Source: an uncultured Actinomycetes bacterium (GTDB taxonomy: Bacteria > Actinomycetota > Thermoleophilia > Solirubrobacterales > 70-9). From it: a DNA stretch of 64,000 nt. The stretch is from NCBI GenBank assembly GCA_963841455.1, contig CAWJCU010000002.1, forward strand, positions 121,770 to 185,769, written 5' to 3'. The position numbers and the translations under genes were made by a program. The notes under the pieces were generated by a model, which was not told where the DNA came from, made no database searches, and saw only the letters and a list, made by a program, of their open reading frames with translations. Positions 1 to 64,000 of the stretch are shown here, in pieces (position 1 is the stretch's first letter; each line of letters starts with the position of its first letter).

Positions 1-30
1 AGTTCTGTCCGAGCACGGTTCAGCCGCGCG

Positions 31-1605
31 TCAGCCGCGCTTCTCCTTCCCCTTGCACCAAGGGTCGTTCGGAACGTTCTGGCACGGGTTCGGCATCGTT
101 GGCAGCTTCTTGGTCGGCAGCGGGTGCATCACGACCTTGGTTCCGCGCGGGTAGTGGTCGGTCGGCAGGCAGAGCGAAGTGTCGACCTCCGAGTTGCACG
201 CGGCCTCCGTGAGGAGCTGGAGGTTCGCGTTGGCGGTTCCCGCCTGGCCGCAGGTCGTGTTCGTGGTCTGGACGTCCGGCGGCGAGGTGCCGTCCGGCGT
301 CTTGTTGCCCCGGTAGCAGTTGATCGGGTTACCGCTGAGGACCGTCAGCTCGCCGATGTCGCTGTTGGTCGGGTTTCCATAGAAGCCGTTGTCGGAGAAC
401 TTGTTGTTCCAGATCTGGTTGCCCCAGTCGTCGTACGTGCAGTCGAAGCCGAAGGCGAGCAGGACGTTCGGATCGCCGCCCTGGCAGTGCTGACCCGGCG
501 GGGGCGTCTCGTCGTCGGGGTAGGGGACGAGCAGAACCCCCCACGACCCGTTGTGAGTAAACGTGTTGTTCATGATGGTGTCGAAGCGCCCACCGGCGAT
601 CGACATCCCGGTCCCGACCGGGCCTTGGCTGGCGGCTCCCCGGCCCGGGACGTCCGGATTGTTGTTGTCGTGGACGTTGTTCTTCATGAAGACCCAGCAC
701 GAGACCGTGTCCGTGATCGGGCTCGTCTTTCCGCCGGCGCAGCGCCCGTCCTGCGGTGACGGCGAGTCATCGTTGTTCTGGCTGTTGGTGTCGAACCCGT
801 CCTTGTTGTGGTCGAATTCCGAGTTCTTGACGACAAGCTGGCCACCCGAGTTGGTCCCGGAGTATCCGAGGGCGCTGAACTGCGACCAGTCGTGATTCAT
901 CGTCTGGTTGCAGACCCGCCGGCAGGCGCCTATGTAGTAGTTGGAATCGTCGAAGTTCGAGGCGTAGTCGTGTGCCCAGACGCCCGGGCCGTTGGAGTTG
1001 CTCGAGAAGATGCCGTATCCGGCGGCGGTGTCGGTGCCGTTGTAGAACGTGGTGGTCGCGTTCAGATATGTGCCCCGGAACGGCCCGAGCCCGATCTGAC
1101 CGCTGCCGTCGCCGCCGTTCCACCAGACCTCGTTGCCGCTGCTGCCGGCTCCAGTGAGGAAGTTGCAGGCGGTGAGGTTCTGGATGTTCACGTTGTCGGC
1201 CTTATAGGCCACGAGGCCGTTCCGGCCCTGCGCCTTGCCCCCCTTCTTGGCGCCGAAGTCCTGGTCGCCCTTCTTCGAGCTGCACTCGGGCGACCCGGGC
1301 TTGGTCCCGTCGACGACGACCTTGTTCCGGTCCATCCCTCGGATGTGTAGGTTCGGGGTCCGGATCAGGACCCCGCTCGGCGGCACGTCGCCCTTCGGCT
1401 TGTGGGTGCGGTCCCCGCGCTCGTGATAGTCGCCGGGGGCGACGAGGATCCAGTCGCCCTTCTTCGCCGCGTCGACCGCCGACTGGATCGTGTCGTACTG
1501 GCCCTTGACGCCGTGGTAGGCGCCGACGCGGAGGACACGAGCGGCCGCGGGCGCTGCGGTGGGAAGGCCGAGCGCAATCACCACGACAATGACTCCCTGC
1601 CGCAT
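31..1605 (-). CDS. secreted right-handed parallel beta-helix repeat protein
   Basis: Part of ORF 31..1902. The internal ATG at 1605 gives a signal-peptide-like N-terminus (MRQGVIVVVIALGLPTAAPAAA). N/D/G-rich beta-helix-type turns are present (NSEFDHNKDGFDTNSQNNDD, NNVHDNNNPD). Confidence 0.7.
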   Translation of the reverse strand: MRQGVIVVVIALGLPTAAPAAARVLRVGAYHGVKGQYDTIQSAVDAAKKGDWILVAPGDYHERGDRTHKPKGDVPPSGVLIRTPNLHIRGMDRNKVVVDGTKPGSPECSSKKGDQDFGAKKGGKAQGRNGLVAYKADNVNIQNLTACNFLTGAGSSGNEVWWNGGDGSGQIGLGPFRGTYLNATTTFYNGTDTAAGYGIFSSNSNGPGVWAHDYASNFDDSNYYIGACRRVCNQTMNHDWSQFSALGYSGTNSGGQLVVKNSEFDHNKDGFDTNSQNNDDSPSPQDGRCAGGKTSPITDTVSCWVFMKNNVHDNNNPDVPGRGAASQGPVGTGMSIAGGRFDTIMNNTFTHNGSWGVLLVPYPDDETPPPGQHCQGGDPNVLLAFGFDCTYDDWGNQIWNNKFSDNGFYGNPTNSDIGELTVLSGNPINCYRGNKTPDGTSPPDVQTTNTTCGQAGTANANLQLLTEAACNSEVDTSLCLPTDHYPRGTKVVMHPLPTKKLPTMPNPCQNVPNDPWCKGKEKRG

Positions 1606-1781
1606 CTTCGGCCGCCCGATGTTCACGTTGGCGCCGACACTGGGCGGAACCCTACCGCGATGCGGCCGTTCCCGCCGTACCTGTGACGATCCACGTCCGA
1701 CCGTCCAAAGCGTCCGTCGGTCGCCAAACGCCGGCTGAGACTCAGCGAGGTGACGACCGTGAGTGACCCGCTGATCCGCCC

Positions 1782-2084
1782 CTAGAACCCCAGCGCGAAC
1801 TTGGCGTCCTCGGACATCATCTCCGGGGACCACGGGGGGTCGAAGATCATCTTCGGGTGGACCTTGTCCACGCCGTCGATGCTCGCCGACGAACTCGCGC
1901 ATCTGCTCGGTGACCTGGGGGCCGATCGGGCAGGCGGGGGTGGTGAGCGTGAAGGTGACGAAGACCTCGGGCCCTCGATCTCGACGTCGTAGACGAGGCC
2001 GAGGGAGACGAAGTCGAGCCCGAGCTCGGGGTCGATCACCTCCTCGAGCGCCTCGTAGACGGCGTCCTCTGTCACAGCGACCAT
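1782..2084 (-). pseudogene. DUF59/MIP18-family Fe-S assembly protein (SufT/PaaD-like); central 28 codons out of frame
   Basis: ORF 1782..2129 is open. The family-typical N-terminus (VYEALEEVIDPELGLDFVSLGLVYDVEIEG) and C-terminus (IDGVDKVHPKMIFDPPWSPEMMSEDAKFALGF) flank a nonsense P/S/R stretch. The neighbouring frame reads PEVFVTFTLTTPACPIGPQVTEQMREFVGE there, which contains the conserved TPxCP motif. Confidence 0.65.
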
Positions 2085-2100
2085 GGAATCATCGTAGGGA

Positions 2101-2603
2101 ATGCCGCTCCTTTTGGTGCTGATCTTCATCGTTCTGCCGATCGCGGAGATCTACGTGATCATCAAGGTCGGCGAGGCGATCGGCGTGCTGCCGACGATCG
2201 CCCTGCTGATCCTCGACGGCTTCGTCGGCGCCGCCCTCGCGCGCTCGCAGGGCCGCCAGGCGTGGGCGCGCTTCAACCAGGCGCTCGCCGAGGGGCGCGT
2301 GCCCGGCCGCGAGGTGTTCGACGGCGCGATGATCATCGTCGGCGGCGCGTTCCTGCTCGCGCCCGGGTTCATCACGCGATGTCATCGGCCTCGCGCTGCT
2401 GATCCCCCTTCACGCGGGCGATCTTCCGCGGGATCGTCGCCCGCCTCGCCCGCCGCCGCATCGTGATCGCGACGCCCGGCGGCGGTCTTCTCGCCGGCGG
2501 GCCCGGCCGCCGTCGCCCCGCGGCGGACTACGACGTCGAGGGGACGGCGCGCGAGGTCGACGAGACCGAACCCGAGCTTCCGCCGGGGCAGCCCCGTGGG
2601 TGA
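2101..2603 (+). pseudogene. fxsA: FxsA family membrane protein, two apparent +1 frameshifts
   Basis: Frame 1 reads MPLLLVLIFIVLPIAEIYVIIKVGEAIGVLPT...LLAPGFIT. The next frame reads DVIGLALLIP. The third frame reads FTRAIFRGIVARLARRRIVIATPGGG...PGQPRG with a stop at 2601-2603. Junctions lie near 2374-2378 and at the C-run 2404-2408. Confidence 0.7.
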
Positions 2604-3066
2604 CGGCCGCACGCGTGAGGCTCGGAGCTCGACGGCGCGACCGCCGTCGAGTGGGACCTCGACGCGGCTCTCGCGGCGAGAGCGGGGAAGCGGGCCTCGC
2701 GATTCCCGTCGGGCCTGGACGCGACCCGCTGGGAGCTCGCGACGGATGCTCACGGCCTCCTTCGACGACGGCGTCGGCTGCTCGGCGCTCGCCGCCCTGC
2801 GACCGGCGGGCGCCGGCGGCCACGGCGAGGAGGCCGTGGCCGGGCTGCTGGTCCTCGGCGGTGAGCCGGTGTCGTCGACGAGACGCTCCTCTCCGTGGAG
2901 TACGACCCGGCGGGGCTGCCGCGGCGCGTCGGCGTCGAGATCTACGAGAAGGCGGACTCGCTTCCCCGGCGGATGGCCGGCGAGCGCACCGGCGGTCGAA
3001 GGGCGGCCGACACGGCGCTCGCCATGCGCTTCCGGGCGAGACGTCGGGGCACCGGTCGGCTGGTGA
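2600..3066 (+). pseudogene. hypothetical protein, reading frame fragmented (at least 3 shifts); 3' end uncertain
   Basis: Protein-like segments appear in successive frames: MTAARVRL; ELDGATAVEWDLDAALAARAGKRASRFPSGLDATRWELATDAHGL; LTASFDDGVGCSALAALRPAGAGGHGEEAVAGLLVLGGEPV; VVDETLLSVEYDPAGLPRRVGVEIYEKADSLPRRMAGERTGG. I recognise no family. Confidence 0.3.
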
Positions 3067-3081
3067 CGTGCGGCCGGGCTG

Positions 3082-3724
3082 ATGGCGATCGAGGCGATCG
3101 TCTCGGACTTCGGCGGTGTCCTGACGACGCCGCTCCTGCGCTCGTTCGCCGCCTTTCAGGACCAGACCGGCATCCCGTCCGAGGCTCTCGGCCGGGCGAT
3201 GGGCCGCATCGCCGAGCGCGACGGCGAGCATCCCCTCTTCGAGCTCGAGCGCGGTCGCATCACCGAGGAGGACTTCCTCTCCTCGCTTCGCACCGAGCTC
3301 GCCGCCGAGCTGGGGCACGAGCCCGAGCTCCACCGCTTCAAGGAGATCTACTTCGACGCCCTGCGACCCGAACGAGCCGAATGATCGAGCTGATGCGGAG
3401 CCTGCGCGAGCCGCGGCTACCGGATGGCGCTGCTGACCAACAACGTGCGCGAGTGGGAGCCGCTGTGGCGCTCGATGCTGCCGGTCGATGAGATCTTCGA
3501 GGTCGTGGTCGACTCCGCCTTCGTGAGCATGCGGAAGCCCGAGCCCGGGATCTATGAGCTCACGCTGGAGCGTCTCGGAGGAATCGCGCCGGAGGCTGTG
3601 CTGTTCGTCGACGACGTCGAGATCAACTGCGACGCCGCGCGCGAGCTCGGGCATGAGCGCGGTCCACTTCCGCGACGCCGAGCAGGCGATCGCCGAGGTC
3701 GAGGCGGCCCTCTCAGCGGGCTGA
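3082..3724 (+). pseudogene. HAD-superfamily hydrolase, three apparent frameshifts
   Basis: Starts MAIEAIVSDFGGVLTTP (the DxG HAD motif I region). It continues MIELMRSLR in a second frame, then GYRMALLTNNVREWEPLW...VLFVDDVEINCDAARELG, then MSAVHFRDAEQAIAEVEAALSAG with a stop at 3722-3724. ORFs 3082..3384 and 3424..3846 are fragments of this gene. Confidence 0.7.
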
Positions 3725-5248
3725 GGCCGGCACAGGCGCCTCCGCCCGCTCGCGCAGCGGCGTGCCCGCCACCGCGCAATAGGTGCAGTGCTCCTCGTCG
3801 TGGTCGTGGTCGTACTTCGGGCCGCGCTCGAGAACATCGTCGCTGATCATCGTCCACGCGATGACGGCTCCGACGATGGCCGCGCCGGCACTTATGTACA
3901 TCGCGGTCGTGAAGCCGTCTGAGATCGCCGTCGGGTCGTTGAACGCGGAGCCCGAAATGCCGGCGAGAAGCGGAAGGATCGCGACGGCGGCGAGCTGGGC
4001 CGTCCGCGAGACCGCGTTGTTGACGCCCGAGGCGACGCCCGAGTGGCGGGCGTCCGCGGCAGCGAGGGCCGTGGCCGTGATCGGCGCGACGGTGACCGAG
4101 AGCCCGAGGCCGAAGACGATGACCGCCGGGAGGATCGTGCCGAGGTAGGTCGAGCCGGGTCCGATGCGTGACATCAGCACCATGCCCACGGCGATCAGGA
4201 TCGGGCCAAGGGTCAATGGGCGGCGGGGGCCATGGTGCTGCGCCCACGCGCCGGCACGCGAGGAGAGGGCGAGCATGAGGGCCGTGATCGGGAGGGAGGC
4301 AGCGCCGGCGGCGAGCGGCGTGTAGCCGAGGGTCGTCTGGAGAACGGCGACGAGGAGGAAGAAGACGCCGCCGAGCGCGCCATAGACGACGAAGGTGAGG
4401 AGGTTCGCCGCGGTGAACTGGCGCGAGCGAAAGATCTCGAGGGGGAGCATCGGGCTCTCGGCCCGGCGCTCGACGCCGATGAAGACCAGCAGCGCCCCAG
4501 CGCCGAGCGCCGAGGCGAGCACGATCGCCCAAGCAGCCATTCCGGCCGCTCCCTGGATGAGAGCGAACGTGAGGCCGCCGAGCCCGAGGGCCGCGAGCAC
4601 CGACCCGAGGACGTCGATCCGCCCGTGGACGGTGGGATCGCGCGTCTCGGGGATCCGGCGCAGCGCCATCGCGACGACGAGTGCGCCGATCGGCAGGTTG
4701 ATGAAGAAGATCGCCCGCCAGGAGACGGCATCGATGAGGTAGCCGCCGAGGAGCGGCCCGACGGCCGCACCGATGCCGGTGAATGCCGACCATGCGCCGA
4801 TGGCGCGGCCGCGGTCGTCGGGGTGGAACGTCGCCTCGATGATCGCGAGGCTGGCAGGCGTCAGCAACGCCCCGCCGATGCCCTGGACCACCCTAGCTGC
4901 GATCAGAACGCCGACGCTCGGGGCGAAGGCGCACGCCGCCGATGCGAGGGTGAACCAGGTGACGCCGATGACGAAGAGGCGGCGGCGGCCGTAGCGGTCG
5001 CCGAGGGACCCGCCGAGCAGGATCAGCGCCGCGAGCGTCAGCAGGTAGCCGTTCAGCACCCATTGAAGGCCGCTGACGCCGGTGCCGAGGTCGCGCGCGA
5101 TGGTCGGGAGGGCGACGTTCGTGACGGTGGCCTCGAGGAACGCGATCGCCGACCCGAGGACGGCGACGCCGAGCACCCACCAACCCGCGGGCGTCGCATA
5201 GCGAACCTCGATCCCCGACGCCTCAGCCGTCGCGGCAGCGGCTTCCAT
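3713..5248 (-). CDS. MFS transporter, DHA2 (EmrB/QacA-like, 14-TMS) drug:H+ antiporter family
   Basis: Intact 511-aa ORF with many hydrophobic segments. The N-terminus has the typical LEATVTNVALPTIARDLG and GGSLGDRYGRRRLF motifs. Confidence 0.85.
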   Translation of the reverse strand: MEAAAATAEASGIEVRYATPAGWWVLGVAVLGSAIAFLEATVTNVALPTIARDLGTGVSGLQWVLNGYLLTLAALILLGGSLGDRYGRRRLFVIGVTWFTLASAACAFAPSVGVLIAARVVQGIGGALLTPASLAIIEATFHPDDRGRAIGAWSAFTGIGAAVGPLLGGYLIDAVSWRAIFFINLPIGALVVAMALRRIPETRDPTVHGRIDVLGSVLAALGLGGLTFALIQGAAGMAAWAIVLASALGAGALLVFIGVERRAESPMLPLEIFRSRQFTAANLLTFVVYGALGGVFFLLVAVLQTTLGYTPLAAGAASLPITALMLALSSRAGAWAQHHGPRRPLTLGPILIAVGMVLMSRIGPGSTYLGTILPAVIVFGLGLSVTVAPITATALAAADARHSGVASGVNNAVSRTAQLAAVAILPLLAGISGSAFNDPTAISDGFTTAMYISAGAAIVGAVIAWTMISDDVLERGPKYDHDHDEEHCTYCAVAGTPLRERAEAPVPASAR

Positions 5249-5304
5249 CCATCGGACGCTAGCGAGCGCGTCCAGCCGCGAATCCCGGCTAGGCGATTGG
5301 TGGC

Positions 5305-5760
5305 CTAGTTATCCGAGCCGACCCGGTCCCAGCAGTAGAGCTCGACCGCCTCCAGGGCCAGCTCCATCTGGCTGGCGGGCGAGAGCCAGTCGAGAACGGT
5401 CTCCAGCGCCCGCTCCTCGGTGACCCCGCGATCAACCGCCTCCTCGCCGCGGAAACCGGCCGCGAGCTTCAGGGCCTCGCGGCGGTGCTCGCCGAGACCC
5501 GGGAACGCGGCCATGAGGAAGTCGCGATTGGGGAGCGGGTGGCCCACCTCCATGGAGGCGTGCCACGCCGCGAGCATCGAGATGTCGTCCTCGTCGAGCT
5601 CTGAGATCGCCCGGGCATAGTGGGCCTCGAGCTCGTCGTCGGGGATCTCGTCGACCCAGGCGCGCACGGCCTCCCCGAGGAGCTGACGGCGCGCCTCGCG
5701 GCCGACGGAGTCGGCGATGGCGCGGATGGCGTCGGCGGGATCGATGAAGCAGAGGGACAT
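5305..5760 (-). CDS. hypothetical protein
   Basis: Part of ORF 5305..5901. The internal ATG at 5760 (MSLCFIDPADAIRA...) is preferred because the region upstream of it is Arg/Pro-rich and non-protein-like. Confidence 0.45.
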   Translation of the reverse strand: MSLCFIDPADAIRAIADSVGREARRQLLGEAVRAWVDEIPDDELEAHYARAISELDEDDISMLAAWHASMEVGHPLPNRDFLMAAFPGLGEHRREALKLAAGFRGEEAVDRGVTEERALETVLDWLSPASQMELALEAVELYCWDRVGSDN

Positions 5761-5870
5761 CGCGAGGAAGGTAGACCGACGCGCAGACGGAACCCGCCTA
5801 AGCTCACGCCCGTCAGCAGGCGGCGCCGTGGCCGACCTATGCTGGGAACGATGCCCCGGAGGGACCGCTG

Positions 5871-8825
5871 ATGAGCCTGCGCCTGATCCTGGGGCCCCCA
5901 AACTCCGGCAGGGCCGGGGCCGTCCTCGAGGGGATGCGCGCGGCGATGGACCGCGAGCCGGTCCTGGTCGTTCCCGGGGGCGATGACGTCTCGGCGTTCG
6001 AGCGCGAGCTGAGCTCCAGCGACGAAGCCGCGATCGGGCTGGAGATCACCACCTTCGATCGCCTGTTCGAGGCCCTGGCGGAAGCCCTCGCCGTCCCAGT
6101 GGGCCCGGCGCTGACGCCTCCGCAGCGCCGCGCGCTGATCAGCCTGGCGATCTCGGCGACGCCGCTCCAGGCGCTCTCGCGGTCGTCGGGCGGGTCCGGC
6201 TTCGCCCCCGCGCTCGACGAGCTGATCTCGGAGCTAGAGGCCGCGATGATCGACCCGCGGACCTTCGCCGATCGAGCGGCCGAGGTCGCAGGCGGCGTCG
6301 AGAGAGAGCTCGCGCGCCTCTTCGCCGCCTACGTCGAGCTCCGCGACCAGGCGGGCCGTCTGGACCCGGCCGCGCTTGCCGCGCCCGTTCTCGATGCGTT
6401 GCGGCGCGCGCCGGGGGCGTGGCGGCGTCCAGTCTTCGTCTACGGCTTCGACGACCTCACTGTCGTGCAGCGTGAGCTGATCGCCGAGCTTGGCCGCGAG
6501 GCGGCGGTCACCGTTGCCCTGACCTACGCCGACCGCGACGCGCTGGCCGCGAGCGCGGGCGTCGTCGCGGAGCTCCGCGAGGGGCTCGGCGCCGACGAGG
6601 AGGCAGTGCTCGAGCACGATGGCTCTTACACGTCGAGCCCGCTCCTCGACCATCTCGACCGCAGGCTCTTCGACGCTGACGCGGAGCTCGTCGAGCCCGA
6701 CGAGGGCCTGGTGCTGCTGGAGTCGGCCGGCGAGCGCGGCGAGTTCGAGGCCATCGCGCTCGAGGCCGCAAGCCTGATCGCCGCCGGCACGCCGCCCGAC
6801 GAGATTCTCATCGTCCTGCGCCACCCGGGCGCTTCCGGACCTCTGATGGCCACCGTGCTCGACGAGATGGGCGTGCCCGCGGCGCTGGAGACGCAGGTTC
6901 CACTGGGATCGACTGGGACCGGCGGGTCGCTGCTGGCGCTATGCCGCGCCGCCTCGCCCGGGGGAACCGCGGCAGACCTGCTGGCCCACCTGCGGCTCGA
7001 CCCGGCGACGCCGCCCTCGATCGCCGACGGCCTCGAGCGCGCGCTCCGGCGCGGCCAGGTGGAGGGCGTGGACGAGGCGAGCGCCGGGTGGTCGGCGCCG
7101 CCACGGCACCTCGCCCGCCTGCGGGCTGCCGGTGACGCGGGCGAGTGGCTTCGCGCCCTGGCCCGGGCCGCACGGGAGATCGCCGAGGGCGCACACCGCG
7201 GCACCGCTCCGCTCGCCGAGCGCGACGGCCATGACGGCCCACGCGTCCCGGTGGCCGCGATCGAGCTTCGCGCCGGCGCGACGGCCGCGAGCCTCCTCTC
7301 GGAGCTCGCGAGCGTCGGCGAGCTGCCGGGGTGCGAGATGCCCGATCTCGCCGATGCGATCGCCGCGATCGAGGGCGCCTCGGTCCCGGCTTGGCGCGGT
7401 CCGGCGGATGGCCGGGTCCGTATCTCGAGCCCGCAGCGCGCGCGGGGCGCTCGCGCGCGCTACGTCTTCTGCGGCTCGCTTCAGGACGGCGACTTTCCCG
7501 CCGCGGAGCCGGCAAACCCGCTCCTCGGCGACGAGCGCCGCGCGGAGCTCGGCTTCCCGGCGCTTCGCCGGCGCGACGCGAGCGAGCGCGAGCGCTTCCT
7601 GTTCGCATCGTGCGTCTCGCGACCGACCGAGCGCCTGTATCTGAGCTGGCGCGCGAGCGGCGAGGACGGCGTCGCGCTCGCGCGCTCGCCCTTCGTCGAC
7701 GAGGTGCTCGACCTCCTCGCGCCCGATCCCGTGGCCGCCGAGGCCGCGCTCACGCGCTCGCGAGGGCTCGAGCGGGTCGTGCCGGAGCCCTCGGAGGCCC
7801 CAACCGAGCGCCAGCTCGCCCGCGCGCTCGCGCTCTCACGCGAGATCGACCCGGCCGAGGACGATCTTCCCGGGCCGCTGGAGGCCGAGCCGGTGCTGGC
7901 CGCGCTCCGCGACCGCGACGGCGTCAGCGCCAACTCGCTCGAGGGGTGGATCGAGTGCCCCCATCGCTGGTTCGTCGACCACGAGCTGCAGCCGGTGCGC
8001 CTCGAGGAGCGAAGCGACCCCCTCTGGCTCGGCAGCGTCGTCCACGACGCCCTGGAGCGCCTCTACCGCGATCCGCCGGGCGGCGAGGCCATCCCCCGCC
8101 CAGCCGACGTCGAGCGCTGGAAGGAGCGCCTCGGCGAGCTGCTCGACGAGCTCGCCGACGGGGCCGCCGTCGGCGCCGAGCGAGTCGCCGCGCTCGCCCG
8201 CGCCCGGGTGCAGGTGGAGGCGTTCCTGGACGCCGAGGCGTCCTCGGACACGCCGTTCCGGCCTCGGCCTCACCTGCTCGAGTGGAGGTTCGGCCTCGAG
8301 GACGGCGACGTCCCGTCGGTCGAGCTGGAAGGCCTGAGGCTCCACGGCATCGTCGATCGCATCGACGTTCACGCCGACGGGCGCACCGCGATCGTCCGCG
8401 ACTACAAGACCTCGAAGGAGGTTCCGGGGGCGGCGGCGTTCGCCGACAAGGGCAGGCTCCAGATCCCGCTCTACATGATCGCCGCCCGCCGGCTCCTCGA
8501 CCTCGACGTCGTCGGCGGCCTCTACCAGCCGCTCGGCGCATACGGAGATCGGCGACCGCGCGGGCTCCTTCTGCGCGACGAGCGGACGGATTCGCTCGAC
8601 GCCCGCCGCAGGACGAAGGACGTATGCGATGCCGACGCGCTCGAGGAGCGCCTCGACGACGCGCTCGACCGCGCGCGGCGCGCGGCCGCGGAGATGAGCC
8701 GCGGCGCGATCGGCCGCCGCCCCCTGGGGGACAGGTGCCCGAAGTACTGCAGCTACCAGGCGATCTGCCGCCTCGAGCGCGGCCTGGGCGACCCGGCCGA
8801 CGAAGCCGACGCGGAGGAGCGATGA
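5871..8825 (+). CDS. addB: AddB-type helicase-nuclease subunit (PD-(D/E)XK nuclease with Fe-S cysteines)
   Basis: 984-aa ORF. C-terminal RecB-type nuclease motif (GIVDRIDVHADGRTAIVRDYKTSK) and cysteines ECPHRW ... CPKYCSYQAIC typical of the AddB iron staple. Its stop overlaps the addA start (ATGA at 8822-8825). Confidence 0.8.
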   Translation: MSLRLILGPPNSGRAGAVLEGMRAAMDREPVLVVPGGDDVSAFERELSSSDEAAIGLEITTFDRLFEALAEALAVPVGPALTPPQRRALISLAISATPLQALSRSSGGSGFAPALDELISELEAAMIDPRTFADRAAEVAGGVERELARLFAAYVELRDQAGRLDPAALAAPVLDALRRAPGAWRRPVFVYGFDDLTVVQRELIAELGREAAVTVALTYADRDALAASAGVVAELREGLGADEEAVLEHDGSYTSSPLLDHLDRRLFDADAELVEPDEGLVLLESAGERGEFEAIALEAASLIAAGTPPDEILIVLRHPGASGPLMATVLDEMGVPAALETQVPLGSTGTGGSLLALCRAASPGGTAADLLAHLRLDPATPPSIADGLERALRRGQVEGVDEASAGWSAPPRHLARLRAAGDAGEWLRALARAAREIAEGAHRGTAPLAERDGHDGPRVPVAAIELRAGATAASLLSELASVGELPGCEMPDLADAIAAIEGASVPAWRGPADGRVRISSPQRARGARARYVFCGSLQDGDFPAAEPANPLLGDERRAELGFPALRRRDASERERFLFASCVSRPTERLYLSWRASGEDGVALARSPFVDEVLDLLAPDPVAAEAALTRSRGLERVVPEPSEAPTERQLARALALSREIDPAEDDLPGPLEAEPVLAALRDRDGVSANSLEGWIECPHRWFVDHELQPVRLEERSDPLWLGSVVHDALERLYRDPPGGEAIPRPADVERWKERLGELLDELADGAAVGAERVAALARARVQVEAFLDAEASSDTPFRPRPHLLEWRFGLEDGDVPSVELEGLRLHGIVDRIDVHADGRTAIVRDYKTSKEVPGAAAFADKGRLQIPLYMIAARRLLDLDVVGGLYQPLGAYGDRRPRGLLLRDERTDSLDARRRTKDVCDADALEERLDDALDRARRAAAEMSRGAIGRRPLGDRCPKYCSYQAICRLERGLGDPADEADAEER

Positions 8826-11800
8826 GCGCCGCCGAGATCGCCGCCGCGGCGCCGGAGGGCGCGCTGTCGGACGCGCCGACGAACGAGCAGCTCGCTGCCG
8901 TCTCGACGCGCGATAGCGACACGTTCTGCGAGGCCGCCGCCGGCAGCGGCAAGACGCGGGTGCTCGTCGAGCGCTACTGCGAGGCCCTCGTGAGCGACGG
9001 CGTCGCGGTGGACCGCGTCCTCGCTTTCACGTTCACCGAGCGGGCGGCGGCCGAGTTGCGCGGTCGGGTGCGGAAGCGGTTGAACGAGCACGCCGGCGCC
9101 GCGCGGGCGGCCGGCGATGCCGCGCGCGCCCGCGAGCTTCGCACGCTGGCTCGCTCGACCGAGCGGGCCTGGGTGATGACGATCCACGCGTTCTGCCGCC
9201 GGCTCCTCGCGGCTCACCCGCTCGCGGCCGGCCTCGACCCTCGCTTTCGGGTGCTCGACGAGGCGGAGGCCGCACGCCTTCGCGAGCGCGCGGTCTCCGA
9301 CGCGCTGGCGAGCGTCGCGGCCGGGGCCGACGACGCGACCTCGCGGGCCCTCGCCGCCTACCGGCCCTACCGACTCGGCGACATGGCGGTCGCAGCGCAC
9401 GAGCGGCTTCGCAGCCAGGGGATGGCCGCGCCGAGGCTCCCGGTCGTGCCGGGCCCCGTGCGCTCCGTCGCCGAGGGCGACGAGCGCGAGGACCTCGACG
9501 CGGCGGAGGCCGGGGCGGCGATCGCCGCACGCTCTGCCCTCGAGGCCGTGCTCGAAGCGTTCGCGGCCCGATACCTGGAGCTGAAGCACGCCCGCTCGGC
9601 ACTCGACTTCGGCGACCTCGAGCTCGAGGCCCTGAGGCTCCTGCGCGAGCACGAGGGAGTCGCCGCGGCATGGCGGGGACGCTTCGAGCACATCCTCGTC
9701 GACGAGTTCCAGGACACGAACCGGACCCAGCTCGCTCTCGTCGACGCCCTGCGCGGGCCCGACACGAAGGTGTTCGTCGTCGGCGACGAGAACCAGTCGA
9801 TCTATCGCTTCCGCAACGCCGACCTCGAGGTGTTCCGCGCCGAGCGGGAGCGGGCGACCGCGCGCGGGACCGCGATGATCCGCCTGGGGCGCAACTTCCG
9901 CTCCTCGGCGAGCGTCCTCGGCGCCGTCAACGAGCTCGGTGCAGCCCTCCTCGGGGGCTTTGCGCCGCTCGCGGGCGGCTCCAGCGAGGAGGCGGGGCCG
10001 GCGACCGAGCTCCTGCTGACGTTCGACGGACGCGGCAGGGACGACGCGAAGTGGTCGGACTTCGCCGGGGCGCTCGACCCGCCGCCCTCCGAGCGCACGG
10101 CCTCGCTCGTCGCCGAAGCCAGGGCGCTCGCGCTGCGACTGCGCGAGCTGGTCGACGCCGGCGAGGCAGCTCGCGGCGAGATCGTCGTTCTCCTGCGGGC
10201 CTTCACCCACGTCGACGCCTACGAGGACGCGCTGCGCCGCGCCGGGCTCGAGCCCTACGTCGTCGGCGGGCGGGGCTACTGGTCGCAGCAGCAGGTGGAG
10301 GACGTGATTCGCCTGCTCGCGGTGATCTCGAATCCCCTCGACGACGAGATGCTCTTCGGCGCCCTCTCCTCCCCTGCCGGCGGCGTGAGCCCCGATGCCC
10401 TCTGGCTCCTTCGCGAGGCGGCGGGCCCGAACCGGCACGTCTGGCCGCTCGTCGCGTGGCGCTTCGGCGATGGCCGCGAGCCCTCTGACGTCGACGCCTC
10501 CGCGATCGAGACGGTGCCGCCGGCGGACCAGGCTCGGATGCGCCGGTTCTGCGAGACCCTCGCCGACCTGCGCGCGGCCGCGCCGGTGACTCCCCTCGAG
10601 GGCCTGATCGACCAGGCGATCAGTGCGTTCGACTACGACCTGTTGCTGCTCGAGCGGTCGAACGGGGCCGCCCGCCTGGCAAACGTGCGCAAGCTGATGC
10701 AGCTCGCGCGCGAGTACGAGCGCCACGAGGGCCGGGACCTGGCCGGCTTCCTCGCCGCGGCCGAGGCCAGCACCGAGCGCGATGAGCGGGAGGGGATGGC
10801 GGCGGTGCGCGCGGAGGGCCACGACGGCGTTCGGGTGATGACCATCCATGCCGCGAAGGGTCTCGAGTTCCCGATCGTGGCCGTCCCGGACCTCGGCCGT
10901 GGCCTCAACGCGGGCCACCGCGCCGGCGACATCGTGATCGGCGCGGCGGCCGATGACCGTGAGCCGCCGTTCGGCATGCGCCTCGCCTTCCCCACCAGGG
11001 CGTCATTCGGCCTCTGGGAGCTCAAGGAGCTCCACGGGGAGGAGAGCGAGGCCGCCGCGGAGGAGGGATGCCGGCTCACCTATGTCGGCGCGACGCGCGC
11101 CGAGCGCCGCCTGATCCTGAGCGGGACCTTCAAGGAGGCGCACCTCGCGGCCGCCGACCCGAAGCCCAACGACTCCCCTCTCCGGCGGCTCCTCCCACGG
11201 CTGGCCGAGCGCGGTTTCGAGGGCGCCGACACCGAGCTGCGCCTGCCGGGCCCGCCGGGCAGGCCGGCCGAGGTCGGCCTGCGGATTGCCGTCAGCCGCC
11301 CCAGCGAGGAGGCGGCGGCGGCCCTCGCGCGCCGGTTCGCAGCCCCCCCGCGTCAGGTGCCGTCCGGGGCGGGCGGGGACAACCTGATCGAGGGCCTGCC
11401 CCGCCCGACGCCGGTCGGCCACCTCTCCTACTCGGCGCTTTCGGACTACGAGCGCTGCGGCTACCGCTTCTACGCCGAGCGGGTGCTGGGCCTGAGCGAG
11501 CTGGTCGAGCCGGGCGCCGGCGCGAACGGCGGCGAGCACGGCGGTGCGCTCGCCTTCGGCAGCGCCGTCCACGCCGTGCTCGAGTGGAGCGCCCGCAACG
11601 GGTGGGCCGAGCCCGTACCCGAGGTCGTCGCGGAGCGTCTCGTCGCCCACGGCGGCGCTGCCGCCCAGGCCGATCGCGCCCTCGATCTCGTTCGAGGCTG
11701 GCTTGCCAGCGACCTCGCGCGCGAGCTCGGCGATCTGCCGTCGCGCTCCGAGGTGCCATTCGTCCTCGGCCTCGCTGGGAGTGTCGTCCGGGGGAAGATC

Positions 11801-12181
11801 GACCTCCTCGTCGACGCGCCCCGCGGCCCGGTGGTGGTCGACTTCAAGACCGATGCCCTCGCTGAGGGCGCGCCCGGCGAGCTCTCCGGCGGCTACCGGG
11901 CCCAGCGAGAGCTCTACGCGCTCGTCGCCGCCTCCGAGGCGGGGAGCGCCGGACGCCCGGTGAGGGCCGTTCACCTCTTCCTCCAGGATCCCACGAGCCC
12001 GGTCGCCGAGGAGCTCGGGCCGCTCGAGCTCGAAGCCGCGCGCGCGCGGCTCGAGGGCCTCATCGGCCGGATACGTCATGGCGAGTTCTCGCCCACCGAC
12101 GCGCCCTCGACGGCCATCTGCTTCGGGTGCCCGGCTGCGGCAAACCTATGCCCGCACCCCGGCTGGCGGCCCGCCGCCTGA
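8822..12181 (+). CDS. addA: AddA/UvrD-family ATP-dependent helicase-nuclease
   Basis: Walker A (AAAGSGKTRVLVERY), DEFQDT, VGDENQSIYRFRNA and TIHAAKGLEFP helicase motifs. C-terminal nuclease motif GKIDLLVD...VVVDFKTD. The first 1.5 kb of ORF 7331..12181 is a shadow frame over addB. Confidence 0.88.
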   Translation: MSAAEIAAAAPEGALSDAPTNEQLAAVSTRDSDTFCEAAAGSGKTRVLVERYCEALVSDGVAVDRVLAFTFTERAAAELRGRVRKRLNEHAGAARAAGDAARARELRTLARSTERAWVMTIHAFCRRLLAAHPLAAGLDPRFRVLDEAEAARLRERAVSDALASVAAGADDATSRALAAYRPYRLGDMAVAAHERLRSQGMAAPRLPVVPGPVRSVAEGDEREDLDAAEAGAAIAARSALEAVLEAFAARYLELKHARSALDFGDLELEALRLLREHEGVAAAWRGRFEHILVDEFQDTNRTQLALVDALRGPDTKVFVVGDENQSIYRFRNADLEVFRAERERATARGTAMIRLGRNFRSSASVLGAVNELGAALLGGFAPLAGGSSEEAGPATELLLTFDGRGRDDAKWSDFAGALDPPPSERTASLVAEARALALRLRELVDAGEAARGEIVVLLRAFTHVDAYEDALRRAGLEPYVVGGRGYWSQQQVEDVIRLLAVISNPLDDEMLFGALSSPAGGVSPDALWLLREAAGPNRHVWPLVAWRFGDGREPSDVDASAIETVPPADQARMRRFCETLADLRAAAPVTPLEGLIDQAISAFDYDLLLLERSNGAARLANVRKLMQLAREYERHEGRDLAGFLAAAEASTERDEREGMAAVRAEGHDGVRVMTIHAAKGLEFPIVAVPDLGRGLNAGHRAGDIVIGAAADDREPPFGMRLAFPTRASFGLWELKELHGEESEAAAEEGCRLTYVGATRAERRLILSGTFKEAHLAAADPKPNDSPLRRLLPRLAERGFEGADTELRLPGPPGRPAEVGLRIAVSRPSEEAAAALARRFAAPPRQVPSGAGGDNLIEGLPRPTPVGHLSYSALSDYERCGYRFYAERVLGLSELVEPGAGANGGEHGGALAFGSAVHAVLEWSARNGWAEPVPEVVAERLVAHGGAAAQADRALDLVRGWLASDLARELGDLPSRSEVPFVLGLAGSVVRGKIDLLVDAPRGPVVVDFKTDALAEGAPGELSGGYRAQRELYALVAASEAGSAGRPVRAVHLFLQDPTSPVAEELGPLELEAARARLEGLIGRIRHGEFSPTDAPSTAICFGCPAAANLCPHPGWRPAA

Positions 12182-12759
12182 TGACGCTCGCCGTCTTCGC
12201 CTACGCATCGCTCGTGAGCGCGGCAAGCGCGGCCGAGACGCTCGGGCGCGAGGTCGAGCCCGTGCCTGCACGCCTCCTCGGATGGCGCCGCCGCTGGTCG
12301 CTCGGCCGCGACAACGCGAGCGCCGAGAAGACGTTCCGGCGCGCGGACGGTGGCGACCTCCCCAGCGTCTGCCTGGGCCTGAACATCGAGCCGGTTGGCG
12401 CGCTGGATGAGGGCCCGAATGGGGCCGTCATCGAGCTCACCGAGGCCGAGCTCGCGCGCCTCGATGTCAGGGAGATCCGCTACGACCGCGTTGACGTGAC
12501 GGCCGCGATCGAGGAGCTCCCAGAGGGCATCGAGGCGGTCGACGCCTACCGGGCGAAGCCGGAGCGGTTCCTCGCCGAGACGCCGGAGGGATCGGTGATC
12601 ATCGCGGCGTACCTGCGAACCGTGGAGGCGGCGTTCGACGCGCTTGGCCCCGGACAGCTCGAGGCCTTCCGTCGTACCACCGGCCCGCCCCCGACCGATG
12701 TGATCGAGGGCGTCCTCGTGCGAGACGAGATCCCGGCCGGCAACCCCCGCGACTGGTGA
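12181..12759 (+). CDS. gamma-glutamylcyclotransferase (AIG2/GGCT)-like protein
   Basis: N-terminal LAVFAYASLVS resembles the YGSL-type motif. The ATG at 12181 overlaps the addA TGA (TGATG). The ORF track begins earlier, at 12127. Confidence 0.55.
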   Translation: MTLAVFAYASLVSAASAAETLGREVEPVPARLLGWRRRWSLGRDNASAEKTFRRADGGDLPSVCLGLNIEPVGALDEGPNGAVIELTEAELARLDVREIRYDRVDVTAAIEELPEGIEAVDAYRAKPERFLAETPEGSVIIAAYLRTVEAAFDALGPGQLEAFRRTTGPPPTDVIEGVLVRDEIPAGNPRDW

Positions 12760-12761
12760 GA

Positions 12762-13100
12762 CTAAAGCTCCGAACCACCATCCATCCCGTTCCATCGCCG
12801 GGCCCACTCGCCCAGCGCGTCGATCGCCGGCTTCAACGCCTCCCCCTTCTCGGTGAGGCCGTATGAGACGCGGGGCGGCGTGCCGTCCTCCACCGAGCGG
12901 ACGACGACGCCCTCCGCCTCGAGCTCTCGCAGCCGGCGTGAGAGCAGCCGGTCGGAGAGGCCCGGAATCGCCTGGCTCAGCTCGCCGAAGTAGTGGTCGC
13001 GACCGGTAAGGGCCCAGATGATCGCCCCGCTCCACCGCCTGCCGATCAACTCGACGGCGTGATGGAACTCGGGCGAGACTCGAGCCGGCTCTCCTTCCAC
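12762..13100 (-). CDS. HxlR-family winged-helix transcriptional regulator
   Basis: FHHAVELIGRRWSGAIIWALTGRDHYFGELSQAIPGLSDRLLSRRLRELEAEGVV is a typical HxlR core. A GTG start at 13100 is assumed because the longer ORF would overlap the upstream gene. Confidence 0.7.
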   Translation of the reverse strand: MEGEPARVSPEFHHAVELIGRRWSGAIIWALTGRDHYFGELSQAIPGLSDRLLSRRLRELEAEGVVVRSVEDGTPPRVSYGLTEKGEALKPAIDALGEWARRWNGMDGGSEL

Positions 13101-13137
13101 CTGATCTGACTCTAGACGGTCGATCCCGCCGGCCGGC

Positions 13138-14286
13138 TCATCCGCAGGGACCGGCCGATCTGGGCCGCAAACGCGAATCGAGCGCGCGGCGCACGAGCTC
13201 GTTCGGCACGCCGAGCCCCCCGGCACGGCCGCCCGTGTTGGAGGCGAACACCGTCGTGGCGACGCGCCCGTGAGCGTCGACCGCCGGGCTGCCGGAGTCA
13301 CCCGGCATGACCGAGCCGCGAAACGGCGTGATCGTGCGGCGCACCGGACCTCGCCCGTAGGAGTCCTGCGTGCTGACGTCGCCCGCGCGGCCGAGGCGGG
13401 CTGGCGCGACGGCGAACGGGCCGTTCTGCGGATAGCCGAGGATCGCGGCCGGCGTGCCCTCGCCCGGATCCGGGGCGAGGCGCAGTGTCGGCAGGTCGAG
13501 GCCCGGCACGCGGAGGATTGCGATGTCGTTCCGAGGCTCGTAGCGCACCACGGTGGCGTCGAGGGTCTCGCCGTCGCGCGTCTCGATGCCCGTGTCGGAC
13601 TCGCCCGCGACGACGTGGGCGTTGGTCACGACGAGCCCGGGCCCGGCGACCCAGCCCGACCCCTCCAGGCCCAGGCCGCAGGCGCTCCCGAGGACCTTGA
13701 CCGCGCTGCGGCCCGCGCGGCGCACCGCGGGGGAGCGGAGGATCGCTCCCGTCGGAGGCGCCACCTTGGCGCTCGGCCCGGTGACCGTCGGCACCGGGTC
13801 GACGCGCCGAAGCAGGTTGAGGACCGGGCCGGACGGCGGCAGGATCCCGTCGAGGGCGGAGATGACCTCCGAGTCGTTGATCGCCGAGCGGAGCCCGCGC
13901 GCGTCGGGGGCGGCCGCCTGGCGCACCACCGCGCCGAACGCCCACACGAGCAACAGGGCGAGAACTGCAAGCAGCGCGGCGCCCGCGGCGCCGTCGATCG
14001 CGGCGACGGCGCGCCGCCGCCCGAGGCGCTGTCGCAGGTCGAAGCCCACCACGTCGAGCGCTGCCGCGAGAAGGCCGCCGCCGAGCAGACCTCCCACGAG
14101 GGAGGCGACCGGAGCGTAGGGGGAGTTCGCCCCGCCCGAGAGGAGCGCCGGGCCGATGCGGCCGCCGATCACCGCCCCGGCCACGAAGCCCGCGAGCGGG
14201 AGCGCGCTGCGAACCAGGCCGAGTTGCCAGCCGCCGACGGCCATGGCGGCGGCGAAGACCACGATCGCGACGTCTACGGCGCTCAA
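13138..14286 (-). CDS. MarP-like membrane serine protease (CvpA domain plus trypsin-like S1 domain)
   Basis: Four N-terminal TM segments are followed by a catalytic triad context: TNAHVV, NDIAIL, GDSGSP. Confidence 0.8.
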   Translation of the reverse strand: MSAVDVAIVVFAAAMAVGGWQLGLVRSALPLAGFVAGAVIGGRIGPALLSGGANSPYAPVASLVGGLLGGGLLAAALDVVGFDLRQRLGRRRAVAAIDGAAGAALLAVLALLLVWAFGAVVRQAAAPDARGLRSAINDSEVISALDGILPPSGPVLNLLRRVDPVPTVTGPSAKVAPPTGAILRSPAVRRAGRSAVKVLGSACGLGLEGSGWVAGPGLVVTNAHVVAGESDTGIETRDGETLDATVVRYEPRNDIAILRVPGLDLPTLRLAPDPGEGTPAAILGYPQNGPFAVAPARLGRAGDVSTQDSYGRGPVRRTITPFRGSVMPGDSGSPAVDAHGRVATTVFASNTGGRAGGLGVPNELVRRALDSRLRPRSAGPCG

Positions 14287-14347
14287 GGGCCTTGGGCGTG
14301 GAGTGTGTTTTGCAGGGAAAGCAGAGTCAAGAGACTAGATTTAGCGC

Positions 14348-16126
14348 GTGCAGGCGAACGGTCCCGATCCGGGCGAGGTCCGCGATCGAGGATCGCAAGG
14401 TCCTTCGCACATAGCTCCCGCCGCGGAGCGCAGGCGGCGCATCGTGACGCGGGCGATCCCGATCGTGCTCGTGGCCGTCATCGCGTTCGCCGTCGGCGCG
14501 TTGGCGGGTCGCCCAACCACGCCGCTCGCGGCCGCGAAGAGCTTCGCCGAGGGCTGGTCGCGCGGGGACCTCGCCGCGATGCACCAGGAGCTCAGCGACG
14601 ACGCCCGCCACCAATACCCGGCGAAGGACTTCGACCGCGCCTACAAAGACGCCGCCAGCGCCGCGACCGTCTCGCACGTCCAGACCGGCACCGTCGAGGC
14701 CGCGAAGACGCCGAGCGGAGGCGAGGCGGCTGCGTTCGACGTCGCCGTGCACACGAACGCGTTCGGCGTGCTGCGAGGCCGCATGGTCCTCCCCCTGGCC
14801 GGCAACTCCGTCGAGTGGAACCCGTCCCTGGTCTTCCCCGGCCTGAGGGCCGGCGAGCGCCTCGAGCGCAGGACCCGAATCCCAACTCGAGCGCCGATCC
14901 TGGCGGCCAACGGCGCCCCGCTTGCCGAGGGCCCCGCATCGGCGCGAACGTCCCCCTCCACGGCCTACTCCGCCGTCACGGGAACCGTCTCGCCGCCGAA
15001 AGCGAAGCAGGCCGCGGAGCAGGAGATGCTGGGCTTTCCGGCCGAGACCGCGACCGGCACGAGCGGCCTCGAGCTCGCCTTCAACACCCGGCTCGAGGGG
15101 CATCCGGGCGGGCAGCTCCTGGCGGTCGGCCCGAGGGGGCGCCGCGTCCTCGCCTCGACGTCACCCGTGCCGGGCAAGCCGGTTCACACCACGATCAACC
15201 CGAGCCTCCAGCAGGACGCCGTGACCGCCCTGGGAAGCACCCTGGGCGGCGTCTCCGTGCTCGACGCGAAGACCGGGGAGGTGCGGGGGCTGGCCGGAAT
15301 AGCGTTCTCGGGCCCGCAGCCTCCGGGGTCGACCTTCAAGCTCGTGACGACGACCGCGGCGCTCGACGCCGGGATCGTCAAGACAACCGACCAGTTCCCG
15401 GTCGAGACCGAGACCAACGCCGGCGGCCGGATCATCACGAACGCGCACAGCGAGGCCTGCGGCGGCTCCTTCGCGGAGGCGTTCGCGTTGTCGTGCAACA
15501 CCGTCTTCGCGCCGCTCGGCGTCAAGGTCGGGTCGGACCGCCTGGTCGGCGCGGCCGAGAAGTACGGCTTCAACGCCCCACCGAGCCTCTACGACGACGC
15601 GGCGATCGCGGCGGTCAAGCCGGAGATGAGCACGATTCCGAAGGAGATACCGAACCCCGTCGACCTCGCCGTCAGCGCGATCGGGCAGGGCGAGGTGCTG
15701 GCCACCCCGCTGGAGATGGCCTCGATATCGCAGGCCATCGCGAACCGCGGCGTCAGCGATCCGACGGCGATCGTCACCGACAAGGACCTCCTGCCGTCTC
15801 GCGAGCCGGTGAAGGTCACCTCGCCGCAAACGGCCGGCATCCTCCGGACCCTCATGCTCGGCGTCGTGCACTTCGGCACCGGCGTCGCCGCCCAGATCCC
15901 GGGGATCGAGGTGGCGGGCAAGACCGGAACGGCCGAGCTCGGCCCGGTCGCGGGGTCGACCGACCTCACCAACCAGCGCAAGGACGCCTGGTTCACGGCC
16001 TTCGCCCCGGCGTCGAATCCGAAGCTCGCCGTGGCCGCGATGGTGGTGAACGCGAACGGCGACGGCGGCACGATCGCCGCGCCGATCGTGCGCTCGGTGC
16101 TCGTGTCCGGCCTGGGCGCGGGCTAG
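14348..16126 (+). CDS. penicillin-binding protein (class B transpeptidase)
   Basis: Membrane anchor followed by the STFK, SCN and KTGTA motifs in the expected order. Confidence 0.88.
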   Translation: MQANGPDPGEVRDRGSQGPSHIAPAAERRRRIVTRAIPIVLVAVIAFAVGALAGRPTTPLAAAKSFAEGWSRGDLAAMHQELSDDARHQYPAKDFDRAYKDAASAATVSHVQTGTVEAAKTPSGGEAAAFDVAVHTNAFGVLRGRMVLPLAGNSVEWNPSLVFPGLRAGERLERRTRIPTRAPILAANGAPLAEGPASARTSPSTAYSAVTGTVSPPKAKQAAEQEMLGFPAETATGTSGLELAFNTRLEGHPGGQLLAVGPRGRRVLASTSPVPGKPVHTTINPSLQQDAVTALGSTLGGVSVLDAKTGEVRGLAGIAFSGPQPPGSTFKLVTTTAALDAGIVKTTDQFPVETETNAGGRIITNAHSEACGGSFAEAFALSCNTVFAPLGVKVGSDRLVGAAEKYGFNAPPSLYDDAAIAAVKPEMSTIPKEIPNPVDLAVSAIGQGEVLATPLEMASISQAIANRGVSDPTAIVTDKDLLPSREPVKVTSPQTAGILRTLMLGVVHFGTGVAAQIPGIEVAGKTGTAELGPVAGSTDLTNQRKDAWFTAFAPASNPKLAVAAMVVNANGDGGTIAAPIVRSVLVSGLGAG

Positions 16127-16130
16127 GCCC

Positions 16131-16806
16131 CTACCGAAGCACGGCGACCTTCACGCTGTCCACGCCGGCGCTCGTGAAATGCAGCCTGTCCGCCGTGGCC
16201 TCCGTGAGGTCCCACTCGCGCTTGTCCACATAAGGGCCCCGGTCGATGACCCGCGTCCGCACCCATTGACCCCGGTACCCGAACACGACCCGAGTCCCGC
16301 AGGGGAGCGTCTTGTTCGCGACGCCCACCGTCGACCGGCGGAGCGTCTGGCCGCACGCGGTCCGGTTGCCATACAGCGGTGCCCCGTACCAGCTCGCGAG
16401 ATTCGTCGCCAGGCTCGAGACGAGCGAGCGGCGCGTCGAGGTCTCGAAGACTCCGTCGGGCGCGAGCCCGGCCGTACGCTCGAACCCCTGGACGGCGGCG
16501 ACGGTGGCGTCGTCGTAGTCGGGGCCGAGCCCGACCGAGGACGAAGCCTTCGCCCGCAGGAGCCAGTTGAGCGTCTTCACATCGCTCCCGCAGTCTCCGC
16601 GGGAGAGCGTTCGGCTTCCGAACCGACGGTCGCTGCAGTCACTGCCCGGGGTGCCGACGCCGCCCGATCCGCGAGGCGAGGACGCGAACGCCCCCGATGC
16701 CGCGAGGGCGGAGATCAGAGTGGCGGCTCCGAGCGCGAGGGCAACTCGCGCCCAGGCGCGCGTCGTGCTGTTCGGGTCGCGGCTGATGCAACGTAGTTCG
16801 GGATCA
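16131..16806 (-). CDS. RlpA-like DPBB lytic transglycosylase-type protein with PG-binding domain; one apparent N-terminal frameshift
   Basis: ORF 16131..16580 holds the PG_binding-like segment (GDCGSDVKTLNWLL) and a DPBB-like C-terminus (NRTACGQTL...GTRVVFGYRGQWVRTRVIDRGPY). The same frame is open upstream through a signal peptide (VALALGAATLISALAASGAFA) but has no start codon. The ATG at 16806 has GGAAGGGG upstream and lies in the adjacent frame. Confidence 0.65.
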
Positions 16807-16836
16807 TCCGGCCCCTTCCTTACCCCTGGGAGAGAC

Positions 16837-17706
16837 CTACCGCCCGCCCACGGCCAGGCAGTCGCGAATGCCCTGGGCGATCAGCTGGGCCCGCGCATCG
16901 GCCCCTGCCGGAAGTGGATGGAGGTTGTCGCTCTGCATGAGGTCCGGATGGGCGGCGACGAAGCCTGCCCAGTCTGGAGTCTGCGTTCCCGGGCGCGACG
17001 CGGCGAACTGCTGGACCACCTTGTTCTTGCCGGCCGAGGTGATGCCGTTGACGTTCAACCCGTGGATCGTCGGCACAACCATGCAGCGGTTGCCGATGAT
17101 CCGCGCAACGGCCTCGAGCCGGCCGGCGAGGATCTGCGGATAGGCGGGGTTGTCGTTGGTCCCGGAGTCGAACACGATCACAGACTGCGAGGGGTCGAAG
17201 CTCTCCCTGAAGAGGTCGAAGATCTGGAAGCTGTTGTAGCCGCCGACGGCGTTCACGGTCAGCGGGATCCCGTGGAGGTACCGCTTGAGGTACGGCGAGG
17301 TCAGCACCTCGAGGCTGTCGCCGACCACGAGGGTTCCGCCGGACCCCGCAAGGAGAGGTGAGGCGGTCGCGGGCTGGAGCACTCCCGAGGCGGGGGCGAT
17401 CCGGCTCGGCCGGCTGCTCGTCTTGACCGCCGCGAGGGTCCCGGCCCGCCCGCCGCGGACGACGCCGAGCCTGCGGGCGGCCTCCTTGCCGGACGCGCGG
17501 CCCTCCTGGAGGCCTGCCTGCTTGCCCCCGCCGAGGGCCCGGTCGCGCATCTCGCGGAATGCTGTGAGCGCCGCCTCGTGGCGGGCGGCAAGCGCATCCG
17601 AGCGGTCTGGCACCGTCCTGGAGCCGAGGACGTATCCGCCCGCGGCCGCGGCGGCCACGAGGCAGATCGCGGCGATGGCCAGCAATGCGACGCGCCGATG
17701 GCTCAC
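16837..17706 (-). CDS. membrane-anchored SGNH/GDSL-family hydrolase
   Basis: N-terminal TM segment, then LVVGDS block I, a GTNDN block and an SGNH-like C-terminus. Confidence 0.7.
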   Translation of the reverse strand: MSHRRVALLAIAAICLVAAAAAGGYVLGSRTVPDRSDALAARHEAALTAFREMRDRALGGGKQAGLQEGRASGKEAARRLGVVRGGRAGTLAAVKTSSRPSRIAPASGVLQPATASPLLAGSGGTLVVGDSLEVLTSPYLKRYLHGIPLTVNAVGGYNSFQIFDLFRESFDPSQSVIVFDSGTNDNPAYPQILAGRLEAVARIIGNRCMVVPTIHGLNVNGITSAGKNKVVQQFAASRPGTQTPDWAGFVAAHPDLMQSDNLHPLPAGADARAQLIAQGIRDCLAVGGR

Positions 17707-17810
17707 CGAGTACAGCCCCGCCTAGACTTTCGGGCTCCACGCATTCCGTGGAACCTAGCCTGTGGCAGGCCCGATGACCCCTCTCTTCCGCGTGAGCAGA
17801 CGCCCCCAGC

Positions 17811-19775
17811 ATGCCTAGGCCGGTAAAGCGCGAGACGCGCTACATGCCGGGCCTCGACGGCCTGCGTGCGATCGCGGTGCTCGGCGTGATCGCCTACCAC
17901 CTGAACTTCGGGTGGGCCGCCGGCGGCCTGCTCGGCGTCGGCGTCTTCTTCACGCTCAGCGGCTACCTCATCACGGACATCCTGCTGAACCAGGTCGCCC
18001 GCGGCGGGATCAAACTGGCCAAGTTCTGGCTCGCCCGAGCCCGGCGGCTGCTCCCCGCCCTGTTCGTGATGTTGGCCATCGTGATGGCCTGGGTGACCGT
18101 GTTCGGGCCGCACCAGCCTTCCGACTTCCGGATGGACGTGATCAGCGCCTCCGCCTACTTCAACAACTGGTGGCTGATCTTCCACAACGTCTCCTACTTC
18201 GCACAGTTCGCCGCGCCGAGCCCGCTGAACCACCTGTGGTCGCTGTCGATCGAGGAGCAGTTCTACATCGTCTGGCCGTTCCTGCTGCTGATCGGGGTCC
18301 ACTTCGTGCGCGAGGCGCCGAACGGCGGCGGACTCCGGCCTCGCCTGGGCCTCGTGTGGGTCGGCCTGGCGATCGCCTCGGCGGTCCTGATGGCCGTCCT
18401 CTATGTGCCCAGCATCGACCCCTCGCGCGTCTACTACGGCACCGACACGCGCGCGCAGGAGCTGCTGATCGGCGCCGCGCTCGCGACCGTGTGGCCGAGC
18501 CGCCAGCTGCGCCGAAACATCGCCCCGCAGGCGCGGAGGATGATCGACTGGGCCGGGGTCGTCGGCCTCCTCATCGTCGGCCTGATGTTCTGGCGCTGCA
18601 GCGAGTACTCACCGTTCCTCTACCGCGGCGGCTTCCTCGTGCTGTCCCTCGGTACCGCGCTGCTCCTCGTCGCGCTGGCCCACCCCGCCTCCAAGCTCGC
18701 GCGCGTCATCGGCATGCGTCCGCTGCGCTGGATCGGCGAGCGCTCGTACGGGATCTACCTTTGGCACTTCCCGATCATCGTCCTGACCACGCCCGAGGGC
18801 GCCCAGCAGCAGGTCGACATCCCCCGAGCCATCCTCCAGGTGGCCGCCACGTTCATCGTCGCCGCTCTGTCCTGGAAGTACATCGAGAACCCGATCCGGC
18901 GCGGAGGCCTGCGGGGCCTTCGCGAGCGGATCCGGGCGAGCAAGTGGGTCCGGGGCGGAGTCAAGCGTCCGGCCTGGGCGATCGTCGCGCTGGTCGGGTT
19001 CGTGATGGTGGGCGCGCTCGCGGGCATGGCCGGCGCCGGCGTCGGTGGCCCGCGCGGCGGCAAGGACGTCGTGGTCGCGAGCACGAAGACGGTCAAGAAC
19101 GTGAAGGTCGACACGAAGCACACGATGTGCAAGAACGTCACCTACATCGGCGACTCGACCTCGCTCGGGCTCGTCTCGCCGGACTACCTGCCGGACAAGA
19201 AGGAGCGCATCAGCGCCCAATTCGCGCGGGTGGGCGCGGTGAACCAGCACCTGGAGGTGTCAGGCGGACGGTCGATCTTCGAGACGATCCCCGGCATACC
19301 GAACGCCTACGACGTCGGGTCGAGCATCAAGGCCGGGGGCTTCAAGGGCTGCTGGGTACTCGGCCTCGGCACCAACGAGGCGGCGGACGTCGCCGCCGGA
19401 TCGGCCAACAGCTTCGACGACCGCATCCGCCGGATGATGTCGCTGATCAAGAAGGAGCCGGTCATGTGGGTCAACGTCAAGACGATCGCGACCTCCGGCC
19501 CCTACACGGAGCCAAGCCAGAAGGCATGGGACAAGGCGCTGCTCGCGGCGTGCGACCGCTACCCGCACATGCGGATCTACGACTGGGCCTCCGACGTGAA
19601 GGACCAGTGGTTCATCCCCGACGGCATCCACTTCACGACGCAGGGGTACGCGCACCGAAGCCGCCTCATCGCGGACGCGCTCCGCGATTCGTTCCCCGAC
19701 GCGGGCGGGCACATCGCCCCGACCGACAGCTCGGACTGCCTCGTGCACCCCGACCAAGACCCGCGTAAGGCGTGA
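17811..19775 (+). CDS. acyltransferase family 3 (OafA/YrhL-type) O-acyltransferase with C-terminal SGNH domain
   Basis: 654 aa. N-terminus has YMPGLDGLRAIAVLGVIAYH and about 10 TM segments. C-terminus has YIGDSTSLGL...LGLGTNE (SGNH). Confidence 0.88.
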   Translation: MPRPVKRETRYMPGLDGLRAIAVLGVIAYHLNFGWAAGGLLGVGVFFTLSGYLITDILLNQVARGGIKLAKFWLARARRLLPALFVMLAIVMAWVTVFGPHQPSDFRMDVISASAYFNNWWLIFHNVSYFAQFAAPSPLNHLWSLSIEEQFYIVWPFLLLIGVHFVREAPNGGGLRPRLGLVWVGLAIASAVLMAVLYVPSIDPSRVYYGTDTRAQELLIGAALATVWPSRQLRRNIAPQARRMIDWAGVVGLLIVGLMFWRCSEYSPFLYRGGFLVLSLGTALLLVALAHPASKLARVIGMRPLRWIGERSYGIYLWHFPIIVLTTPEGAQQQVDIPRAILQVAATFIVAALSWKYIENPIRRGGLRGLRERIRASKWVRGGVKRPAWAIVALVGFVMVGALAGMAGAGVGGPRGGKDVVVASTKTVKNVKVDTKHTMCKNVTYIGDSTSLGLVSPDYLPDKKERISAQFARVGAVNQHLEVSGGRSIFETIPGIPNAYDVGSSIKAGGFKGCWVLGLGTNEAADVAAGSANSFDDRIRRMMSLIKKEPVMWVNVKTIATSGPYTEPSQKAWDKALLAACDRYPHMRIYDWASDVKDQWFIPDGIHFTTQGYAHRSRLIADALRDSFPDAGGHIAPTDSSDCLVHPDQDPRKA

Positions 19776-19778
19776 GCG

Positions 19779-20087
19779 ATGAGCCGCCGCACCGCAGTCG
19801 TCGTCGCAGTCGTCGTGATCCTCGCGGTGGGCGCCGGGGTCGCCGCCTACCTCATGGCGCGAACCGGAGGTGAGGATCTCGCCGCCGCGCGAGCCAAGGG
19901 CCATCGAGCGGGGATATCTCGCGGTTACGCGATCGGCACGCACGCCGGTTTCCAGCGCGGGTTCAAGGTGACCCGAGGCGAGAGCCACGACGCGGCCTAC
20001 CGCAGCGCCTACGCCGCCGCCTACCGGCGGGCGTTCCGGCAGGCCGGTTTGTCGCCGCCCAGGCACATCTCCATACCGGCGCCCTAG
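19779..20087 (+). CDS. small single-pass membrane protein, hypothetical
   Basis: 102-aa ORF beginning 4 nt after the acyltransferase stop. It has one TM segment (VVVAVVVILAVGAGVAAYLM). Confidence 0.5.
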   Translation: MSRRTAVVVAVVVILAVGAGVAAYLMARTGGEDLAAARAKGHRAGISRGYAIGTHAGFQRGFKVTRGESHDAAYRSAYAAAYRRAFRQAGLSPPRHISIPAP

Positions 20088-20097
20088 GTGCCCGCGC

Positions 20098-20436
20098 CTA
20101 GTCGCCGGGCGGGAACCCGATCGTCGCCGCCACGAGGATGAGCGCGGCGCCGACGACCGCCACGATCCCGCCGGGCGTCTCGGCGACCTGCGCCAGCCCC
20201 GCGCCGGCGACCGAGATCGCGAAGCCGATGGCCATAATGTCCCACCATCCGCTCCCCACCCGCCCGCGCTCGCCCGAGGTGATCGCCAGGACCCCGGCCA
20301 GGACGACCAGGCACGCGACCCGGACCCATGTCGCGAAGAGGTCGAGGGCGACGACGGTTGCGGCGACCGCGGCGACGACGAGGGTCAGCCGGAGACCGCC
20401 CCCCGCCTCGGAGAGCTCCGGCGCCCTCGGGCTCAG
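20098..20436 (-). CDS. putative small 4-TM membrane protein (start codon unclear, possibly CTG)
   Basis: Not in the ORF track. The open frame ends at the stop 20098-20100 and reads ...LRLTLVVAAVAATVVALDLFATWVRVACLVVLAGVLAITSGERGRVGSGWWDIMAIGFAISVAGAGLAQVAETPGGIVAVVGAALILVAATIGFPPGD. The only upstream start-like codon is a CTG overlapping the lipoprotein TGA (CTGA). Confidence 0.3.
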   Translation of the reverse strand: MSPRAPELSEAGGGLRLTLVVAAVAATVVALDLFATWVRVACLVVLAGVLAITSGERGRVGSGWWDIMAIGFAISVAGAGLAQVAETPGGIVAVVGAALILVAATIGFPPGD

Positions 20437-20981
20437 AGGTCCAGCTCGATCCGCCCCGGTGCTCGGTCGCCGGCGGCAGGGATCTTGAGCGTCAGTGGGC
20501 GGTCCTCAACGGAGGGGTTGCGGATCAGGAACAGCACCATCAGGCCGTCGATCGGCCCGTTCGCTGCGATGGTCTCCGGGTCCGGGATCTTGGCCCCGGC
20601 CCCGATGGTGCCGCTGAGGGGCATGGCGAAGTCGTTGTCCATCGGAACCGGCAGGTAGACGTGGTGCTCGGTGTCGGTCACCTCGTAGCGCGTGGGCAGG
20701 GTCGCATGGGTCGAACCGTGGTTGTGCACCTGAAGGAAGATGCCCAGGTAGTAGGCGTCGCGAGGCAGCGGCGGCGCGCCGGTGAGATACGCCTTGTCCT
20801 CGGCGTCGGAGGGGTTCAGGAAGCGGCTGATCTGGACGCCGTACTCGAGGTTCCCGAGGAAGATCGGCGCTCCCTCGGCGACGTTCTGCCTGTGGTCAGC
20901 CGATGAGCATGCGCTCATTCCGGCTGAGAGGGTGGCGAAAAGGGCAACGGTTGCGACCGTTGCGAGGGCGCGGCGACTCAT
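20433..20981 (-). CDS. lipoprotein (DUF4352-like extracellular domain)
   Basis: The internal ATG at 20981 gives MSRRALATVATVALFATLSAGMSAC, a lipobox-like signal sequence. Confidence 0.65.
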   Translation of the reverse strand: MSRRALATVATVALFATLSAGMSACSSADHRQNVAEGAPIFLGNLEYGVQISRFLNPSDAEDKAYLTGAPPLPRDAYYLGIFLQVHNHGSTHATLPTRYEVTDTEHHVYLPVPMDNDFAMPLSGTIGAGAKIPDPETIAANGPIDGLMVLFLIRNPSVEDRPLTLKIPAAGDRAPGRIELDL

Positions 20982-20994
20982 GGCGGCGGCGATT

Positions 20995-21501
20995 CTAAAC
21001 GCCCAGGGCATCGGCGCCGGCGACGACCAGGCGTGGCGGCGGCTCGCCGGACTCGGCGAGGTCTCGGAGACGTCCGAGCGCGCGCGACCACTGGCGCCGG
21101 TACCACCCCTCCACACCGCGGGCCCGCCCAGCGAGGTCCGATACGCGGTCGTGGCGGCTCACGGTCTCGATCACGAAGGTCACCGTCGCCTCGCAACCGC
21201 CGCCGGCCTGGACGAGCTCCCAGGCCGTGTGGACGGGCATGTGATCGAGGCGCCCACCGCCCCCGCGTTCGACCAAGCGGTGCGGCGGCACGCTCTCCGC
21301 TATCACGCTCTCGATCCAGAGCCCCCGGGAGGGGAGGCGAAAGCGAGCCGCGGCGCCGACGCCGACGGGGTCGAGGCGCTCGAGCCGGAACTCGTCGATG
21401 AAGTGGTCGGTGAAGGCCGGGCGCACCGAGAGGTCGTTCAGCAGCTCGTGGACGAGCTCGCGGGGCGCGTCGATCGAGGCAGTTGCGGAGACTGGGCCCA
21501 T
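20995..21501 (-). CDS. SRPBCC (START/polyketide cyclase-like) family protein
   Basis: 168-aa ORF with the typical N-terminus ...ASIDAPRELVHELLNDLSVRPAF and matching length. Confidence 0.7.
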   Translation of the reverse strand: MGPVSATASIDAPRELVHELLNDLSVRPAFTDHFIDEFRLERLDPVGVGAAARFRLPSRGLWIESVIAESVPPHRLVERGGGGRLDHMPVHTAWELVQAGGGCEATVTFVIETVSRHDRVSDLAGRARGVEGWYRRQWSRALGRLRDLAESGEPPPRLVVAGADALGV

Positions 21502-21607
21502 CCCGCGATTCTATTTCGCCGGGGCCCGTAGGCGTCTTGTATGGAATCGGCGCAATTTGCGGGGAAATGGGTAACCCGTCAAGCGGCGACTTGCGCTCGG
21601 GTTTACC

Positions 21608-22255
21608 ATGCCGGTGAGCGGGCAACACCATCCTCAGGAGCGTCAGGAGGTTGCCGTGCTGACAGCTAGCCGGGGAAGCATCGCCGATGGTCCGAGCGAA
21701 TTTCATCGCTCCGGCGAAGAGGTGGGCCGACTCGAGGGCCCAGGGTCGCTTCGATGCGTCGCCTGTGGCTTTGCGCTGTCCCTCGCCGCGCTCGAGGAGC
21801 TGCCCTCGATGGATCCGGTGCCCACCTGCCCGACCTGCGGAGGAACCCGGTTCCGGCGCGTGTCGATCTTTGACCGTCCGACCATCGATGTCCCGCCTCT
21901 GTCCCCCGAGGTCGAGCCCTACCCCTCCTGGCTCGAGGCACTCCGCTCCCGGACAACGAGCTCAGGCACCTACCTCGCCTACGCGGGCGGCGATCAGGCG
22001 CCGACGCTCTTCGAGCTCGCCGAGGGATGGACCAGGATCGGCCGCAGCGCAACCGCCGACCTCCGCCTCGACGACCCCACGGTCTCCCGCCGCCACGCAC
22101 TCGTGGTGCGCACCGAGACCGATGAGCTCCGAGCCCTCGACGACCGCAGCCTGAACGGCCTGTTCGTCAACGGAAAGCGGGTGGAATGGGCGCCGCTAGC
22201 CGACGGCGACGAGCTCGAGATCGGCCGCTACCGGTTGTACGTGATCGAGGCCTAG
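21608..22255 (+). CDS. FHA-domain protein with N-terminal zinc-ribbon
   Basis: CVACGF...CPTCGG cysteine pairs, then an FHA core (GWTRIGRSATADLRLDDPTVSRRHALV...NGLFVNGKRV). The start position is uncertain. Confidence 0.8.
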   Translation: MPVSGQHHPQERQEVAVLTASRGSIADGPSEFHRSGEEVGRLEGPGSLRCVACGFALSLAALEELPSMDPVPTCPTCGGTRFRRVSIFDRPTIDVPPLSPEVEPYPSWLEALRSRTTSSGTYLAYAGGDQAPTLFELAEGWTRIGRSATADLRLDDPTVSRRHALVVRTETDELRALDDRSLNGLFVNGKRVEWAPLADGDELEIGRYRLYVIEA

Positions 22256-22259
22256 CCGG

Positions 22260-22634
22260 CTACGCCGGCTGGTCGAGGCGCCGAAGCCACTCGGCGAGGG
22301 CCGCGACTCCTTCGGCCTGCGCCTCGCCACCGCCAAGGCGGCCGAGCGCGGAGTCTCGTCCGCGCATCAGCATCAGCTTCAGCTTCTCGCCGTCGCGGAG
22401 CTTCAGCTCGAGCCGGGCCGCGTCTCGGTCCAGGATCTCGGAGGTGGTGGTGAACCAGCCGCCGCTCGCGTCGCCGGCCTTCGCGCCCGCCACGTCGTCG
22501 GGAAGGATCGCGCGCGGGGAGCCGCTCGGGTTCCCTCGCCGATCGAGCTCCTGAAACAGCAGCCGGCCGGCCGTGACGCCGATGACCGCGGCCCCGCCCT
22601 TGAACAGCCCCTTCTGCTGCGAGGCGATGAGCAA
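22260..22634 (-). CDS. hypothetical protein (possibly bacterial PH-like)
   Basis: 124-aa ORF with a TTG start. The frame stays open upstream into the gltB 3' end without another start codon, so the N-terminus is uncertain. Confidence 0.4.
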   Translation of the reverse strand: MLIASQQKGLFKGGAAVIGVTAGRLLFQELDRRGNPSGSPRAILPDDVAGAKAGDASGGWFTTTSEILDRDAARLELKLRDGEKLKLMLMRGRDSALGRLGGGEAQAEGVAALAEWLRRLDQPA

Positions 22635-22710
22635 CCCCTGAAGGGACTCTCCGGGCTCGAGCTGAGCCTCGAGGCCCGGCCGGTAGGTGGACTCGAGATC
22701 TGCGACGGCG

Positions 22711-25700
22711 CTACTCCGTCGAGATGTTCGGGTCCGCCTGGACCTTCTCGGGCACGACCATGAGGAAGTTCTCCGTTGCGTCGGCCGCCAGGGCCATGAC
22801 GCGGTCGGCCTCGTCGTCCTGGTCGGTGGCCCGCAGCTCGTCGGCGTAGTGGCTCAGCAGGTCCTGGACGTCGAGGAGGCCCTCCGCGTCGAGCTCCGCG
22901 ATCGCGACCTTGGCGCCCTCACCCATCCGCCGTTCGATCGCCTCGCGGTCGAGGTTCCACTCGCGGCTCACCCGGCAGTAGACCCGGCCGCCGGTCATGC
23001 CGGCGCAAGCCCACGGGCCGAGATCGCCGAGGACGATTGCCCGACCAGACGTCATGTACTCGAAGGCGAAGCCCTTCGCGTTCGCCCGGTCGGCCAGGCA
23101 ACCGAGGGAGTCGTCGAGCGGCTGAGGGGGCTCCCCGGCGAGCACGACATCCGCGCCCGAGAGGCGGATGCAGAAGCGCGAGTCGGCCGAGCCCTGGACG
23201 AACAAGCGCCCGCGCTGCGCGCCGTAGGCAAAGGACTTCCCGACCGATCCGTTGACGCGCTGGCCGTCGACGCCCTTCCCCTTCAGCACCGAGACGGTCC
23301 CTCCGAGCATCGTCTTGCCGACGCCGTCCTGCGCTCCGCCCTCGACGCGCACGACGACGCCCCATGAGTTGAAAGCGCCGAAGCCCTGCCCCGCGACCGA
23401 GCCACCGTTGAAGCTGAGCTCGGCCTGGACCTCGTCCGGCTCGCCCTCGGGGGCATCGTCGTAGATCCGGGCGCGCGAGAGCGCGCCGGAGAGCTCGGTG
23501 CCGAGCACGCGGTCGTGGGCGTCGGTCGGCCGAGGCCACGCGCGGCGGACCGGGTCTCCCGTCAGCGCGTCGGCGACGAGCGTCGCGAGCTCGGCCGAGG
23601 CCTGCTTCGGCTCCATCCTGATCGGCCGCGCGACGACCAGGCCGGCCTCGGCTCGCGCCTCCGTCAGCACCTCCTCGGCGGCGACCGGGGCGGGAAGGTC
23701 GGCGGGCTCCAGGTCGAGGTACTCCTCTAGTGGGGTGATGAGCTGGGCCAGGTCGAGCTGGTCAGCGTGGGAGACCTGCTCCAGGAGGTCGTACCGGCCG
23801 ACCAGGTCCTGAGCGCGCTCGTAGCCGAGCTCGGCCACCACGCGCTTTACCTCCTCGCCCATCGAGGAGAAGAAGCGGGCACAGCTCTCCGAGGCGCTCG
23901 AGACCTCCTGGGGCGTGAACTTCTTCAGGCCGTGCTCGGTCGCCTGATCGACGGTCTCGATCTGCGTCGCGATGCCCACGTGGCACGTGTCGAGCTGGCA
24001 GCCGCGACAGATCGTGCATCCGAGGGAGACCATCGCGAGGGTGCCGAACGCCACGCGGTTCGCCCCCATGCAGAGCAGCTTCACGACGTCGTAGGCGTGG
24101 CGATACCCGCCGTCCGCCCAGATCTCGACGCGGTTGCGGATACCGGCCTCCATCAGCGCCTGGTGGACGAGCCGCGTGCCGATGTCGGACGGGAGGCCGA
24201 CATGGCGGAGCGCGTGCTGGCGCGCCGCGCCCGTGCCGCCCTCGAAGCCCGAGAGGGTGATGATGTCCGCCCCTGCCTTTGCGATCCCGAGGCCGATGGT
24301 CCCGACGTTGGGAACCACTGGCACCTTCACCGAGACGCGGACGTCCGGGTTCACGGTTTTGAGCTCGTCGATGAGCTCGGCGAGGTCCTCGATCGAGTAG
24401 AGGTCGTGGTTGTTGGACGGGGAGATGAGATCGGTGCCGGGCGTCGCGTTACGGGCCGCGGCGACCTTCTCGGAGACCTTCTTGCCTGGCAGATGGCCGC
24501 CCTCGCCGGGCTTCGCCCCCTGCCCTATCTTGATCTCGGCCACGTACGAGCTGTTGAGCATCTCGGCCGAGACGCCGAAGCGGCCCGATGCGACCTGCTG
24601 GCCGCGCCACTTGCGGAAGCGGCCGTACATGTCCCGGATCTCGCCGCCCTCCCCGTTGATGCAGAGGATGTTGATGCTCTTGGCCGCCTCCGCGTAGGCG
24701 CGGAAGGCGGGCTCGGACTGCGAGCCGAAGCTCATCGAGCTGATGACGAGCGGGTATGAGTGGTGGCCAATCGAGGCGTCGACGTCGCCCGCGTCGACCA
24801 CCTCGCGGTCGGGACGCAGCTTCATGATGTGCCGCATCGAGATCGGGCTCTGCTTCTCGAGCTCGCGCACCTTCTCGGAGTAGTCGTCGTAGCTCGCGGT
24901 GCCGTTCGCCGCCGCGATCGCCGCCTTGTAGACCTTCGGGTAGAAGCGGAACGTCTTCGCCGGCTTCGCCTCCTCGCCTCCGCTCAGCGCGGCGTGGCGG
25001 GCGTCGGTGTCGGCATCGAGCGCGTCGAAGCCCACTCCGCCGCGCTCGGAAGCGGCAAACGCCTCGGTCTGGAGGATCTCGGCGAGCTCGGGCTTGATCC
25101 CGATCGAGGAGAACTGGCGCGCGTAGCCGCGGACCTCGTGGATCCCGATCGTCGAGATCACCTTCTCGATGCCCTTGCGCAGGGCGGCGCAGATGTTTGC
25201 GATGTCCTGCTTGTAGTCCTCGACGCAGATCACCTCGAGCATCACGTACGGGCAGACGCCGTCGGCGCCGAGGCCCAGGGCCAGGACCACGTCGTGGACG
25301 TTGCGAATCGCCGCGGAGCGGAGGACGATCGCGCAGCGGCGGCGCAGGTTCTCCTCGCCTGCCGGCACCTTGATCTGCTTCAGCGCCTGATCGACGGCGG
25401 ACGTGGCCAGATGCGGGTCGAGGTAGCGGCGCTCGCCGTCGTAGACCGTGCGGTCGGTGAGGACGACGAGCTCGGCGCCCTCCCGGACGCGCTTGGCCGC
25501 CTCCTGCTTGATCCGCTCGATCGCCCCGCGGGTGGTCTCCGACTCGAGCAGGGCGATGTCGATGCCCGCGGCGCGGCCGCGGAACTCCTCCCACAGGTCC
25601 TCGAGCACGTACGTGTGCTGCTCGCGGGCGATCTTGCGATACGTCGAATCGCCAAGCGGCGCCAGGTCGTGATGGCCGCCGAGGATGACCGAGAACGACG

Positions 25701-27411
25701 TCACGACGGTGTTGGTATCGGTCGCGGGGTCGTGGATTGCGGGCCGGCGGCCGAAGAGCGCACGGGTCGAGAAGTGCTCGATCTCGCGCTCGCGGTCGAT
25801 CGCCGGGTTCGTCACGACGGCGACCGTCTCCTTGAAGTAGTCGGCCAGGTTCTGGCGCTCGGGGGACAGCGCCGCGAGCGGGCCGTCGTACCCCAGTGAG
25901 CCGATCGGCTCGGCGCCGTTCGAGGCCATCTGCTGGCAGAGCTTCACGTCGTCGCGCTGCCAGCCGAAGCCGGCGAGGATCCGGTCCTCCACCTTCACGG
26001 GCTCCGACGGGCCGGCCGACGTGTAGCCCGGGATCTCCTGACCCTCGAGCGGGCCGCCGGTCACGAGCGCGCGATCGTAGGGTCCAGCGGCCTCGGCGCC
26101 GGTGCGATCGAGCCAGCGGCGGGCGACCTCGCGCTGAAGCTCGCTGTGCTCCCAGAGGCGGGAGCGCCTGGCCGCTCGATCGATCGTGACCATGAACTTC
26201 TCCCCCGGGCCGAGGGGCTTCGGCTCGGAAACCATGTCGTCGCAGCCGACCACGCCCGGTTCGGAGCTGAAGATGAAGTCGCGCGGCGTCTCGACCTTCC
26301 AGAGCGGCCGGAGGCCGAGCGCGTCGGCGGAGAAGACGCACTCGTCGCGGTGGCGCGAGATGAGTGCCACCGGCCCCTGCGCGAACGGCCCCATCGCCTG
26401 GCGCAGGTACATGTAGAAGGCGTGCAGGTCCTCCGGAAGGGTCCGGATCTCGTTGACGATCGGCGGCACGACCATCTCCATCGCCTCGGCGAGCGAGAGC
26501 CTCTCGACGCGGATCAACGTGTCGACGACGCGGTTCAGGTCCTGCGAATCGGAGTTCCCCGGCTCGATCGGGATCCCGAGCATCCTGCCCTGTTGGCGGA
26601 GCTGCTCGATCGTGTTGATCTCGCCGTTGTGCCCGAGCACGGTGAACGGTTGCACACGCCTGAACGAGGGCCAGGTATTGGTCGAGTAGCGGTTGTGGCC
26701 AAAGCAGCCCACCGTCTCGAAGCGCTCGTCGCGGAGGTCCGGGTAGTACTCGCCTAGCACCTTCGGGGCGCCCATGACCTTGTAGACGCACGTATCGGCC
26801 GAGAACGAAGGTAGGTGCACGCCGAGCTCGCGCTCGAGCTCGATCATGAGTTCGAACACGACCCGATCTACGTTGTCGGTGTCGGCGACGAGCCCGCCGA
26901 TCTGCCAGAAATGAGGCTCCTCCTCGCGCGCCGTGGGGCCGAGCGCCTGGGTGTCGGTGACGCCCACGCGCTCGGCGAGGACGCGGAAGCCGCCCTGGCC
27001 GAGAAGCTCGCGGGCGTCGTGCCGGACCCGCTCGAGGTCGGCGGAACGGTCCACGAAGACGTGGGCGACGGCGAACGCGGCGTCGAGCGCGAGCGCCGGG
27101 TTGTGGCCGCCCGACCGGATCTCCTCGGCCCAGAGCTTGCGCGGGATGTCGACGAGGAGCCCGCAGCCGTCGCCCTCGCCGTCGACGTTCCCGGCGCGGT
27201 GAAGCATCTTCTGGAGGTTGGCCAGGGCGAGGTCGACGGGCTCGCGGCTGGGCGTGGCATCCGTCCGGACGGAGGCGTAGATCGCGCAGGCGTCACGATC
27301 CTCGACGCTCGGCGGGGAGACGACGGGCTTCCAGGGAAGCTCGGGTGAGTAGAAGCTCGGACGCAGGCGCTGAGGGCGCCGGGGCACGCGGGACGAAGAG
27401 CGGGACAACAT
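22711..27411 (-). CDS. gltB: glutamate synthase large subunit
   Basis: Intact 1566-aa ORF with amidotransferase, central, FMN (...INGEGGE..., GGTGAA) and C-terminal GXGXG-type domains. GGGAGG lies 4 nt upstream of the ATG at 27411. Confidence 0.95.
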   Translation of the reverse strand: MLSRSSSRVPRRPQRLRPSFYSPELPWKPVVSPPSVEDRDACAIYASVRTDATPSREPVDLALANLQKMLHRAGNVDGEGDGCGLLVDIPRKLWAEEIRSGGHNPALALDAAFAVAHVFVDRSADLERVRHDARELLGQGGFRVLAERVGVTDTQALGPTAREEEPHFWQIGGLVADTDNVDRVVFELMIELERELGVHLPSFSADTCVYKVMGAPKVLGEYYPDLRDERFETVGCFGHNRYSTNTWPSFRRVQPFTVLGHNGEINTIEQLRQQGRMLGIPIEPGNSDSQDLNRVVDTLIRVERLSLAEAMEMVVPPIVNEIRTLPEDLHAFYMYLRQAMGPFAQGPVALISRHRDECVFSADALGLRPLWKVETPRDFIFSSEPGVVGCDDMVSEPKPLGPGEKFMVTIDRAARRSRLWEHSELQREVARRWLDRTGAEAAGPYDRALVTGGPLEGQEIPGYTSAGPSEPVKVEDRILAGFGWQRDDVKLCQQMASNGAEPIGSLGYDGPLAALSPERQNLADYFKETVAVVTNPAIDREREIEHFSTRALFGRRPAIHDPATDTNTVVTSFSVILGGHHDLAPLGDSTYRKIAREQHTYVLEDLWEEFRGRAAGIDIALLESETTRGAIERIKQEAAKRVREGAELVVLTDRTVYDGERRYLDPHLATSAVDQALKQIKVPAGEENLRRRCAIVLRSAAIRNVHDVVLALGLGADGVCPYVMLEVICVEDYKQDIANICAALRKGIEKVISTIGIHEVRGYARQFSSIGIKPELAEILQTEAFAASERGGVGFDALDADTDARHAALSGGEEAKPAKTFRFYPKVYKAAIAAANGTASYDDYSEKVRELEKQSPISMRHIMKLRPDREVVDAGDVDASIGHHSYPLVISSMSFGSQSEPAFRAYAEAAKSINILCINGEGGEIRDMYGRFRKWRGQQVASGRFGVSAEMLNSSYVAEIKIGQGAKPGEGGHLPGKKVSEKVAAARNATPGTDLISPSNNHDLYSIEDLAELIDELKTVNPDVRVSVKVPVVPNVGTIGLGIAKAGADIITLSGFEGGTGAARQHALRHVGLPSDIGTRLVHQALMEAGIRNRVEIWADGGYRHAYDVVKLLCMGANRVAFGTLAMVSLGCTICRGCQLDTCHVGIATQIETVDQATEHGLKKFTPQEVSSASESCARFFSSMGEEVKRVVAELGYERAQDLVGRYDLLEQVSHADQLDLAQLITPLEEYLDLEPADLPAPVAAEEVLTEARAEAGLVVARPIRMEPKQASAELATLVADALTGDPVRRAWPRPTDAHDRVLGTELSGALSRARIYDDAPEGEPDEVQAELSFNGGSVAGQGFGAFNSWGVVVRVEGGAQDGVGKTMLGGTVSVLKGKGVDGQRVNGSVGKSFAYGAQRGRLFVQGSADSRFCIRLSGADVVLAGEPPQPLDDSLGCLADRANAKGFAFEYMTSGRAIVLGDLGPWACAGMTGGRVYCRVSREWNLDREAIERRMGEGAKVAIAELDAEGLLDVQDLLSHYADELRATDQDDEADRVMALAADATENFLMVVPEKVQADPNISTE

Positions 27412-27699
27412 TGACCTCCCGGTTTCCGCGCCTTCTTCGAGCGGGCGCGCGACGGGTAAACGGACGCCGGAAGTATACGGCGGCAGGCGTCATGACTCCG
27501 CCTCGCCGAGACACCGCCCGCACACGCATTTCACGCACCGAGCGGCGAGAAACTCGCGGTATGGGCGACTAACCCGTCGCTCGGGGTCTTGGCCGCGGGA
27601 CATACCCGCCAGCGTGGCCGCCGCCGGGCGCGCGGGTGGTGCGGCGTCTGTGCCGGAATTGCCGCCAGCTGTGGCGAGACTGCGCATATAGTCCGCGCG

Positions 27700-28506
27700 A
27701 TGTCCGTCACGATCGCCGTCCTGTCGCAGAAGGGGGGCACCGGGAAGACGACCATGGTGCGCTCGCTCGCCGATGTCTTCGAGCGCCTCGGGCTCGCCGT
27801 TCTCTCGATCGATGCAGACCCCCAGGGCAACCTCTCCGACTACTTCGACGCCGATCCCGAGGCCGCGCCCACGCTCACGGACGTGCTTCAGGGCCAGGTC
27901 CGGGCGACGGACGCCGTCCATGGTCCGCTGATCCCGGCGAACCTGACGCTCGCCGAGGCGGAGCTGATGCTCGCCGGCAAGATCGGGCGCGAGATGACGC
28001 TCCGCAGCGCGCTGCGGGACCTGAAGCGCGAGAAGGACATGATCCTGATCGACTGCCCGCCCACGCTCGGCCTGCTGACGGTGAACGCGTTGTGCGCGGC
28101 GACGCACGCCATCCTCTCGACCGAGGCCCAGTACTTCTCGCTCCAGGGAATGGAGCAGGCGGTGGAGGTGCTCGACCTCGCCCGCGACAGCCTCAACCCG
28201 GAGCTCGAGCTGCTTGGCGTCTGCCTCAACATCGCCAACATGCGGACCCGGCACGCGAGGCAGACGCTCGACGCCCTTCAGGAGCGATTCGGCCCGAAAC
28301 TCTTCCGCACCGTGATCCGCCAGTCGATCGTCTACGCCGAGTCGGCCGAGCGGGCGGTGCCGATCCTCGCTTACCGGCCCGCGCGAGGCTCCGACTACCT
28401 CTCGCTCGCCGGCGAGATCCTGCGCCGCCTCGGTATGCACGAGATGCTCGCCCGCCTCGACGAGGTGAGCGCGGAGCTCGTCCCGGCGGGTGCGACGGCG
28501 GGATAG
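27700..28506 (+). CDS. ParA/Soj-family ATPase
   Basis: MSVTIAVLSQKGGTGKTT is a deviant Walker A. Also DCPPTLGLLTVNAL. The internal ATG at 27700 of ORF 27589..28506 is used. Confidence 0.85.
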   Translation: MSVTIAVLSQKGGTGKTTMVRSLADVFERLGLAVLSIDADPQGNLSDYFDADPEAAPTLTDVLQGQVRATDAVHGPLIPANLTLAEAELMLAGKIGREMTLRSALRDLKREKDMILIDCPPTLGLLTVNALCAATHAILSTEAQYFSLQGMEQAVEVLDLARDSLNPELELLGVCLNIANMRTRHARQTLDALQERFGPKLFRTVIRQSIVYAESAERAVPILAYRPARGSDYLSLAGEILRRLGMHEMLARLDEVSAELVPAGATAG

Positions 28507-28515
28507 GGTCGCCCT

Positions 28516-28950
28516 GTGACTGACGCCGACTCTCCCGAGGCGCTCGAGGACGCCATCGCGCGCTACAACGAAGCCTGGAACGCCCACGACCTCGACGCGA
28601 TCATGGCCATGCACGCGCCCGACATGGTGTTCGAGAACCACACTGCGGGCGAAAGCGCGGAGGGCGAGGCCGTGCGCGAGCACATCGGCTCGATCTTCGA
28701 GACCTGGCCCGACATCCGCTTCGACGGGCGCCGCACCTACGCGCGCGAGGGCCTCATCGTGCAGGAGTGGACGGCCACGGCGACCCACGCGAACCGCATG
28801 ACCCGCGGAGACCTCGTCGCTGAGCCGACCGGGAAGACCGTCACGTGGGACGGGCTTGACGTGATCCCGTTCGAGGACGGGCTCGTCAAGCGCAAGGACG
28901 TCTACTCGGACTCCGTCTCGATCCTGCGCCAGCTCGGCCTGGTCGACTAG
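28516..28950 (+). CDS. SnoaL-like / NTF2-fold protein (ester cyclase-like)
   Basis: 144 aa. YNEAWNAHDLDAIMAMHAPDMVFENH is a typical SnoaL N-terminus. Confidence 0.7.
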   Translation: MTDADSPEALEDAIARYNEAWNAHDLDAIMAMHAPDMVFENHTAGESAEGEAVREHIGSIFETWPDIRFDGRRTYAREGLIVQEWTATATHANRMTRGDLVAEPTGKTVTWDGLDVIPFEDGLVKRKDVYSDSVSILRQLGLVD

Positions 28951-29834
28951 AGCTCCGCCACGTCAGCCCCGAGCGGGCTGAATGGCACCCGCCGCACCTC
29001 CGCCCAGCCGTCCGCGAGACCGGCCAGCGACTCCATGACCTTGCCGGTGTCCTGCCAGAAGCACCAGACGAGCACGGTTGGTCCGGCGCCTGAGATCGTC
29101 GCCCCGAGCGCCCCCAGTGCAGACGCAGCATCCACGACGTCGAACGAGCGTGGATAGAGGCCCGAGCGCGGCCGCTGGTGGAGCCGGTCCTCCAGCCCGC
29201 GGGCGATCAGGCCAAGGTCCGATCGCTCGATCCCGAGGACGAGTTGGGATGCGGCGGCGACGTTGGTCACGGCGTCGTCGAACGCGACGTCTGGGGGCAG
29301 GGCGGCGCGCGCGAGGTCGGTCGGGACCTCGCCGTCCGGGATCACGAGGACGCCCTCCACCCCCTGTGGCGGCTCGAGTCGCGCGGGGCGCGGGGCCCCG
29401 CCGTCGCCGTCCGGACGCGGGCACACCACGAAGCCGCCATAGAGCGCCGCGGCCACGTTATCCGGATGGCCCTCGAGCTCCACCGCCCGCGCGTAGAGCT
29501 CATCGCGCCCGAGAGCCAACTCGAAGAGATGATCGGCCGCGAGGAGCCCAGCGACGATGGCCGCCGCGCTCGACCCGAGCCCCCGCGCGAGCGGGATCTC
29601 GCTGCGGATTGCGAACCGCAGCCCGTCGGCGGGATGCAGCGCCTCGAACGCGCGCACGCACAGGTTCGAGCGGTCCTCGGGCACATCGGCGCCGCCCGCG
29701 TCGACGGCGAACTCCTCCCCCTCGCTGACCTCGACTTCCAGATGGAGGTTGAGCGCCGCCGCGAGCACGTCGAAGCCTGGGCCCAGGTTGGCCGACGAGC
29801 CGGGCACGCGGACGAGGCGGCGGCGCGAGGTCAC
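28947..29834 (-). CDS. thrB: homoserine kinase
   Basis: VPGSSANLGPGFDVL and PLARGLGSSAAAIVAG are GHMP kinase motifs. A GTG start at 29834 is preferred over the longer ORF. Confidence 0.85.
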   Translation of the reverse strand: MTSRRRLVRVPGSSANLGPGFDVLAAALNLHLEVEVSEGEEFAVDAGGADVPEDRSNLCVRAFEALHPADGLRFAIRSEIPLARGLGSSAAAIVAGLLAADHLFELALGRDELYARAVELEGHPDNVAAALYGGFVVCPRPDGDGGAPRPARLEPPQGVEGVLVIPDGEVPTDLARAALPPDVAFDDAVTNVAAASQLVLGIERSDLGLIARGLEDRLHQRPRSGLYPRSFDVVDAASALGALGATISGAGPTVLVWCFWQDTGKVMESLAGLADGWAEVRRVPFSPLGADVAEL

Positions 29835-29862
29835 GCGCGCACGGTACCGGCGCCGGCGCTCG

Positions 29863-30864
29863 TCAGGTCGCGGCGAGACCGCCGGCCGAGCCGGCGATCG
29901 CGCCCGCGAGCATGCCGCCCGCGGGCACCTCGGTGCCGGCGAGGAGCACCGAGTCCTTGATCCTCGCGCCGGCCCCAACCGTCGCCGAGCGTCCGATCAC
30001 GACGGTGCCGTCGACGCGCGCGCCCTCCGCGAGCTCCGCGCTCGCGTGGACCAGCGCGCGCCCGCTGAGCTCCCAGCCACCGGGCATGGGTGCCGGAGAC
30101 TCCTCGTCCCCGCTGCCCTCGAGCACCTCGCCGTCGGCGTCCACGTCGACGGCTCCGGCGACGGCATCGAGGTTCCCCCGCAGGTACTCCGGGATCGACC
30201 CGACGTCGTTCCAGTACTCGTCGAAGGCGTGAACGTGGAAGGGGACGTCGTGGTCCAGCAGATTGGGGAAGACGTCGCGCGCGAAGTCGATCACCGGCAC
30301 CTCGGGAAAGTAGTCGAGGACCTCGGGCCGGAACGCGTACATCATGCAGTTCACGAGGTCCGAGAGCTCCTCACCCGGCGCCGGCTTCTCCTGGAACCCC
30401 TGCACCCGTCCCTCAGAGTCGGTGACGATCACACCCAGGTCCGAGACGTCAGCGACCCGCTTGACCGCGAGGGTGGCAACGCCACCATTGCGCTCGTGCG
30501 CCGCGACAAGCGCGGTCAGGTCGATGTCGGTCAGCGCGTCGCCCGCCAGGACGACGAACGACTCGCCGCCCTCGGTGAGGAAATCGGCCACGTTTCGCAC
30601 GCCGCCCGCGGTTCCGAGCAGCGCCTCCTCTCGGCGGTAGACGAGGTCCACACCGAAGGCCGAGCCATCTCCGATCCCGCTCTCGATCACGTCCCCGAAC
30701 CAGTGGAGGTTGGCGATCGCCTCGGTGAACCCCTGCGCGCCGAGAAGGCGCAGCAGGTGCGCCATCACCGGCCGGTTCGCGACCGGGACGATCGGCTTCG
30801 GTACCTCGTAGGTGAGCGGCCGCAGGCGGGTGCCCAGCCCCGCGGCCATCACCATCGCCCTCAT
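29863..30864 (-). CDS. sugar-phosphate nucleotidyltransferase (mannose-1-P guanylyl/glucose-1-P thymidylyl-transferase-like with LbH tail)
   Basis: N-terminal MAAGLGTRLRPLTYEVPKP signature. C-terminal hexapeptide-repeat region. Confidence 0.8.
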   Translation of the reverse strand: MRAMVMAAGLGTRLRPLTYEVPKPIVPVANRPVMAHLLRLLGAQGFTEAIANLHWFGDVIESGIGDGSAFGVDLVYRREEALLGTAGGVRNVADFLTEGGESFVVLAGDALTDIDLTALVAAHERNGGVATLAVKRVADVSDLGVIVTDSEGRVQGFQEKPAPGEELSDLVNCMMYAFRPEVLDYFPEVPVIDFARDVFPNLLDHDVPFHVHAFDEYWNDVGSIPEYLRGNLDAVAGAVDVDADGEVLEGSGDEESPAPMPGGWELSGRALVHASAELAEGARVDGTVVIGRSATVGAGARIKDSVLLAGTEVPAGGMLAGAIAGSAGGLAAT

Positions 30865-30880
30865 CGCGTGAGGGGGCTGC

Positions 30881-32152
30881 TCAGGTTCCCTGGTCCCAGG
30901 AGGCCAGATATTTCTGCTGCACCTCGGTCAGGGAGTCGATCTCGACCCCCTTCGAGGCCAGCTTCAGCCGCGCGATCTCCTTGTCGATGTCCTCCGGCAC
31001 CGGGTAGACCTTCTTCTCGAGCTCGGCGTGGTCGCGAACCATGTGCTCGGCCGCCAACGCCTGGTTGGCGAAGCTCATGTCCATGACGTCGGCCGGGTGT
31101 CCCTCGGCCGCCGCGAGGTTCACGAGCCGGCCCTCGGCAAGCAGGAAGATCTCCCGCCCATCTTTGGTTCGGTGACCCTCCACGAACGGCCGGGCCTCGA
31201 ACGTCTCCTCCGTGATCGAGTCGAGGTCGCCCTTGTTGATCTCGACGTCGAAGTGCCCGGAGTTGGCGATGATCGCGCCGGACTTCATGACCTCGAACAT
31301 GCGCCCGTCGATCGCGTCGCGGTCACCGGTGACCGAGATGAAGACGTCGCCGACCCTCGCCGCGTCCACGGACTGCATGACCTCGAAGCCGTCCATGACG
31401 GCCTCCAGCGCCCGCAGGGGATCGACCTCGCAGACGATGACGTGAGCCCCGTGGCCCTTCGCCCGCATGGCGACGCCCTTGCCGCACCACCCGTAGCCGA
31501 TGACGACGACCCGCGAGCCCGCGATCAGCGCGTTGGTCGCGCGGATGACGCCGTCGATGGTCGACTGGCCGGTCCCATAGCGGTTGTCGAAGAAGTGCTT
31601 CGTGAAGGCGTCGTTCACGGCGACGATCGGATACCCGAGCTTCCCCTCGGCTTCCAGCGCCTTCAGCCGGATAACCCCGGTCGTCGTCTCCTCGGTACCG
31701 CCGAGGACATGCTCGAGGAGGTCCGTCCGGTCGCCGTGGAGCACGCTCACCACGTCAGCCCCGTCGTCCATCGTGATCTGCGGCCGTCGCTCGACCGCGG
31801 TCTGGATGTGGGAGTAGTAGGTGTCGTTGTCCTCACCGTTGATCGCGAAGACCTGCGCGCCGTACCGGTCGACCAGCGCGGCGGCGGTGTCGTCCTGCGT
31901 GGAGAGCGGGTTCGACGCGCACAGTGCGACGTCCGCACCGCCGGCCATCAGCGTGCGCACCAGGTTCGCCGTCTCGGTCGTGACGTGCAGGCAGCAGGCC
32001 ATCGAAACGCCGTCGAGGGGGCGCTCGCGCTCAAACCGTTCGCGGATCTGGCGCAGCACGGGCATTCTTCGCTCCGCCCATTCGATCCGCTTCTGGCCAG
32101 CTTCGGCGAGGCCGATGTCGGCGATGTCGTAGCTCTTCTCGGTGGTTGCCAA
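30881..32152 (-). CDS. ahcY: adenosylhomocysteinase
   Basis: 423 aa, conserved throughout ([33 protein letters not shown] site). TTG start at 32152. Confidence 0.95.
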
Positions 32153-32193
32153 GGACTTCCTTTCGCTCTCTCGTGAGTCCGCAAGGGTACAAG

Positions 32194-32226
32194 CGAGGGG
32201 GACGCCGCAACGCGGCGTCCCCCTCG
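32194..32226 (-). promoter_or_regulatory. perfect 15-bp GC-rich hairpin in the ahcY 5' leader (candidate attenuator/structured leader element)
   Basis: CGAGGGGGACGCCGC-GUU-GCGGCGUCCCCCUCG, 42 nt upstream of the ahcY TTG. It is flanked by a further GAGUCC/GGACUC pairing. Confidence 0.5.
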
Positions 32227-32440
32227 AGAACTGGTGCTGGACTCGGCCCGCCGCGCCTTGGGATGCCGGAGGGACCAGGCCCGGCAGCGCGGAGGGGGTG
32301 TCCCGGTTGGATTCGCTAGGCGCGTCCAGCCGTCTTACCTAACGGCCGGTCACCTCCAGGGTCCCGTAAGAACTGTCACTCAATTTCGGACCACCTCCTT
32401 TCCCTGGTGGAGCTATCTAAGCAAATGCGGCGGAGATACC

Positions 32441-32863
32441 GTGGACGCCATGGCCGAGGAGCTTCGAATCAGCGATGGAACGTCGATCCCGATCGACGAG
32501 GTGGACCTTCGGGCAAGCCGATCTTCGGGGCCGGGCGGGCAGCACGCCAACGTCACGGCCTCGCGGATCGAGGCGGTGTTCGACGTCCAGGCTTCACGGG
32601 CGCTGAGCGAAGCGCAGAAGCGGCGGATCGCGTCGAGGCTCGGGCCGCGGGTTACGGCCGTGGCGCAGGACGCGCGCTCGCAGGCGCGGAATCGGCAGCT
32701 GGCGCTCGAGCGGCTGGCCGACAGGCTCGAGCGCGCCCTGCGAAGGCCGAAGCCGCGGCGAGCCACGACGCCGGGGAGAGCAGCGAAGGAAAGGCGGCTG
32801 CAGGCCAAGCGGCACCGCGCCGAGCGCAAGCGCCAACGCCGTCGCCCGAGCGCCGATTGGTGA
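32441..32863 (+). CDS. arfB: alternative ribosome-rescue factor ArfB (peptidyl-tRNA hydrolase)
   Basis: RSSGPGGQHANV GGQ motif and a basic C-terminal tail. The GTG at 32441 has GGAG 5 nt upstream; the ATG at 32450 is the alternative. Confidence 0.85.
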   Translation: MDAMAEELRISDGTSIPIDEVDLRASRSSGPGGQHANVTASRIEAVFDVQASRALSEAQKRRIASRLGPRVTAVAQDARSQARNRQLALERLADRLERALRRPKPRRATTPGRAAKERRLQAKRHRAERKRQRRRPSADW

Positions 32864-32944
32864 TTTATCCGCCCCAGAGGCCGGATAGATCCCAAATGGC
32901 GCTCCGACCCGCCCTCCTCTCGCTGAAATCCGTCCCGCGGCGGC

Positions 32945-35506
32945 CTACTCGTAGCTGATCGCCCGGATCACGTCGAGCCTCGCAGCTCGGCGGGCCGGGA
33001 GGATCGAGGCGACGAGTCCGAGCACGAGGCCGGCGACCGCGACCAGCCCCATCGTCGAGACCGGCGGGTGGTACTCGACGCCAGGCACGCCCGAGGCGAG
33101 CCCCTTGAGCAGCGCGTAACCGAGCCCGGTCCCCACGCAGATGCCGAGGAGGGCGCCGATCAACCCGATGACGAGACTCTCGTCGGTGATCGAGCGCCGG
33201 ACCTGGCCGCGGCTCGCGCCGAGGGCGCGGAGGATCCCGATCTCGCGGGTGCGCTCGAGCACGGACATCGTCAGGGTGTTCACGATCCCGAACAGGCTGG
33301 CGATGATCGCGACACCGACGATCGCGTAGAAGATCGCGAACTGCTGGCTGATCTGCTTCTCGACATTCGACTTGAGCTCGGCATTCGAGAGCACCGCGAG
33401 GTTGGGGTGGCGGTGGCTGACGATCCGATCGACCCTGCGCCGGAGGATCGGGCGCGCACGGGCCGACGTCGCCTTCAGCGCCAGCTCCGAGTCGGCAGTG
33501 ACCCCGTAGACCGCGCGCATCGTCGCGAGCGACATGCCCACCGTCTGCCCGCCGAAGACGACCGTCTCGACGACGCCCGCCACGTGGCTGTGCACCGTTC
33601 CGGACGGGCCGCGAAGCGTGATGGGGTCGCCGACGCCGAGGCCCGTCTCGTCGGCCCAGCCCTTGCCCAGGGTCACGCCTCCGTTTGCGATGCCCCTGAA
33701 CGCCGCCGCGCGGCTGGCGCCGTCGATCGTGGTCTCGTCCACCTTCTCGTACTGGTCGGGCTGAAACGCGAGGAGGAGCCCCTGGTTCCTGCCGCGCTTG
33801 CCGGGCATGGCCTCGGTGAAGAGGAAGCGCTCGCGCGCGACCACGGCCGCCTGCGGGATCCGCGCGAGCCGGTCGCGCAGGTCCTTGGCGATCGTCTGCT
33901 GGGGGCCCTGCCCGGGGGCGAAGCCGCTCGGCTGGACCGTGAGGTCGCGCGCGAAGTCGCGGTCGAACTCGTCGGAGATGGTCTTCAGGAAGCTCGAGCC
34001 CAGGCTGTTGACCGCCACCACCAGCGCGAGGCCGACCATCATGGCGCTCGCGGTCGCGGCCGTTCGGGTGGGATCCGAGCGCGCGGCGTCGGCGGCGAGC
34101 CGGCCCTCGATCGGGCTCAGGCGCCGCACGGGCCACGACAACACCGCTACCAGGGGCCTGATCACGAACGGCGCAAGCAGTGAGATGCCCAGGAAGATTG
34201 CGATGACGCCGCCCATGCCCGCGGCGGCGACGTCCGCCGTCGGCTGCGCCGAGGCGCCGAGAACCCAGGCCCCCGCGAGACCGAGGGCGATGAGGATCGT
34301 TCCGATCACCGCGCGCCGCCAGCCCGGCCGACGGCGCAGCCCCTCGCTTCCGAGCACGGCCTGGATCGGCGGGATCCTGCCCGCGCGTCGCGCCGGGTAC
34401 AGCGCGCCGAGGACCGCTGTGACGATGCCCGTCGCAACAGCCGCGATGGGCGCGAAGGCTGCGAACGAGAGGTTGCCGACCGGGAAGTTCGCCGTGTGGA
34501 CGATCGCGATGAGGCCGTAGGCGAGCCCGATGCCGAGCCCGAGCCCCAACACGGCGCCGATCAGCCCTAGGAGCGCCGCCTCGCGGAGGACCGAGCCGGT
34601 GACGAGGCGCCTCCCCGCGCCGAGCGTGCGGAGCATCCCGATCTCCCGCGTTCGCTGGAAGACGGTCATGTTGAAGGAGTTGAAGATCAGGAAGGCGCCG
34701 ACGAAAAGCGCCATCGCCGCGAAGAAGTAGAGGAGGACGTTGAAGGCCTGCAGCTGCGACTGGACGTCCGAGCTCTTGTTCTGCGGCGTCTCGACCTTGA
34801 CCCCGCGCCCGAAACCTGCTCTCAGCCGGCGCTGCACGCGATCGATCTCCAGCTGACCGCCGTCGACCGCGAGGTCCACCTCGTCGAACACGCGCGGCTT
34901 GTCCATCACCCGCCGCGCCGAGGCCAGCGGCATCAAGCCGAAGCCCTGACCGCCGAAGTCGAGGCCGTTCGTGAACTGGAAGAGGCCGACGACGCGGAGT
35001 CGCCGGATCCCCGCCGGGGTGGCGAGCCGGGCGCGGTCGCCGACCTCGAGGCCGTTCGCCTGCGCCCAGCTCTCCTGGAGCGACACCTCGAGCCCGGATC
35101 GCGGCTTTCGCCCGGCGACGGTGCGCGAGTCGGACAGGTTGGCGGCGTCGGGGCTCTCGCCGGAGACGTTCACCTGCCTCGACTGATCGGTCGAGGTCAC
35201 GCCATCGGAGCCGACCAGCGTGAAGACGCTGAACACCTGCCCGGAGGCCTCCCCCACCCCGGGGGTCGAGCGCGCCTTCCGCAACGACGAATGCGAAAGC
35301 GAATCCGAGCCGCTTCCCGACACCACGAGGTCCGTACGGCCATACACCGAGTCGAACAGGGAGTTGAACGTGCCGTGGATGGTCACCGCGAGGAGCAGGA
35401 CGCCGAGGATCATCCCGACGCCGAGCACGATGCCCGCGGCCGTCAGGAGAGCGCGAAGCCTGCGCGCGCGAACCTGGCGGAATGCGAGCGAGGAGAAGCT
35501 ACGCAT
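32945..35506 (-). CDS. ABC transporter permease, FtsX/MacB-type (two FtsX domains)
   Basis: The internal ATG at 35506 gives [30 protein letters not shown]. Two FtsX-type 4-TM modules are present. The start overlaps the ATPase stop. Confidence 0.85.
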
Positions 35507-36245
35507 GCCGGAGGGCGGAGAACTCCTCGGCCACGCGCGCCGCCGAGCCGCCCTCGACGCCGCCGGCCACACGGCCGTCGCGCAGGAAGATGACCCGCGA
35601 GGCGGTCGCGGCGGCCGCCGGGTCGTGCGTGACGATCACCACCGTCTGGCCCTCGGCGTTGAGCTCGCCGAGCAGGCGAAGGACCTCGCCGCTCGACGTG
35701 GAGTCTAGGTTGCCCGTGGGCTCGTCGGCTAGGACGATCTCCGGCCGGTTGAGCAGCGCGCGGGCGATCGAGACGCGCTGCTGCTCGCCGCCCGAGAGCT
35801 CCGAGGGAAGGTGTCCAGCCCGGCTGGAGAGCCCCACCCGCTCGAGGAGCGCGGCGGCCCGCTGTCTCGTCTCGGCGCTTCGATCACCCGCGATCAGGGC
35901 CGGCAGCAGCACGTTCTCCTCGGCGGTGAGCGGCGTCAGGAGGTTGAAGAACTGGAAGACGAAGCCGATGCGGTCCCGCCGCAGGCGGGTCAGCGCACGC
36001 TCGTCCAGCCCGTCGTAGCGCTCGCCCGCGAGCGCGATCTCGCCGGACGTGGGCGTCTCGAGCGCGCCGAGCAGGTGCAGCAGCGTGCTCTTTCCGGACC
36101 CGGACGGGCCCATGATCGCCGTCATCTCGCCCGCGGACACCTCGACCGAGACGCCGTCCAGGGCCCGAACGGCCGTGTCGCCCGTGCCGAAGACCTTGAC
36201 GAGGTCGCGCGTGGAGAGGGCGGGACCGCGGCTCGCCGATTCCAT
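35499..36245 (-). CDS. ABC transporter ATP-binding protein (MacB/LolD-like)
   Basis: [26 protein letters not shown] and [10 protein letters not shown] motifs. Internal ATG at 36245. Confidence 0.9.
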
Positions 36246-36256
36246 CACGCACCAGG

Positions 36257-37273
36257 CTACTGGCGGCCGAGCTCCTCCTTGAGGCGCTCGATCACCTCGA
36301 CCGGCTGGGGGTCGACGCCACGGCGCGCGGCGAGCTGGAGCGAGAGCATGTCGCCCAGCATCACCGTCCACAGCAGGCGCCCGGTACGCGTCTCGCCCTC
36401 CGCCTCGATCGTGATCACCTCGCGCGCCTGCGGGGCGACGAGATCCCCCGTCAGCTCGAACCGCCGGCGGATTCGCGGATGCTGGTCGCGGTCGGTGAGG
36501 AAGATCGCCGCGAGCGGCCAGTCCGACCCGCGCTCCCACCCGACGATCTCGTTGTGATCGGCCTCGGGCAGCTCGTGCGAGAACGCAGGGAGCTTCGCGT
36601 TCTCGTTCATCTGGCACTTCCAGCGGTACGCGACGGGGGCGGTGAGGTCGGCGCCGTAGACCAGCGGGATCGCGCCGTCGAGCTCGGCCGCGAGCTCGCC
36701 TGCGCGCTCGACGAGGCCCTCCCGGGCAGCCTCGATGTGGGCGGCCGAGCTGTCGATCTCGGTGCGGATCGCATCCGCCGCCCCCACGAGCGCCGCCACC
36801 TCGGCCGCGACCGTGAACGTGTAGCCGACGGCCGCGCGCGGCTGGAGACCGGCCGGGAGGCCGATCACCGGCACCCCGTCGGCGCGTGCCTTGTCGGCAA
36901 GCTTGCCGCCGGTGGTGGCGACGATTCGCTGCGCGCCGACCGCCTCAGCGGCCTCGTAGCAGGCGAGGGTCTCCTCGGTGTTTCCCGAGTAGCTCGAGCA
37001 CAGCACGGCGCGATCCGGCGGCAGCGAGGCGGGCAGCTCGTAGCCACGCGCCACTTCGAGGGAAGCGACGAGCCTGGAGCCGAAAGCGACCGCCGCGAGG
37101 TCGCCGCCGATCGCGGACCCGCCCATCCCGGCGACAACGAGTCCCGTTGCCCGGAACGGCGTGATCTGCGCGGACTCGACCCGCCACAGCGCGTCGCGAA
37201 GATGATCCGGCAACGCAAGCACGTCGTCGACCTGCCCGCTGGGGTCGTTCGCGCGAAGGTCTGGTGCGCTCAC
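36257..37273 (-). CDS. bifunctional phosphoglucose/phosphomannose isomerase (SIS domain)
   Basis: GMGGSAIGGD, SYSGNTEET and the C-terminal AYRWKCQMNENAK motif. The GTG at 37273 overlaps the upstream stop (GTGA). Confidence 0.8.
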   Translation of the reverse strand: MSAPDLRANDPSGQVDDVLALPDHLRDALWRVESAQITPFRATGLVVAGMGGSAIGGDLAAVAFGSRLVASLEVARGYELPASLPPDRAVLCSSYSGNTEETLACYEAAEAVGAQRIVATTGGKLADKARADGVPVIGLPAGLQPRAAVGYTFTVAAEVAALVGAADAIRTEIDSSAAHIEAAREGLVERAGELAAELDGAIPLVYGADLTAPVAYRWKCQMNENAKLPAFSHELPEADHNEIVGWERGSDWPLAAIFLTDRDQHPRIRRRFELTGDLVAPQAREVITIEAEGETRTGRLLWTVMLGDMLSLQLAARRGVDPQPVEVIERLKEELGRQ

Positions 37274-38364
37274 TGGACCTGGACCTCCTCGCCCGGGGCC
37301 ACGCGGGCACCGGGCTCGAGCTTTGCATGGGGGGCGATGTGGGCCCTCTCGCCGACGACGGATCCGGCCGGGACGTGGGCCCCCTCGCCGACCTGTACAC
37401 CAGAGGCGAGGATCGCCCCGTCGACCTGCGCGCCGGGCCCGATCGAGCATTCGTGGAGGACCACCGAGTCGCGGACGCTCGCACCCTTGCCCACCTCCGT
37501 GCCCCGCCCGATGACGGCCCGCTCGCCGACCGTCGCGTCGGCATCCAGGTCGGCCCCGTGCTCGATCAGCGCCGGAGCCGCGACGCTCGCGGATTCGGAG
37601 ACGCGCACGCCCTCCTCGACCAGCAGGCCGTCGCCGTCGAGGCGGGCGCCGATCTCCGTCTCGACCCGCTTGGTGAGGATGTCCCAGGTCGCCTGGAGAT
37701 AGCGCTCGGGCGTCCCGATGTCCGTCCAGTAGCCCTCGAGCCGCCTGCTGTAGAGCCCCTGGCCGACGAGCCGCGGAAATACCTCGCGCTCGATCGAGAC
37801 CGCCCGGCCCTCCGGAATCAGGTCGAGCACCGAGCGCTCGAGGACGTACGCGCCGGCGCTGATCTCGTCGGTGTCGACCTCGGCGGGATCGGGCTTCTCG
37901 AGGAACTCGAGGATCTCGCCGTCCTCACGGCGGCGGACCAGCCCGTAGCCGGTCACGTCCACGACCGGGTGGAGCGCGAGCGTCCCGACGGCGTTTCGCT
38001 CCTCGTGCTGGCGAATCAGCGCCGTCAGGTCGAGGTCGGTGAGCACGTCGCCGTTCAGGGTCAGGAAGCGATCGTCGAGGAGTTCGGCAGCGAACTTGAT
38101 CGGCCCCGCGGTGCCGAGCGGCTCGGGCTCGGAGAGGTAGCGGATGCGCGGGCCGCCGTCGCCGCCGTCGCCCAGCCGCTCGCGCAGCAGGTCGGCGCGA
38201 AAGCCGCAGGCCATGATCACGTCGTCGACGCCGTGACGCGCCAGCCAGTCGACCATGTAGCGGATGAACGGCCGATCGACGAGGGTCACGGCCGGCTTCG
38301 GCTGCGTGAGCGTCAGCGGCCGAAGACGAGTTCCCTCGCCGCCGACGAGAACGAGCGCCTGCAT
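37270..38364 (-). CDS. mannose-1-phosphate guanylyltransferase-like NTP transferase
   Basis: MQALVLVGGEGTRLRPLTLTQPKP plus a C-terminal LbH domain. Confidence 0.8.
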   Translation of the reverse strand: MQALVLVGGEGTRLRPLTLTQPKPAVTLVDRPFIRYMVDWLARHGVDDVIMACGFRADLLRERLGDGGDGGPRIRYLSEPEPLGTAGPIKFAAELLDDRFLTLNGDVLTDLDLTALIRQHEERNAVGTLALHPVVDVTGYGLVRRREDGEILEFLEKPDPAEVDTDEISAGAYVLERSVLDLIPEGRAVSIEREVFPRLVGQGLYSRRLEGYWTDIGTPERYLQATWDILTKRVETEIGARLDGDGLLVEEGVRVSESASVAAPALIEHGADLDADATVGERAVIGRGTEVGKGASVRDSVVLHECSIGPGAQVDGAILASGVQVGEGAHVPAGSVVGERAHIAPHAKLEPGARVAPGEEVQVQ

Positions 38365-38367
38365 CGC

Positions 38368-39654
38368 CTAGGCGGCGCCGTTGCGGCCGATGCCCTCGTA
38401 GGTGAAGCCCGCGGACCGCATCGCCGCCGGGTCGAGGAAGTTCCGTCCGTCCACGACCAGCGGATTCGCCATCCGGCCCGCGATCTCCTTCCAGTCGAGC
38501 TCATGGAACTCCGGCCACTCAGTCACCAGGATCGCCGCGTCGGCGCCCTCGAGCGCGGCCTCGGCCGAGTCGCAGAGCTCCACCGCGGGCAGTAATTCGG
38601 CGGCGGGGCGCTCGGCGACCGGGTCGTAGCCGGCGACGTTGGCCCCCTCGCCCTGGAGCCGAGCTGAGAGCACCAGGCTGGACGCTTCGCGCATGTCGTC
38701 GGTGTCCGGCTTGAAGGCGAGCCCGAGGAGCGCGATTCGCCTGCCGACCAGCGAGCCGAGGTGCTTGGTGAGCTTCCCGATGACCCGCCTCTTCTGTAGC
38801 TCGTTGACCTCGATCACCGAGTTGAGAAGCTGGAAGTGGTAGCCGGAGTTGCCGGCGAGCTGCTTGAGCGCGCTCACGTCCTTCGGGAAGCACGAGCCCC
38901 CGTAACCGATGCCCGCTCGCAGGAAGCTCGGCCCGATTCGCTTGTCGAGGCCCATGCCGCGCGCGACCTCGGCGACGTCCGCGCCAACCTCCTCGCAGAC
39001 GTTCGCGATCTCGTTGATGAACGAGATCTTCGTCGCCAGGAACGCGTTCGAGGCGAGCTTGATCATCTCGGCCGAGGCCACGTCGGTGCGCACGAGCTCG
39101 CCGCCGAGGGGGCCGTAGAGATCCTCCACCGCGTCTGCGGCCCACTCGTCGCCGGGGTCGGCGCCGATGACCACGCGGTCGGGGTGCATGAAGTCGGCGA
39201 CAGCGGTGCCCTCCTTCAGGAACTCCGGGCAGGAGACGTAGGCGAGGCTCGGCCGGTCGCGCCGGATCGCCGCCCCCGTTCCCGATGGGACGGTGCTCTT
39301 CATCACGAGCGCGTGCTCGCCGCCCTCGGGGAGCCTCTCCACCACGGCGCGCACGCGTGAGAGGTCGGCGTCGCCGGAGTACGTCGGGGGGGTGTCGACG
39401 CAGCAGAACAGCAGCCGCGCTGCGGCGAGCAGCTCGTCCATTGACGTCGTGAAGTGCAGACGGTCGCGGTTTCGCTCCAGGAGCTCCTCGATGCCCGGCT
39501 CGTGGATCGGAACCGTGCCCGCCCGCAGCGCCTCGACCTTCGCCACGTCGATGTCGAGCGCCACGACGTCGCGCCCGAGGTCCGCGAAGCATGACGCGGT
39601 GACGAGTCCGACCCAGCCCACCCCGACGACGCCGACGGCGTTTCCCTCAGCCAT
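38368..39654 (-). CDS. ugd: UDP-glucose 6-dehydrogenase
   Basis: GVGWVGLV Rossmann motif, GGSCFPKD catalytic Cys motif, 428 aa. Confidence 0.9.
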   Translation of the reverse strand: MAEGNAVGVVGVGWVGLVTASCFADLGRDVVALDIDVAKVEALRAGTVPIHEPGIEELLERNRDRLHFTTSMDELLAAARLLFCCVDTPPTYSGDADLSRVRAVVERLPEGGEHALVMKSTVPSGTGAAIRRDRPSLAYVSCPEFLKEGTAVADFMHPDRVVIGADPGDEWAADAVEDLYGPLGGELVRTDVASAEMIKLASNAFLATKISFINEIANVCEEVGADVAEVARGMGLDKRIGPSFLRAGIGYGGSCFPKDVSALKQLAGNSGYHFQLLNSVIEVNELQKRRVIGKLTKHLGSLVGRRIALLGLAFKPDTDDMREASSLVLSARLQGEGANVAGYDPVAERPAAELLPAVELCDSAEAALEGADAAILVTEWPEFHELDWKEIAGRMANPLVVDGRNFLDPAAMRSAGFTYEGIGRNGAA

Positions 39655-39663
39655 GCGGATCGC

Positions 39664-41763
39664 CTAGCCCTTCGAGTTGCGCATCGCCTCAGCCATGCCC
39701 ACCATCTGGCCCGGCGTCAGCGTCTCGAGGAGGTCGTTGTCGACCCAGTAGGAGCCCTTGTCCGTCTTCCATCCGACGAGGCGGAGCCGGCCGCTGTCCC
39801 AGAACATCTCGTAGGTGTCGCCGTTGATGGTCTGGGTGTTGGTCGGGTTGTCGAGGATCGGCGCGTCGCGCCAGTTGGTCCCGGTGAAGTCGTAGTATGC
39901 GGTGTAGCCGTATCCGTTGGTGCCGGCGGGGATCTCGGCGACGAAGGTGTAGCCGTCATAGATCGCGTCGCCCGGACCGTCGATCCGGTAGGAGTCCGAG
40001 TCGTCGGTCAGCAGCGACCCGGGGATGAGCTTCGTCGGGTAGCGGATCGGGACCTTCCCCTCGCGGCGCCACCGCGCATCGGAGAGCTTCGCCGCGTACT
40101 GCTGGCCGGAGCTCGTCGAGTCCGTGAACGCCGCTCCAGACGGCGACGTCGCGGAGCGCCCCCCCGCTCCGGGGGAGCCTCCCGTGTTATTCGCGGACTT
40201 GCCGGAGGATGAGCCACCACCGCCCGTCTCCGCCGTCGTGGACACCGGCTTTGCCCCGCCCCCGTTGCCCGGACCCAGCGTGCCTGACGGCGCCGAGTTC
40301 GAGTCGCCGAGAAAGTCACGGACCGCGGCGTGAATCGCCGTCTTGTGCGCGGTCACGTATGGGTCGGTCGGCGAGCCGATGACCGCCGGGAAGTGGATCT
40401 GCGTCACCGGCGCGCCGCCCGCCGCGGCGATGAGCTTTGCGAGGCTCAGGAGGGTCGGGAAGTCCTTGAGAGTGGGGTCCGTGCTCGTGTACTTGGCGAC
40501 GATGCGCGTGAGCGAGTTGAAGTCGTTGAGGATCTTCGTCGCCGGCACCTGCCGGCGCGCCTCACGCAGGAAGGCCTGCTGGCGGGCGGAGCGGACGAGG
40601 TCGTTGTCGTCATGGCGATAGCGCACGAACTGGAGGGCGTTGTAGCCGCACATGCGCTGGTACCCGGCATGGATGTTGATCTCCGCGTACTGGTCGAACA
40701 CGGAGAGGCCGGCGTTCGAGTGGAAGTAGTGATGGTCGACGTCGAAGTACACGCAACCGATCGAGTTGACCGCGTCCGCGAAGCCGGTGAAGTCGACGTT
40801 CACGACGTGGTTGATCTGCAGGCCGGTCAGCTGCTTCACGACCTTCGTCGTGAGCGCGGGCCCGCCGAAGGTGTAGGCGGCGTTCATCTTCCAGGGGCCG
40901 CCGTGGCCCGGGATGTCGTCGATCCTCAGGTCGCGCGGGATCGACATCATCCGGATGCCGTCGCCGGTGACGCGCAGGAGGATGGTGGTGTCGGAGCGGC
41001 CCTTGTCGCCCTCGTTCGGCCGCTTGTCCGCGCCGAGCAACAGGATCGTCTGTGGCCCCGCCGTCGGGCCGGCGAGCAGGTGCTGCACGCCCCTGATGCC
41101 GCCGAGGCGCGCGGCGAAGTCGTAGCCGAACACGAGCGTCGCCACCGCAGTCGCCGTGGCGGCGGCGACCACGATCACCACCGAGGCGGTGAGGAAGCGC
41201 AGCCAAAGACGACGCTTGGGCGGCTCGCCGACCCCGCCCGGCGAAGCCGGCGGTGGCGGCCCGCCCGGAGGCGACGGCTTCGGCGCGGCTGGCTTCTCGG
41301 CCGCAGGGGCGGGCGCCTTCGGTGCCGCCGCCGGAGGCTGTGTCGCGCCGTCCGGCGGCTGGGGCTTCGCGGGAGCGGGCGCCGTTGCGGGAGGCGGCGC
41401 CTCCTGCGCCGGGGGCTCCGCCGCTGCGGCAGCGGTGGCCGCCGCGACGCGCTGGTCGGTCTTGGTCGCGTGCGCCTCGCTGCGAGCGCGGAGCCCGGCG
41501 TGCGCCGCCTCTTGAGCCTCCTCGCGATCGGCGAGAGTGAGGGTGTCGGTCTCGATCGTCTCACCGTGAGCGGGTGCGCTCCCGCCGGGCGCCGGGGGGA
41601 GGGCGGCCTCGATCTCCTCCTCGAGCGCCGGCTCGGAAGCCTCGGCCTCGCGGTCGGACTGCTGGCGGCGCCCGGCGTAGGTGGCTGGGGGCGGGGGCGG
41701 CGGCTGCCCCTCGTGGCTCCCGTCGCCACCCTGGGGCGGCGTTGCGCCCTCGTCGGGGCTCAT
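39664..41763 (-). CDS. LytR-CpsA-Psr (LCP) family cell-wall glycopolymer ligase with long Pro/Ala-rich N-terminus
   Basis: ILLLGADKRPNEGDKGRSDTTILLRV...MSIPRDL is an LCP core. One TM segment. The N-terminus is low-complexity P/A/E-rich. Confidence 0.8.
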   Translation of the reverse strand: MSPDEGATPPQGGDGSHEGQPPPPPPATYAGRRQQSDREAEASEPALEEEIEAALPPAPGGSAPAHGETIETDTLTLADREEAQEAAHAGLRARSEAHATKTDQRVAAATAAAAAEPPAQEAPPPATAPAPAKPQPPDGATQPPAAAPKAPAPAAEKPAAPKPSPPGGPPPPASPGGVGEPPKRRLWLRFLTASVVIVVAAATATAVATLVFGYDFAARLGGIRGVQHLLAGPTAGPQTILLLGADKRPNEGDKGRSDTTILLRVTGDGIRMMSIPRDLRIDDIPGHGGPWKMNAAYTFGGPALTTKVVKQLTGLQINHVVNVDFTGFADAVNSIGCVYFDVDHHYFHSNAGLSVFDQYAEINIHAGYQRMCGYNALQFVRYRHDDNDLVRSARQQAFLREARRQVPATKILNDFNSLTRIVAKYTSTDPTLKDFPTLLSLAKLIAAAGGAPVTQIHFPAVIGSPTDPYVTAHKTAIHAAVRDFLGDSNSAPSGTLGPGNGGGAKPVSTTAETGGGGSSSGKSANNTGGSPGAGGRSATSPSGAAFTDSTSSGQQYAAKLSDARWRREGKVPIRYPTKLIPGSLLTDDSDSYRIDGPGDAIYDGYTFVAEIPAGTNGYGYTAYYDFTGTNWRDAPILDNPTNTQTINGDTYEMFWDSGRLRLVGWKTDKGSYWVDNDLLETLTPGQMVGMAEAMRNSKG

Positions 41764-42854
41764 GAGGGGCTTCCGTCGTCAGCGTGGCTGGGAACGCTCC
41801 TCACGAAGCTCGAGATGGCCTGCCTGTAGCTCGACAGCGAGGAAACCGAGACCCACTCCTCCGGGCCGTGGTGCCCGCCGCCGAGAGGACCGAACTCGAC
41901 CGCCGGGATGCCCGCGCGAAGGAACGAAACCGCGTCGGATGCGCCGTCCCGGCCAACTCCGCGAACTCCCGCGTGGAACGGAGCGGCGGCGTCACACAGC
42001 GCCCGGACGAATGCCGACTCAGGGTCAACCTGCGCCGGAGGCCTGGTGAAGGTCGACACCACGTCCACCCCGTCGACGCCGGACACCTCGGACAGGATCG
42101 CGCTGGGCTCCTGATCGGGCAGGTAGCGCACGTCGACGTCGATGACACACCTGTCAGGCACCTTGTTGAGGGCGTCTCCGCCCAAGATCCGGCCGAGGTT
42201 GATCGACGGCCGATCGAACAGCTCCGAGCTCTGCTCCGCAAACGGTAGCGATTCGATCTCGCGGAAAACCTCGATCGCGCGGAGGATCGCGTTCTCCCCC
42301 AGCCACGGCGTGGCGCCATGTGCGGCCCGGCCCTCGACCAGGATCCGCATCGCGAAAACGCCCTTCGCGGCGACGCCCACGTACATGTCGGTCGGCTCCC
42401 CGGTGATCGCGAAGTCGCCCACGAAGCCCTGCTGGACCAGAAGCTCCCCGCCACGATCGGACTCCTCCTCGGATTCCTCGTCGGGAACGATGCCGAGACG
42501 AACCCGCACCTCATCCTGGTCGCGCAGGTCGGTGAGCACCAGCATGAGCGAGGCCAGGGCCCCCTTCATGTCATAGGCGCCGCGAGCGAAGAGTTTGTCG
42601 CCGTCGAGCCGCGGCTCGAACTGCTCGGCGTGACCAGGTACGACGTCGAGGTGTCCGTGGAGGAGGACGGTGTGGGGCGCCTCGGGAGGGCCGACATCGG
42701 CCACCAAGACCGGCAGCCCGCGGATCTCGAGCTCGTGAGTGGTGATCTCCCGCGCCTCGAGCCAGCCCTGAACGAACCCAGCACAGTTGCGGATGCCCTC
42801 GTCGTTCGAGCTGTCGTAGGCGACGAGCTTCTCGGTCAGCAGGCGTTCGTCCAT
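41760..42854 (-). CDS. M20-family metallopeptidase (ArgE/DapE-like)
   Basis: LLHGHLDVVP and ARGAYDMKG motifs. The stop overlaps the LCP start (ATGA). Confidence 0.8.
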   Translation of the reverse strand: MDERLLTEKLVAYDSSNDEGIRNCAGFVQGWLEAREITTHELEIRGLPVLVADVGPPEAPHTVLLHGHLDVVPGHAEQFEPRLDGDKLFARGAYDMKGALASLMLVLTDLRDQDEVRVRLGIVPDEESEEESDRGGELLVQQGFVGDFAITGEPTDMYVGVAAKGVFAMRILVEGRAAHGATPWLGENAILRAIEVFREIESLPFAEQSSELFDRPSINLGRILGGDALNKVPDRCVIDVDVRYLPDQEPSAILSEVSGVDGVDVVSTFTRPPAQVDPESAFVRALCDAAAPFHAGVRGVGRDGASDAVSFLRAGIPAVEFGPLGGGHHGPEEWVSVSSLSSYRQAISSFVRSVPSHADDGSPS

Positions 42855-42886
42855 GCGCCCAAGCGTATTGCGGCAGTGTCCCCGCG

Positions 42887-43300
42887 CTAGCGGTTCTCGG
42901 CGATTCCGATGAATGCCTTGGCGCGCGCCAGGTCCTGCTCGGCCTGCTGCCGGGCCTCGGAGTCCGTGTCCGCCTCCTTCAGCCGCTGCTCGGCCTCGGA
43001 AAGGCGCTCGTTGAGGTCGCTCACGTCGAGCGAGTCGATCTCGATGGCCTCCGCGATCAGCACCCGCGCCTCATTCGCGAAGACCTCGAGCCAGCCGTGA
43101 CCCTGCGCATAGCGAATCGTCTCGCTGTCGGAGACGTGCAGCCGAAGCTCGGCCGGGACAAGGCGGGCGAGCATCGGCGCATGGTGGGCGAGGATTCCGA
43201 CCTCGCCGACGCCGGTCCGGGTGGAGACCTGCTCGACCTCCCCGTCGTAGACCTCCCCCTCGGGGGTCAGGACCTGGGCGTGGAACGCTGGATGCGCCAA
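42887..43300 (-). CDS. atpC: F0F1 ATP synthase subunit epsilon
   Basis: Position after atpD, 137 aa, typical beta-sandwich plus helical hairpin sequence. Confidence 0.9.
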   Translation of the reverse strand: MAHPAFHAQVLTPEGEVYDGEVEQVSTRTGVGEVGILAHHAPMLARLVPAELRLHVSDSETIRYAQGHGWLEVFANEARVLIAEAIEIDSLDVSDLNERLSEAEQRLKEADTDSEARQQAEQDLARAKAFIGIAENR

Positions 43301-43311
43301 GTCGACCGCGC

Positions 43312-44742
<1,431 letters not shown>

Positions 44743-44745
44743 CTA

Positions 44746-45662
44746 CTAGCCGAGGGCCTCGGCCCCGGCGACGACTTCCAAGATTTCCTGCGTGATCTCC
44801 GCCTGGCGGACGCGGTTCATCTCGAGCGTCAGCCGGCCGATCATGTCGTTCGCGTTCTCGGCCGCGTTTCGCATCGCCGTCATCCGGGCGCCGTGCTCCG
44901 ACGCGGCGGACTCGAGCAGCGCGCGGTAGACCGAGACGTCGACGTACTCCTCGAAGAGCTCTTCGAGGATCAGCTCGGCGTCTGGCTCGTACACCCAGAG
45001 CGCCTTTTGGTGCGCCTCGGCGAGCTCGGCGTCCTCCGGCTCGTGCGCCTCCGAGACGCCCTCGCCGAAGACCTCCGCTTCGTCGAGCGGTAGGAGCCGC
45101 TGACGCCGGACGTATTGCGTGAGGGGCGAGACGAAGCGGTTGTAGACGATGTCGACGTGATCGACCTCGCCGTCGTTGAAGGCGGTGATGAGGTCGCGGG
45201 AGATCTTGCGCGCGTCGGTGAAGGCCGGCCGATCGGTGAAGCCGACGTACGAGTTGACCAGCTCCTCGCCCCGAAACCGCATCGTTGAGCTTCCGCGCCG
45301 GCCGACCACCGAGTACTGGACCGTCGCCCCCTCACCCGCCAGCTCGCGCTTGAGCCGCATGCCCTCGCGGATGATCTGGGTGTTGAAGGAGCCGGCGAGG
45401 CCGCGGTCACCGGTGACCAGGAGTACGGCGACGTCGTCGACCACCTCGCGCCGCTCCAGGAGCGGCACGCCCTCCACGTGCTCCGGCGCCGCATCGGCCA
45501 CCTGGCGCGTGAGCTCCCGGATCGCCTGTGCGTAGGGCCGCAGGGCCTCGATCCGCTGCTCGGCGCGCCGCAGGCGCGCGGCGGCGACCATCTCCATCGC
45601 GCGCGTGATCTTGTGGATGTTCTTGACGGACGAGATCCGGTTCTTGACCTCCTTCTGAGTGG

Positions 45663-45666
<4 letters not shown>
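44746..45666 (-). CDS. atpG: F0F1 ATP synthase subunit gamma (non-canonical AUA at the position of the start)
   Basis: ORF track 44746..45597 starts at MEMVAAARL. The same frame upstream reads (I)[22 protein letters not shown], the conserved gamma N-terminus. No ATG/GTG/TTG is present; ATA at 45664-45666 sits 7 nt after GAGGAGG. Confidence 0.85.
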
Positions 45667-47330
<1,664 letters not shown>

Positions 47331-47380
47331 CTAGCTGGGCTCCCTCGTCTTCCTCATTCGCATTGGTCCAGGAACGCTAG

Positions 47381-47442
47381 TCACTTGCGGCGGCTACGCC
47401 GCCTTACATGCCTCCTTCGTGGCTAAAGCCACTCACCGCCAT
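47381..47442 (-). repeat. two-hairpin intergenic element, copy A (atpH|atpA spacer)
   Basis: RNA sense: AUGGCGGUGAGUGGCUUUAGCCACGAAGGAGGCAUGUAAGGCGGCGUAGCCGCCGCAAGUGA. hp1 is GUGGC/GCCAC and hp2 is GGCGGC/GCCGCC. Confidence 0.8.
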
Positions 47443-47979
47443 CTATGCCGCCTGTGCGACCTCACGCCGCACGCGCTCGAGCTTGCTCCGCACGCTGGCG
47501 TCGAAGATCATGTTGCCGACCCGCAGGACCAGGCCGCCGAGGACGTCCTCATCGACCACGGCTTGGAGGTCGATCTCGCGGCCGGTGCGCTTTTCGATCT
47601 CGCCGCCGATCCGCTTCAGGAGCTCGTCGTCGAGCTCGATCGCGCTCGTCACGGTCACCTCGAGGCGCTTGCGGGCCTCGGCCCACAGCTCGTCGAAGAT
47701 GCTGCGGATGGTGAAGATCGCCGGCATTCGGTGCTTCTCCGCCAGCAGCTCGAGGAAGTTCACGAGCTCCGGCTCGGCGCCAACGAACGCCTTCGAGATC
47801 CCCTCACCCTTCTCCGTCGAGGTGAAGTAGGGGCTGAAGAAGAACACCTGCAGCTCGCGGTGCTCACTCAGGGCATCGACGACCTGGTCGAGCTGCTCGT
47901 GGATCTCGTCGAGCTTCCCGTTCTCCTGGGCGACCTCGAAGAGGGCGTCGGCGTAGACCCTGGAGATCTCCTCCAGCAA
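47443..47979 (-). CDS. atpH: F0F1 ATP synthase subunit delta
   Basis: OSCP-like 178-aa ORF between atpF and atpA. Confidence 0.85.
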   Translation of the reverse strand: MLEEISRVYADALFEVAQENGKLDEIHEQLDQVVDALSEHRELQVFFFSPYFTSTEKGEGISKAFVGAEPELVNFLELLAEKHRMPAIFTIRSIFDELWAEARKRLEVTVTSAIELDDELLKRIGGEIEKRTGREIDLQAVVDEDVLGGLVLRVGNMIFDASVRSKLERVRREVAQAA

Positions 47980-48561
47980 CTAGCTCGCCTCCTCCGCCTC
48001 GGAGCCGGCCAGGGCCGAGAAGTCGACCTCCGAGAGCGCGTCCTCGATCAGGCGGCGCTGGTCGTCGGCGTCGAGGGCCTTCCGCGTGACCTTCTCGGTG
48101 GCGAGGACCGTGAGGTCCGCGACCTCCTGGCGGATCTTGTCGAGCGAGCGCTTGGTCTCGAGCTCGATGTCGCGCCGCGCGGCCCCAACCAGCTCCTCGC
48201 GCTTCTCCTTGCCCGCGGCAGCCGCCTCGGTGAGGGCGGCCTCCGACGCCTTGCGGCTCCGGGCCACGATCTCGTCGGCCTGATTGCGTGCCTCGGCCAG
48301 TCGCTTGCGGTAGTCGGCGAGCAGCTCGTCGGCCTCCTTGCGCTGCCGCTCCGCGGCCTCGATGTTCTCGCGGATCGCATTCGCGCGCTTGTCGAGCTCG
48401 GCCTGGATTCGCGGCAGCGCCGCGCGGCCGAGCACGAACATCGTGACGCCGAAGACGATCAGCGTCCAGATCATCAGCCCGAGAGCGGGCGAGACGAGGA
48501 AGCTGCCGCTGTCCGACGAGGCCAGCGGCAGAAGCCCGGTGATGTCCGGGAGCGGGATCAA
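47980..48561 (-). CDS. atpF: F0F1 ATP synthase subunit b
   Basis: One TM segment plus a long charged helix. The TTG start overlaps the atpE stop (TTGA). Confidence 0.85.
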
Positions 48562-48836
48562 CTCGGCGTCAGGAAGTAGGCGATGAGGCCGAAGATGAAC
48601 GTGTAGAAGGCGACGGCCTCGGTCAGGGCGAAGCCGAGCCAGCGGATCGCCTGGAGCTCGCCCTTCATCTCGGGCTGCCGGGCGACCGACTCGATCTCCT
48701 TGCCGAAGATAAACCCGATGCCGATTCCGGCTCCGATCGAGCCGAGCCCGGCGCCGACGCCCAGCGCGATCGCCTTTCCGGCGTTTGCGACGCCGGTGTC
48801 GGTGACGCCTGCGGCGAGAGTGAGTGGATCAACCAT
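48558..48836 (-). CDS. atpE: F0F1 ATP synthase subunit c
   Basis: Two-TM hairpin, ARQPE loop, LGFALTEA carboxylate helix. Confidence 0.92.
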
Positions 48837-48860
48837 GGGATCTCCTGTCTTTCTGGTGTC

Positions 48861-49770
48861 TCAATGGCTCGATGCGGTGGCCGCGCCCAGATAGATCGCG
48901 GCCAGGATCGAGAAGATGAACGCCTGAAGGGTCGCGATAAGCACGACCTCGAAGATGAAGAACGCGAACGCCATCGGGAAGGTGATGGCGCCGAGGGCCG
49001 CCACGCCGAGCAGCACGGCGAGGCCGCCGGCCATGAAGAGGATCAGGAGGTGGCCCGCGAGGATGTTTGCGAAGAGCCGCACCGAGAGCGAGATCAGGCG
49101 CACGAAATGCGAGATCACCTCGATCATGAAGATCGCTGCCTTGCCGAAGACGTTCATGTCCTCGAGCCCGGGCGGCAGCCAGCTGCGGAAGTAGGGGATC
49201 ACGCCCTGCGCGCGGATCCCCTGGACGTTGTAGCTGATCCAGACCACGAGGGTGAGGACCAGCGGGATCGAGATGTTCGCCGTCGCCGCGTAGATCGCGA
49301 AGCTCGGCACCTCGAGCCCGAAGATGTCGATCGTCTCGGCGCTGTTGGTCGGCAGCGGGATGTAGCCGAGCATGTTCGAGAACCAGATGAAGAAGAAGAG
49401 AGTCGCGACGAACGGGAACCAGCGCGCGACCATCCCCGGCTCCAGGTTGTCGCCGGTGATCGTGTTGCGGGTCAGGTCGTAGGCGAGCTCCATCGCGGTC
49501 TGGATGCGGTTCGGCTTCTGCTCCATGCGGCGCGCGATCCAGGTCAGGGTGAAGATCGTGAGACCGGCCGCGAGCACCAGGTAGAGCACGGCGCGATTGA
49601 TGCTGAGGTCGATGCCGGCGATGTTGATCGGCACCCACGACTCGAGCTTGAACTCGTTCTGCGGCTTGAACTCGTCGTTCTTCCCGGCGCTGCCGAAGAT
49701 GACCAGCAGCAGGATCACCACGAGCGAAGTAGATGCCGCCGATCAGCAGCAGCTTGCGCTTCGTGCTCAT
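48861..49770 (-). CDS. atpB: F0F1 ATP synthase subunit a (one apparent N-terminal frameshift)
   Basis: The body is ORF 48861..49721 (LSVRLFANILAGH motif). The ATG at 49770 overlaps the atpI-like stop (ATGA) and encodes MSTKRKLLLIGGIYFA in the adjacent frame. This joins naturally to VVILLLVIFGSAGK. Confidence 0.85.
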
Positions 49771-50216
49771 GCCTTATTCCCTTCGGGCTGGGACCACACG
49801 TGAATGATCGCCCGGCTCCCGAGCGAGACCGTGACGAGGACCAGCGAGAGGACGGCGGCCGAGAGGCCGGCCTCCCGGCTCCCGAGCAGCCCTACGAGAA
49901 GGATCGCGAGGGTCACGAGCCACAGGCGCCCGAGGATTGAGGCCGCGAGCATGCCGAGGGCGTTTCGCCGGCCGCCCGACGCGAGCTGCTTGCGTGCCCC
50001 GCGCTCGGCAACGAACTGGATGCCGCGCTGGGCGAGCCAGGCCGCGGCGGCGGCGGCGTATCCGAGCATCGACGCCCCGATGAGCAGGAAGACCGGAAGA
50101 GCGATCGCCAGGACCGCCAGGTCCGCGTAGCCGAGGGCCGCTAGCGCGCGCGACCCCGAGTCGCTGCGGCTCGGCGCCCCGCTAGACCCCTCTAAAGCGA
50201 GCGTGGACAACGGCAA
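49767..50216 (-). CDS. ATP synthase I-like membrane protein
   Basis: 149-aa ORF with four hydrophobic segments, immediately upstream of atpB. Confidence 0.55.
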   Translation of the reverse strand: MPLSTLALEGSSGAPSRSDSGSRALAALGYADLAVLAIALPVFLLIGASMLGYAAAAAAWLAQRGIQFVAERGARKQLASGGRRNALGMLAASILGRLWLVTLAILLVGLLGSREAGLSAAVLSLVLVTVSLGSRAIIHVWSQPEGNKA

Positions 50217-50379
50217 ACCCCACGACGAGGCCCGCGAACAGCCCGCCCAGGCCGAGCGGCACCGCAGCCCCCAGCAGCGAGCCGATCCCGTACCCGGCTG
50301 CCGCGCACCCGACGATCGACGCGATCATCAGCGCTCCGGCGACGGCGGCATCGGCTCTCCCTGGCGGGCTCTCGGTCAC
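50182..50379 (-). CDS. AtpZ/ATPase_gene1-like small membrane protein
   Basis: 65-aa two-TM ORF at the head of the atp operon. Confidence 0.55.
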   Translation of the reverse strand: MTESPPGRADAAVAGALMIASIVGCAAAGYGIGSLLGAAVPLGLGGLFAGLVVGFAVVHARFRGV

Positions 50380-50430
50380 CGGGGATGTCGAACTCCGGGC
50401 CCATGGGACGGACAGCCGCTCGACCGCAAA

Positions 50431-50490
50431 TCAGTTGCGGCGCCTTCGGCGCCTTACATGCTGCTTTCGGGGCAAGCCCCTCACCACCAT
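50431..50490 (-). repeat. two-hairpin intergenic element, copy B (wecA-like|atpZ spacer)
   Basis: RNA sense: AUGGUGGUGAGGGGCUUGCCCCGAAAGCAGCAUGUAAGGCGCCGAAGGCGCCGCAACUGA. hp1 is GGGG(CUUG)CCCC and hp2 is GGCGCC/GGCGCC. Confidence 0.8.
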
Positions 50491-50533
50491 GACTGCCGAG
50501 CGGGGCGGCGAATATATCCGACGCAGGCCGCTG

Positions 50534-51817
50534 TTAGGGGTCGCGCACCGCCTCGAACTCGCCCGTCTCCGGGTCAAGGACCTCGAGCTCGCCGCTCGAC
50601 GGGTCGACGACGGCGAAGGTTCCCGTCTCGAGCTCGCGCGCGACGCCCTCGTCGACGGCCTCCGGCGGCAGGGCCTTCGCCACCCGGAAAAGCTCACGCG
50701 CCCGCTCGCCGCGCAGCTTGAGGATCTCGAGCACCACGACCAGGTAGACGCTCGCGGCGAGGGCGGCGAGCGCGAAGAGGCCGATCACGATTGTCCAGAG
50801 GGCGTCGAAGTGCCCGTGGTTGTCCGAGTACGGCACGAAGCGCAGCGCCAGCGCCAGCGCCGCCAGGATCAGCACCCACCCGTAGAGGTAGGCGAGCGTC
50901 CGGCGCTGGGAGAAGCCGATGTTGGTCATCCGGTGGTGAAAGTGCCAGCGATCGGCCTTGTGGATCGGCTGGCGATACTTGATCCGCTTCGCCACGACGA
51001 AGCCGGTGTCGAGGATCGGCACCGCGAGCACGATCAGCGGGAAGAACAGGGCGACGACCGCGTTCGTCTTGAGCGCGCCCTCGATGGCGATCGCGCCCAG
51101 GAGGTAGCCGAGAAGGCCGGATCCGGTGTCGCCCATGAAGCTCCGGGCCGGCGGGAAGCCATGGCGCAGGAACCCGAGCGCGCCGCCCGCGGCGATCGCG
51201 GCGAGCACGCCGGCGCCGGTTCGCTCGAGGGACAGGGCGATGATGGCCATCGTCACTCCCGAAATGGCGCACACACCGGCGGCGAGGCCGTCGACACCGT
51301 CGGTGAAGTTGATGACGTTGATCACCGCGACGATGCCGAGGATCGTCAGCAGGTGGCTCAGCTCGACCTGCCCGAGCGTCGGCAGGTTCACGATGTCGAC
51401 GGTGTTCGGGTTGACGCCGCCGATGAACGGAAGGGTGAAGGCGCCGACCCGAACTCCGTTGAAGACCGGGATCGCCACGATCACGATCTGGCCGAGCAGC
51501 TTGATCGGCGCGCTCAGCTCGAAGACGTCGTCGAGCACGCCGAGCAGGGCGATTCCCACCGCCCCGGCGAGGATGGCCCGCGTGATCGGCGCCAGCGGGA
51601 GGAAGAGAAGGCCGCAGACGACGACCGCGACGAGGATCGCGAGCCCGCCGAGACGCGGGGTGGGGATCGTGTGCAGGCTGCGCTCGTTCGGGTAGTCGAT
51701 CGCGCCGATCCTCTGGGCGAGGCTCTCCGTCGCCGGCACGAGCGCCCAGCTGATCACGGTCGCCAGCACGAACGCGTAGAGGGCGAAGATCGCCTGCGGG
51801 TTGCCGTTGACGAGCAT
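50534..51817 (-). CDS. wecA: glycosyltransferase family 4 (MraY/WecA-like undecaprenyl-phosphate sugar-1-P transferase)
   Basis: NFTDGVDGLAAG motif, about 11 TM segments, and position upstream of the atp operon as for rfe in mycobacteria. It has an extra acidic C-terminal tail of about 80 aa. Confidence 0.85.
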   Translation of the reverse strand: MLVNGNPQAIFALYAFVLATVISWALVPATESLAQRIGAIDYPNERSLHTIPTPRLGGLAILVAVVVCGLLFLPLAPITRAILAGAVGIALLGVLDDVFELSAPIKLLGQIVIVAIPVFNGVRVGAFTLPFIGGVNPNTVDIVNLPTLGQVELSHLLTILGIVAVINVINFTDGVDGLAAGVCAISGVTMAIIALSLERTGAGVLAAIAAGGALGFLRHGFPPARSFMGDTGSGLLGYLLGAIAIEGALKTNAVVALFFPLIVLAVPILDTGFVVAKRIKYRQPIHKADRWHFHHRMTNIGFSQRRTLAYLYGWVLILAALALALRFVPYSDNHGHFDALWTIVIGLFALAALAASVYLVVVLEILKLRGERARELFRVAKALPPEAVDEGVARELETGTFAVVDPSSGELEVLDPETGEFEAVRDP

Positions 51818-51821
51818 TAGG

Positions 51822-52833
51822 TCATCTTCCCGTCGCGGCCAGGACGGCGTCGACCAGGAGCTGCGGGTCGCGAGGCTCGCGGACCCCGATCGGCTCGCTT
51901 CGCTTGCGGAGCTCGAGAGCCTTGGGATCGGAGAGGACGCGCATGCGCCCGGCGGAGATCAGGGCCTCGTCGACGGCCCCCATCCTGCCGCTGAAGAGCG
52001 TCCACACAGGGGTTCCCAACGCCACGGCCTCGCGGTTCATCGTCCCGCCCGCACCAACGACGACATCGGCCTGCGCGACGAGGCTCTGGCCGTCGATCGC
52101 CCGCTCGGGAATGATCAGGTTCTCCGCGCCCCGCCGGGAGAGCGCGGCGCGCTGCGAGTCGGTGCGCGGGATCACCACCGCCTGAGCCCCGTCGTCCTCC
52201 GCGAGACGGTCGATCATGCCCTCGTAGACGGGGTTCTCGGCGTGGTAGGCGGAGCTCTCGGGGGGCGGGCGGACCACGGCGATCACGCGCTCGCGCGCAA
52301 GCCCGAGGTCGTCGATGACGCCCCGGTCCGGCTCCAAGCCGTAGAGGTAGTAGTCCTCCTTGAGGCCGGGATAGCGGAAGAGCTTGCGCGGCGCGGCGCC
52401 CGCGCGCCTCATCGCCTCCGGAGAGATGGCGTCGGGCGCAAGGACGCGGCGAGCGGCGCGAAAGGCGAGCTGGCGCTGAACACCGGCGAACTCGTAATCC
52501 TGCATCTGCACGAGCGGGATTCGGAGCACCGCGGAGACGACGGCGATGTCGACCGATCCGTGGGCGAGAGCGAGGTCGAAACGCTTGGGCCGCGCCCAGC
52601 GGCCTAGGGCGAGGGAGCGGCTGCCGACTGCCGCCGCCTTGGCGCCGCCCCCCGCGCCCGCGTGGCGGCCGATCACCTCATGGTCGATGCCGAGCCGTTC
52701 GAGGATTCCGACCGTCTGCCCGTACTCGCGCGCGGTGACCGAGACCTCGTGGCCTCGCCGCCCGAAGGCGATCGATGATCGGGCGAAGGACGAGCGGATG
52801 GGCGGCAGCCGTGCAGTCGACCCAGACGCGCAT
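51822..52833 (-). CDS. DUF354 family protein (epimerase/glycosyltransferase-like); one apparent frameshift
   Basis: The body is ORF 51822..52676. The ATG at 52833 encodes MRVWVDCTAAAHPLVLRPIIDRLR in the adjacent frame. The body frame reads GHEVSVTAREYGQTVGILERLGIDHEVIGRH just upstream of its GTG. Confidence 0.7.
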
Positions 52834-52895
52834 CACTTGCGGGCGCCTTCGGCGCCCTTACCTGCTGCTTTCCGGGCAAAGCCCCTCACCGACAT
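52833..52895 (-). repeat. two-hairpin intergenic element, copy C (PLP enzyme|DUF354 spacer)
   Basis: RNA sense: AUGUCGGUGAGGGGCUUUGCCCGGAAAGCAGCAGGUAAGGGCGCCGAAGGCGCCCGCAAGUGA. The terminal UGA overlaps the AUG of DUF354. Confidence 0.8.
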
Positions 52896-52906
52896 ACGCG
52901 CCCAGC

Positions 52907-53888
52907 CTAGGTGGCGGGTCGGTAGGTATGCCAGTACAGCACCGGGCCGTCGCCGAACCGGCCCTCGCGGTTAAGCGCGAGGAGGCCCGCAACAGCCTTC
53001 GCGGTGTATACGGGCTCGAGCTCGACGCCCTCGCGGTCGCGCAGAAGCTCGAGGGCGGCGGCGCCCTCCGATGTGGGGTGGCCGTAGCCCGGGCCGAGCC
53101 AGGCGGTCTCCACGGTGACATCGGCGGGCAGCGGGGCTTCGGCGGGCACGCCGTGCCGAGAGAGGAGGCGCGCCGTGCGCGCCGCGAGGCGCGCCACCCG
53201 GCGTGCGTCGAGCTTGATCAGGTCGTTCACGAGGACGCATACCAGGTGCGTGCGAAGGCCCGCGAGCTCGAGCCCGGCGGCGAGGCCGGCCGCCGTGCCT
53301 CCGCTTCCCAGCGCGACGACCGCGTGCGAGGGCTCGGGGATCTCGCCGCCTCGCACCTGCTCGGCGAGCTCGCAGGCCGCGTCCACGTAGCCCGACGCAG
53401 CCGCGCGGCACCGAGCCACCCGGCGGGATCGCATAGGGGCGGTCGACCGGCTGCGGCCTCGCGGGCGACGAGTAGCGCCGCCGAGCGCCACTGCCCGGCG
53501 CACTCCGCCGACGTGGTGCAGCTCCGCCCCGACTCCCGCGGAGCCTCTCGTGCTGCGCGCGCACGTGCTCGTCGATCGGCTGCGGCACGAGGACGAGGAT
53601 CGGCCGGATGCCGAGGCGCCGCGCCGCCCGCGCCGTGGTGAGGCCGTGGTTCGTCCCGAGGGCGCCGCCGGTGACGACGCTCCGGCTTCGCCGCCGGCGA
53701 GCCTCGCCGAGAAGCCACTCGAGCTTTCTGGCCTTGTTGCCGCCGAGCTCGCTGTAGGCGCCGTCGTCCTTGATCCAGACGGGCGCGCGGCCGCCCTCCG
53801 CGCCGAGCCTCTCGAGCTCGCGCACGGGCGTCGGCCCGCCGCCGAGCTCGACCCGGGGAAGCTCAAGGGCGGACAGGGGCCCGCTCAA
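52907..53888 (-). pseudogene. PLP-dependent ACC deaminase/D-cysteine desulfhydrase family protein, several frameshifts
   Basis: Successive frames read [22 protein letters not shown]...[23 protein letters not shown]...[12 protein letters not shown], then GAELHHVGG, then [14 protein letters not shown], then [12 protein letters not shown]...[11 protein letters not shown]...[10 protein letters not shown]...YWHTYRPAT and the stop. Confidence 0.65.
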
Positions 53889-54647
53889 GCGCAGGTTGGC
53901 CGCTTCGACGGAGCTGACCGCCTTCGCCGAGCCGGGGCCGACGTGGAAGGCGAGCGGGTTGGGGCTCGACGGAACGTCGAGCGGCTTCCCGTTCGCGGTG
54001 ATCTCCGCCTCGCCGTTGCCGAGGCCGAGCTGGAAGCCCGCCGCCTTGAACGGTCCCTGGTCGTCGCCCGCCGCGAGGATCTGGCCGTTCACGAGGCGCT
54101 TGCCGGAGAGGTCGACGAGGCAGACCCAGACCGTTCCGGTCGGGCTGATCTCGATCGAGGCCTTCGTCGGCTCGGGGGGCGGCTTCGGTGGGTGGAGTGG
54201 CTGTGCTGATGGCGCCTGCGCGTGCTGCGCGCGGCTGCCCTGCGTGCCGGCCGTCTCCTTGCCGCCGGAGCCGCCGATCTGCCCGATGACGAAGAGCACG
54301 GCGAGGACGGCCACGACCGCGCCGGCGGCGACGAGCACTCCCCGCGAGGGGAAACCCGCCCCGCCGGGCACGGCGGGCGACGGGTCGGCGCTCCTCGGCG
54401 GGCGTGGCGTCGCTCGTCGCCCACCGTCCGTCGGAACTCCTCGACGAGGGCGTCGGCGTCGAGGCCGAGGTAGGAGGCGTAGGTCCGGAGGAACCCGCGC
54501 GCGTACGCCGGCGCCGGGAGGGCGCTCCAGTCCTCGGCCTCCAGCGCCCGCAGGTACCGGACGCGGATCTTGGTCGCGTCGGAGACCTCGTCGAGAGCCG
54601 AGGCCGCGCTCCGTGCGCGCTCGGCGAAGGCTTTCGCCGATCGGCAT
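53889..54647 (-). pseudogene. RodZ-like HTH / DUF4115 membrane protein, frameshifted; 3' end undefined
   Basis: Starts ATG 54647 [17 protein letters not shown]. It shifts to [56 protein letters not shown]. It returns for the TM segment [19 protein letters not shown] and the C-terminal [26 protein letters not shown]...[10 protein letters not shown]. There is no in-frame stop before the next gene. Confidence 0.6.
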
Positions 54648-54703
54648 AGCGTGGATTCTCGCCCCTAAAGGGGCGAGGCGCCGGGCGGAAGGGACCGCGC
54701 AGC

Positions 54704-55976
54704 CTAGGCGTGGGCGGGCGAGAGCTGCTCGTAGAGCGGGTATCGCTCCATCAGCGCGCGCGGTGCGCTCGCGCAGCGAGTCGCGCTCGTCCTCGAAGCG
54801 GTCCGACAGCGCGACGCAGACCACGTCGGCGATCTCGCGGAGGTCGTCCTCGACCAGGCCGCGAGTGGTCAGCGCCGGCGTCCCGATCCGCAGGCCGGAA
54901 GGGTTCATCGGCGGGCGCTCGTCGAACGGGATCGCGTTGCGGTTGACGGTGATCCCGACCTCCTCGAGGCGGCTCTCCGCGGTCTTGCCGTCGAGGCCGG
55001 TCGAGCCGAGGTCGACGAGCACGAGGTGGACGTCGGTGCCGCCGGTCAGCACGTCGACCCCGCCGGCGATCGAGCCCCTCGGCGAAGGCCTTCGCGTTGG
55101 CGATCGTCTGGCGCTGGCGGGCGCGGAACTCCTCCGTCTGAGCGAGGCCGAGCGCCACCGCCTTGGCGGCGATCACGTGCATGAGGGGGCCGCCCTGCTG
55201 CCCGGGGAACACGGAGCGGTCGATGTCCTTCTGGAGCTCCTCGGTGCACAGGATCATCCCGCTGCGCGGCCCGCAGAGGGTCTTGTGGATCGTCGTCGTG
55301 ACCACGTCGGCGTGCGGGCACCGGGCTCGGATGCTCGCCCGCGGCGACGAGGCCGGCGAAGTGAGCCATGTCGACCATGAGGCTGCGCGCCGACGGAGTC
55401 GGCGATCTCGCGGAAGGCCGCGAAGTCGAGATGGCGCGAGTATGCCGACCAACCGGCGACGATCACCTTCGGCCGGTGCTCGTGCGCGAGCCGCTCGACC
55501 TCCTCCATGTCGCAGCGGAGGTCCTCGCGGCGGACGTGGTAGGCGACCACGTCGTAGAGGCGGCCCGAGACGTTCAGCTTCATCCCGTGCGTGAGGTGGC
55601 CGCCGTGGTCGAGCGCCATCCCCATGATCGTGTCGCCGGGCTCGAGCATCGCCATGTAGGCGGCGTTGTTGGCCTGCGCGCCCGCGTGCGGCTGGACGTT
55701 CGCGTGCTCGGCGCCGAAGAGCTCCTTCGCGCGGTCGATCGCGAGCTGCTCGGCGACGTCGACCTCCTCGCAGCCGCCGTAGTAGCGGCGGCCCGGATAC
55801 CCCTCGGCGTACTTGTTGGTGAGGACCGAGCCAGTCGCCTCGAGCACCGCGGCGGGGACGAAGTTCTCCGAGGCGATCATCTCGAGCGTCGACTGCTGGC
55901 GGTGGAGCTCGCGCTGGAGCACCTCCGCGATCTGCGGATCGACGTCGGCGAGGGGGGCTGAGTGGAGGTCGGTCAC
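54704..55976 (-). pseudogene. glyA: serine hydroxymethyltransferase, at least four apparent +1 frameshifts
   Basis: Begins at GTG 55976 ([39 protein letters not shown]...). It continues as [22 protein letters not shown], then [19 protein letters not shown]...AKAFAEGL, then [14 protein letters not shown]...[15 protein letters not shown], then [16 protein letters not shown] and the stop. These pieces lie in five successive frames spread over ORFs 55254..57101, 55046..55378, 54751..56082 and 52971..55052. Confidence 0.85.
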
Positions 55977-56018
55977 CGCACTGCAGCTTATGACACGCGT
56001 CGGCGCCCGGCGACTTAT

Positions 56019-56032
56019 TGAACGATCGTTCA
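56019..56032. promoter_or_regulatory. perfect 14-bp palindrome TGAACGATCGTTCA (GAAC-N4-GTTC) in the glyA / R2-like-TetR divergent region
   Basis: Read directly from the sequence. It lies in the only AT-richer patch between GTG 55976 (glyA) and ATG 56085 (R2-like). Confidence 0.5.
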
Positions 56033-56084
56033 GTAATTGTGTTACGGTGCCGCCGAAGCGCACCCCGCCACGAGAGGAGCACAC

Positions 56085-57050
56085 ATGAGCATCAGCGAAG
56101 TCGAGCCCGAGCTGAAGACCGAGGACGAGGCCCTGTCGGTCCTCATGGACGGCGACATCGACAAGGTGATGTCGGGTCTCGACCGGATCGTCGAGGCCGC
56201 CCCCTCCTACGAGAAGCTCTTCATGCGCTGGCAGCGCCAGCACTGGTCGACGGAGGACTTCGACTTCACCGAGGACGCTCGGCAGTGGGCGGACCCGGAC
56301 ATGTTCACCGAGGACGAGCGCAGGTTCATCCAGTTCGGCTTCTCCGAGTTCTTCCTCGGCGAGGAGCGCGTCACCGTCGAGCTGCTGCCGTTCGCGCTCG
56401 CCGCGCCGACCCACGAGGCCCAGATCTTCCTCACTACCCAGATCTCCGACGAGGCGAAGCACGTCGTCTTCTGGGATCGCTTCTACCGCGAGGTGCTGAA
56501 GACCGACGCAGATGGCATCGGCGACATGCTCGACAAGCAGCGCTCGGTCATCAACGACGACTGGAAGAAGCTCTTCGACGACATGCTCCACGAGGCCGCC
56601 GAGGACCTGCGAAAGGACCCGAGCGACTTCCCCGCCCTCGTCCGGGGCGTGACGCTCTACATGGTCGTGATCGAGGGGATGCTCGCCCTGACGGCAGCTC
56701 GGTTCATGATCAAGTCGATGCGCGAGCGCAACTGGTTCCCCGGCTTCGTCGCCGGGTTCACGGCGGTCAACCGCGACGAGTCGCGACACGTGGGCTTCGG
56801 GGTCAAGTTCCTCGCCGACGCGATCAAGGACGACTCCGCCAACGCGCGGATCGTCGAGGCGACGCTCAAGGAGGCGCTGCCGGTGGCACCGCTGGTCTTC
56901 GTCCCGCCGTGGGTCGACGACCCGTACGACTTCGACACGCCCTTCTACCACTCGTCCGAGGTGTTCGCGTACGCCGCGAAGTCGCTGTCGAAGAAGCTCG
57001 CGGCGATGGGCCTCGACCCGGCGATGCTGGCCGAGGGCGCCCCAGCTTGA
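56085..57050 (+). CDS. ribonucleotide reductase R2-like ferritin-fold di-metal carboxylate protein
   Basis: Two EXXH motifs (DEAKH, DESRH) plus a glutamate in VIEGM. ATG 56085 is preceded by GAGAGGAG. No nrdA/nrdE partner is present in the window. Confidence 0.75.
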
Positions 57051-57664
57051 GCGTCGATAGACCGCCGAGCCGGGGCGCGCGCGCCCCGGCCGGCCGTCCA
57101 CGGGCGCTCGCGAGCGGATCCTCGCGGCCGGCTACGAGACCCTGCTTGCCGACGGCTACGCGGGCCTCACGATGGCGAAGGTCGCGCTGCGCGCGGGCGA
57201 GAGCAAGGCGCTGATCTCCTACCACTTCGGCTCCAAGCAGGGCTTGGTCGCGGCCGCCGCCCGGCAGGTGGGCGACGAGATCACGGCCGAGGTGCTCGCC
57301 GGGATCGGCGTGCCGCCGAGCGTCGAGGCGATCGTCGAGGGCGCGGCCGCCGGCGTGCGGCGGATCCTCGACCGCGACGAGCGCATCGCCCGCGCCTACT
57401 TCGACCTCAACGCCGTCTCGGTCGTGGAGGAGGACGTGCGCGCGATCCTGCGCGAGGTGAAGGACCGCTGGCGCGAGGTCATCGGCGAGCTCCTGCGCTC
57501 GGCGGGTGTCGAGCGCCGTCGCATCGGCACCGCGGTGATGCTGATCATGGCCGGCCTCGAGGGACTCACCCTCGAGCGGATCGAGCGCGGCGAGACGGCG
57601 GAGCTGGCAAAGGCGCGAAAGCTGTTCGTCGACTCGGTCGCCGAACGCGCGGTCTGCGGCCTAG
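57047..57664 (+). pseudogene. TetR-family transcriptional regulator, frame disrupted at both ends
   Basis: The HTH core [46 protein letters not shown] has no start codon in its own frame. The TTG at 57047 (TTGA overlap with the R2-like stop) encodes [13 protein letters not shown] in the adjacent frame. The core frame then lacks a stop until 58308, whereas the adjacent frame stops at 57662-57664. Confidence 0.6.
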
Positions 57665-58110
57665 GGAAGCTCGCCGGCCTCGATCTCCTCGAGCTGCTTC
57701 ACGCGGCGCTCGTGTCGGCCGCCCTCGAACTCGGTCGCGAACCAGACTTTCACGATCTCCTCGGCGAGGCCCGTGCCGACGACCCGCGCGCCCATCGAGA
57801 GGACGTTCGCGTCGTTGTGCAGCCGCGCGAAGCGAGCCGTGTAGAGGTCGTTGCAAAGCGAGGCACGGGCGCCGCGCACCTTGTTCGCGGCGAGCTGCTC
57901 GCCCTGTCCGGAGCCCCCGATCACGATGCCGCGCTCGGCGTTTCCGGCGACGACCTCGCGGGCGACGCCCGAGCAGATCGGCGGGTAGTCGACGGGCTCG
58001 GTGGAATCGGTGCCGAGGTCGATGATCTCGTGGCCGTCCGCCTCGAGCAGGCCCTTGACGTGCTCCTTGAGCTCGAACCCCGCGTGGTCGGCGCCGATCG
58101 CGATCCTCAT
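57661..58110 (-). CDS. rpiB: ribose-5-phosphate isomerase B
   Basis: MRIAIGADHAGFELKEH...GIVIGGSGQGEQLAANK; 149 aa, intact. Confidence 0.92.
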   Translation of the reverse strand: MRIAIGADHAGFELKEHVKGLLEADGHEIIDLGTDSTEPVDYPPICSGVAREVVAGNAERGIVIGGSGQGEQLAANKVRGARASLCNDLYTARFARLHNDANVLSMGARVVGTGLAEEIVKVWFATEFEGGRHERRVKQLEEIEAGELP

Positions 58111-58128
58111 GGCGAGGGCGACGATAAA

Positions 58129-58193
58129 CCATTGAGGGCGCCACAGGCGTCCTTACACGCTACTTTCGGTGCTAAAGCCCCTCACCGGAATAC
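58129..58193 (-). repeat. two-hairpin intergenic element, copy D (tsaC|rpiB spacer)
   Basis: RNA sense: GUAUUCCGGUGAGGGGCUUUAGCACCGAAAGUAGCGUGUAAGGACGCCUGUGGCGCCCUCAAUGG. Each stem has one mismatch. Confidence 0.75.
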
Positions 58194-58823
58194 CCGCCAA
58201 CCGTTCCGCGACCTCTTGATCGGCGAGGGCACCCTCTCGAAGGATCGCCCAGCCCCCGCCGGCGTCGAGATCCGTGAGGTCGATGACGGTGGACGGCAAG
58301 CCCGGTGAGCTCGCCGCCGTCGATGGCCAGGTCCACCCCGGCGGCGATCGCGGGATCGACGTCGGCGAAGCTCGCCGGCGCTTCGTCCCCGCTCCGGTTG
58401 GCGCTCGTCTGGAAGATCGGGGTGCCGGCGCCGGCCAGCGGCCCCTCGATGAGGCGGATCCCAAGCCGCTCGGGTGTCGCCCGGCACGCGAGTGGATAGT
58501 GATGCGCCGGATTGTCGACGACGAGGGTGACCGGGCCGGGCATGAGCGCCGCGACGGCCCGCCGTGTCGCCGGGCCCATGTCCGCGAGGAGCTCGCGCAT
58601 CATCAGCGGGTCGAAGTACATGACCGCCGAGGGCTTGCCGTCGTCGCGTCCCTTGATCTCGTGGATGCGCTCGATCGCCCCGCCGTTCAGCGGGTCGCAG
58701 GCGAGCCCGTAGAGACCGTCGGCCGGAAAGAGCGCGACGCCGCCGTTCGTCACGCACCGCTCGAGGGCCCGGCGGGCGGCCGCCGCGCCGTCGCGCTCGA
58801 TCGCGACGAGCTCCCGGCGCCAT
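58153..58823 (-). pseudogene. tsaC: L-threonylcarbamoyladenylate synthase (TsaC/YrdC/Sua5 family), two apparent +1 frameshifts
   Basis: Starts at ATG 58823 (MAP). It shifts to ELVAIERDGAAAARRALERCVTNGGVALFPADGLYGLACDP...IFQTSANRSGDE...IDGGELTGL, then to PSTVIDLTDLDAGGGWAILREGA...; the stop is the UAA inside repeat copy D. Confidence 0.75.
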
Positions 58824-59677
58824 CAGCGACGTCCGAGGACGACGCGCTCGATTCCGGCGAGGTCACGGCGGCGCTCGGCGCGGGTGAAGCCGGCCTCGCA
58901 CATGAGGCCCTCCACCTCGTCCGCTTGGCCCAGGCCGACCTCCAGAGCGATCGAATCGCAATTCAGCGAGGAAGCACAGGAGGTCGCGGATGGGTCCGAG
59001 GCCGTCGGGGCCTCCGAGAAGAGCCTCTTTCGGCTCGAAGTCGCGGATCTCCGGTTGGAGCGTTGCCCAGTCGCCATCAGGGACGTAGGGCAGATTGGCC
59101 ACGACGAGGTCAGAGAACTCGGCCGTTTGGCGCTTTTCGGGTGCTATGGACCCAAAAGGCGCCAATGCGAAGGAAGCTCGATCGGCGAGACCCAGACGTT
59201 CCGCGTTGCCGCGCGCCACATCGAGCGCGCCCGGCGCTCGTGTCCGTCCCCCTGACTTCGACGTGCGGCAACTCATCGGCCACCGCCAGCGCAACGGCCC
59301 CGCTGCCGGTACCTACGTCGACGACCGGAAGCAGGCCCGAGCTCCAACGCCACCTCGACCAGCAACTCCGTCTCGGGCCGCGGAATGAGCACCCGTCGAT
59401 CAACCTCCAGCTCGATCCGCCGGAACCACTTGCGCCCGGCGATGTACGCGACCGGCTCGCGCCGGAGGCGCCGCCGCACCATCGCCCCAAAGCGCCGTGC
59501 GGCTTCGGGGCCCACCCCCTCCTCGCTGCCCGCGCGAAGCGCGGCGGCATCGGCCGCCATCGCCTCCGCCAGCAGCACCTCGGCATCGAGCCGCGGCGTA
59601 CCGACGCCGGCGGCGGCAAGGGCGTCCGCTGCGGCGCCGAGCGCCTCCCCGACCTTTCCCGCGGCGACCGGGCTCAC
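58823..59677 (-). pseudogene. prmC: peptide chain release factor N5-glutamine methyltransferase, three apparent +1 frameshifts
   Basis: Begins at GTG 59677 (...EPVAYIAGRKWFRRIELEVDRRVLIPRPETELLVE). It continues VVDVGTGSGAVALAVADELP, then LVVANLPYVP (NPPY-type motif)...EPKEALLGGPDGL, then the C-terminus ...LAGIERVVLGRR. Total length is 855 nt, a multiple of 3. Confidence 0.8.
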
Positions 59678-59684
59678 GCCGAGC

Positions 59685-60755
59685 TCACGACACGCCGGTC
59701 TGCGCTTCGAGCCGTGCGCGCTTCTCCTCCGCGGCGAGCGCCTCGGTGAACTCGTCGAGGCGGCCGCCGAGGACGCCCTCCAGGTCGTGCGAGGTGACCT
59801 TGACGCGATGATCGGTCACGCGGCCCTGGGGGTAGTTGTAGGTGCGGATCTTCTCCGAGCGCTCGCCGGTGCCCACCTGCGCGCGCCGATCGGCGGCGAT
59901 CTCCGCCCGCCGCCGGGCGAGCTCCTGCTCGTACAGCCGGGCCCGCAACACGCGCATCGCCTTTTCGCGGTTCTGAAGCTGTGACTTCTCGTCCTGCATC
60001 GACACGACGATTCCGCTCGGCTTGTGGGTGATGCGGACGGCGGAGTCGGTGGTGTTCACCGACTGCCCCCCGGGCCCCGAGGAGCGGTAGACGTCGATCT
60101 GGAGGTCGTTCGGCTCGATCTCGAGCTCCACCTCCTCCGCCTCCGGCAGGACCGCGACCGTCGCGGTGGAGGTGTGGATCCGGCCCTGCGACTCGGTCTT
60201 CGGCACCCGCTGGACGCGGTGCGTCCCGCCCTCGTACTTGAAGACCGAGTAGGCGCCGTCGCCCTTGATCTCGAAGGTCACCTCCTTGAACCCGCCGACC
60301 TCGGCCGGCGAGGCGGAGAGATGCTCGACCTGGAAGCCGCGCCCCTCGGCGTAGCGCGCGAGCATTTTCTCGAGGTCGCCTGCGAAGAGCGCTGCCTCGT
60401 CTCCCCCAGTGCCCGCGCGAATCTCGACGATGACGTTCTTCGAGTCGTTGGGGTCGCGTTCCACCATGGCCAGGCGGATCCGCTCCGCAAGCTCCTCGAG
60501 CCGGGCGGGGCCGTCGGCGACCAGCGCCCTCAGCTCGGGGTCGTCGCCGTCCTCGTCGAGCATCTCCCTCGCCCCGTCGAGATCGTCGCGCAGACGGGCG
60601 TACTCGACGGCCAGACCATGCGCCGGCTCGAGCTCGCGGTAGGCGCGGGCCACCTCCGCGTAGCGCTCACGATCGCCGATCACCGTCGGGTCGGCCATGT
60701 CGCGCTCGAGCTCGGAGTAGCGGCTGGAAATCTGCTCGACGAGGTTGTCGATCAT
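59685..60755 (-). CDS. prfA: peptide chain release factor 1
   Basis: GGQ motif (SSGPGGQSVNTT), PxT-type region, 356 aa from the internal ATG at 60755. Confidence 0.97.
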   Translation of the reverse strand: MIDNLVEQISSRYSELERDMADPTVIGDRERYAEVARAYRELEPAHGLAVEYARLRDDLDGAREMLDEDGDDPELRALVADGPARLEELAERIRLAMVERDPNDSKNVIVEIRAGTGGDEAALFAGDLEKMLARYAEGRGFQVEHLSASPAEVGGFKEVTFEIKGDGAYSVFKYEGGTHRVQRVPKTESQGRIHTSTATVAVLPEAEEVELEIEPNDLQIDVYRSSGPGGQSVNTTDSAVRITHKPSGIVVSMQDEKSQLQNREKAMRVLRARLYEQELARRRAEIAADRRAQVGTGERSEKIRTYNYPQGRVTDHRVKVTSHDLEGVLGGRLDEFTEALAAEEKRARLEAQTGVS

Positions 60756-60775
60756 CGATGCGATTATGAGGGGTC

Positions 60776-61558
60776 GTGAGCGCCACGCCGGCCAAGCCGA
60801 CTGCCACTCAGTACGACGACCCCCGCCACAACTACCGTCGCTACTGGGAGGGCCGCGAGTACGAGCACGCGGCCGAGGAGATCGCAATCCGACGTCTGCT
60901 CAAGGGACGCCACTTCGGCCGGGCCGCCGACGTGGGCGGAGGATTCGGGCGCATCAGCCTGCTGCTCTCCGAGTACGCCGACGAGGTGACGCTCGCGGAG
61001 CCCTCCCGCCAGCAGCTCGACCTTGCCGAGGACTTCCTGCAAGGCCACCCCGAGATCGCTCGCCGGCAGATGCAGGCCGATGCCCTCGACTTCCGCGACG
61101 GCTCGCTGGACCTCGTGACGATGGTCCGCGTGATGCACCACCTTCCGGAGCCCCGGGCCGAGCTGCACGAGCTCGCACGAGTCCTCGGGCCAGGGGGGAC
61201 GCTGGTGCTCGAGGTGGCGAACTACGCGCACGCGCGCAACCGGGTGAAGCACGCGCTGAAGCGGCGACCGCTTCCGAGCGAGCCCGTCGACATCCGCTCC
61301 GAGCCGCGCCGCCGTGAGGGGGGCATTCCGTTCGTCAACCACAACCCGCATACGGTGCTCGCGCAGATCGACGAAGCCGGGTTCCGCGTCTCCAGGACGC
61401 TTTCGGTCTCGAACCTGCGCAGCCCGCGGCTCAAGCGGATGCTCCCTGAGGGCCTCATGCTCTCGGCGGAGCGCGTGCTTCAGCCGGCGCTGGCGAGATC
61501 CTGGTTCGGCCCGAGCGCCTTCATCCTGGCCCGCAGGCGCCAAACGCAGGCGCCCTAG
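60776..61558 (+). CDS. class I SAM-dependent methyltransferase
   Basis: ADVGGGFGRISLLL motif I and a GGTLVLEV post-I region. It is the only plus-strand gene inside the rpmE-prfA block. Confidence 0.8.
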   Translation: MSATPAKPTATQYDDPRHNYRRYWEGREYEHAAEEIAIRRLLKGRHFGRAADVGGGFGRISLLLSEYADEVTLAEPSRQQLDLAEDFLQGHPEIARRQMQADALDFRDGSLDLVTMVRVMHHLPEPRAELHELARVLGPGGTLVLEVANYAHARNRVKHALKRRPLPSEPVDIRSEPRRREGGIPFVNHNPHTVLAQIDEAGFRVSRTLSVSNLRSPRLKRMLPEGLMLSAERVLQPALARSWFGPSAFILARRRQTQAP

Positions 61559-62601
61559 GCGACGATCTCGATCTCCTCGCCGGTCGCGCCCGGCGTCTCG
61601 ACCGCAAGCACTGCCTCGAGCGAGGCGATCGCGACCTCGAGCTGGCTTCGGTCCGGCTCGCGGGTCGTGAGGTTCTGGAGCATCAGCCCCGGCCACATGA
61701 CCGCCCGGACCCAGCGCTTGCGGCGGTACTTGCCCGCGAGCTTGATGACCTCGTACGACAGGCCCGCGATGAGCGGGATGCCCAGGACGCGAGTGGCCAC
61801 CAGCCAGTACCAGGCGGGGAGGCCGATGGGCGCGAAGACGAAGATCGCAAGGACCATCACGATCAGCAGAAAGCTCGTGCCGCAGCGCGGATGCAGGCGC
61901 GAGTAGCGCTCGGCGCGCGCCGGTGTAAGGCGGTCCCCGGCCTCGTAGCAGGAGATGGTCTTGTGCTCGGCTCCGTGGTACTCGAAGACCCGCCGGAGGT
62001 CGCGGACGCGGCTGATCAGCCACAGATAGCCGATGAAGATCGCGGTGCGAAGGAGCCCCTCCACGAGCCAGAACAGGAACGCCGACCCGAGCTGGTCGCG
62101 GATGAGGCTCGTCGCGCCGACCGGCACGACGAAGAAGAGGCCGACCGCGACTGCCAGCGAGAGCACGATCGTCAGGCCCCAGGTGAAGCCCCCGATCTCC
62201 TGCTCCTCCCCCGGCTCGCTGACCTGGGCGTTGGCGGAGATCGCGAGGGCGCGGAAGCCGATCTTCAGCGACTCCGCGAGCGCGACGACCCCCCGGATCA
62301 CTGGGACCCGAAGGATTCGGTGGCGCTTGGCCCACGAGACGAGCGGCTCGGAGGTGACCTCGATCTCGCCGATGGCGCTCGGCGGCGCGTCCTCGGCGAC
62401 CGGCCGACGCACCGCGACCGCCCAGGTCGAGACGCCGCGCATCATCACGCCCTCCAGCACGGCCTGCCCGCCCACCGGGGCGTCGCGATTTGCAACCGGG
62501 AGCCCGTCGGGCATCGGCGCGCGCTGGACGTGCAGCTGACCGTCCTCGGCGGCAGGCGGCCGTTTCGCCGGCGCGGTCGCCTTCGACGCCGCGACGCTCA
62601 C
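61555..62601 (-). CDS. DUF1385 family membrane protein
   Basis: GGQAVLEGVMMRG, YHGAEHKTI and RCGTSF motifs. Its position next to prfA/prmC is typical for this family. Confidence 0.8.
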   Translation of the reverse strand: MSVAASKATAPAKRPPAAEDGQLHVQRAPMPDGLPVANRDAPVGGQAVLEGVMMRGVSTWAVAVRRPVAEDAPPSAIGEIEVTSEPLVSWAKRHRILRVPVIRGVVALAESLKIGFRALAISANAQVSEPGEEQEIGGFTWGLTIVLSLAVAVGLFFVVPVGATSLIRDQLGSAFLFWLVEGLLRTAIFIGYLWLISRVRDLRRVFEYHGAEHKTISCYEAGDRLTPARAERYSRLHPRCGTSFLLIVMVLAIFVFAPIGLPAWYWLVATRVLGIPLIAGLSYEVIKLAGKYRRKRWVRAVMWPGLMLQNLTTREPDRSQLEVAIASLEAVLAVETPGATGEEIEIVA

Positions 62602-62608
62602 GCCAAAT

Positions 62609-62677
62609 CCCCTGCGGGCACCTTAGGTGCCCTTACACGCTTGTTTCGGAGCTAACGCTCCTCAAGGCACACCGCAC
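62609..62677 (-). repeat. two-hairpin intergenic element, copy E (rpmE|DUF1385 spacer)
   Basis: RNA sense: GUGCGGUGUGCCUUGAGGAGCGUUAGCUCCGAAACAAGCGUGUAAGGGCACCUAAGGUGCCCGCAGGGG. hp1 is GGAGC/GCUCC and hp2 is GGGCACC/GGUGCCC. Confidence 0.75.
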
Positions 62678-62680
62678 GAC

Positions 62681-62887
62681 CTACGACCGCCGGCGCGCCG
62701 CGCGGCGCCGGAACCGCTCGACCCGTCCTCCGGTGTCGACGAGCTTCTGCTTGCCCGTGTAGAACGGGTGGCACTCGGAGCAGATCTCCACGTGGAGCTC
62801 TGGCTTGGTCGACCGCGTGTAGAACTCGTTGCCGCACGAACAGCGGACGTGTGCGAGCACATACTCGGGATGGATTCCGGTCTTCAC
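62681..62887 (-). CDS. rpmE: 50S ribosomal protein L31 (Zn-ribbon type)
   Basis: (M)[12 protein letters not shown]...[13 protein letters not shown]; GTG start. Confidence 0.95.
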
Positions 62888-63501
62888 GCCTTCGATGTTA
62901 GCGGCGGCGGATCGGCGCGCAGGCCGTCGAGGAGGCTTCCCAGGACCGTCTCCATCTCGTCGCGAGCTGCGGCGGGGTCGTCGGCCCGCGCCACGACCAT
63001 CGCCGCCTCGTCGAGCGCGCCCATCAGGACGTGGGCGAGGGGCTTGATCGGAGCCTCGGCGATCACCCCCGCCTCCATTCCCGCCGCAAGCGCCCCCTCG
63101 ACGAGCCCGAGTCCGTAGCGCTCCCCGATCTCGCGCCAGCGCTCCCAGCCGAGCACCGCCGGGGCATCGAGTAGGACGATCCGCTGAACCTCGGGCTCGA
63201 GGCAGTGGTCCAGGAACGCGCGAGCTCCCGCGCGGAGCGCCGCGACCGGGTCGGGGCCGGCGAGCGCGCCGGCTGCGATCCGCTCGGTGATCTCGCCCTC
63301 GATCTGCTCGTAGACGGCCTCGAGCAGCGCCCTCTTGCCGTCGAAGTGGTGATAGAGCGCCCCACGGGTCAGGCCCGCAGCACGGACGATCTCCTCCGTG
63401 CCCACGCCCGCGTAGCCGCGCTCCGCGAACAGCCGCCGCGCCGCCGAGACGAGCGCGGTGGTGGTCGCCGCCGAGCGCTCGCTCTGCGTCCGGGTCGACA
63501 T
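62884..63501 (-). CDS. TetR-family transcriptional regulator
   Basis: The HTH region reads [43 protein letters not shown]. The stop overlaps the rpmE GTG (GTGA). Confidence 0.85.
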
Positions 63502-63508
63502 TCAGCGG

Positions 63509-63544
63509 GTATGTATGTTAGAAACCAACTGTATGTATCTTAGA
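63509..63544. promoter_or_regulatory. 14-bp direct repeat pair (GTATGTATGTTAGA / GTATGTATCTTAGA) in the TetR / hydrolase divergent promoter region
   Basis: The two copies start 22 bp apart in a sharply AT-rich island between ATG 63501 (TetR, minus strand) and ATG 63625 (hydrolase, plus strand). Confidence 0.45.
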
Positions 63545-63624
63545 TCCCGGTCCGGCGAACGTCCGTCCACCCCGTCCATAGCCAGTGCGGGACGCTCGCG
63601 GAAGAAGGGAAGGAGAAGCGCCCC

Positions 63625-64000
63625 ATGAACTCGGTCTCCCTCCCCCACGGCACCGTCGCCTACGCCGAAAGCGGTAGCGGTCCGCCGGTCGTCTTCGTCC
63701 ACGGCGCCCTGGTCGATGGAAGGCTCTGGGAGCGGGTGACGCCGCTCCTCGCCGGCGAGAGACGTTGCATCGTCCCCGACCTCCCGCTGGGATCGCACCG
63801 TGAGGCGATGGCGCCGGACGCCGACCTCAGCCCACCGGGCCTCGCGAAGCTCGTCGCCGACTTTCTCGCTTCGCTCGAGCTCGAGGATGTGACGCTGGTC
63901 GGCAACGACACCGGTGGCGCGATCTGCCAGCTGGTGGCCACAAGGCACCCCGAGCGCCTCGGGCGGCTCGTGCTCACGCCGTGCGACGCGTATGAGAACT
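63625..64000 (+). CDS. alpha/beta-fold hydrolase (5' part; runs off the window end)
   Basis: Not in the ORF track because no stop lies inside the window. ATG 63625 follows GGAAGGAGAAG. Reads MNSVSLPHGTVAYAESGSGPPVVFVHGALVDGRLWE...LVGNDTGGAICQ (nucleophile-elbow-like GxDxG). Confidence 0.7.
   Translation, partial: MNSVSLPHGTVAYAESGSGPPVVFVHGALVDGRLWERVTPLLAGERRCIVPDLPLGSHREAMAPDADLSPPGLAKLVADFLASLELEDVTLVGNDTGGAICQLVATRHPERLGRLVLTPCDAYEN

Follow-up and report, generated by a model that had tools for sequence, protein, structure and literature searches.

A two-hairpin repeat dispersed among gene junctions of Solirubrobacterales-type Actinomycetota

Five copies of a structured sequence of about 75 nt occupy spacers of the rpmE-prfA-atp region in the window, the 64,000-nt stretch of DNA from an uncultured Actinomycetes bacterium analysed here. 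The explanation that best accounts for these loci as a whole, and which we regard as modestly probable, is that they belong to an old, large, undescribed and clade-wide intergenic repeat family of Solirubrobacterales-type Actinomycetota, dispersed as DNA, whose sense strand is laid out as a gene junction. About 190 copies of the family were recovered, their sources being over 30 Solirubrobacterales-type MAGs and some 95 soil metagenome contigs.

Results

The conserved core GAAAGNAGCRTGTAAGG, with up to three mismatches allowed, has exactly five matches in the window, all on the minus strand (Table 1), compared with a mean of 0.25 in shuffled sequence, where none of 100 shuffles reached five. 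A search of the 64 kb, filters off, with a covariance model of 89 family members returned the same five copies only, at 67-76 bits, the next-best hit scoring 15 bits, in agreement with the initial annotation, which had placed five copies on the minus strand and none elsewhere. The stem sequences it gave for both hairpins are also correct, including the one mismatch per stem in copy D; in copy C, the outer pair of hairpin 1 is a G-G mismatch. The opening motif it proposed, (A/G)UG-NNN-GUGAG, describes copies A, B and C, but copy D has AUUCCGGUGAG and copy E has UUGAG.

Table 1. The five copies in the window and their parts (hp1 and hp2, hairpins 1 and 2; CM, covariance model).
Copy	Position (strand)	Spacer	CM score (bits)	Core match (-)	TGAG	hp1	Linker	hp2	Tail
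A	47372-47443 (-)	atpH/atpA	71	47402-47418	47435-47432	47432-47419, GUGGC/GCCAC, loop UUUA	47418-47404	47403-47389, GGCGGC/GCCGCC, loop GUA	GCAAGUGACUA 47388-47378
B	50422-50491 (-)	glycosyltransferase-4 (wecA-like) gene/small ORF	73.5	50452-50468	50483-50480	50480-50469, GGGG/CCCC, loop CUUG		50453-50439, GGCGCC/GGCGCC, loop GAA	GCAACUGAUUU 50438-50428
C	52824-52896 (-)	PLP-enzyme/DUF354	76.1	52856-52872	52888-52885	52885-52873		52857-52841, GGGCGCC/GGCGCCC, loop GAA	GCAAGUGAUG 52840-52831
D	58119-58192 (-)	tsaC(Sua5)/rpiB	67	58151-58167	58184-58181	58181-58168, one G-A mismatch		58152-58136, one A-C mismatch, loop UGU	UCAAUGGUUUA 58135-58125
E	62599-62672 (-)	rpmE/DUF1385	74.6	62631-62647	62664-62661	62661-62648, GGAGC/GCUCC, loop GUUA		62632-62616, GGGCACC/GGUGCCC, loop UAA	GCAGGGGAUUU 62615-62605

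The 5' arm of copy A directly adjoins the atpH stop TAG (47445-47443), and atpA starts at 47330. Upstream of copy B is a gene identified as a glycosyltransferase-4 by Pfam, and the ortholog of this copy in the close relative L005 shows a spacer-wide identity of 93%. Copy C, whose flanks were identified by Pfam as PALP and DUF354, lies downstream of the PLP-enzyme stop TAG (52909-52907) and carries the DUF354 start ATG (52833-52831) inside its tail, where it overlaps a TGA (UGAUG). There are two candidate tsaC frames at copy D and both terminate within the element, at the TGA of TGAG (58184-58182) or at the TAG of the hairpin 1 loop (58174-58172), with rpiB starting downstream at 58110. Copy E has the rpmE stop TAG (62683-62681) upstream, and its Shine-Dalgarno-like tail is followed after 3 nt by the GTG start of DUF1385 (62601-62599). 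The cluster that holds the copies is not purely same-strand, because a plus-strand gene pair (56037-57650) breaks it up. It is nonetheless truly enriched locally, with five sites in 15.3 kb, whereas the surroundings of other copies have roughly one further site per 132 kb, and orthologous rpmE-prfA-atp clusters in other genomes also hold several copies.

Beyond the window, a genome scan yielded at least 111 stretches, of which about 90 are true copies, spread over more than 30 MAGs, and a metagenome scan yielded 99 stretches that reduce to 94 unique copies; the combined scans give 184 sites in 132 independent site clusters. All 184 sites lie at gene ends or between genes, where gene orientations, stops and starts are those of a codon-log-odds heuristic rather than of curated annotation. 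A family that is genome-wide and clade-wide replaces the earlier picture of an element confined to one housekeeping cluster. At gathering thresholds the only Rfam match in the window was Ms_IGR-5 (32241-32408), and at E<=10 there was nothing at the copies, either in the 47-63 kb region or in a three-copy array elsewhere (L014). The element thus matches no curated covariance model of Rfam 15, and the earlier remark that it is not recognisable as a described RNA family holds at these loci.

Read from its 5' end, the unit of about 75 nt consists of a 5' arm that is weak (C-R-G-G-n-n-T-T-n-n-G-R), a TGAG that hardly varies, hairpin 1 of 5 bp with the loop TTTA, an unpaired and conserved linker of 15-17 nt (CGAAAGCAGC-RTG-TAAGG), hairpin 2 of 6-7 bp with a GNA triloop, and a Shine-Dalgarno-like tail (GCAAG-nn-ATTC-A). 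The two hairpins are unlike in sequence and in loop, and the termini of the unit resemble each other in direct, not inverted, orientation. Each of the two retrieval patterns prescribed some of the sequence, and conservation of the prescribed parts is partly a matter of ascertainment; where the search left TGAG free, it is retained in 92 of 94 copies. Compensatory change in both stems, first noted from the five copies, is borne out across the family: 98.7% of cells are paired and double changes occur at 6 of 12 pairs, a level that none of 500 shuffles matched and from which slid controls fall to 34-47% paired. RNAalifold, run unguided, recovers both hairpins and returned no third helix or supported pseudoknot. 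The hairpin 2 loop is a GNA triloop closed by C-G in 148 of 182 copies, a DNA mini-hairpin type of great stability. Most copies carry AG|CAU or AG|CGU in the linker, although by our estimate about one third of such linkers would contain RN|CNU by chance.

On the sense strand all three frames are closed by stops in 147 of 182 copies (81%), a condition seen on 12 of 182 strands in antisense and in 21% of shuffled sequences. This property counts as a single event of shared ancestry, with a chance expectation of about 21%. The stops TGA, TAG and TAA occupy the three frames on the 5' side of the element, and among 62 upstream sense genes 13 terminate at its TGA and five at the loop TAG; in many units an internal frame is closed by the linker TAA. 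Among 45 S/S site clusters, 22 have their earliest possible downstream start between -9 and +7 nt from the 3' end of the element, a placement seen in none of 16 A/A site clusters (p=2e-4), and in about half of the sense sites a start codon adjoins the Shine-Dalgarno-like tail. This geometry makes the sense strand a gene junction complete in itself, and the placing of stops and tail lends indirect support to the earlier idea of translation insulation.

Once orthologous duplicates are removed, independent co-directional sites number 43 sense and 16 antisense (about 27% antisense), with a further 16 convergent and 10 divergent sites. The search of relatives upheld a conserved, covarying family, but one found in both orientations, so that the claim of a constant transcribed orientation fails; the description of the element as REP-like in behaviour, being dispersed, intergenic, multi-copy and present in both orientations, stands. 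Single copies in co-directional spacers are sense in 73% of cases, and all 14 head-to-tail arrays, which repeat every 63-64 or 91 nt, are sense relative to the upstream gene; no strong inverted pairs were seen among the copies. Mosaic variants include units with hairpin 1 only, units with an alternative second module, and extra modules of hairpin 2 and tail.

Copying at the DNA level has carried the unit, in either orientation, into many intergenic sites that are unrelated to one another, and copies have been gained or lost between close relatives. The window and L005 differ in filled and empty sites at atpH/atpA and atpG/atpD, the empty atpH/atpA site of L005 reading TAG-G-TAG; in this comparison TGAG came with the insert and did not pre-exist at the target, and target duplication is absent in both cases. 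Across the family there is no consistent target-site duplication: copy-specific flanking repeats of at least 7 nt occur in only 8.7% of copies, and most of these are explained by arrays or by a second unit beginning there. Copies are as similar within an assembly (identity 0.771) as between assemblies (0.774), so recent bursts are absent.

Orthologous copies are under purifying selection. For the atpH/atpA copies (19 loci), element identity is 0.857, whereas four-fold sites reach 0.594 (chance 0.43), some pairs have elements that are 100% identical at an AtpH identity of 66%, and even distant genomes keep the copy, which bears a signature specific to this locus and a compensatory CCGCC/CCGGC switch. 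Conservation of orthologous copies extends to either orientation, a pattern as compatible with a host function as with a tolerated parasite, or more so. Antisense copies score like sense ones (64.5 vs 63.0). Mismatches in the stems show no excess of G-U over A-C on the transcribed strand (8 vs 6), and the TAA of the linker is exchanged for TCA more often than for TGA. The equal conservation of antisense copies and the missing G-U excess give no support to the dedicated RNA function that had been suggested; the latter, together with the C-G-closed GNA triloops, hints at a reading at the DNA level. The element strand is slightly G-rich whatever the coding strand (+0.0057 +/- 0.0019, a weak signal), and copy orientation flips more often along individual contigs than a replichore rule would allow.

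The search for a mobilising enzyme was negative: 1.35 Mb of element-selected loci contained one Y1 transposase, and neither this gene nor four homologues retrieved separately are bordered by the element. RAYT genes in these genomes are single-copy and syntenic; the element borders none of five RAYT loci (L020, L211-L214), with no element match above noise, and their flanks are other palindromes (a further locus, L215, was searched with the covariance model only). The RAYT of the element-rich assembly CAWJJU has a classical REP of another kind, AAGGGGTCWGACCCCTT, on its flanks, and that REP is itself dispersed. The flank of the L020 RAYT carries GTGAG and a 5-bp hairpin, matching the 5' tag of the element.

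Discussion

The element behaves as a dispersed repeat of the REP/MIRU type and at the same time departs from the defining features of REP/RAYT elements, MITEs, IS200-type elements, terminators and hammerheads. Overall, the observation made in the initial annotation is confirmed and its interpretation is partly supported. With the MIRU the element shares an actinobacterial host, an intergenic unit of 50-100 nt within operons, head-to-tail arrays mostly in the sense of the flanking genes, and an insertion built to disturb the translation of its neighbours barely. The MIRU has an internal ORF that is translationally coupled to the downstream gene by a fixed overlap (PMC12548453), and copy C likewise has a 21-codon ORF that ends UGAUG on the DUF354 start. 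Such an ORF is, however, found in some copies only (copy C, L002, L103), the internal reading frame being unconserved because loop-length variants shift it, and translation is punctuated by three-frame stops and a Shine-Dalgarno-like tail rather than by a fixed -4 overlap. The element is also set apart, by description, by its unrelated host clade with no known sequence relation, by its two covarying GC-rich hairpins and by the antisense share among co-directional copies; sense tandem arrays in the MIRU style occur beside antisense, convergent and divergent sites.

Small, non-coding, multi-copy sequences with hairpins and presence/absence polymorphism are also known as MITEs and as palindromes derived from IS200/IS605. 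The element has neither the terminal inverted repeats nor the regular target duplication of a MITE, as had been argued from the window. IS200/IS605 ends carry hairpins similar to each other and such elements insert 3' of a fixed target oligonucleotide, whereas hairpins 1 and 2 are unlike, TGAG came with the insert and no TnpA lies beside the copies. Nor is it an intrinsic terminator, again as proposed: no T-run follows any copy, the tails read GCAAGUGAUUCA, and none of four terminator-like calls in the 47-63 kb region falls at a copy.

For the favoured dispersed repeat, copying would fall to a putative trans-acting factor recognising both hairpins together with the conserved unpaired bases, perhaps in single-stranded DNA, and the module, once in mRNA, would uncouple adjacent cistrons. 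With hairpins on either side of a single-stranded AG|CAU, it may also block exonucleases and/or be processed as an RNase E-type site, setting segmental mRNA stability. Mycobacterial RNase E cuts single-stranded RNA with a preference for RN|CNU, and its mapped sites are commoner in intergenic regions (PMC10641625); the hairpin-flanked single-stranded stretch of the element fits this preference. Both the copying mechanism and any RNA-level role are inferred. The ready-made junction geometry of the unit would account for its being tolerated where operon genes lie close together, for the most part in sense. We count against this explanation the lack of an enzyme, of terminal inverted repeats or target-site duplications and of recent bursts, the conservation in two orientations, and the chance levels of three-frame stops (~21%) and of RN|CNU (about a third).

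A doubtful but serious rival is that the module serves the host as a dedicated cis-regulatory RNA, acting in polycistronic mRNA in processing/stability or in translation insulation, and that its dispersal is secondary and duplicates a useful part. Known intercistronic processing/stability sites (REP in malEFG; RNase E sites), like the element, have stable hairpins flanking a single-stranded stretch, but they are individual and locus-specific with no common sequence, whereas the element is one sequence at more than 130 unrelated junctions. The sense bias in co-directional spacers and the uniformly sense arrays, the strongly conserved linker and tail, the start codon adjoining that tail, the fit of the linker to RN|CNU, the persistence of the atpH/atpA copy with its signature and switch, and the highly expressed rpmE-prfA-atp cluster as a hot spot in several genomes all speak for such an RNA. 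Against it stand the antisense share, the divergent sites, antisense copies that score equally and are conserved at orthologous sites, the lack of G-U excess, the prevalence of TAA to TCA over TAA to TGA, and a close relative that lacks the atpH/atpA copy with no visible harm.

It seems improbable that the element is a REP or REPIN moved by a RAYT (Y1, HUH) transposase recognising GTGAG and hairpin 1 on single-stranded DNA. Like REP/BIME and REPIN-RAYT systems, it is extragenic and multi-copy, with GC-rich hairpins at gene ends in both orientations and effects of the hairpins in mRNA to be expected as for REP/BIME; REP clusters are mosaic and reiterated in tandem (PMC3733652), as here, and its GNA triloops, the single-copy syntenic RAYT genes and the tag beside the L020 RAYT are in keeping with this origin. 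Its intergenic location and long vertical persistence also resemble those reported for REPINs (bioRxiv 10.1101/2021.07.10.451892). However, a REP is a single 20-40-bp palindrome with a GTAG or CGTC tag (PMC3733652), often in inverted pairs bordering its own RAYT, whereas the element has two different hairpins, a linker of up to 17 nt, a TGAG tag and direct terminal similarity; its 14 multi-copy arrays are all head-to-tail rather than inverted doublets, none of the five RAYT loci has a copy alongside, the RAYTs here carry REPs of their own, and the element-selected loci held a single RAYT.

We also give little credence to a DNA-level architectural or protein-binding site (BIME-like, for gyrase or IHF), or to a pausing or terminating hairpin that lacks a U-tract and acts in either orientation. 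Conservation regardless of orientation, the lack of RNA-strand asymmetry, the G-rich element strand and the long conserved unpaired stretches, which suit sequence-specific recognition by a protein, would agree with it, but the skew is weak, orientations switch too often within contigs, a T-run is absent, strong termination within the atp operon would harm, and the sense bias and stop/Shine-Dalgarno geometry are left unexplained. Finally, a new small ribozyme or ligand-binding RNA is barely credible: UGAG-hairpin 1-CGAAA recalls the stem II side of the hammerhead, whose core is CUGANGA...GAAA with three helices, the junction nucleotides are invariant, the distribution is multi-copy and tandem and some copies read CUGAUGAG-stem-CGAAAG (L115, L134), but there is no stem III or supported pseudoknot, the four bases preceding UGAG are unconserved, Rfam gives no ribozyme or riboswitch match at E<=10, and antisense copies are conserved equally.

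It is tempting to carry the preferred reading of an old dispersed repeat one step further. The repeat could have been domesticated as an 'operon punctuation' module, one 75-nt sequence kept at more than 100 junctions by selection for a stop in any frame, a next ribosome-binding site 3' of a stable hairpin and a hairpin-flanked RNase E-type site, and read by a dedicated putative protein; we hold this to be possible, though short of probable. If it were true, the mRNAs of operons such as atp would be split into segments of differing stability, and the element would be a naturally occurring, portable insulator between cistrons and not a parasite that the host tolerates.

Results

The element and its five copies in the window

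The unit, as taken from an 89-sequence alignment and flank logos, opens with a weak 5' arm (C-R-G-G-n-n-T-T-n-n-G-R, 0.2-0.5 bits per position) followed by TGAG, which is present in 92 of the 94 copies where the retrieval pattern left it free. The first hairpin, hp1 (G-G-N-G-C / G-C-N'-C-C, with the loop TTTA in 151 of 184 copies), is separated by the linker CGAAAGCAGC-RTG-TAAGG from the second, hp2 (6-7 bp; loop GAA, GCA or GGA in 148 of 182 copies), and a well-conserved tail, GCAAG-nn-ATTC-A, closes the unit. As the 5' arm is a degenerate copy of the tail in direct orientation, the element has no terminal inverted repeats. Across the alignment 98.7% of cells are paired in the named structure and double changes occur at 6 of the 12 pairs, part of hp1 having been required by the first retrieval pattern and filter and hp2 having been unconstrained; position 3 of hp1 is G-C in 56 sequences, A-U in 26, U-A in 4 and C-G in 1, and one hp2 pair is C-G in 60 and G-C in 27. 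None of 500 shuffles reached the observed pairing and covariation, and with the partner slid, pairing is 34-47%. RNAalifold returns the same two hairpins with no further structure: neither a loop-linker pseudoknot (CUUUA with UAAGG) nor a k-turn reading of UGA/GAA is part of its prediction, one partner of each having been fixed by each retrieval pattern. The sense and antisense DNA strands of the element fold alike.

The five window stretches align over a common block of ~60-70 nt, and the core GAAAGNAGCRTGTAAGG is matched five times in the window, always on the minus strand, against 0.25 matches expected. Applied to the 64 kb with no filters, a covariance model of 89 family members (R1) recovers exactly the five copies of the initial annotation (A-E; Table) at 67-76 bits. 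The next match in the window scores 15 bits, which confirms that the first 47 kb is free of copies, as reported. The hp1 and hp2 stems originally listed are correct as read from the sequence, as is the single mismatch in each stem of copy D; in copy C the outer hp1 pair is mismatched. Folded singly, the five gave inconsistent structures that were not significant, and only the family alignment resolved them.

Genes meet the copies closely. The atpH stop codon TAG directly adjoins copy A, both candidate frames of tsaC terminate within copy D, one using the TGA in TGAG and the other the TAG in the loop of hp1, DUF354 has its ATG within the copy C tail (UGAUG), and the GTG start of DUF1385 is 3 nt beyond the tail of copy E. 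Around copies C and D several genes are split between reading frames (Table); the N-terminus of DUF354 is out of frame with the remainder of its gene and the C-terminus of tsaC is ambiguous, within a frameshifted region at 52.9-59.3 kb. Indel errors of a long-read assembly are the probable cause of the splits in glyA, the PLP enzyme, DUF354 and tsaC; failing that, these genes would be pseudogenes. The cluster is interrupted by two plus-strand genes, and a TetR-family regulator gene lies upstream of rpmE.

Positions of the element copies and of other features (window coordinates unless preceded by an L-number, which denotes a locus retrieved from another assembly or metagenome contig)
Feature	Position	Strand	Remarks
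Copy A	47372-47443	minus	R1 match; atpH upstream, atpA downstream (Pfam)
Copy B	50422-50491	minus	R1 match; glycosyltransferase-4 (wecA-like) upstream, small ORF downstream (Pfam)
Copy C	52824-52896	minus	R1 match; PLP enzyme upstream, DUF354 downstream (Pfam)
Copy D	58119-58192	minus	R1 match; Sua5/TsaC upstream, rpiB downstream (Pfam)
Copy E	62599-62672	minus	R1 match; rpmE upstream, DUF1385 downstream (Pfam)
Reading-frame splits	52680-56000; 58172-58823	minus	glyA/SHMT in three frames, PLP-dependent enzyme in two
Plus-strand gene pair	56037-57650	plus	between glyA and rpiB; ferritin-like / RNR-small-chain-like ORF and TetR-family regulator
TetR-family regulator gene	62884-63501	minus	TetR_N + TetR_C_41; directly upstream of rpmE, same strand
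Ms_IGR-5 match	32241-32408	minus	Rfam, 51 bits, above gathering
S-adenosylhomocysteine hydrolase gene	30881-32152		
Mosaic variant	L020 5195-5295	minus	hp1-only or other second module
Mosaic variants	L115, L134, L176, L179, L190; L112, L152, L167, L169, L170, L199		hp1-only or other second module
Expanded atpH|atpA spacers	L044, L047, L091, L095, L116, L184, L208, L209		
RAYT-type Y1 genes	L020 6251-6724; L211 5001-5474; L215 4001-4486; L212, L213, L214		Solirubrobacterales MAGs
AAGGGGTCWGACCCCTT REP family	L214 74-126, 3866-3930, 4554-4606; L088 5217-5269		separate from the element

A dispersed family

The element had been described as confined to the rpmE-prfA-glyA-atp housekeeping cluster, a view that gives way to that of a large family spread over more than 30 assemblies and over metagenome contigs. 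A degenerate pattern scanned against one genome per GTDB species returned at least 111 stretches; among the matches listed, at least ~90 are genuine, and they come from over 30 assemblies that carry the label Solirubrobacterales, 'uncultured Actinomycetes' or Actinomycetota, with up to 11 loci from a single assembly. Pattern matches in other phyla lack the hairpins and were set aside as chance. A second scan, of metagenome contigs with a pattern anchored on hp1 and the linker, gave 99 stretches, or 94 unique copies, mostly on JGI (Ga-prefixed) contigs. The element has no match in PLSDB or in the IMG/VR viral contigs, which speaks against carriage by plasmids and phages, respectively. Rfam models do not match at the copies even at E<=10, in keeping with the original statement that the element was not recognised as a described RNA family, and a literature search on repeats and structured RNAs of Solirubrobacter, Conexibacter and Thermoleophilia found nothing relevant. 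Elsewhere in the window Rfam does report Ms_IGR-5, immediately upstream of the S-adenosylhomocysteine hydrolase gene (Table), which suggests a conserved 5' leader of ahcY.

With the coding strand of the flanks called by a codon log-odds table trained on long ORFs, arrays merged and orthologous sites clustered by tblastx of the flanks, the 184 sites listed from both scans reduce to 132 independent clusters. Both flanks could be classified in 85 of these: the element is sense to both genes in 43 and antisense to both in 16, and lies between convergent genes in 16 and divergent genes in 10, so that the transcribed orientation seen in the window is not a rule of the family. The proportions (69% co-directional, 19% convergent, 12% divergent) resemble a random draw of spacer types, with a sense bias of 2.7:1 within co-directional spacers. 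Across the genomes compared, all copies in the rpmE-atp cluster are sense, and copies occur at further junctions of that cluster, such as DUF354|wecA (L025, L055). The density of additional sites around copies elsewhere is one per 132 kb, and the five sites in 15.3 kb of the window (P about 7e-6 given one copy, for a region chosen post hoc) thus represent a real hot spot.

Fourteen sites are head-to-tail arrays of 2-3 units with periods of 63-64 or 91 nt, all of them sense to the upstream gene. Mosaic forms include hp1-only units ending ...GCAGCATG-TGCCGGTGGGTATCTC (an antisense tandem pair of which occupies a sucC|sucD spacer), units with a different second module, GTGCAAG-CGCC-GAA-GGCG-CGCGTAAG, and full units that carry between one and three additional 'hp2 + tail' modules behind them. 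Such repeats, placed after a single full unit, have expanded the atpH-atpA spacer to 150-250 nt in many genomes, each repeat ending AAGGAG-like, ahead of the GTG of atpA.

Gain or loss at single sites is seen in a close relative of the window organism (L005, assembly CAVYUG), which shares 87-100% identity with the window in its atp proteins. The two share copy B, in spacers that are 93% identical. The atpH|atpA site of the relative is empty (...GGCC TAG G TAG CGTT...), and against it the window carries an insert of 62 nt, from ATGGCGG-TGAG to GCAAGTGA; conversely, a copy occupies atpG|atpD of the relative, a spacer that is 18 nt long in the window. Comparison of filled and empty sites reveals no target duplication. 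Both the 5' arm and the TGAG arrived with the insert, and the empty site rules out TGAG as a pre-existing target of the IS200 kind. Copy-specific flanking repeats of >=7 nt accompany 8.7% of copies versus 2.0% in controls, a weak excess for which arrays or the opening bases of a second unit mostly account, and target-site duplication was rejected accordingly.

Translation punctuation

The sense consensus carries one stop codon per frame: TGA at position 0, TAG at position 10 within the loop of hp1, and TAA at position 29. No frame is left open in 147 of 182 copies on the sense strand, versus 12 of 182 on the opposite strand and 21% of composition-matched shuffles, although the property is shared by descent and counts as a single event. 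The TGA of TGAG is the stop codon of 13 out of 62 upstream sense genes and the loop TAG that of 5; most of the remainder end 3-45 nt upstream. Where the linker TAA position was left free, TCA (about 10) outnumbers TGA (about 5), and selection for this triplet as a stop is therefore unsupported.

At the other end, the first possible downstream start falls between -9 and +7 nt of the element end in 22 of 45 sense clusters versus none of 16 antisense clusters (Fisher p=2e-4), as in cgcaggtgattc ATG, cgcaagttagtca ATG and cgcaaggtattcaac GTG. The tail (GCAAGG or GCAGGAG) thus lies at Shine-Dalgarno distance from these starts, and this geometry suggests that it may act as a functional ribosome-binding site of the downstream gene. 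The 5' arm, by comparison, was rejected as the original ribosome-binding site of a gene into whose start codon the element had inserted, since antisense sites share the same arm.

Age and selection

Copies are as similar within an assembly (identity 0.771) as between assemblies (0.774), so the subfamilies predate these genomes, and neither recent bursts nor homogenisation can be seen in these values. At atpH|atpA, 19 loci carry a copy, which always starts directly after the atpH stop. The copies there have a signature peculiar to the locus, with CCGCC or CCGGC in hp2 and the tail GCAAGAGATTCAAGGAG, and show a compensatory C-G/G-C switch. For pairs with <75% AtpH identity, the element is 0.857 identical versus 0.594 for four-fold sites (chance 0.43), and some pairs show no difference over 66 nt where AtpH identity is 66%. 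In other orthologous pairs, three of which are antisense, conservation of the element is close to that of its coding flanks, and model scores are equal for sense and antisense copies. Stem mismatches are not enriched in G-T relative to A-C (8 versus 7 overall, 8 versus 6 at sense sites), and RNA-specific wobble tolerance was rejected on these counts. Selection on the element is evident from these sequence comparisons; specificity to the sense RNA is not visible in them, given that antisense copies are equally conserved and equally scored and that G-T is not in excess.

Transposase genes

A tblastn search with two Y1 transposase sequences found one Y1 (IS200-like) gene in L020 (Y1_Tnp, Pfam 4.5e-13), of the type linked to REP repeats (RAYT). 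The gene and its homologues (Table) are single-copy, three of the set lying at the same syntenic spot after sucCD, and each RAYT is bordered by inverted palindromes of its own, such as GTGAGGTACCTGGTACCGG in L020. The two-hairpin element borders neither the L020 gene nor its homologues, and an association with RAYT was rejected because of the other palindromes in the flanks of that gene and of four homologues. In assembly CAWJJU the RAYT is flanked by a classical REP, AAGGGGTCWGACCCCTT, copies of which are scattered over other parts of that genome and which has no match in the window. No other transposase was found near the inverted element pairs checked, where the genes are ordinary metabolic ones.

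As DNA, GNA triloops closed by C-G fold into mini-hairpins of unusual stability. Such triloops, along with the lack of RNA asymmetry, hint at recognition of the element on single-stranded DNA. An orientation of copies that follows the replication strand was also considered: the element strand has a small G excess, to which contig-scale orientation patterns give no backing: orientation flips within most multi-copy contigs, and the skew of the window is about 0.

Discussion

In function the closest known system to this element is MIRU, and REP/BIME-REPIN is also close to it, yet it does not match REP/RAYT, MITEs, IS200-type elements, intrinsic terminators, hammerheads or any Rfam family. On the strength of these likenesses and failed assignments we file it as a small interspersed intergenic repeat, an undescribed family of a familiar class. 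What is distinctive is its two-hairpin architecture, its unusually strong clade-wide sequence conservation and its built-in translation punctuation.

On balance, we favour the reading that the element is a dispersed repeat which became established long ago, is tolerated, and on its sense strand also provides a gene junction. The initial annotation had seen in it an operon-internal RNA module, and a version of this in which the host selects the module for its operons is the main rival, though not one exclusive of a dispersed repeat; we consider it rather unlikely. The initial observation is thus confirmed, and its interpretation is supported in part, a repeated two-hairpin family being real. 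The rival is weakened by the antisense copies and by selection that is not visibly specific to the sense RNA.

It is nonetheless worth spelling out what such a module could do. A transcript of the element in either orientation would carry two stable hairpins, a classic barrier to 3' exonucleases. Between them the sense linker, unpaired, reads AG|CAU or AG|CGU in most copies, and mycobacterial RNase E prefers RN|CNU in single-stranded RNA (PMC10641625). The linker fits this preference and is thus a candidate RNase E-type cleavage site, although a motif this short can occur by chance. Cleavage there would place hp1 at the 3' end of the upstream fragment and hp2, with the putative ribosome-binding tail behind it, at the 5' end of the downstream one. 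Both the barrier and the processing in mRNA are inferred from sequence.

In proteobacteria (REP/BIME, REPIN-RAYT) and mycobacteria (MIRU), small dispersed repeats have been studied in depth; in the Thermoleophilia and Solirubrobacterales, which are abundant, rarely cultured soil bacteria, they are, to our knowledge, essentially unexplored. The element described here unites features that are seldom combined: it has two hairpins that covary and long single-stranded stretches that are invariant, it is conserved between many genomes far beyond the level of silent sites, and it supplies stop codons and a putative ribosome-binding tail. Flanking genes use the stops and, to judge from the spacing, the tail, and the fact that gene ends and starts fall inside the element makes trouble for annotation. 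Under either reading it offers a ready Rfam/Dfam-type family and a clade marker. If it is mobile DNA, its failure to match RAYT, IS200-type or TIR-type mobilisation points to a copying mechanism other than these; if it acts at the RNA level, it would be a natural, reusable intercistronic insulator or processing site, useful for operon stoichiometry in high-GC bacteria and as a part for synthetic biology.

Follow-up and report, generated by a model that had tools for sequence, protein, structure and literature searches.

A structured intergenic repeat of Solirubrobacterales with features of a mobile stop-to-SD cassette

Five copies between genes of the window

The window, a stretch of 64,000 nucleotides from an uncultured Actinomycetes bacterium, was searched using a four-copy profile of a short repeat (nhmmer). 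Exactly five copies (A to E) were found between 47.4 and 62.7 kb, all on the minus (coding) strand and with E values from 5e-18 to 1e-12; the next best match had an E value of 0.36. Copy A (47373-47451, R1 68.2 bits; core from GGUGAG to GCAAGUGA at 47381-47437) lies between atpH (Pfam OSCP), which stops at UAG 47443-47445, and atpA, which starts at AUG 47328-47330, and its linker is the variant GAAGGAGGCAUGUAA. Copy B (50423-50499, core 50431-50485, R1 74.3 bits) is located 48 nt past the stop codon of a Glycos_transf_4 (wecA/MraY-like) gene and upstream of an ORF for a small AtpZ/AtpI-like membrane protein, and occupies the loop of an older hairpin with arms at about 50497-50504 and 50416-50423. 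Copy C (52825-52904, core 52833-52890, R1 78.6 bits), whose linker is AGG-UAA and thus has no start codon, follows a PALP-family gene with its stop 16 nt upstream (UAG 52907-52909). The next gene, identified as DUF354 by Pfam match (N-terminus MRVWVDCTAAAHPLVLRPIIDRL / MRVWVDCTAAAHPL), takes its AUG (52831-52833) from the copy's tail GCAAGUGAUG.

Copy D (58120-58200, nhmmer E = 1.1e-12, R1 69.2 bits) is partly decayed, with one mismatch per stem and a divergent tail. Its flanking genes were assigned by Pfam to Sua5_yciO_yrdC and LacAB_rpiB; the latter (rpiB) starts at AUG 58108-58110, and the former, a tsaC/Sua5-like gene, runs into the copy, its true C-terminal frame (ILREGALADQEVAERLAGIPVRGFSTESSV / AERLAGIPVRGFSTESSV) ending at the linker UAA (58153-58155). 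This termination at the conserved UAA was absent from the preliminary description of the region. Copy E (62600-62680, core about 62608-62666, R1 68.1 bits, RNA fold z-score -3.7) begins with CUUGAGG instead of GGUGAGG and is flanked by rpmE (Pfam Ribosomal_L31), whose stop (UAG 62681-62683) is 13 nt upstream, and by a DUF1385 gene, whose GUG start (62599-62601) is 6 nt past the tail.

The preliminary description had drawn attention to mini-ORFs in these copies, and all of its coordinates and sequences for ORFs, stops and starts were recovered on the minus strand. An AUG at 47440-47442 in copy A opens a 12-codon ORF (MAVSGFSHEGGM) ending at UAA 47404-47406, and positions 47404-47417 read GAAGGAGG-C-AUG-UAA. 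Copy B contains the ORF MVVRGLPRKQHVRRRRRRN (50431-50490); the terminal UGA of the copy C ORF (52833-52895) overlaps the DUF354 start as UGAUG; and in copy E a GUG at 62675-62677, just after the rpmE stop, opens 14 codons up to UAA 62633-62635. A start codon directly before the UAA (RUG-UAA) occurs in four of the five copies, the exception being copy C. As had been noted, neither the peptides nor their frames are conserved, and mini-ORFs of 12-20 codons are the chance expectation for any 60-nt stretch.

A family of two-hairpin repeats and its turnover

The window copies belong to a small repeat family with units of ~65-80 nt (copies of ~60-80 nt) and the consensus (a-GGUAUkCc)GGUGAGG-hp1-GAAAGCAGCRUGUAAGG-hp2-GCAAGUGAUUCA, that is, two GC-rich covarying hairpins with nearly invariant unpaired sequence between and flanking them. 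The family comprises 132 CM matches, the copies coming from Solirubrobacterales MAGs, and an exact-pattern scan of the genomes of 185,579 species returned 66 repeat loci, labelled only as Solirubrobacterales, as Actinomycetes/Actinobacteria/Actinomycetota or as unclassified bacterium MAGs. Since exact patterns were used in two of the searches, the copy sets are skewed to the canonical sequence. No Rfam family matched the repeat and no description of it was found in the literature. To judge from these searches, it is a previously undescribed element, lineage-specific to Solirubrobacterales (class Thermoleophilia).

Family membership and structure are demonstrated by covariation: pairing in the two hairpins reaches 97.9% with 126 compensatory cells, a result equalled by 0 of 500 shuffles. 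Mutual information across the family alignment detected the stem pairs alone, with no covariation supporting a pseudoknot or third helix, and the fold z-scores of single copies are modest. The architecture is retained in a highly diverged copy (L126) whose stems are entirely different, and the hairpin-2 module is reiterated at atpH-atpA in L082, L087 and L105. Conservation is extreme in ~34 unpaired nucleotides, and the copy at atpH-atpA persists throughout a clade; this exceeds the needs of a selfish hairpin repeat and speaks against a purely mobile nature, whereas recognition by a specific host factor would fit.

Docking to stop codons was scored in 68 distinct copies that follow a gene in sense orientation. 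In 47 of them, the first base of the upstream stop is 1-18 nt ahead of GGUGAGG, and in the other 21 (31%) the stop lies inside the element, so that all 68 fall at -18 to -1 or within the element; the internal stops are the UGA of GG-UGA-GG (13 copies), the UAG of loop 1 (6) and the linker UAA (1). In L043, the upstream gene has lost its last 9 codons to the insertion. The next start codon follows the repeat tail at a median distance of 15 nt. The physical joining of the element to neighbouring reading frames, first proposed from the window copies, is thus general across the family. All three reading frames are stopped in 65% of copies, compared to 11% of shuffled sequence, and no frame preference of the upstream stop relative to the linker UAA was seen. 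Stop docking and three-frame enrichment are established features of the repeat.

Turnover and tandem amplification were directly observed between relatives. The copy A site is empty (TAG-G-TAGCGTT) in the two closest relatives, L067 and L068 (AtpA identity 98.7-99%), and copy A is therefore a recent gain. At the copy B site, L067 also carries the repeat; L068 lacks it there, and the same older hairpin, CCCGCT(C/T)G...CGAGCGGG, has a 13-nt loop. At the copy C site, L068 carries one copy (AGA-UAA) and L067 a tandem array of four 64-nt units that belong to a different subtype. Among 80 other Solirubrobacterales genomes, no copy was present at the copy E site or within 6 kb of it (0 in 0.9 Mb around rpmE-DUF1385). 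The window itself contains two empty sites, both on the minus strand. One (32162-32182; flank BLAST and side-by-side sequences, flanks 95% identical) has 12 unrelated nt (ACTCACGAGAGA) where L039 (genome CAWGKQ01) has a full copy; the other, the atpG-atpD spacer (44728-44748), reads UAG UAGCUAGAAC GGAGA AGA AUG and is filled in L067 only, where a full copy replaces the stretch from stop codon to SD and its 5' GUGA provides the atpG stop. A single spacer exists in three states (sense copy in L009, antisense copy in L021, no copy in L055), L079 and L130 acquired their copies at the atpB-atpE junction independently of each other, and relatives contain perfect tandem arrays (6x80, 3x92 and 4x64 nt) as well as deletion remnants (L076, L100 and L069).

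Such differences in presence and absence among close relatives are the behaviour of a mobile or duplicative repeat rather than of a regulatory signal fixed in place. Against this stand several filled/empty pairs in which the insertion is not clean, the copy having taken the place of 12-13 nt found at the empty site. A palindrome that was copied from the end of the upstream gene is present at some junctions and gives a hint of template switching. At the copies and junctions examined, no transposition machinery, terminal inverted repeats or consistent target site duplication was found, and the word mobile therefore refers solely to the comparative presence and absence of copies.

A stop-to-SD cassette and its alternatives

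The reading that we favour, and consider reasonably probable, is that of a lineage-specific mobile or duplicative intergenic repeat built as a stop-to-SD cassette. New copies would form within the short spacer from the upstream stop to the downstream Shine-Dalgarno sequence or start, or take its place, mostly in the orientation of the genes. The 5' half of the repeat offers UGA, UAG and UAA, each in a different frame, and its 3' end abuts an AGGAG-like SD; insertion would therefore preserve or supply upstream termination and leave downstream initiation intact, and this might be why essential operons (atp, rpmE-prfA, ribosomal protein genes) tolerate copies. Such tolerance could account for the design of the repeat, whereas the mini-ORFs, the RUG-UAA pair and the UGAUG overlap would be by-products of it and not the primary selected function.

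Copies are not oriented at random: at 52 co-directional sites, 42 are sense and 10 antisense (p = 9e-6). The atpH-atpA copy is kept across a whole clade, and its orthologues share 85.5% identity, against 61.6% at atpA 4-fold sites (chance identity 45.5%). Since old copies such as this one change at a lower rate than synonymous sites, some have probably been domesticated as RNA structure in polycistronic mRNA. The orientation bias and the slow evolution would also agree with a tentative, clearly less likely reading, in which the repeat is a host cis-acting RNA punctuation, its mobility being secondary, and the single-stranded linker between stable hairpins is a candidate processing site, e.g. 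for RNase E. Cleavage would give the upstream cistron a 3' hairpin and the downstream cistron a 5' hairpin, and thereby uncouple their stabilities. The layout (hairpin, 15-nt conserved A/U-containing linker, hairpin), its retention in the diverged L126 copy and the presence of copies in highly expressed operons (e.g. atp, rplK-rplA-like, rpmE) are in line with this, and AGCRU in the linker fits, as AG↓CRU, the RN↓CNU motif of Mycobacterium smegmatis RNase E (PMC10641625). However, antisense copies and those between convergent or divergent genes, which flank about a quarter of sites, are as intact as the sense copies, and most Solirubrobacterales manage without the element at the same junctions. 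Moreover, we estimate that an RNCNU match occurs by chance in about one in five 15-nt linkers, and AGG variants lose the U of the motif.

The preliminary description had instead proposed a translation device, with RUG-UAA and the in-element stops serving termination and reinitiation or insulation between cistrons. Bacterial start-stops known from Ribo-RET provide a precedent (bioRxiv 10.1101/520783). The start-stop pair is present in 73% of copies, (A/G)UG in 82% and a stop at the UAA position in 85%; the upstream stop is always in the element or within ribosome-footprint distance of hairpin 1, and the UGAUG overlap with the DUF354 start is shared by copy C and its orthologues. Nevertheless, we regard this device as improbable. 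In searches that did not constrain the linker, AGG often, and also ACG or CGG, took the place of the start codon in many copies, and UCA or UGA replaced UAA; the stop is lost through UCA, CAA and GAA variants, which occur even among atpH-atpA orthologues. The 3' UGA, which had been taken for a conserved stop, is confined to copies A to C in the window and to 20% of copies in the family. The SD is wrongly spaced (0-1 nt, aligned spacing), and in copy A the gap of 1 nt between SD and AUG is insufficient for SD-led initiation. The missing frame preference between upstream stop and UAA and the equal conservation of antisense and non-operonic copies also speak against the device. Given this variability, the poor SD spacing, the antisense and non-operonic copies and the turnover between relatives, neither the start-stop pair nor the 3' UGA is supported as the main object of selection. 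The earlier interpretation is thus borne out in part, by stop docking and three-frame closure but not by these two elements; whether additional copies retain the stops while varying in frame has a mixed answer, as they mostly keep the 5' UGA and the UAA, but do not keep the start codon or the 3' UGA. On this sequence evidence, the in-element stops are more important than the start-stop pair.

We give a similarly low probability to a REP- or PATE-like element acting at the DNA level, its hairpins and conserved single strands being ssDNA sites that a nucleoid protein or a HUH/Y1 transposase (RAYT, IS200/IS605-type TnpA) would recognise; in that case the orientation bias would reflect the replication strand and not transcription. 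Two hairpins of subterminal type with conserved 'guide-like' flanking sequence, the absence of target site duplications, the resemblance of the 5' flank consensus (AGGUAUUC) to the element's own 3' end (AAGUGAUUC), the intact antisense copies and the spacer entered in either orientation would suit it. However, no inverted doublets (REPINs) were seen, the multimers being all head-to-tail, the hairpins are dissimilar to each other, with stems that differ among copies of one genome, and no Y1 transposase gene adjoins the copies examined. It is very improbable that the element is a new small RNA with catalytic or ligand-binding activity, e.g. a self-cleaving ribozyme with the ~34 unpaired nucleotides as tertiary core, as the high share of conserved unpaired nucleotides around two covarying helices, the multi-copy intergenic spread known from some bacterial ribozymes and the lack of a matching known family are set against the unsupported pseudoknot or third helix, the modest single-copy z-scores, the unrelated functions of the downstream genes and the simpler account that mobility gives of turnover and of equal conservation in both orientations.

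Comparison with known systems

The start-stop mini-cistrons described by retapamulin Ribo-seq (bioRxiv 10.1101/520783) are single-locus and defined by ribosome occupancy, whereas the RUG-UAA described here lies in a structured repeat without a properly spaced SD and is missing in about a quarter of copies. The REP/BIME elements of Enterobacteria are likewise short, GC-rich and extragenic, often lie between co-transcribed genes and show compensatory stem changes; they are also known stabilisers of upstream mRNA. According to Liang and Deutscher, REPs that lie some 15 nt or less from a stop codon reportedly lower the expression of the upstream gene. A REP consists, however, of one imperfect palindrome with GTAG at its 5' end, and REPs typically occur in inverted pairs and are linked to a RAYT transposase (REPIN-RAYT), whereas the repeat has two different hairpins, a long conserved linker and direct repeats only, and no RAYT was identified. 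The BOX elements of Streptococcus pneumoniae are also modular, structured and intergenic, with a reiterable internal module (hairpin 2 in the repeat), and are co-transcribed with their neighbours. They differ in phylum and sequence and are longer (boxA, boxB, boxC), and we know of no report of stop-codon docking or three-frame stops in them.

By analogy, the closest counterpart is the mycobacterial MIRU, a mobile, intercistronic and ORF-coupled repeat (Supply et al. 1997, as summarised in PMC12548453 and PMC3184786). The two have no sequence relationship, our pattern scans having matched only Solirubrobacterales-type MAGs and no Mycobacterium. In contrast to MIRUs, the repeat conserves its ORFs in neither frame nor length, shows -4 coupling (UGAUG) at some sites only and yielded no tetranucleotide direct repeats, but conserves three-frame stops and a fixed two-hairpin structure. 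Both occur in Actinomycetota as units of 40-100 bp with GC-rich internal inverted repeats, lie in co-transcribed intergenic spacers inside operons and are mostly oriented with the flanking genes. Moreover, in both the unit ends overlap the stop or start codons of the neighbours, small ORFs lie inside, orthologous sites are found filled and empty, and there are tandem arrays of variable copy number.

A two-hairpin repeat family and its copies in the window

A profile built from four copies and run over the 64 kb detected exactly five copies of the element, all on the minus strand (E values of 5e-18 to 1e-12, with the next match at E = 0.36). They are located between atpH and atpA (copy A), after a Glycos_transf_4 gene (copy B), between a PALP-family gene and DUF354 (copy C), between a tsaC-like gene and rpiB (copy D) and between rpmE and DUF1385 (copy E). 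According to Pfam, the minus-strand gene order in the 43 to 63 kb region is rpmE, DUF1385, prfA, prmC, tsaC-like and rpiB, then, further on, glyA, the PALP-family gene, DUF354, Glycos_transf_4 (wecA-like), a small membrane-protein ORF and atpB-E-F-H-A-G-D. The five copies all cluster within this rpmE-to-atp housekeeping region, and no copy was found at 1-47000, despite long co-directional gene runs such as the minus-strand one at 32945-43300. Frameshifts break several housekeeping genes at 52560-58830 (minus strand): glyA is spread across three frames (ORFs 55254-57101, 54751-56082 and 52971-55052), DUF354 shifts frame about 25 codons past its AUG (52831-52833), and the Pfam-matching body and the C-terminus of the tsaC-like gene lie in different frames. 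Either the assembly contains indels here, possibly from long-read homopolymer errors, or the genes are pseudogenes.

When 185,579 species, each represented by one genome, were scanned for the exact pattern, 66 loci were obtained. All are in MAGs that carry the label Solirubrobacterales, Actinomycetes/Actinobacteria/Actinomycetota or unclassified bacterium, with many matches in several of these MAGs. In the fetched DNA, 95 and later 132 copies were found by profile and covariance-model searches. The consensus consists of (a-GGUAUkCc), the 5' end GGUGAGG, hairpin 1 (GGGGC-UUUA-GCCCC), the unpaired linker GAAAGCAGCRUGUAAGG, hairpin 2 (GGNCGSC-GAA-GSCGNCC) and the 3' end GCAAGUGAUUCA. Over both hairpins, 97.9% of cells are paired, with compensatory double changes in 126 cells, and this pairing was approached by 0 of 500 shuffles and by no slid register. 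Sequence variation is mostly confined to four base pairs, the unpaired segments being almost invariant. Mutual information over 128 unique copies revealed no further pairing or pseudoknot: only the four variable stem pairs gave a signal, weaker signals followed subfamilies and orthology, and tertiary pairing was therefore rejected. Minimum free energy folds suggest that hairpin 2 may be longer by 3 bp (UGU/GCA, AA bulge), in columns that are invariant and hence give no covariation signal. The evidence for the structure is covariation rather than single-sequence folds, the z-scores of which reach -2.4 in copy A and -3.7 in copy E but are weak, at -0.3 to -0.7, in copies B, C and D.

The element was also compared to known RNA classes. 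Rfam 15 contains no family for it: at the gathering threshold only Ms_IGR-5 passed in the whole window, and at E<=10 the region 47300-53000 gave chance matches only, unrelated to the copies. A known RNA family was rejected on these grounds. An intrinsic (Rho-independent) terminator was also rejected, since no U run follows hairpin 2 in the 128-copy consensus, the next sequence being GCAAGUGAUUCA.

Position relative to reading frames

The preliminary description had proposed that the copies are joined to neighbouring reading frames, and its local details were reproduced: all four mini-ORFs are present on the minus strand, copy A contains GAAGGAGG-C-AUG-UAA, DUF354 starts within a UGAUG in copy C, and in copy E a GUG stands one codon past the rpmE UAG. 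Copy D, the fifth (58120-58200, minus strand), is partly decayed. In its true C-terminal frame (...STVIDLT...ILREGALADQEVAERLAGIPVRGFSTESSV and stop) the tsaC-like gene terminates at the conserved UAA of this copy, a point that the preliminary description had missed.

In its general form the proposal holds across the family. Genes were called with a codon-usage scorer and local frame tests. For 68 distinct copies the upstream gene is in sense orientation; its stop starts 1-18 nt before GGUGAGG in 47 of them, and in the other 21 it lies inside the element, at the UGA of GG-UGA-GG (13 copies), the UAG of loop 1 (6), the linker UAA (1) or a later stop (1). The canonical element carries UGA, UAG and UAA in three different frames within its first 34 nt, and of 120 unique cores 65% have a stop in every frame, vs 11% of shuffles. 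No frame preference of the upstream stop relative to the element's UAA was found. The downstream start, as far as the approximate predicted starts allow, lies at a median of 15 nt past the tail, usually just behind an AGGAG-like Shine-Dalgarno (SD) sequence. At atpH-atpA the same SD occurs in genomes with an empty site and is thus native to atpA. Between co-directional genes 42 of 52 sites carry the element in sense orientation and 10 in antisense (p = 9e-6 for the sense bias), and a further 11 sites are divergent and 9 convergent.

Turnover and the atpH-atpA site

The closest genomes available, represented by loci L067 (CAVYUG01) and L068 (CAWGKQ01), have AtpA proteins 98.7-99% identical to that of the window. 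The copy A site is empty in both (TAG-G-TAGCGTT in L067), the copy B site is filled in L067 and empty in L068, and the atpG-atpD junction is filled in L067 and empty in the window and in L068. The PALP/DUF354 site holds one copy in the window and in L068, and in L067 (4909-5173) a tandem array of four 64-nt units that belong to a different subtype. Copy B is located inside the loop of an older hairpin (window 50497-50504 with 50416-50423, arms CCCGCTCG and CGAGCGG). As this hairpin exists without the element in L068, where its loop is 13 nt, hairpin loops may be preferred landing sites. The site at 32162-32182 is empty in the window and filled in L039, a locus with flanks 95% identical. It adjoins the match to Ms_IGR-5, an actinobacterial sRNA family (51 bits, 32241-32408, minus strand), upstream of the gene at 30881-32152.

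Similar differences were seen in further loci. The spacer between a gene ending in ...QVKKL and one starting with MAKK..., possibly nusG-rplK, contains a sense copy in L009 (5971-6052), an antisense copy in L021 (6370-6450) and none in L055 (4725-4748). The junction that follows, in front of a gene whose product begins with MAHGKRY (possibly rplA), is filled in L009 and L049. At atpB-atpE, L079 and L130 were filled independently at different nucleotides. Several filled/empty pairs correspond to the replacement of 12-13 nt, not to clean insertions. The upstream gene of L043 lost its last nine codons to the insertion, and the UAA of the element is now its stop. No copies were found around DUF1385 in 0.9 Mb from the 80 genomes listed, and copies D and E are absent from 80/80 genomes sampled, a set that excludes the closest relatives of the window.

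Besides the L067 array, perfect head-to-tail arrays occur in L041 (6x80 nt, 6159-6640) and L051 (3x92 nt, 3373-3640), and a further one in L038 (2x66 nt, 4474-4620). The arrayed unit is the element plus its 5' flank, and in L051 it takes in the end and the stop codon of the upstream prs-like gene. At atpH-atpA in four loci (L082, L087, L105 and L108, around 10520-10760) a full copy is followed by the 3' module alone, ACG.AAGG-hairpin 2-GCAAGAGAUUCAAG, in two to five iterations. At about ten independent sites a perfect palindrome of 8-14 bp lies directly 5' of the element (L012, 3820-3865; L051, 3625-3660; L009, 5930-5985; L013/L209; L006; L022). Its 5' arm is the upstream coding end and its 3' arm the reverse complement, and the stop codon often falls within the loop; in L012 and L051 the same sequence as in the 5' arm recurs past the element (X-X'-element-X). 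These palindromes could be template-switch footprints or pre-existing terminator hairpins.

The atpH-atpA junction carries a copy in 16/80 genomes, and several deletion remnants occur (L076, L100 and L069). The copy is confined to one large clade and patchy inside it, and the window's copy A is a separate, recent gain. Orthologous copies at this site are 85.5% identical vs 61.6% at adjacent atpA 4-fold sites, chance identity being 45.5%. Judging from these identities, the site is kept intact either by selection or by repeated conversion from other copies, and its slow evolution suggests that some copies have been domesticated. One copy, in L126 (10531-10600), is highly diverged: it consists of GAUGAG, a hairpin, GAAAGCGGCAU, a second hairpin and CGCAUUGAUUAGGAG, lacks the UAA, and has kept the architecture with both stems completely different in sequence.

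Possible functions and relation to known repeats

We consider it probable that the element is a mobile or duplicative structured repeat whose build lets it occupy the space from a stop codon to the next SD without harmful polar effects. Since the upstream stop lies within a ribosome footprint of hairpin 1, as estimated from the measured stop distances and the known footprint size, upstream translation must melt this hairpin, after which the linker may be cleaved, bound or scanned.

The main rival, to which we give a rather low probability, is intercistronic mRNA processing at the linker. The linker fits the mycobacterial RNase E motif RN|CNU (PMC10641625). Antisense copies are as intact as sense ones, with an unpaired-consensus identity of 0.881 vs 0.883 and fully paired stems, and conservation among copies is therefore independent of lying on the sense strand of a host mRNA. 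An equally tentative extension combines mobility with a host function. The element would be a domesticated mobile 'operon punctuation cassette', the invariant unpaired sequences of which are recognised by a host factor (an RNase, an RNA-binding protein or the terminating ribosome). A sense copy would end upstream translation in any frame, cause the mRNA to be processed or stabilised in a defined manner between the two protective hairpins, and then hand over to the downstream SD. If so, a spreading element would re-tune expression ratios in essential operons, atp and those for ribosomal proteins among them.

The preliminary description had favoured selection on translation through a conserved start-stop and conserved stops, which now seems improbable. 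The stop at the UAA position stood up, occurring in 85% of all unique cores, and the remainder fared less well, with a start codon in 82%, start and stop together (RUG-stop) in 73% and the 3' UGA in 20%, all values inflated by the pattern-based ascertainment of copies. In a linker-unconstrained scan AUG/GUG was often replaced by AGG, also by ACG or CGG, and UAA by UCA or UGA; start or stop is lost in 3/15 orthologous atpH-atpA copies. Copy A has an SD-like GGAGG at a distance of 1 nt from its AUG, but this variant is rare, and SD-like sequences are either absent or 0-1 nt from the linker start codon. ORFs bridging to the neighbouring genes overlap them at some sites (UGAUG in copy C and L049, UAG-AUG in copy A), vary in frame and length, and are missing from many copies.

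Recognition as single-stranded DNA by an HUH-type system is likewise improbable, and a new ribozyme is very improbable.

The element has no terminal inverted repeats, as GGUGAGG is not the reverse complement of the GCAAGUGAUUCA 3' end, and in flank logos the similarity of the 5' and 3' sides is direct, not inverted. Within-copy flanks match at 5.21 of 8 positions vs 5.16 +/- 0.07 between copies, so that no target-site duplication is apparent, and direct repeats of 8-10 nt occur at few sites (L049, L038 and L014).

Much work has been done on small interspersed repeats of Proteobacteria, Firmicutes and Mycobacterium. Thermoleophilia are an abundant, almost uncultured soil lineage. The present family is informative because its structure is simple and strongly supported and because it is located inside essential operons, where it shows how a repeat can be harmless, with three-frame stops at its 5' side and an SD bordering its 3' side. 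Domesticated copies, if there are any, would make the family a natural system for studying how intercistronic RNA structure sets subunit ratios. Synthetic operons in high-GC hosts could use the element as a compact insulator of natural origin, and the tandem arrays are potential VNTR markers for strain typing in metagenomes. Gene callers will misplace 3' ends and small ORFs at element sites.

A MITE was rejected, as terminal inverted repeats and a fixed-length target-site duplication are lacking, and so was a phage origin, the 19-nt core having no match in IMG/VR viral contigs. The genes between oppositely oriented copies are ordinary ones (acyl-CoA dehydrogenase, inositol-phosphate synthase), with no transposase. 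REP and REPIN-RAYT sequences have a single imperfect palindrome with a conserved 5' tetranucleotide and commonly form inverted pairs, whereas the element has two unlike hairpins with a conserved linker and its multimers are all head-to-tail; membership was rejected on this architecture. The element resembles REP/BIME and BOX in being structured, co-transcribed and modular, and the reiterated 3' module recalls boxB of the pneumococcal BOX, but it differs from both in architecture. No Thermoleophilia or Solirubrobacterales repeat of this sort was found in the literature, and the element is thus, as far as literature searches show, a small interspersed structured intergenic repeat undescribed for Thermoleophilia.

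The mycobacterial MIRU is functionally the closest known system. MIRUs are intercistronic and co-oriented, with ORFs overlapping the stop and start codons of their neighbours, filled and empty sites and VNTR arrays (PMC12548453, PMC3184786). The element shares the size of 40-100 bp, the intercistronic position in operons, the co-orientation with flanking genes and the tandem arrays of variable unit number. As for -4 coupling, in which an internal ORF overlaps the neighbours' stop and start, such overlaps are seen at some sites, with varying frames and ORF lengths. It is not a MIRU by sequence or distribution, as judged from its absence from Mycobacterium in the exact-pattern scan of 185,579 species. 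It differs also in its conserved feature, a fixed two-hairpin fold with stops in three frames instead of a coupled ORF.
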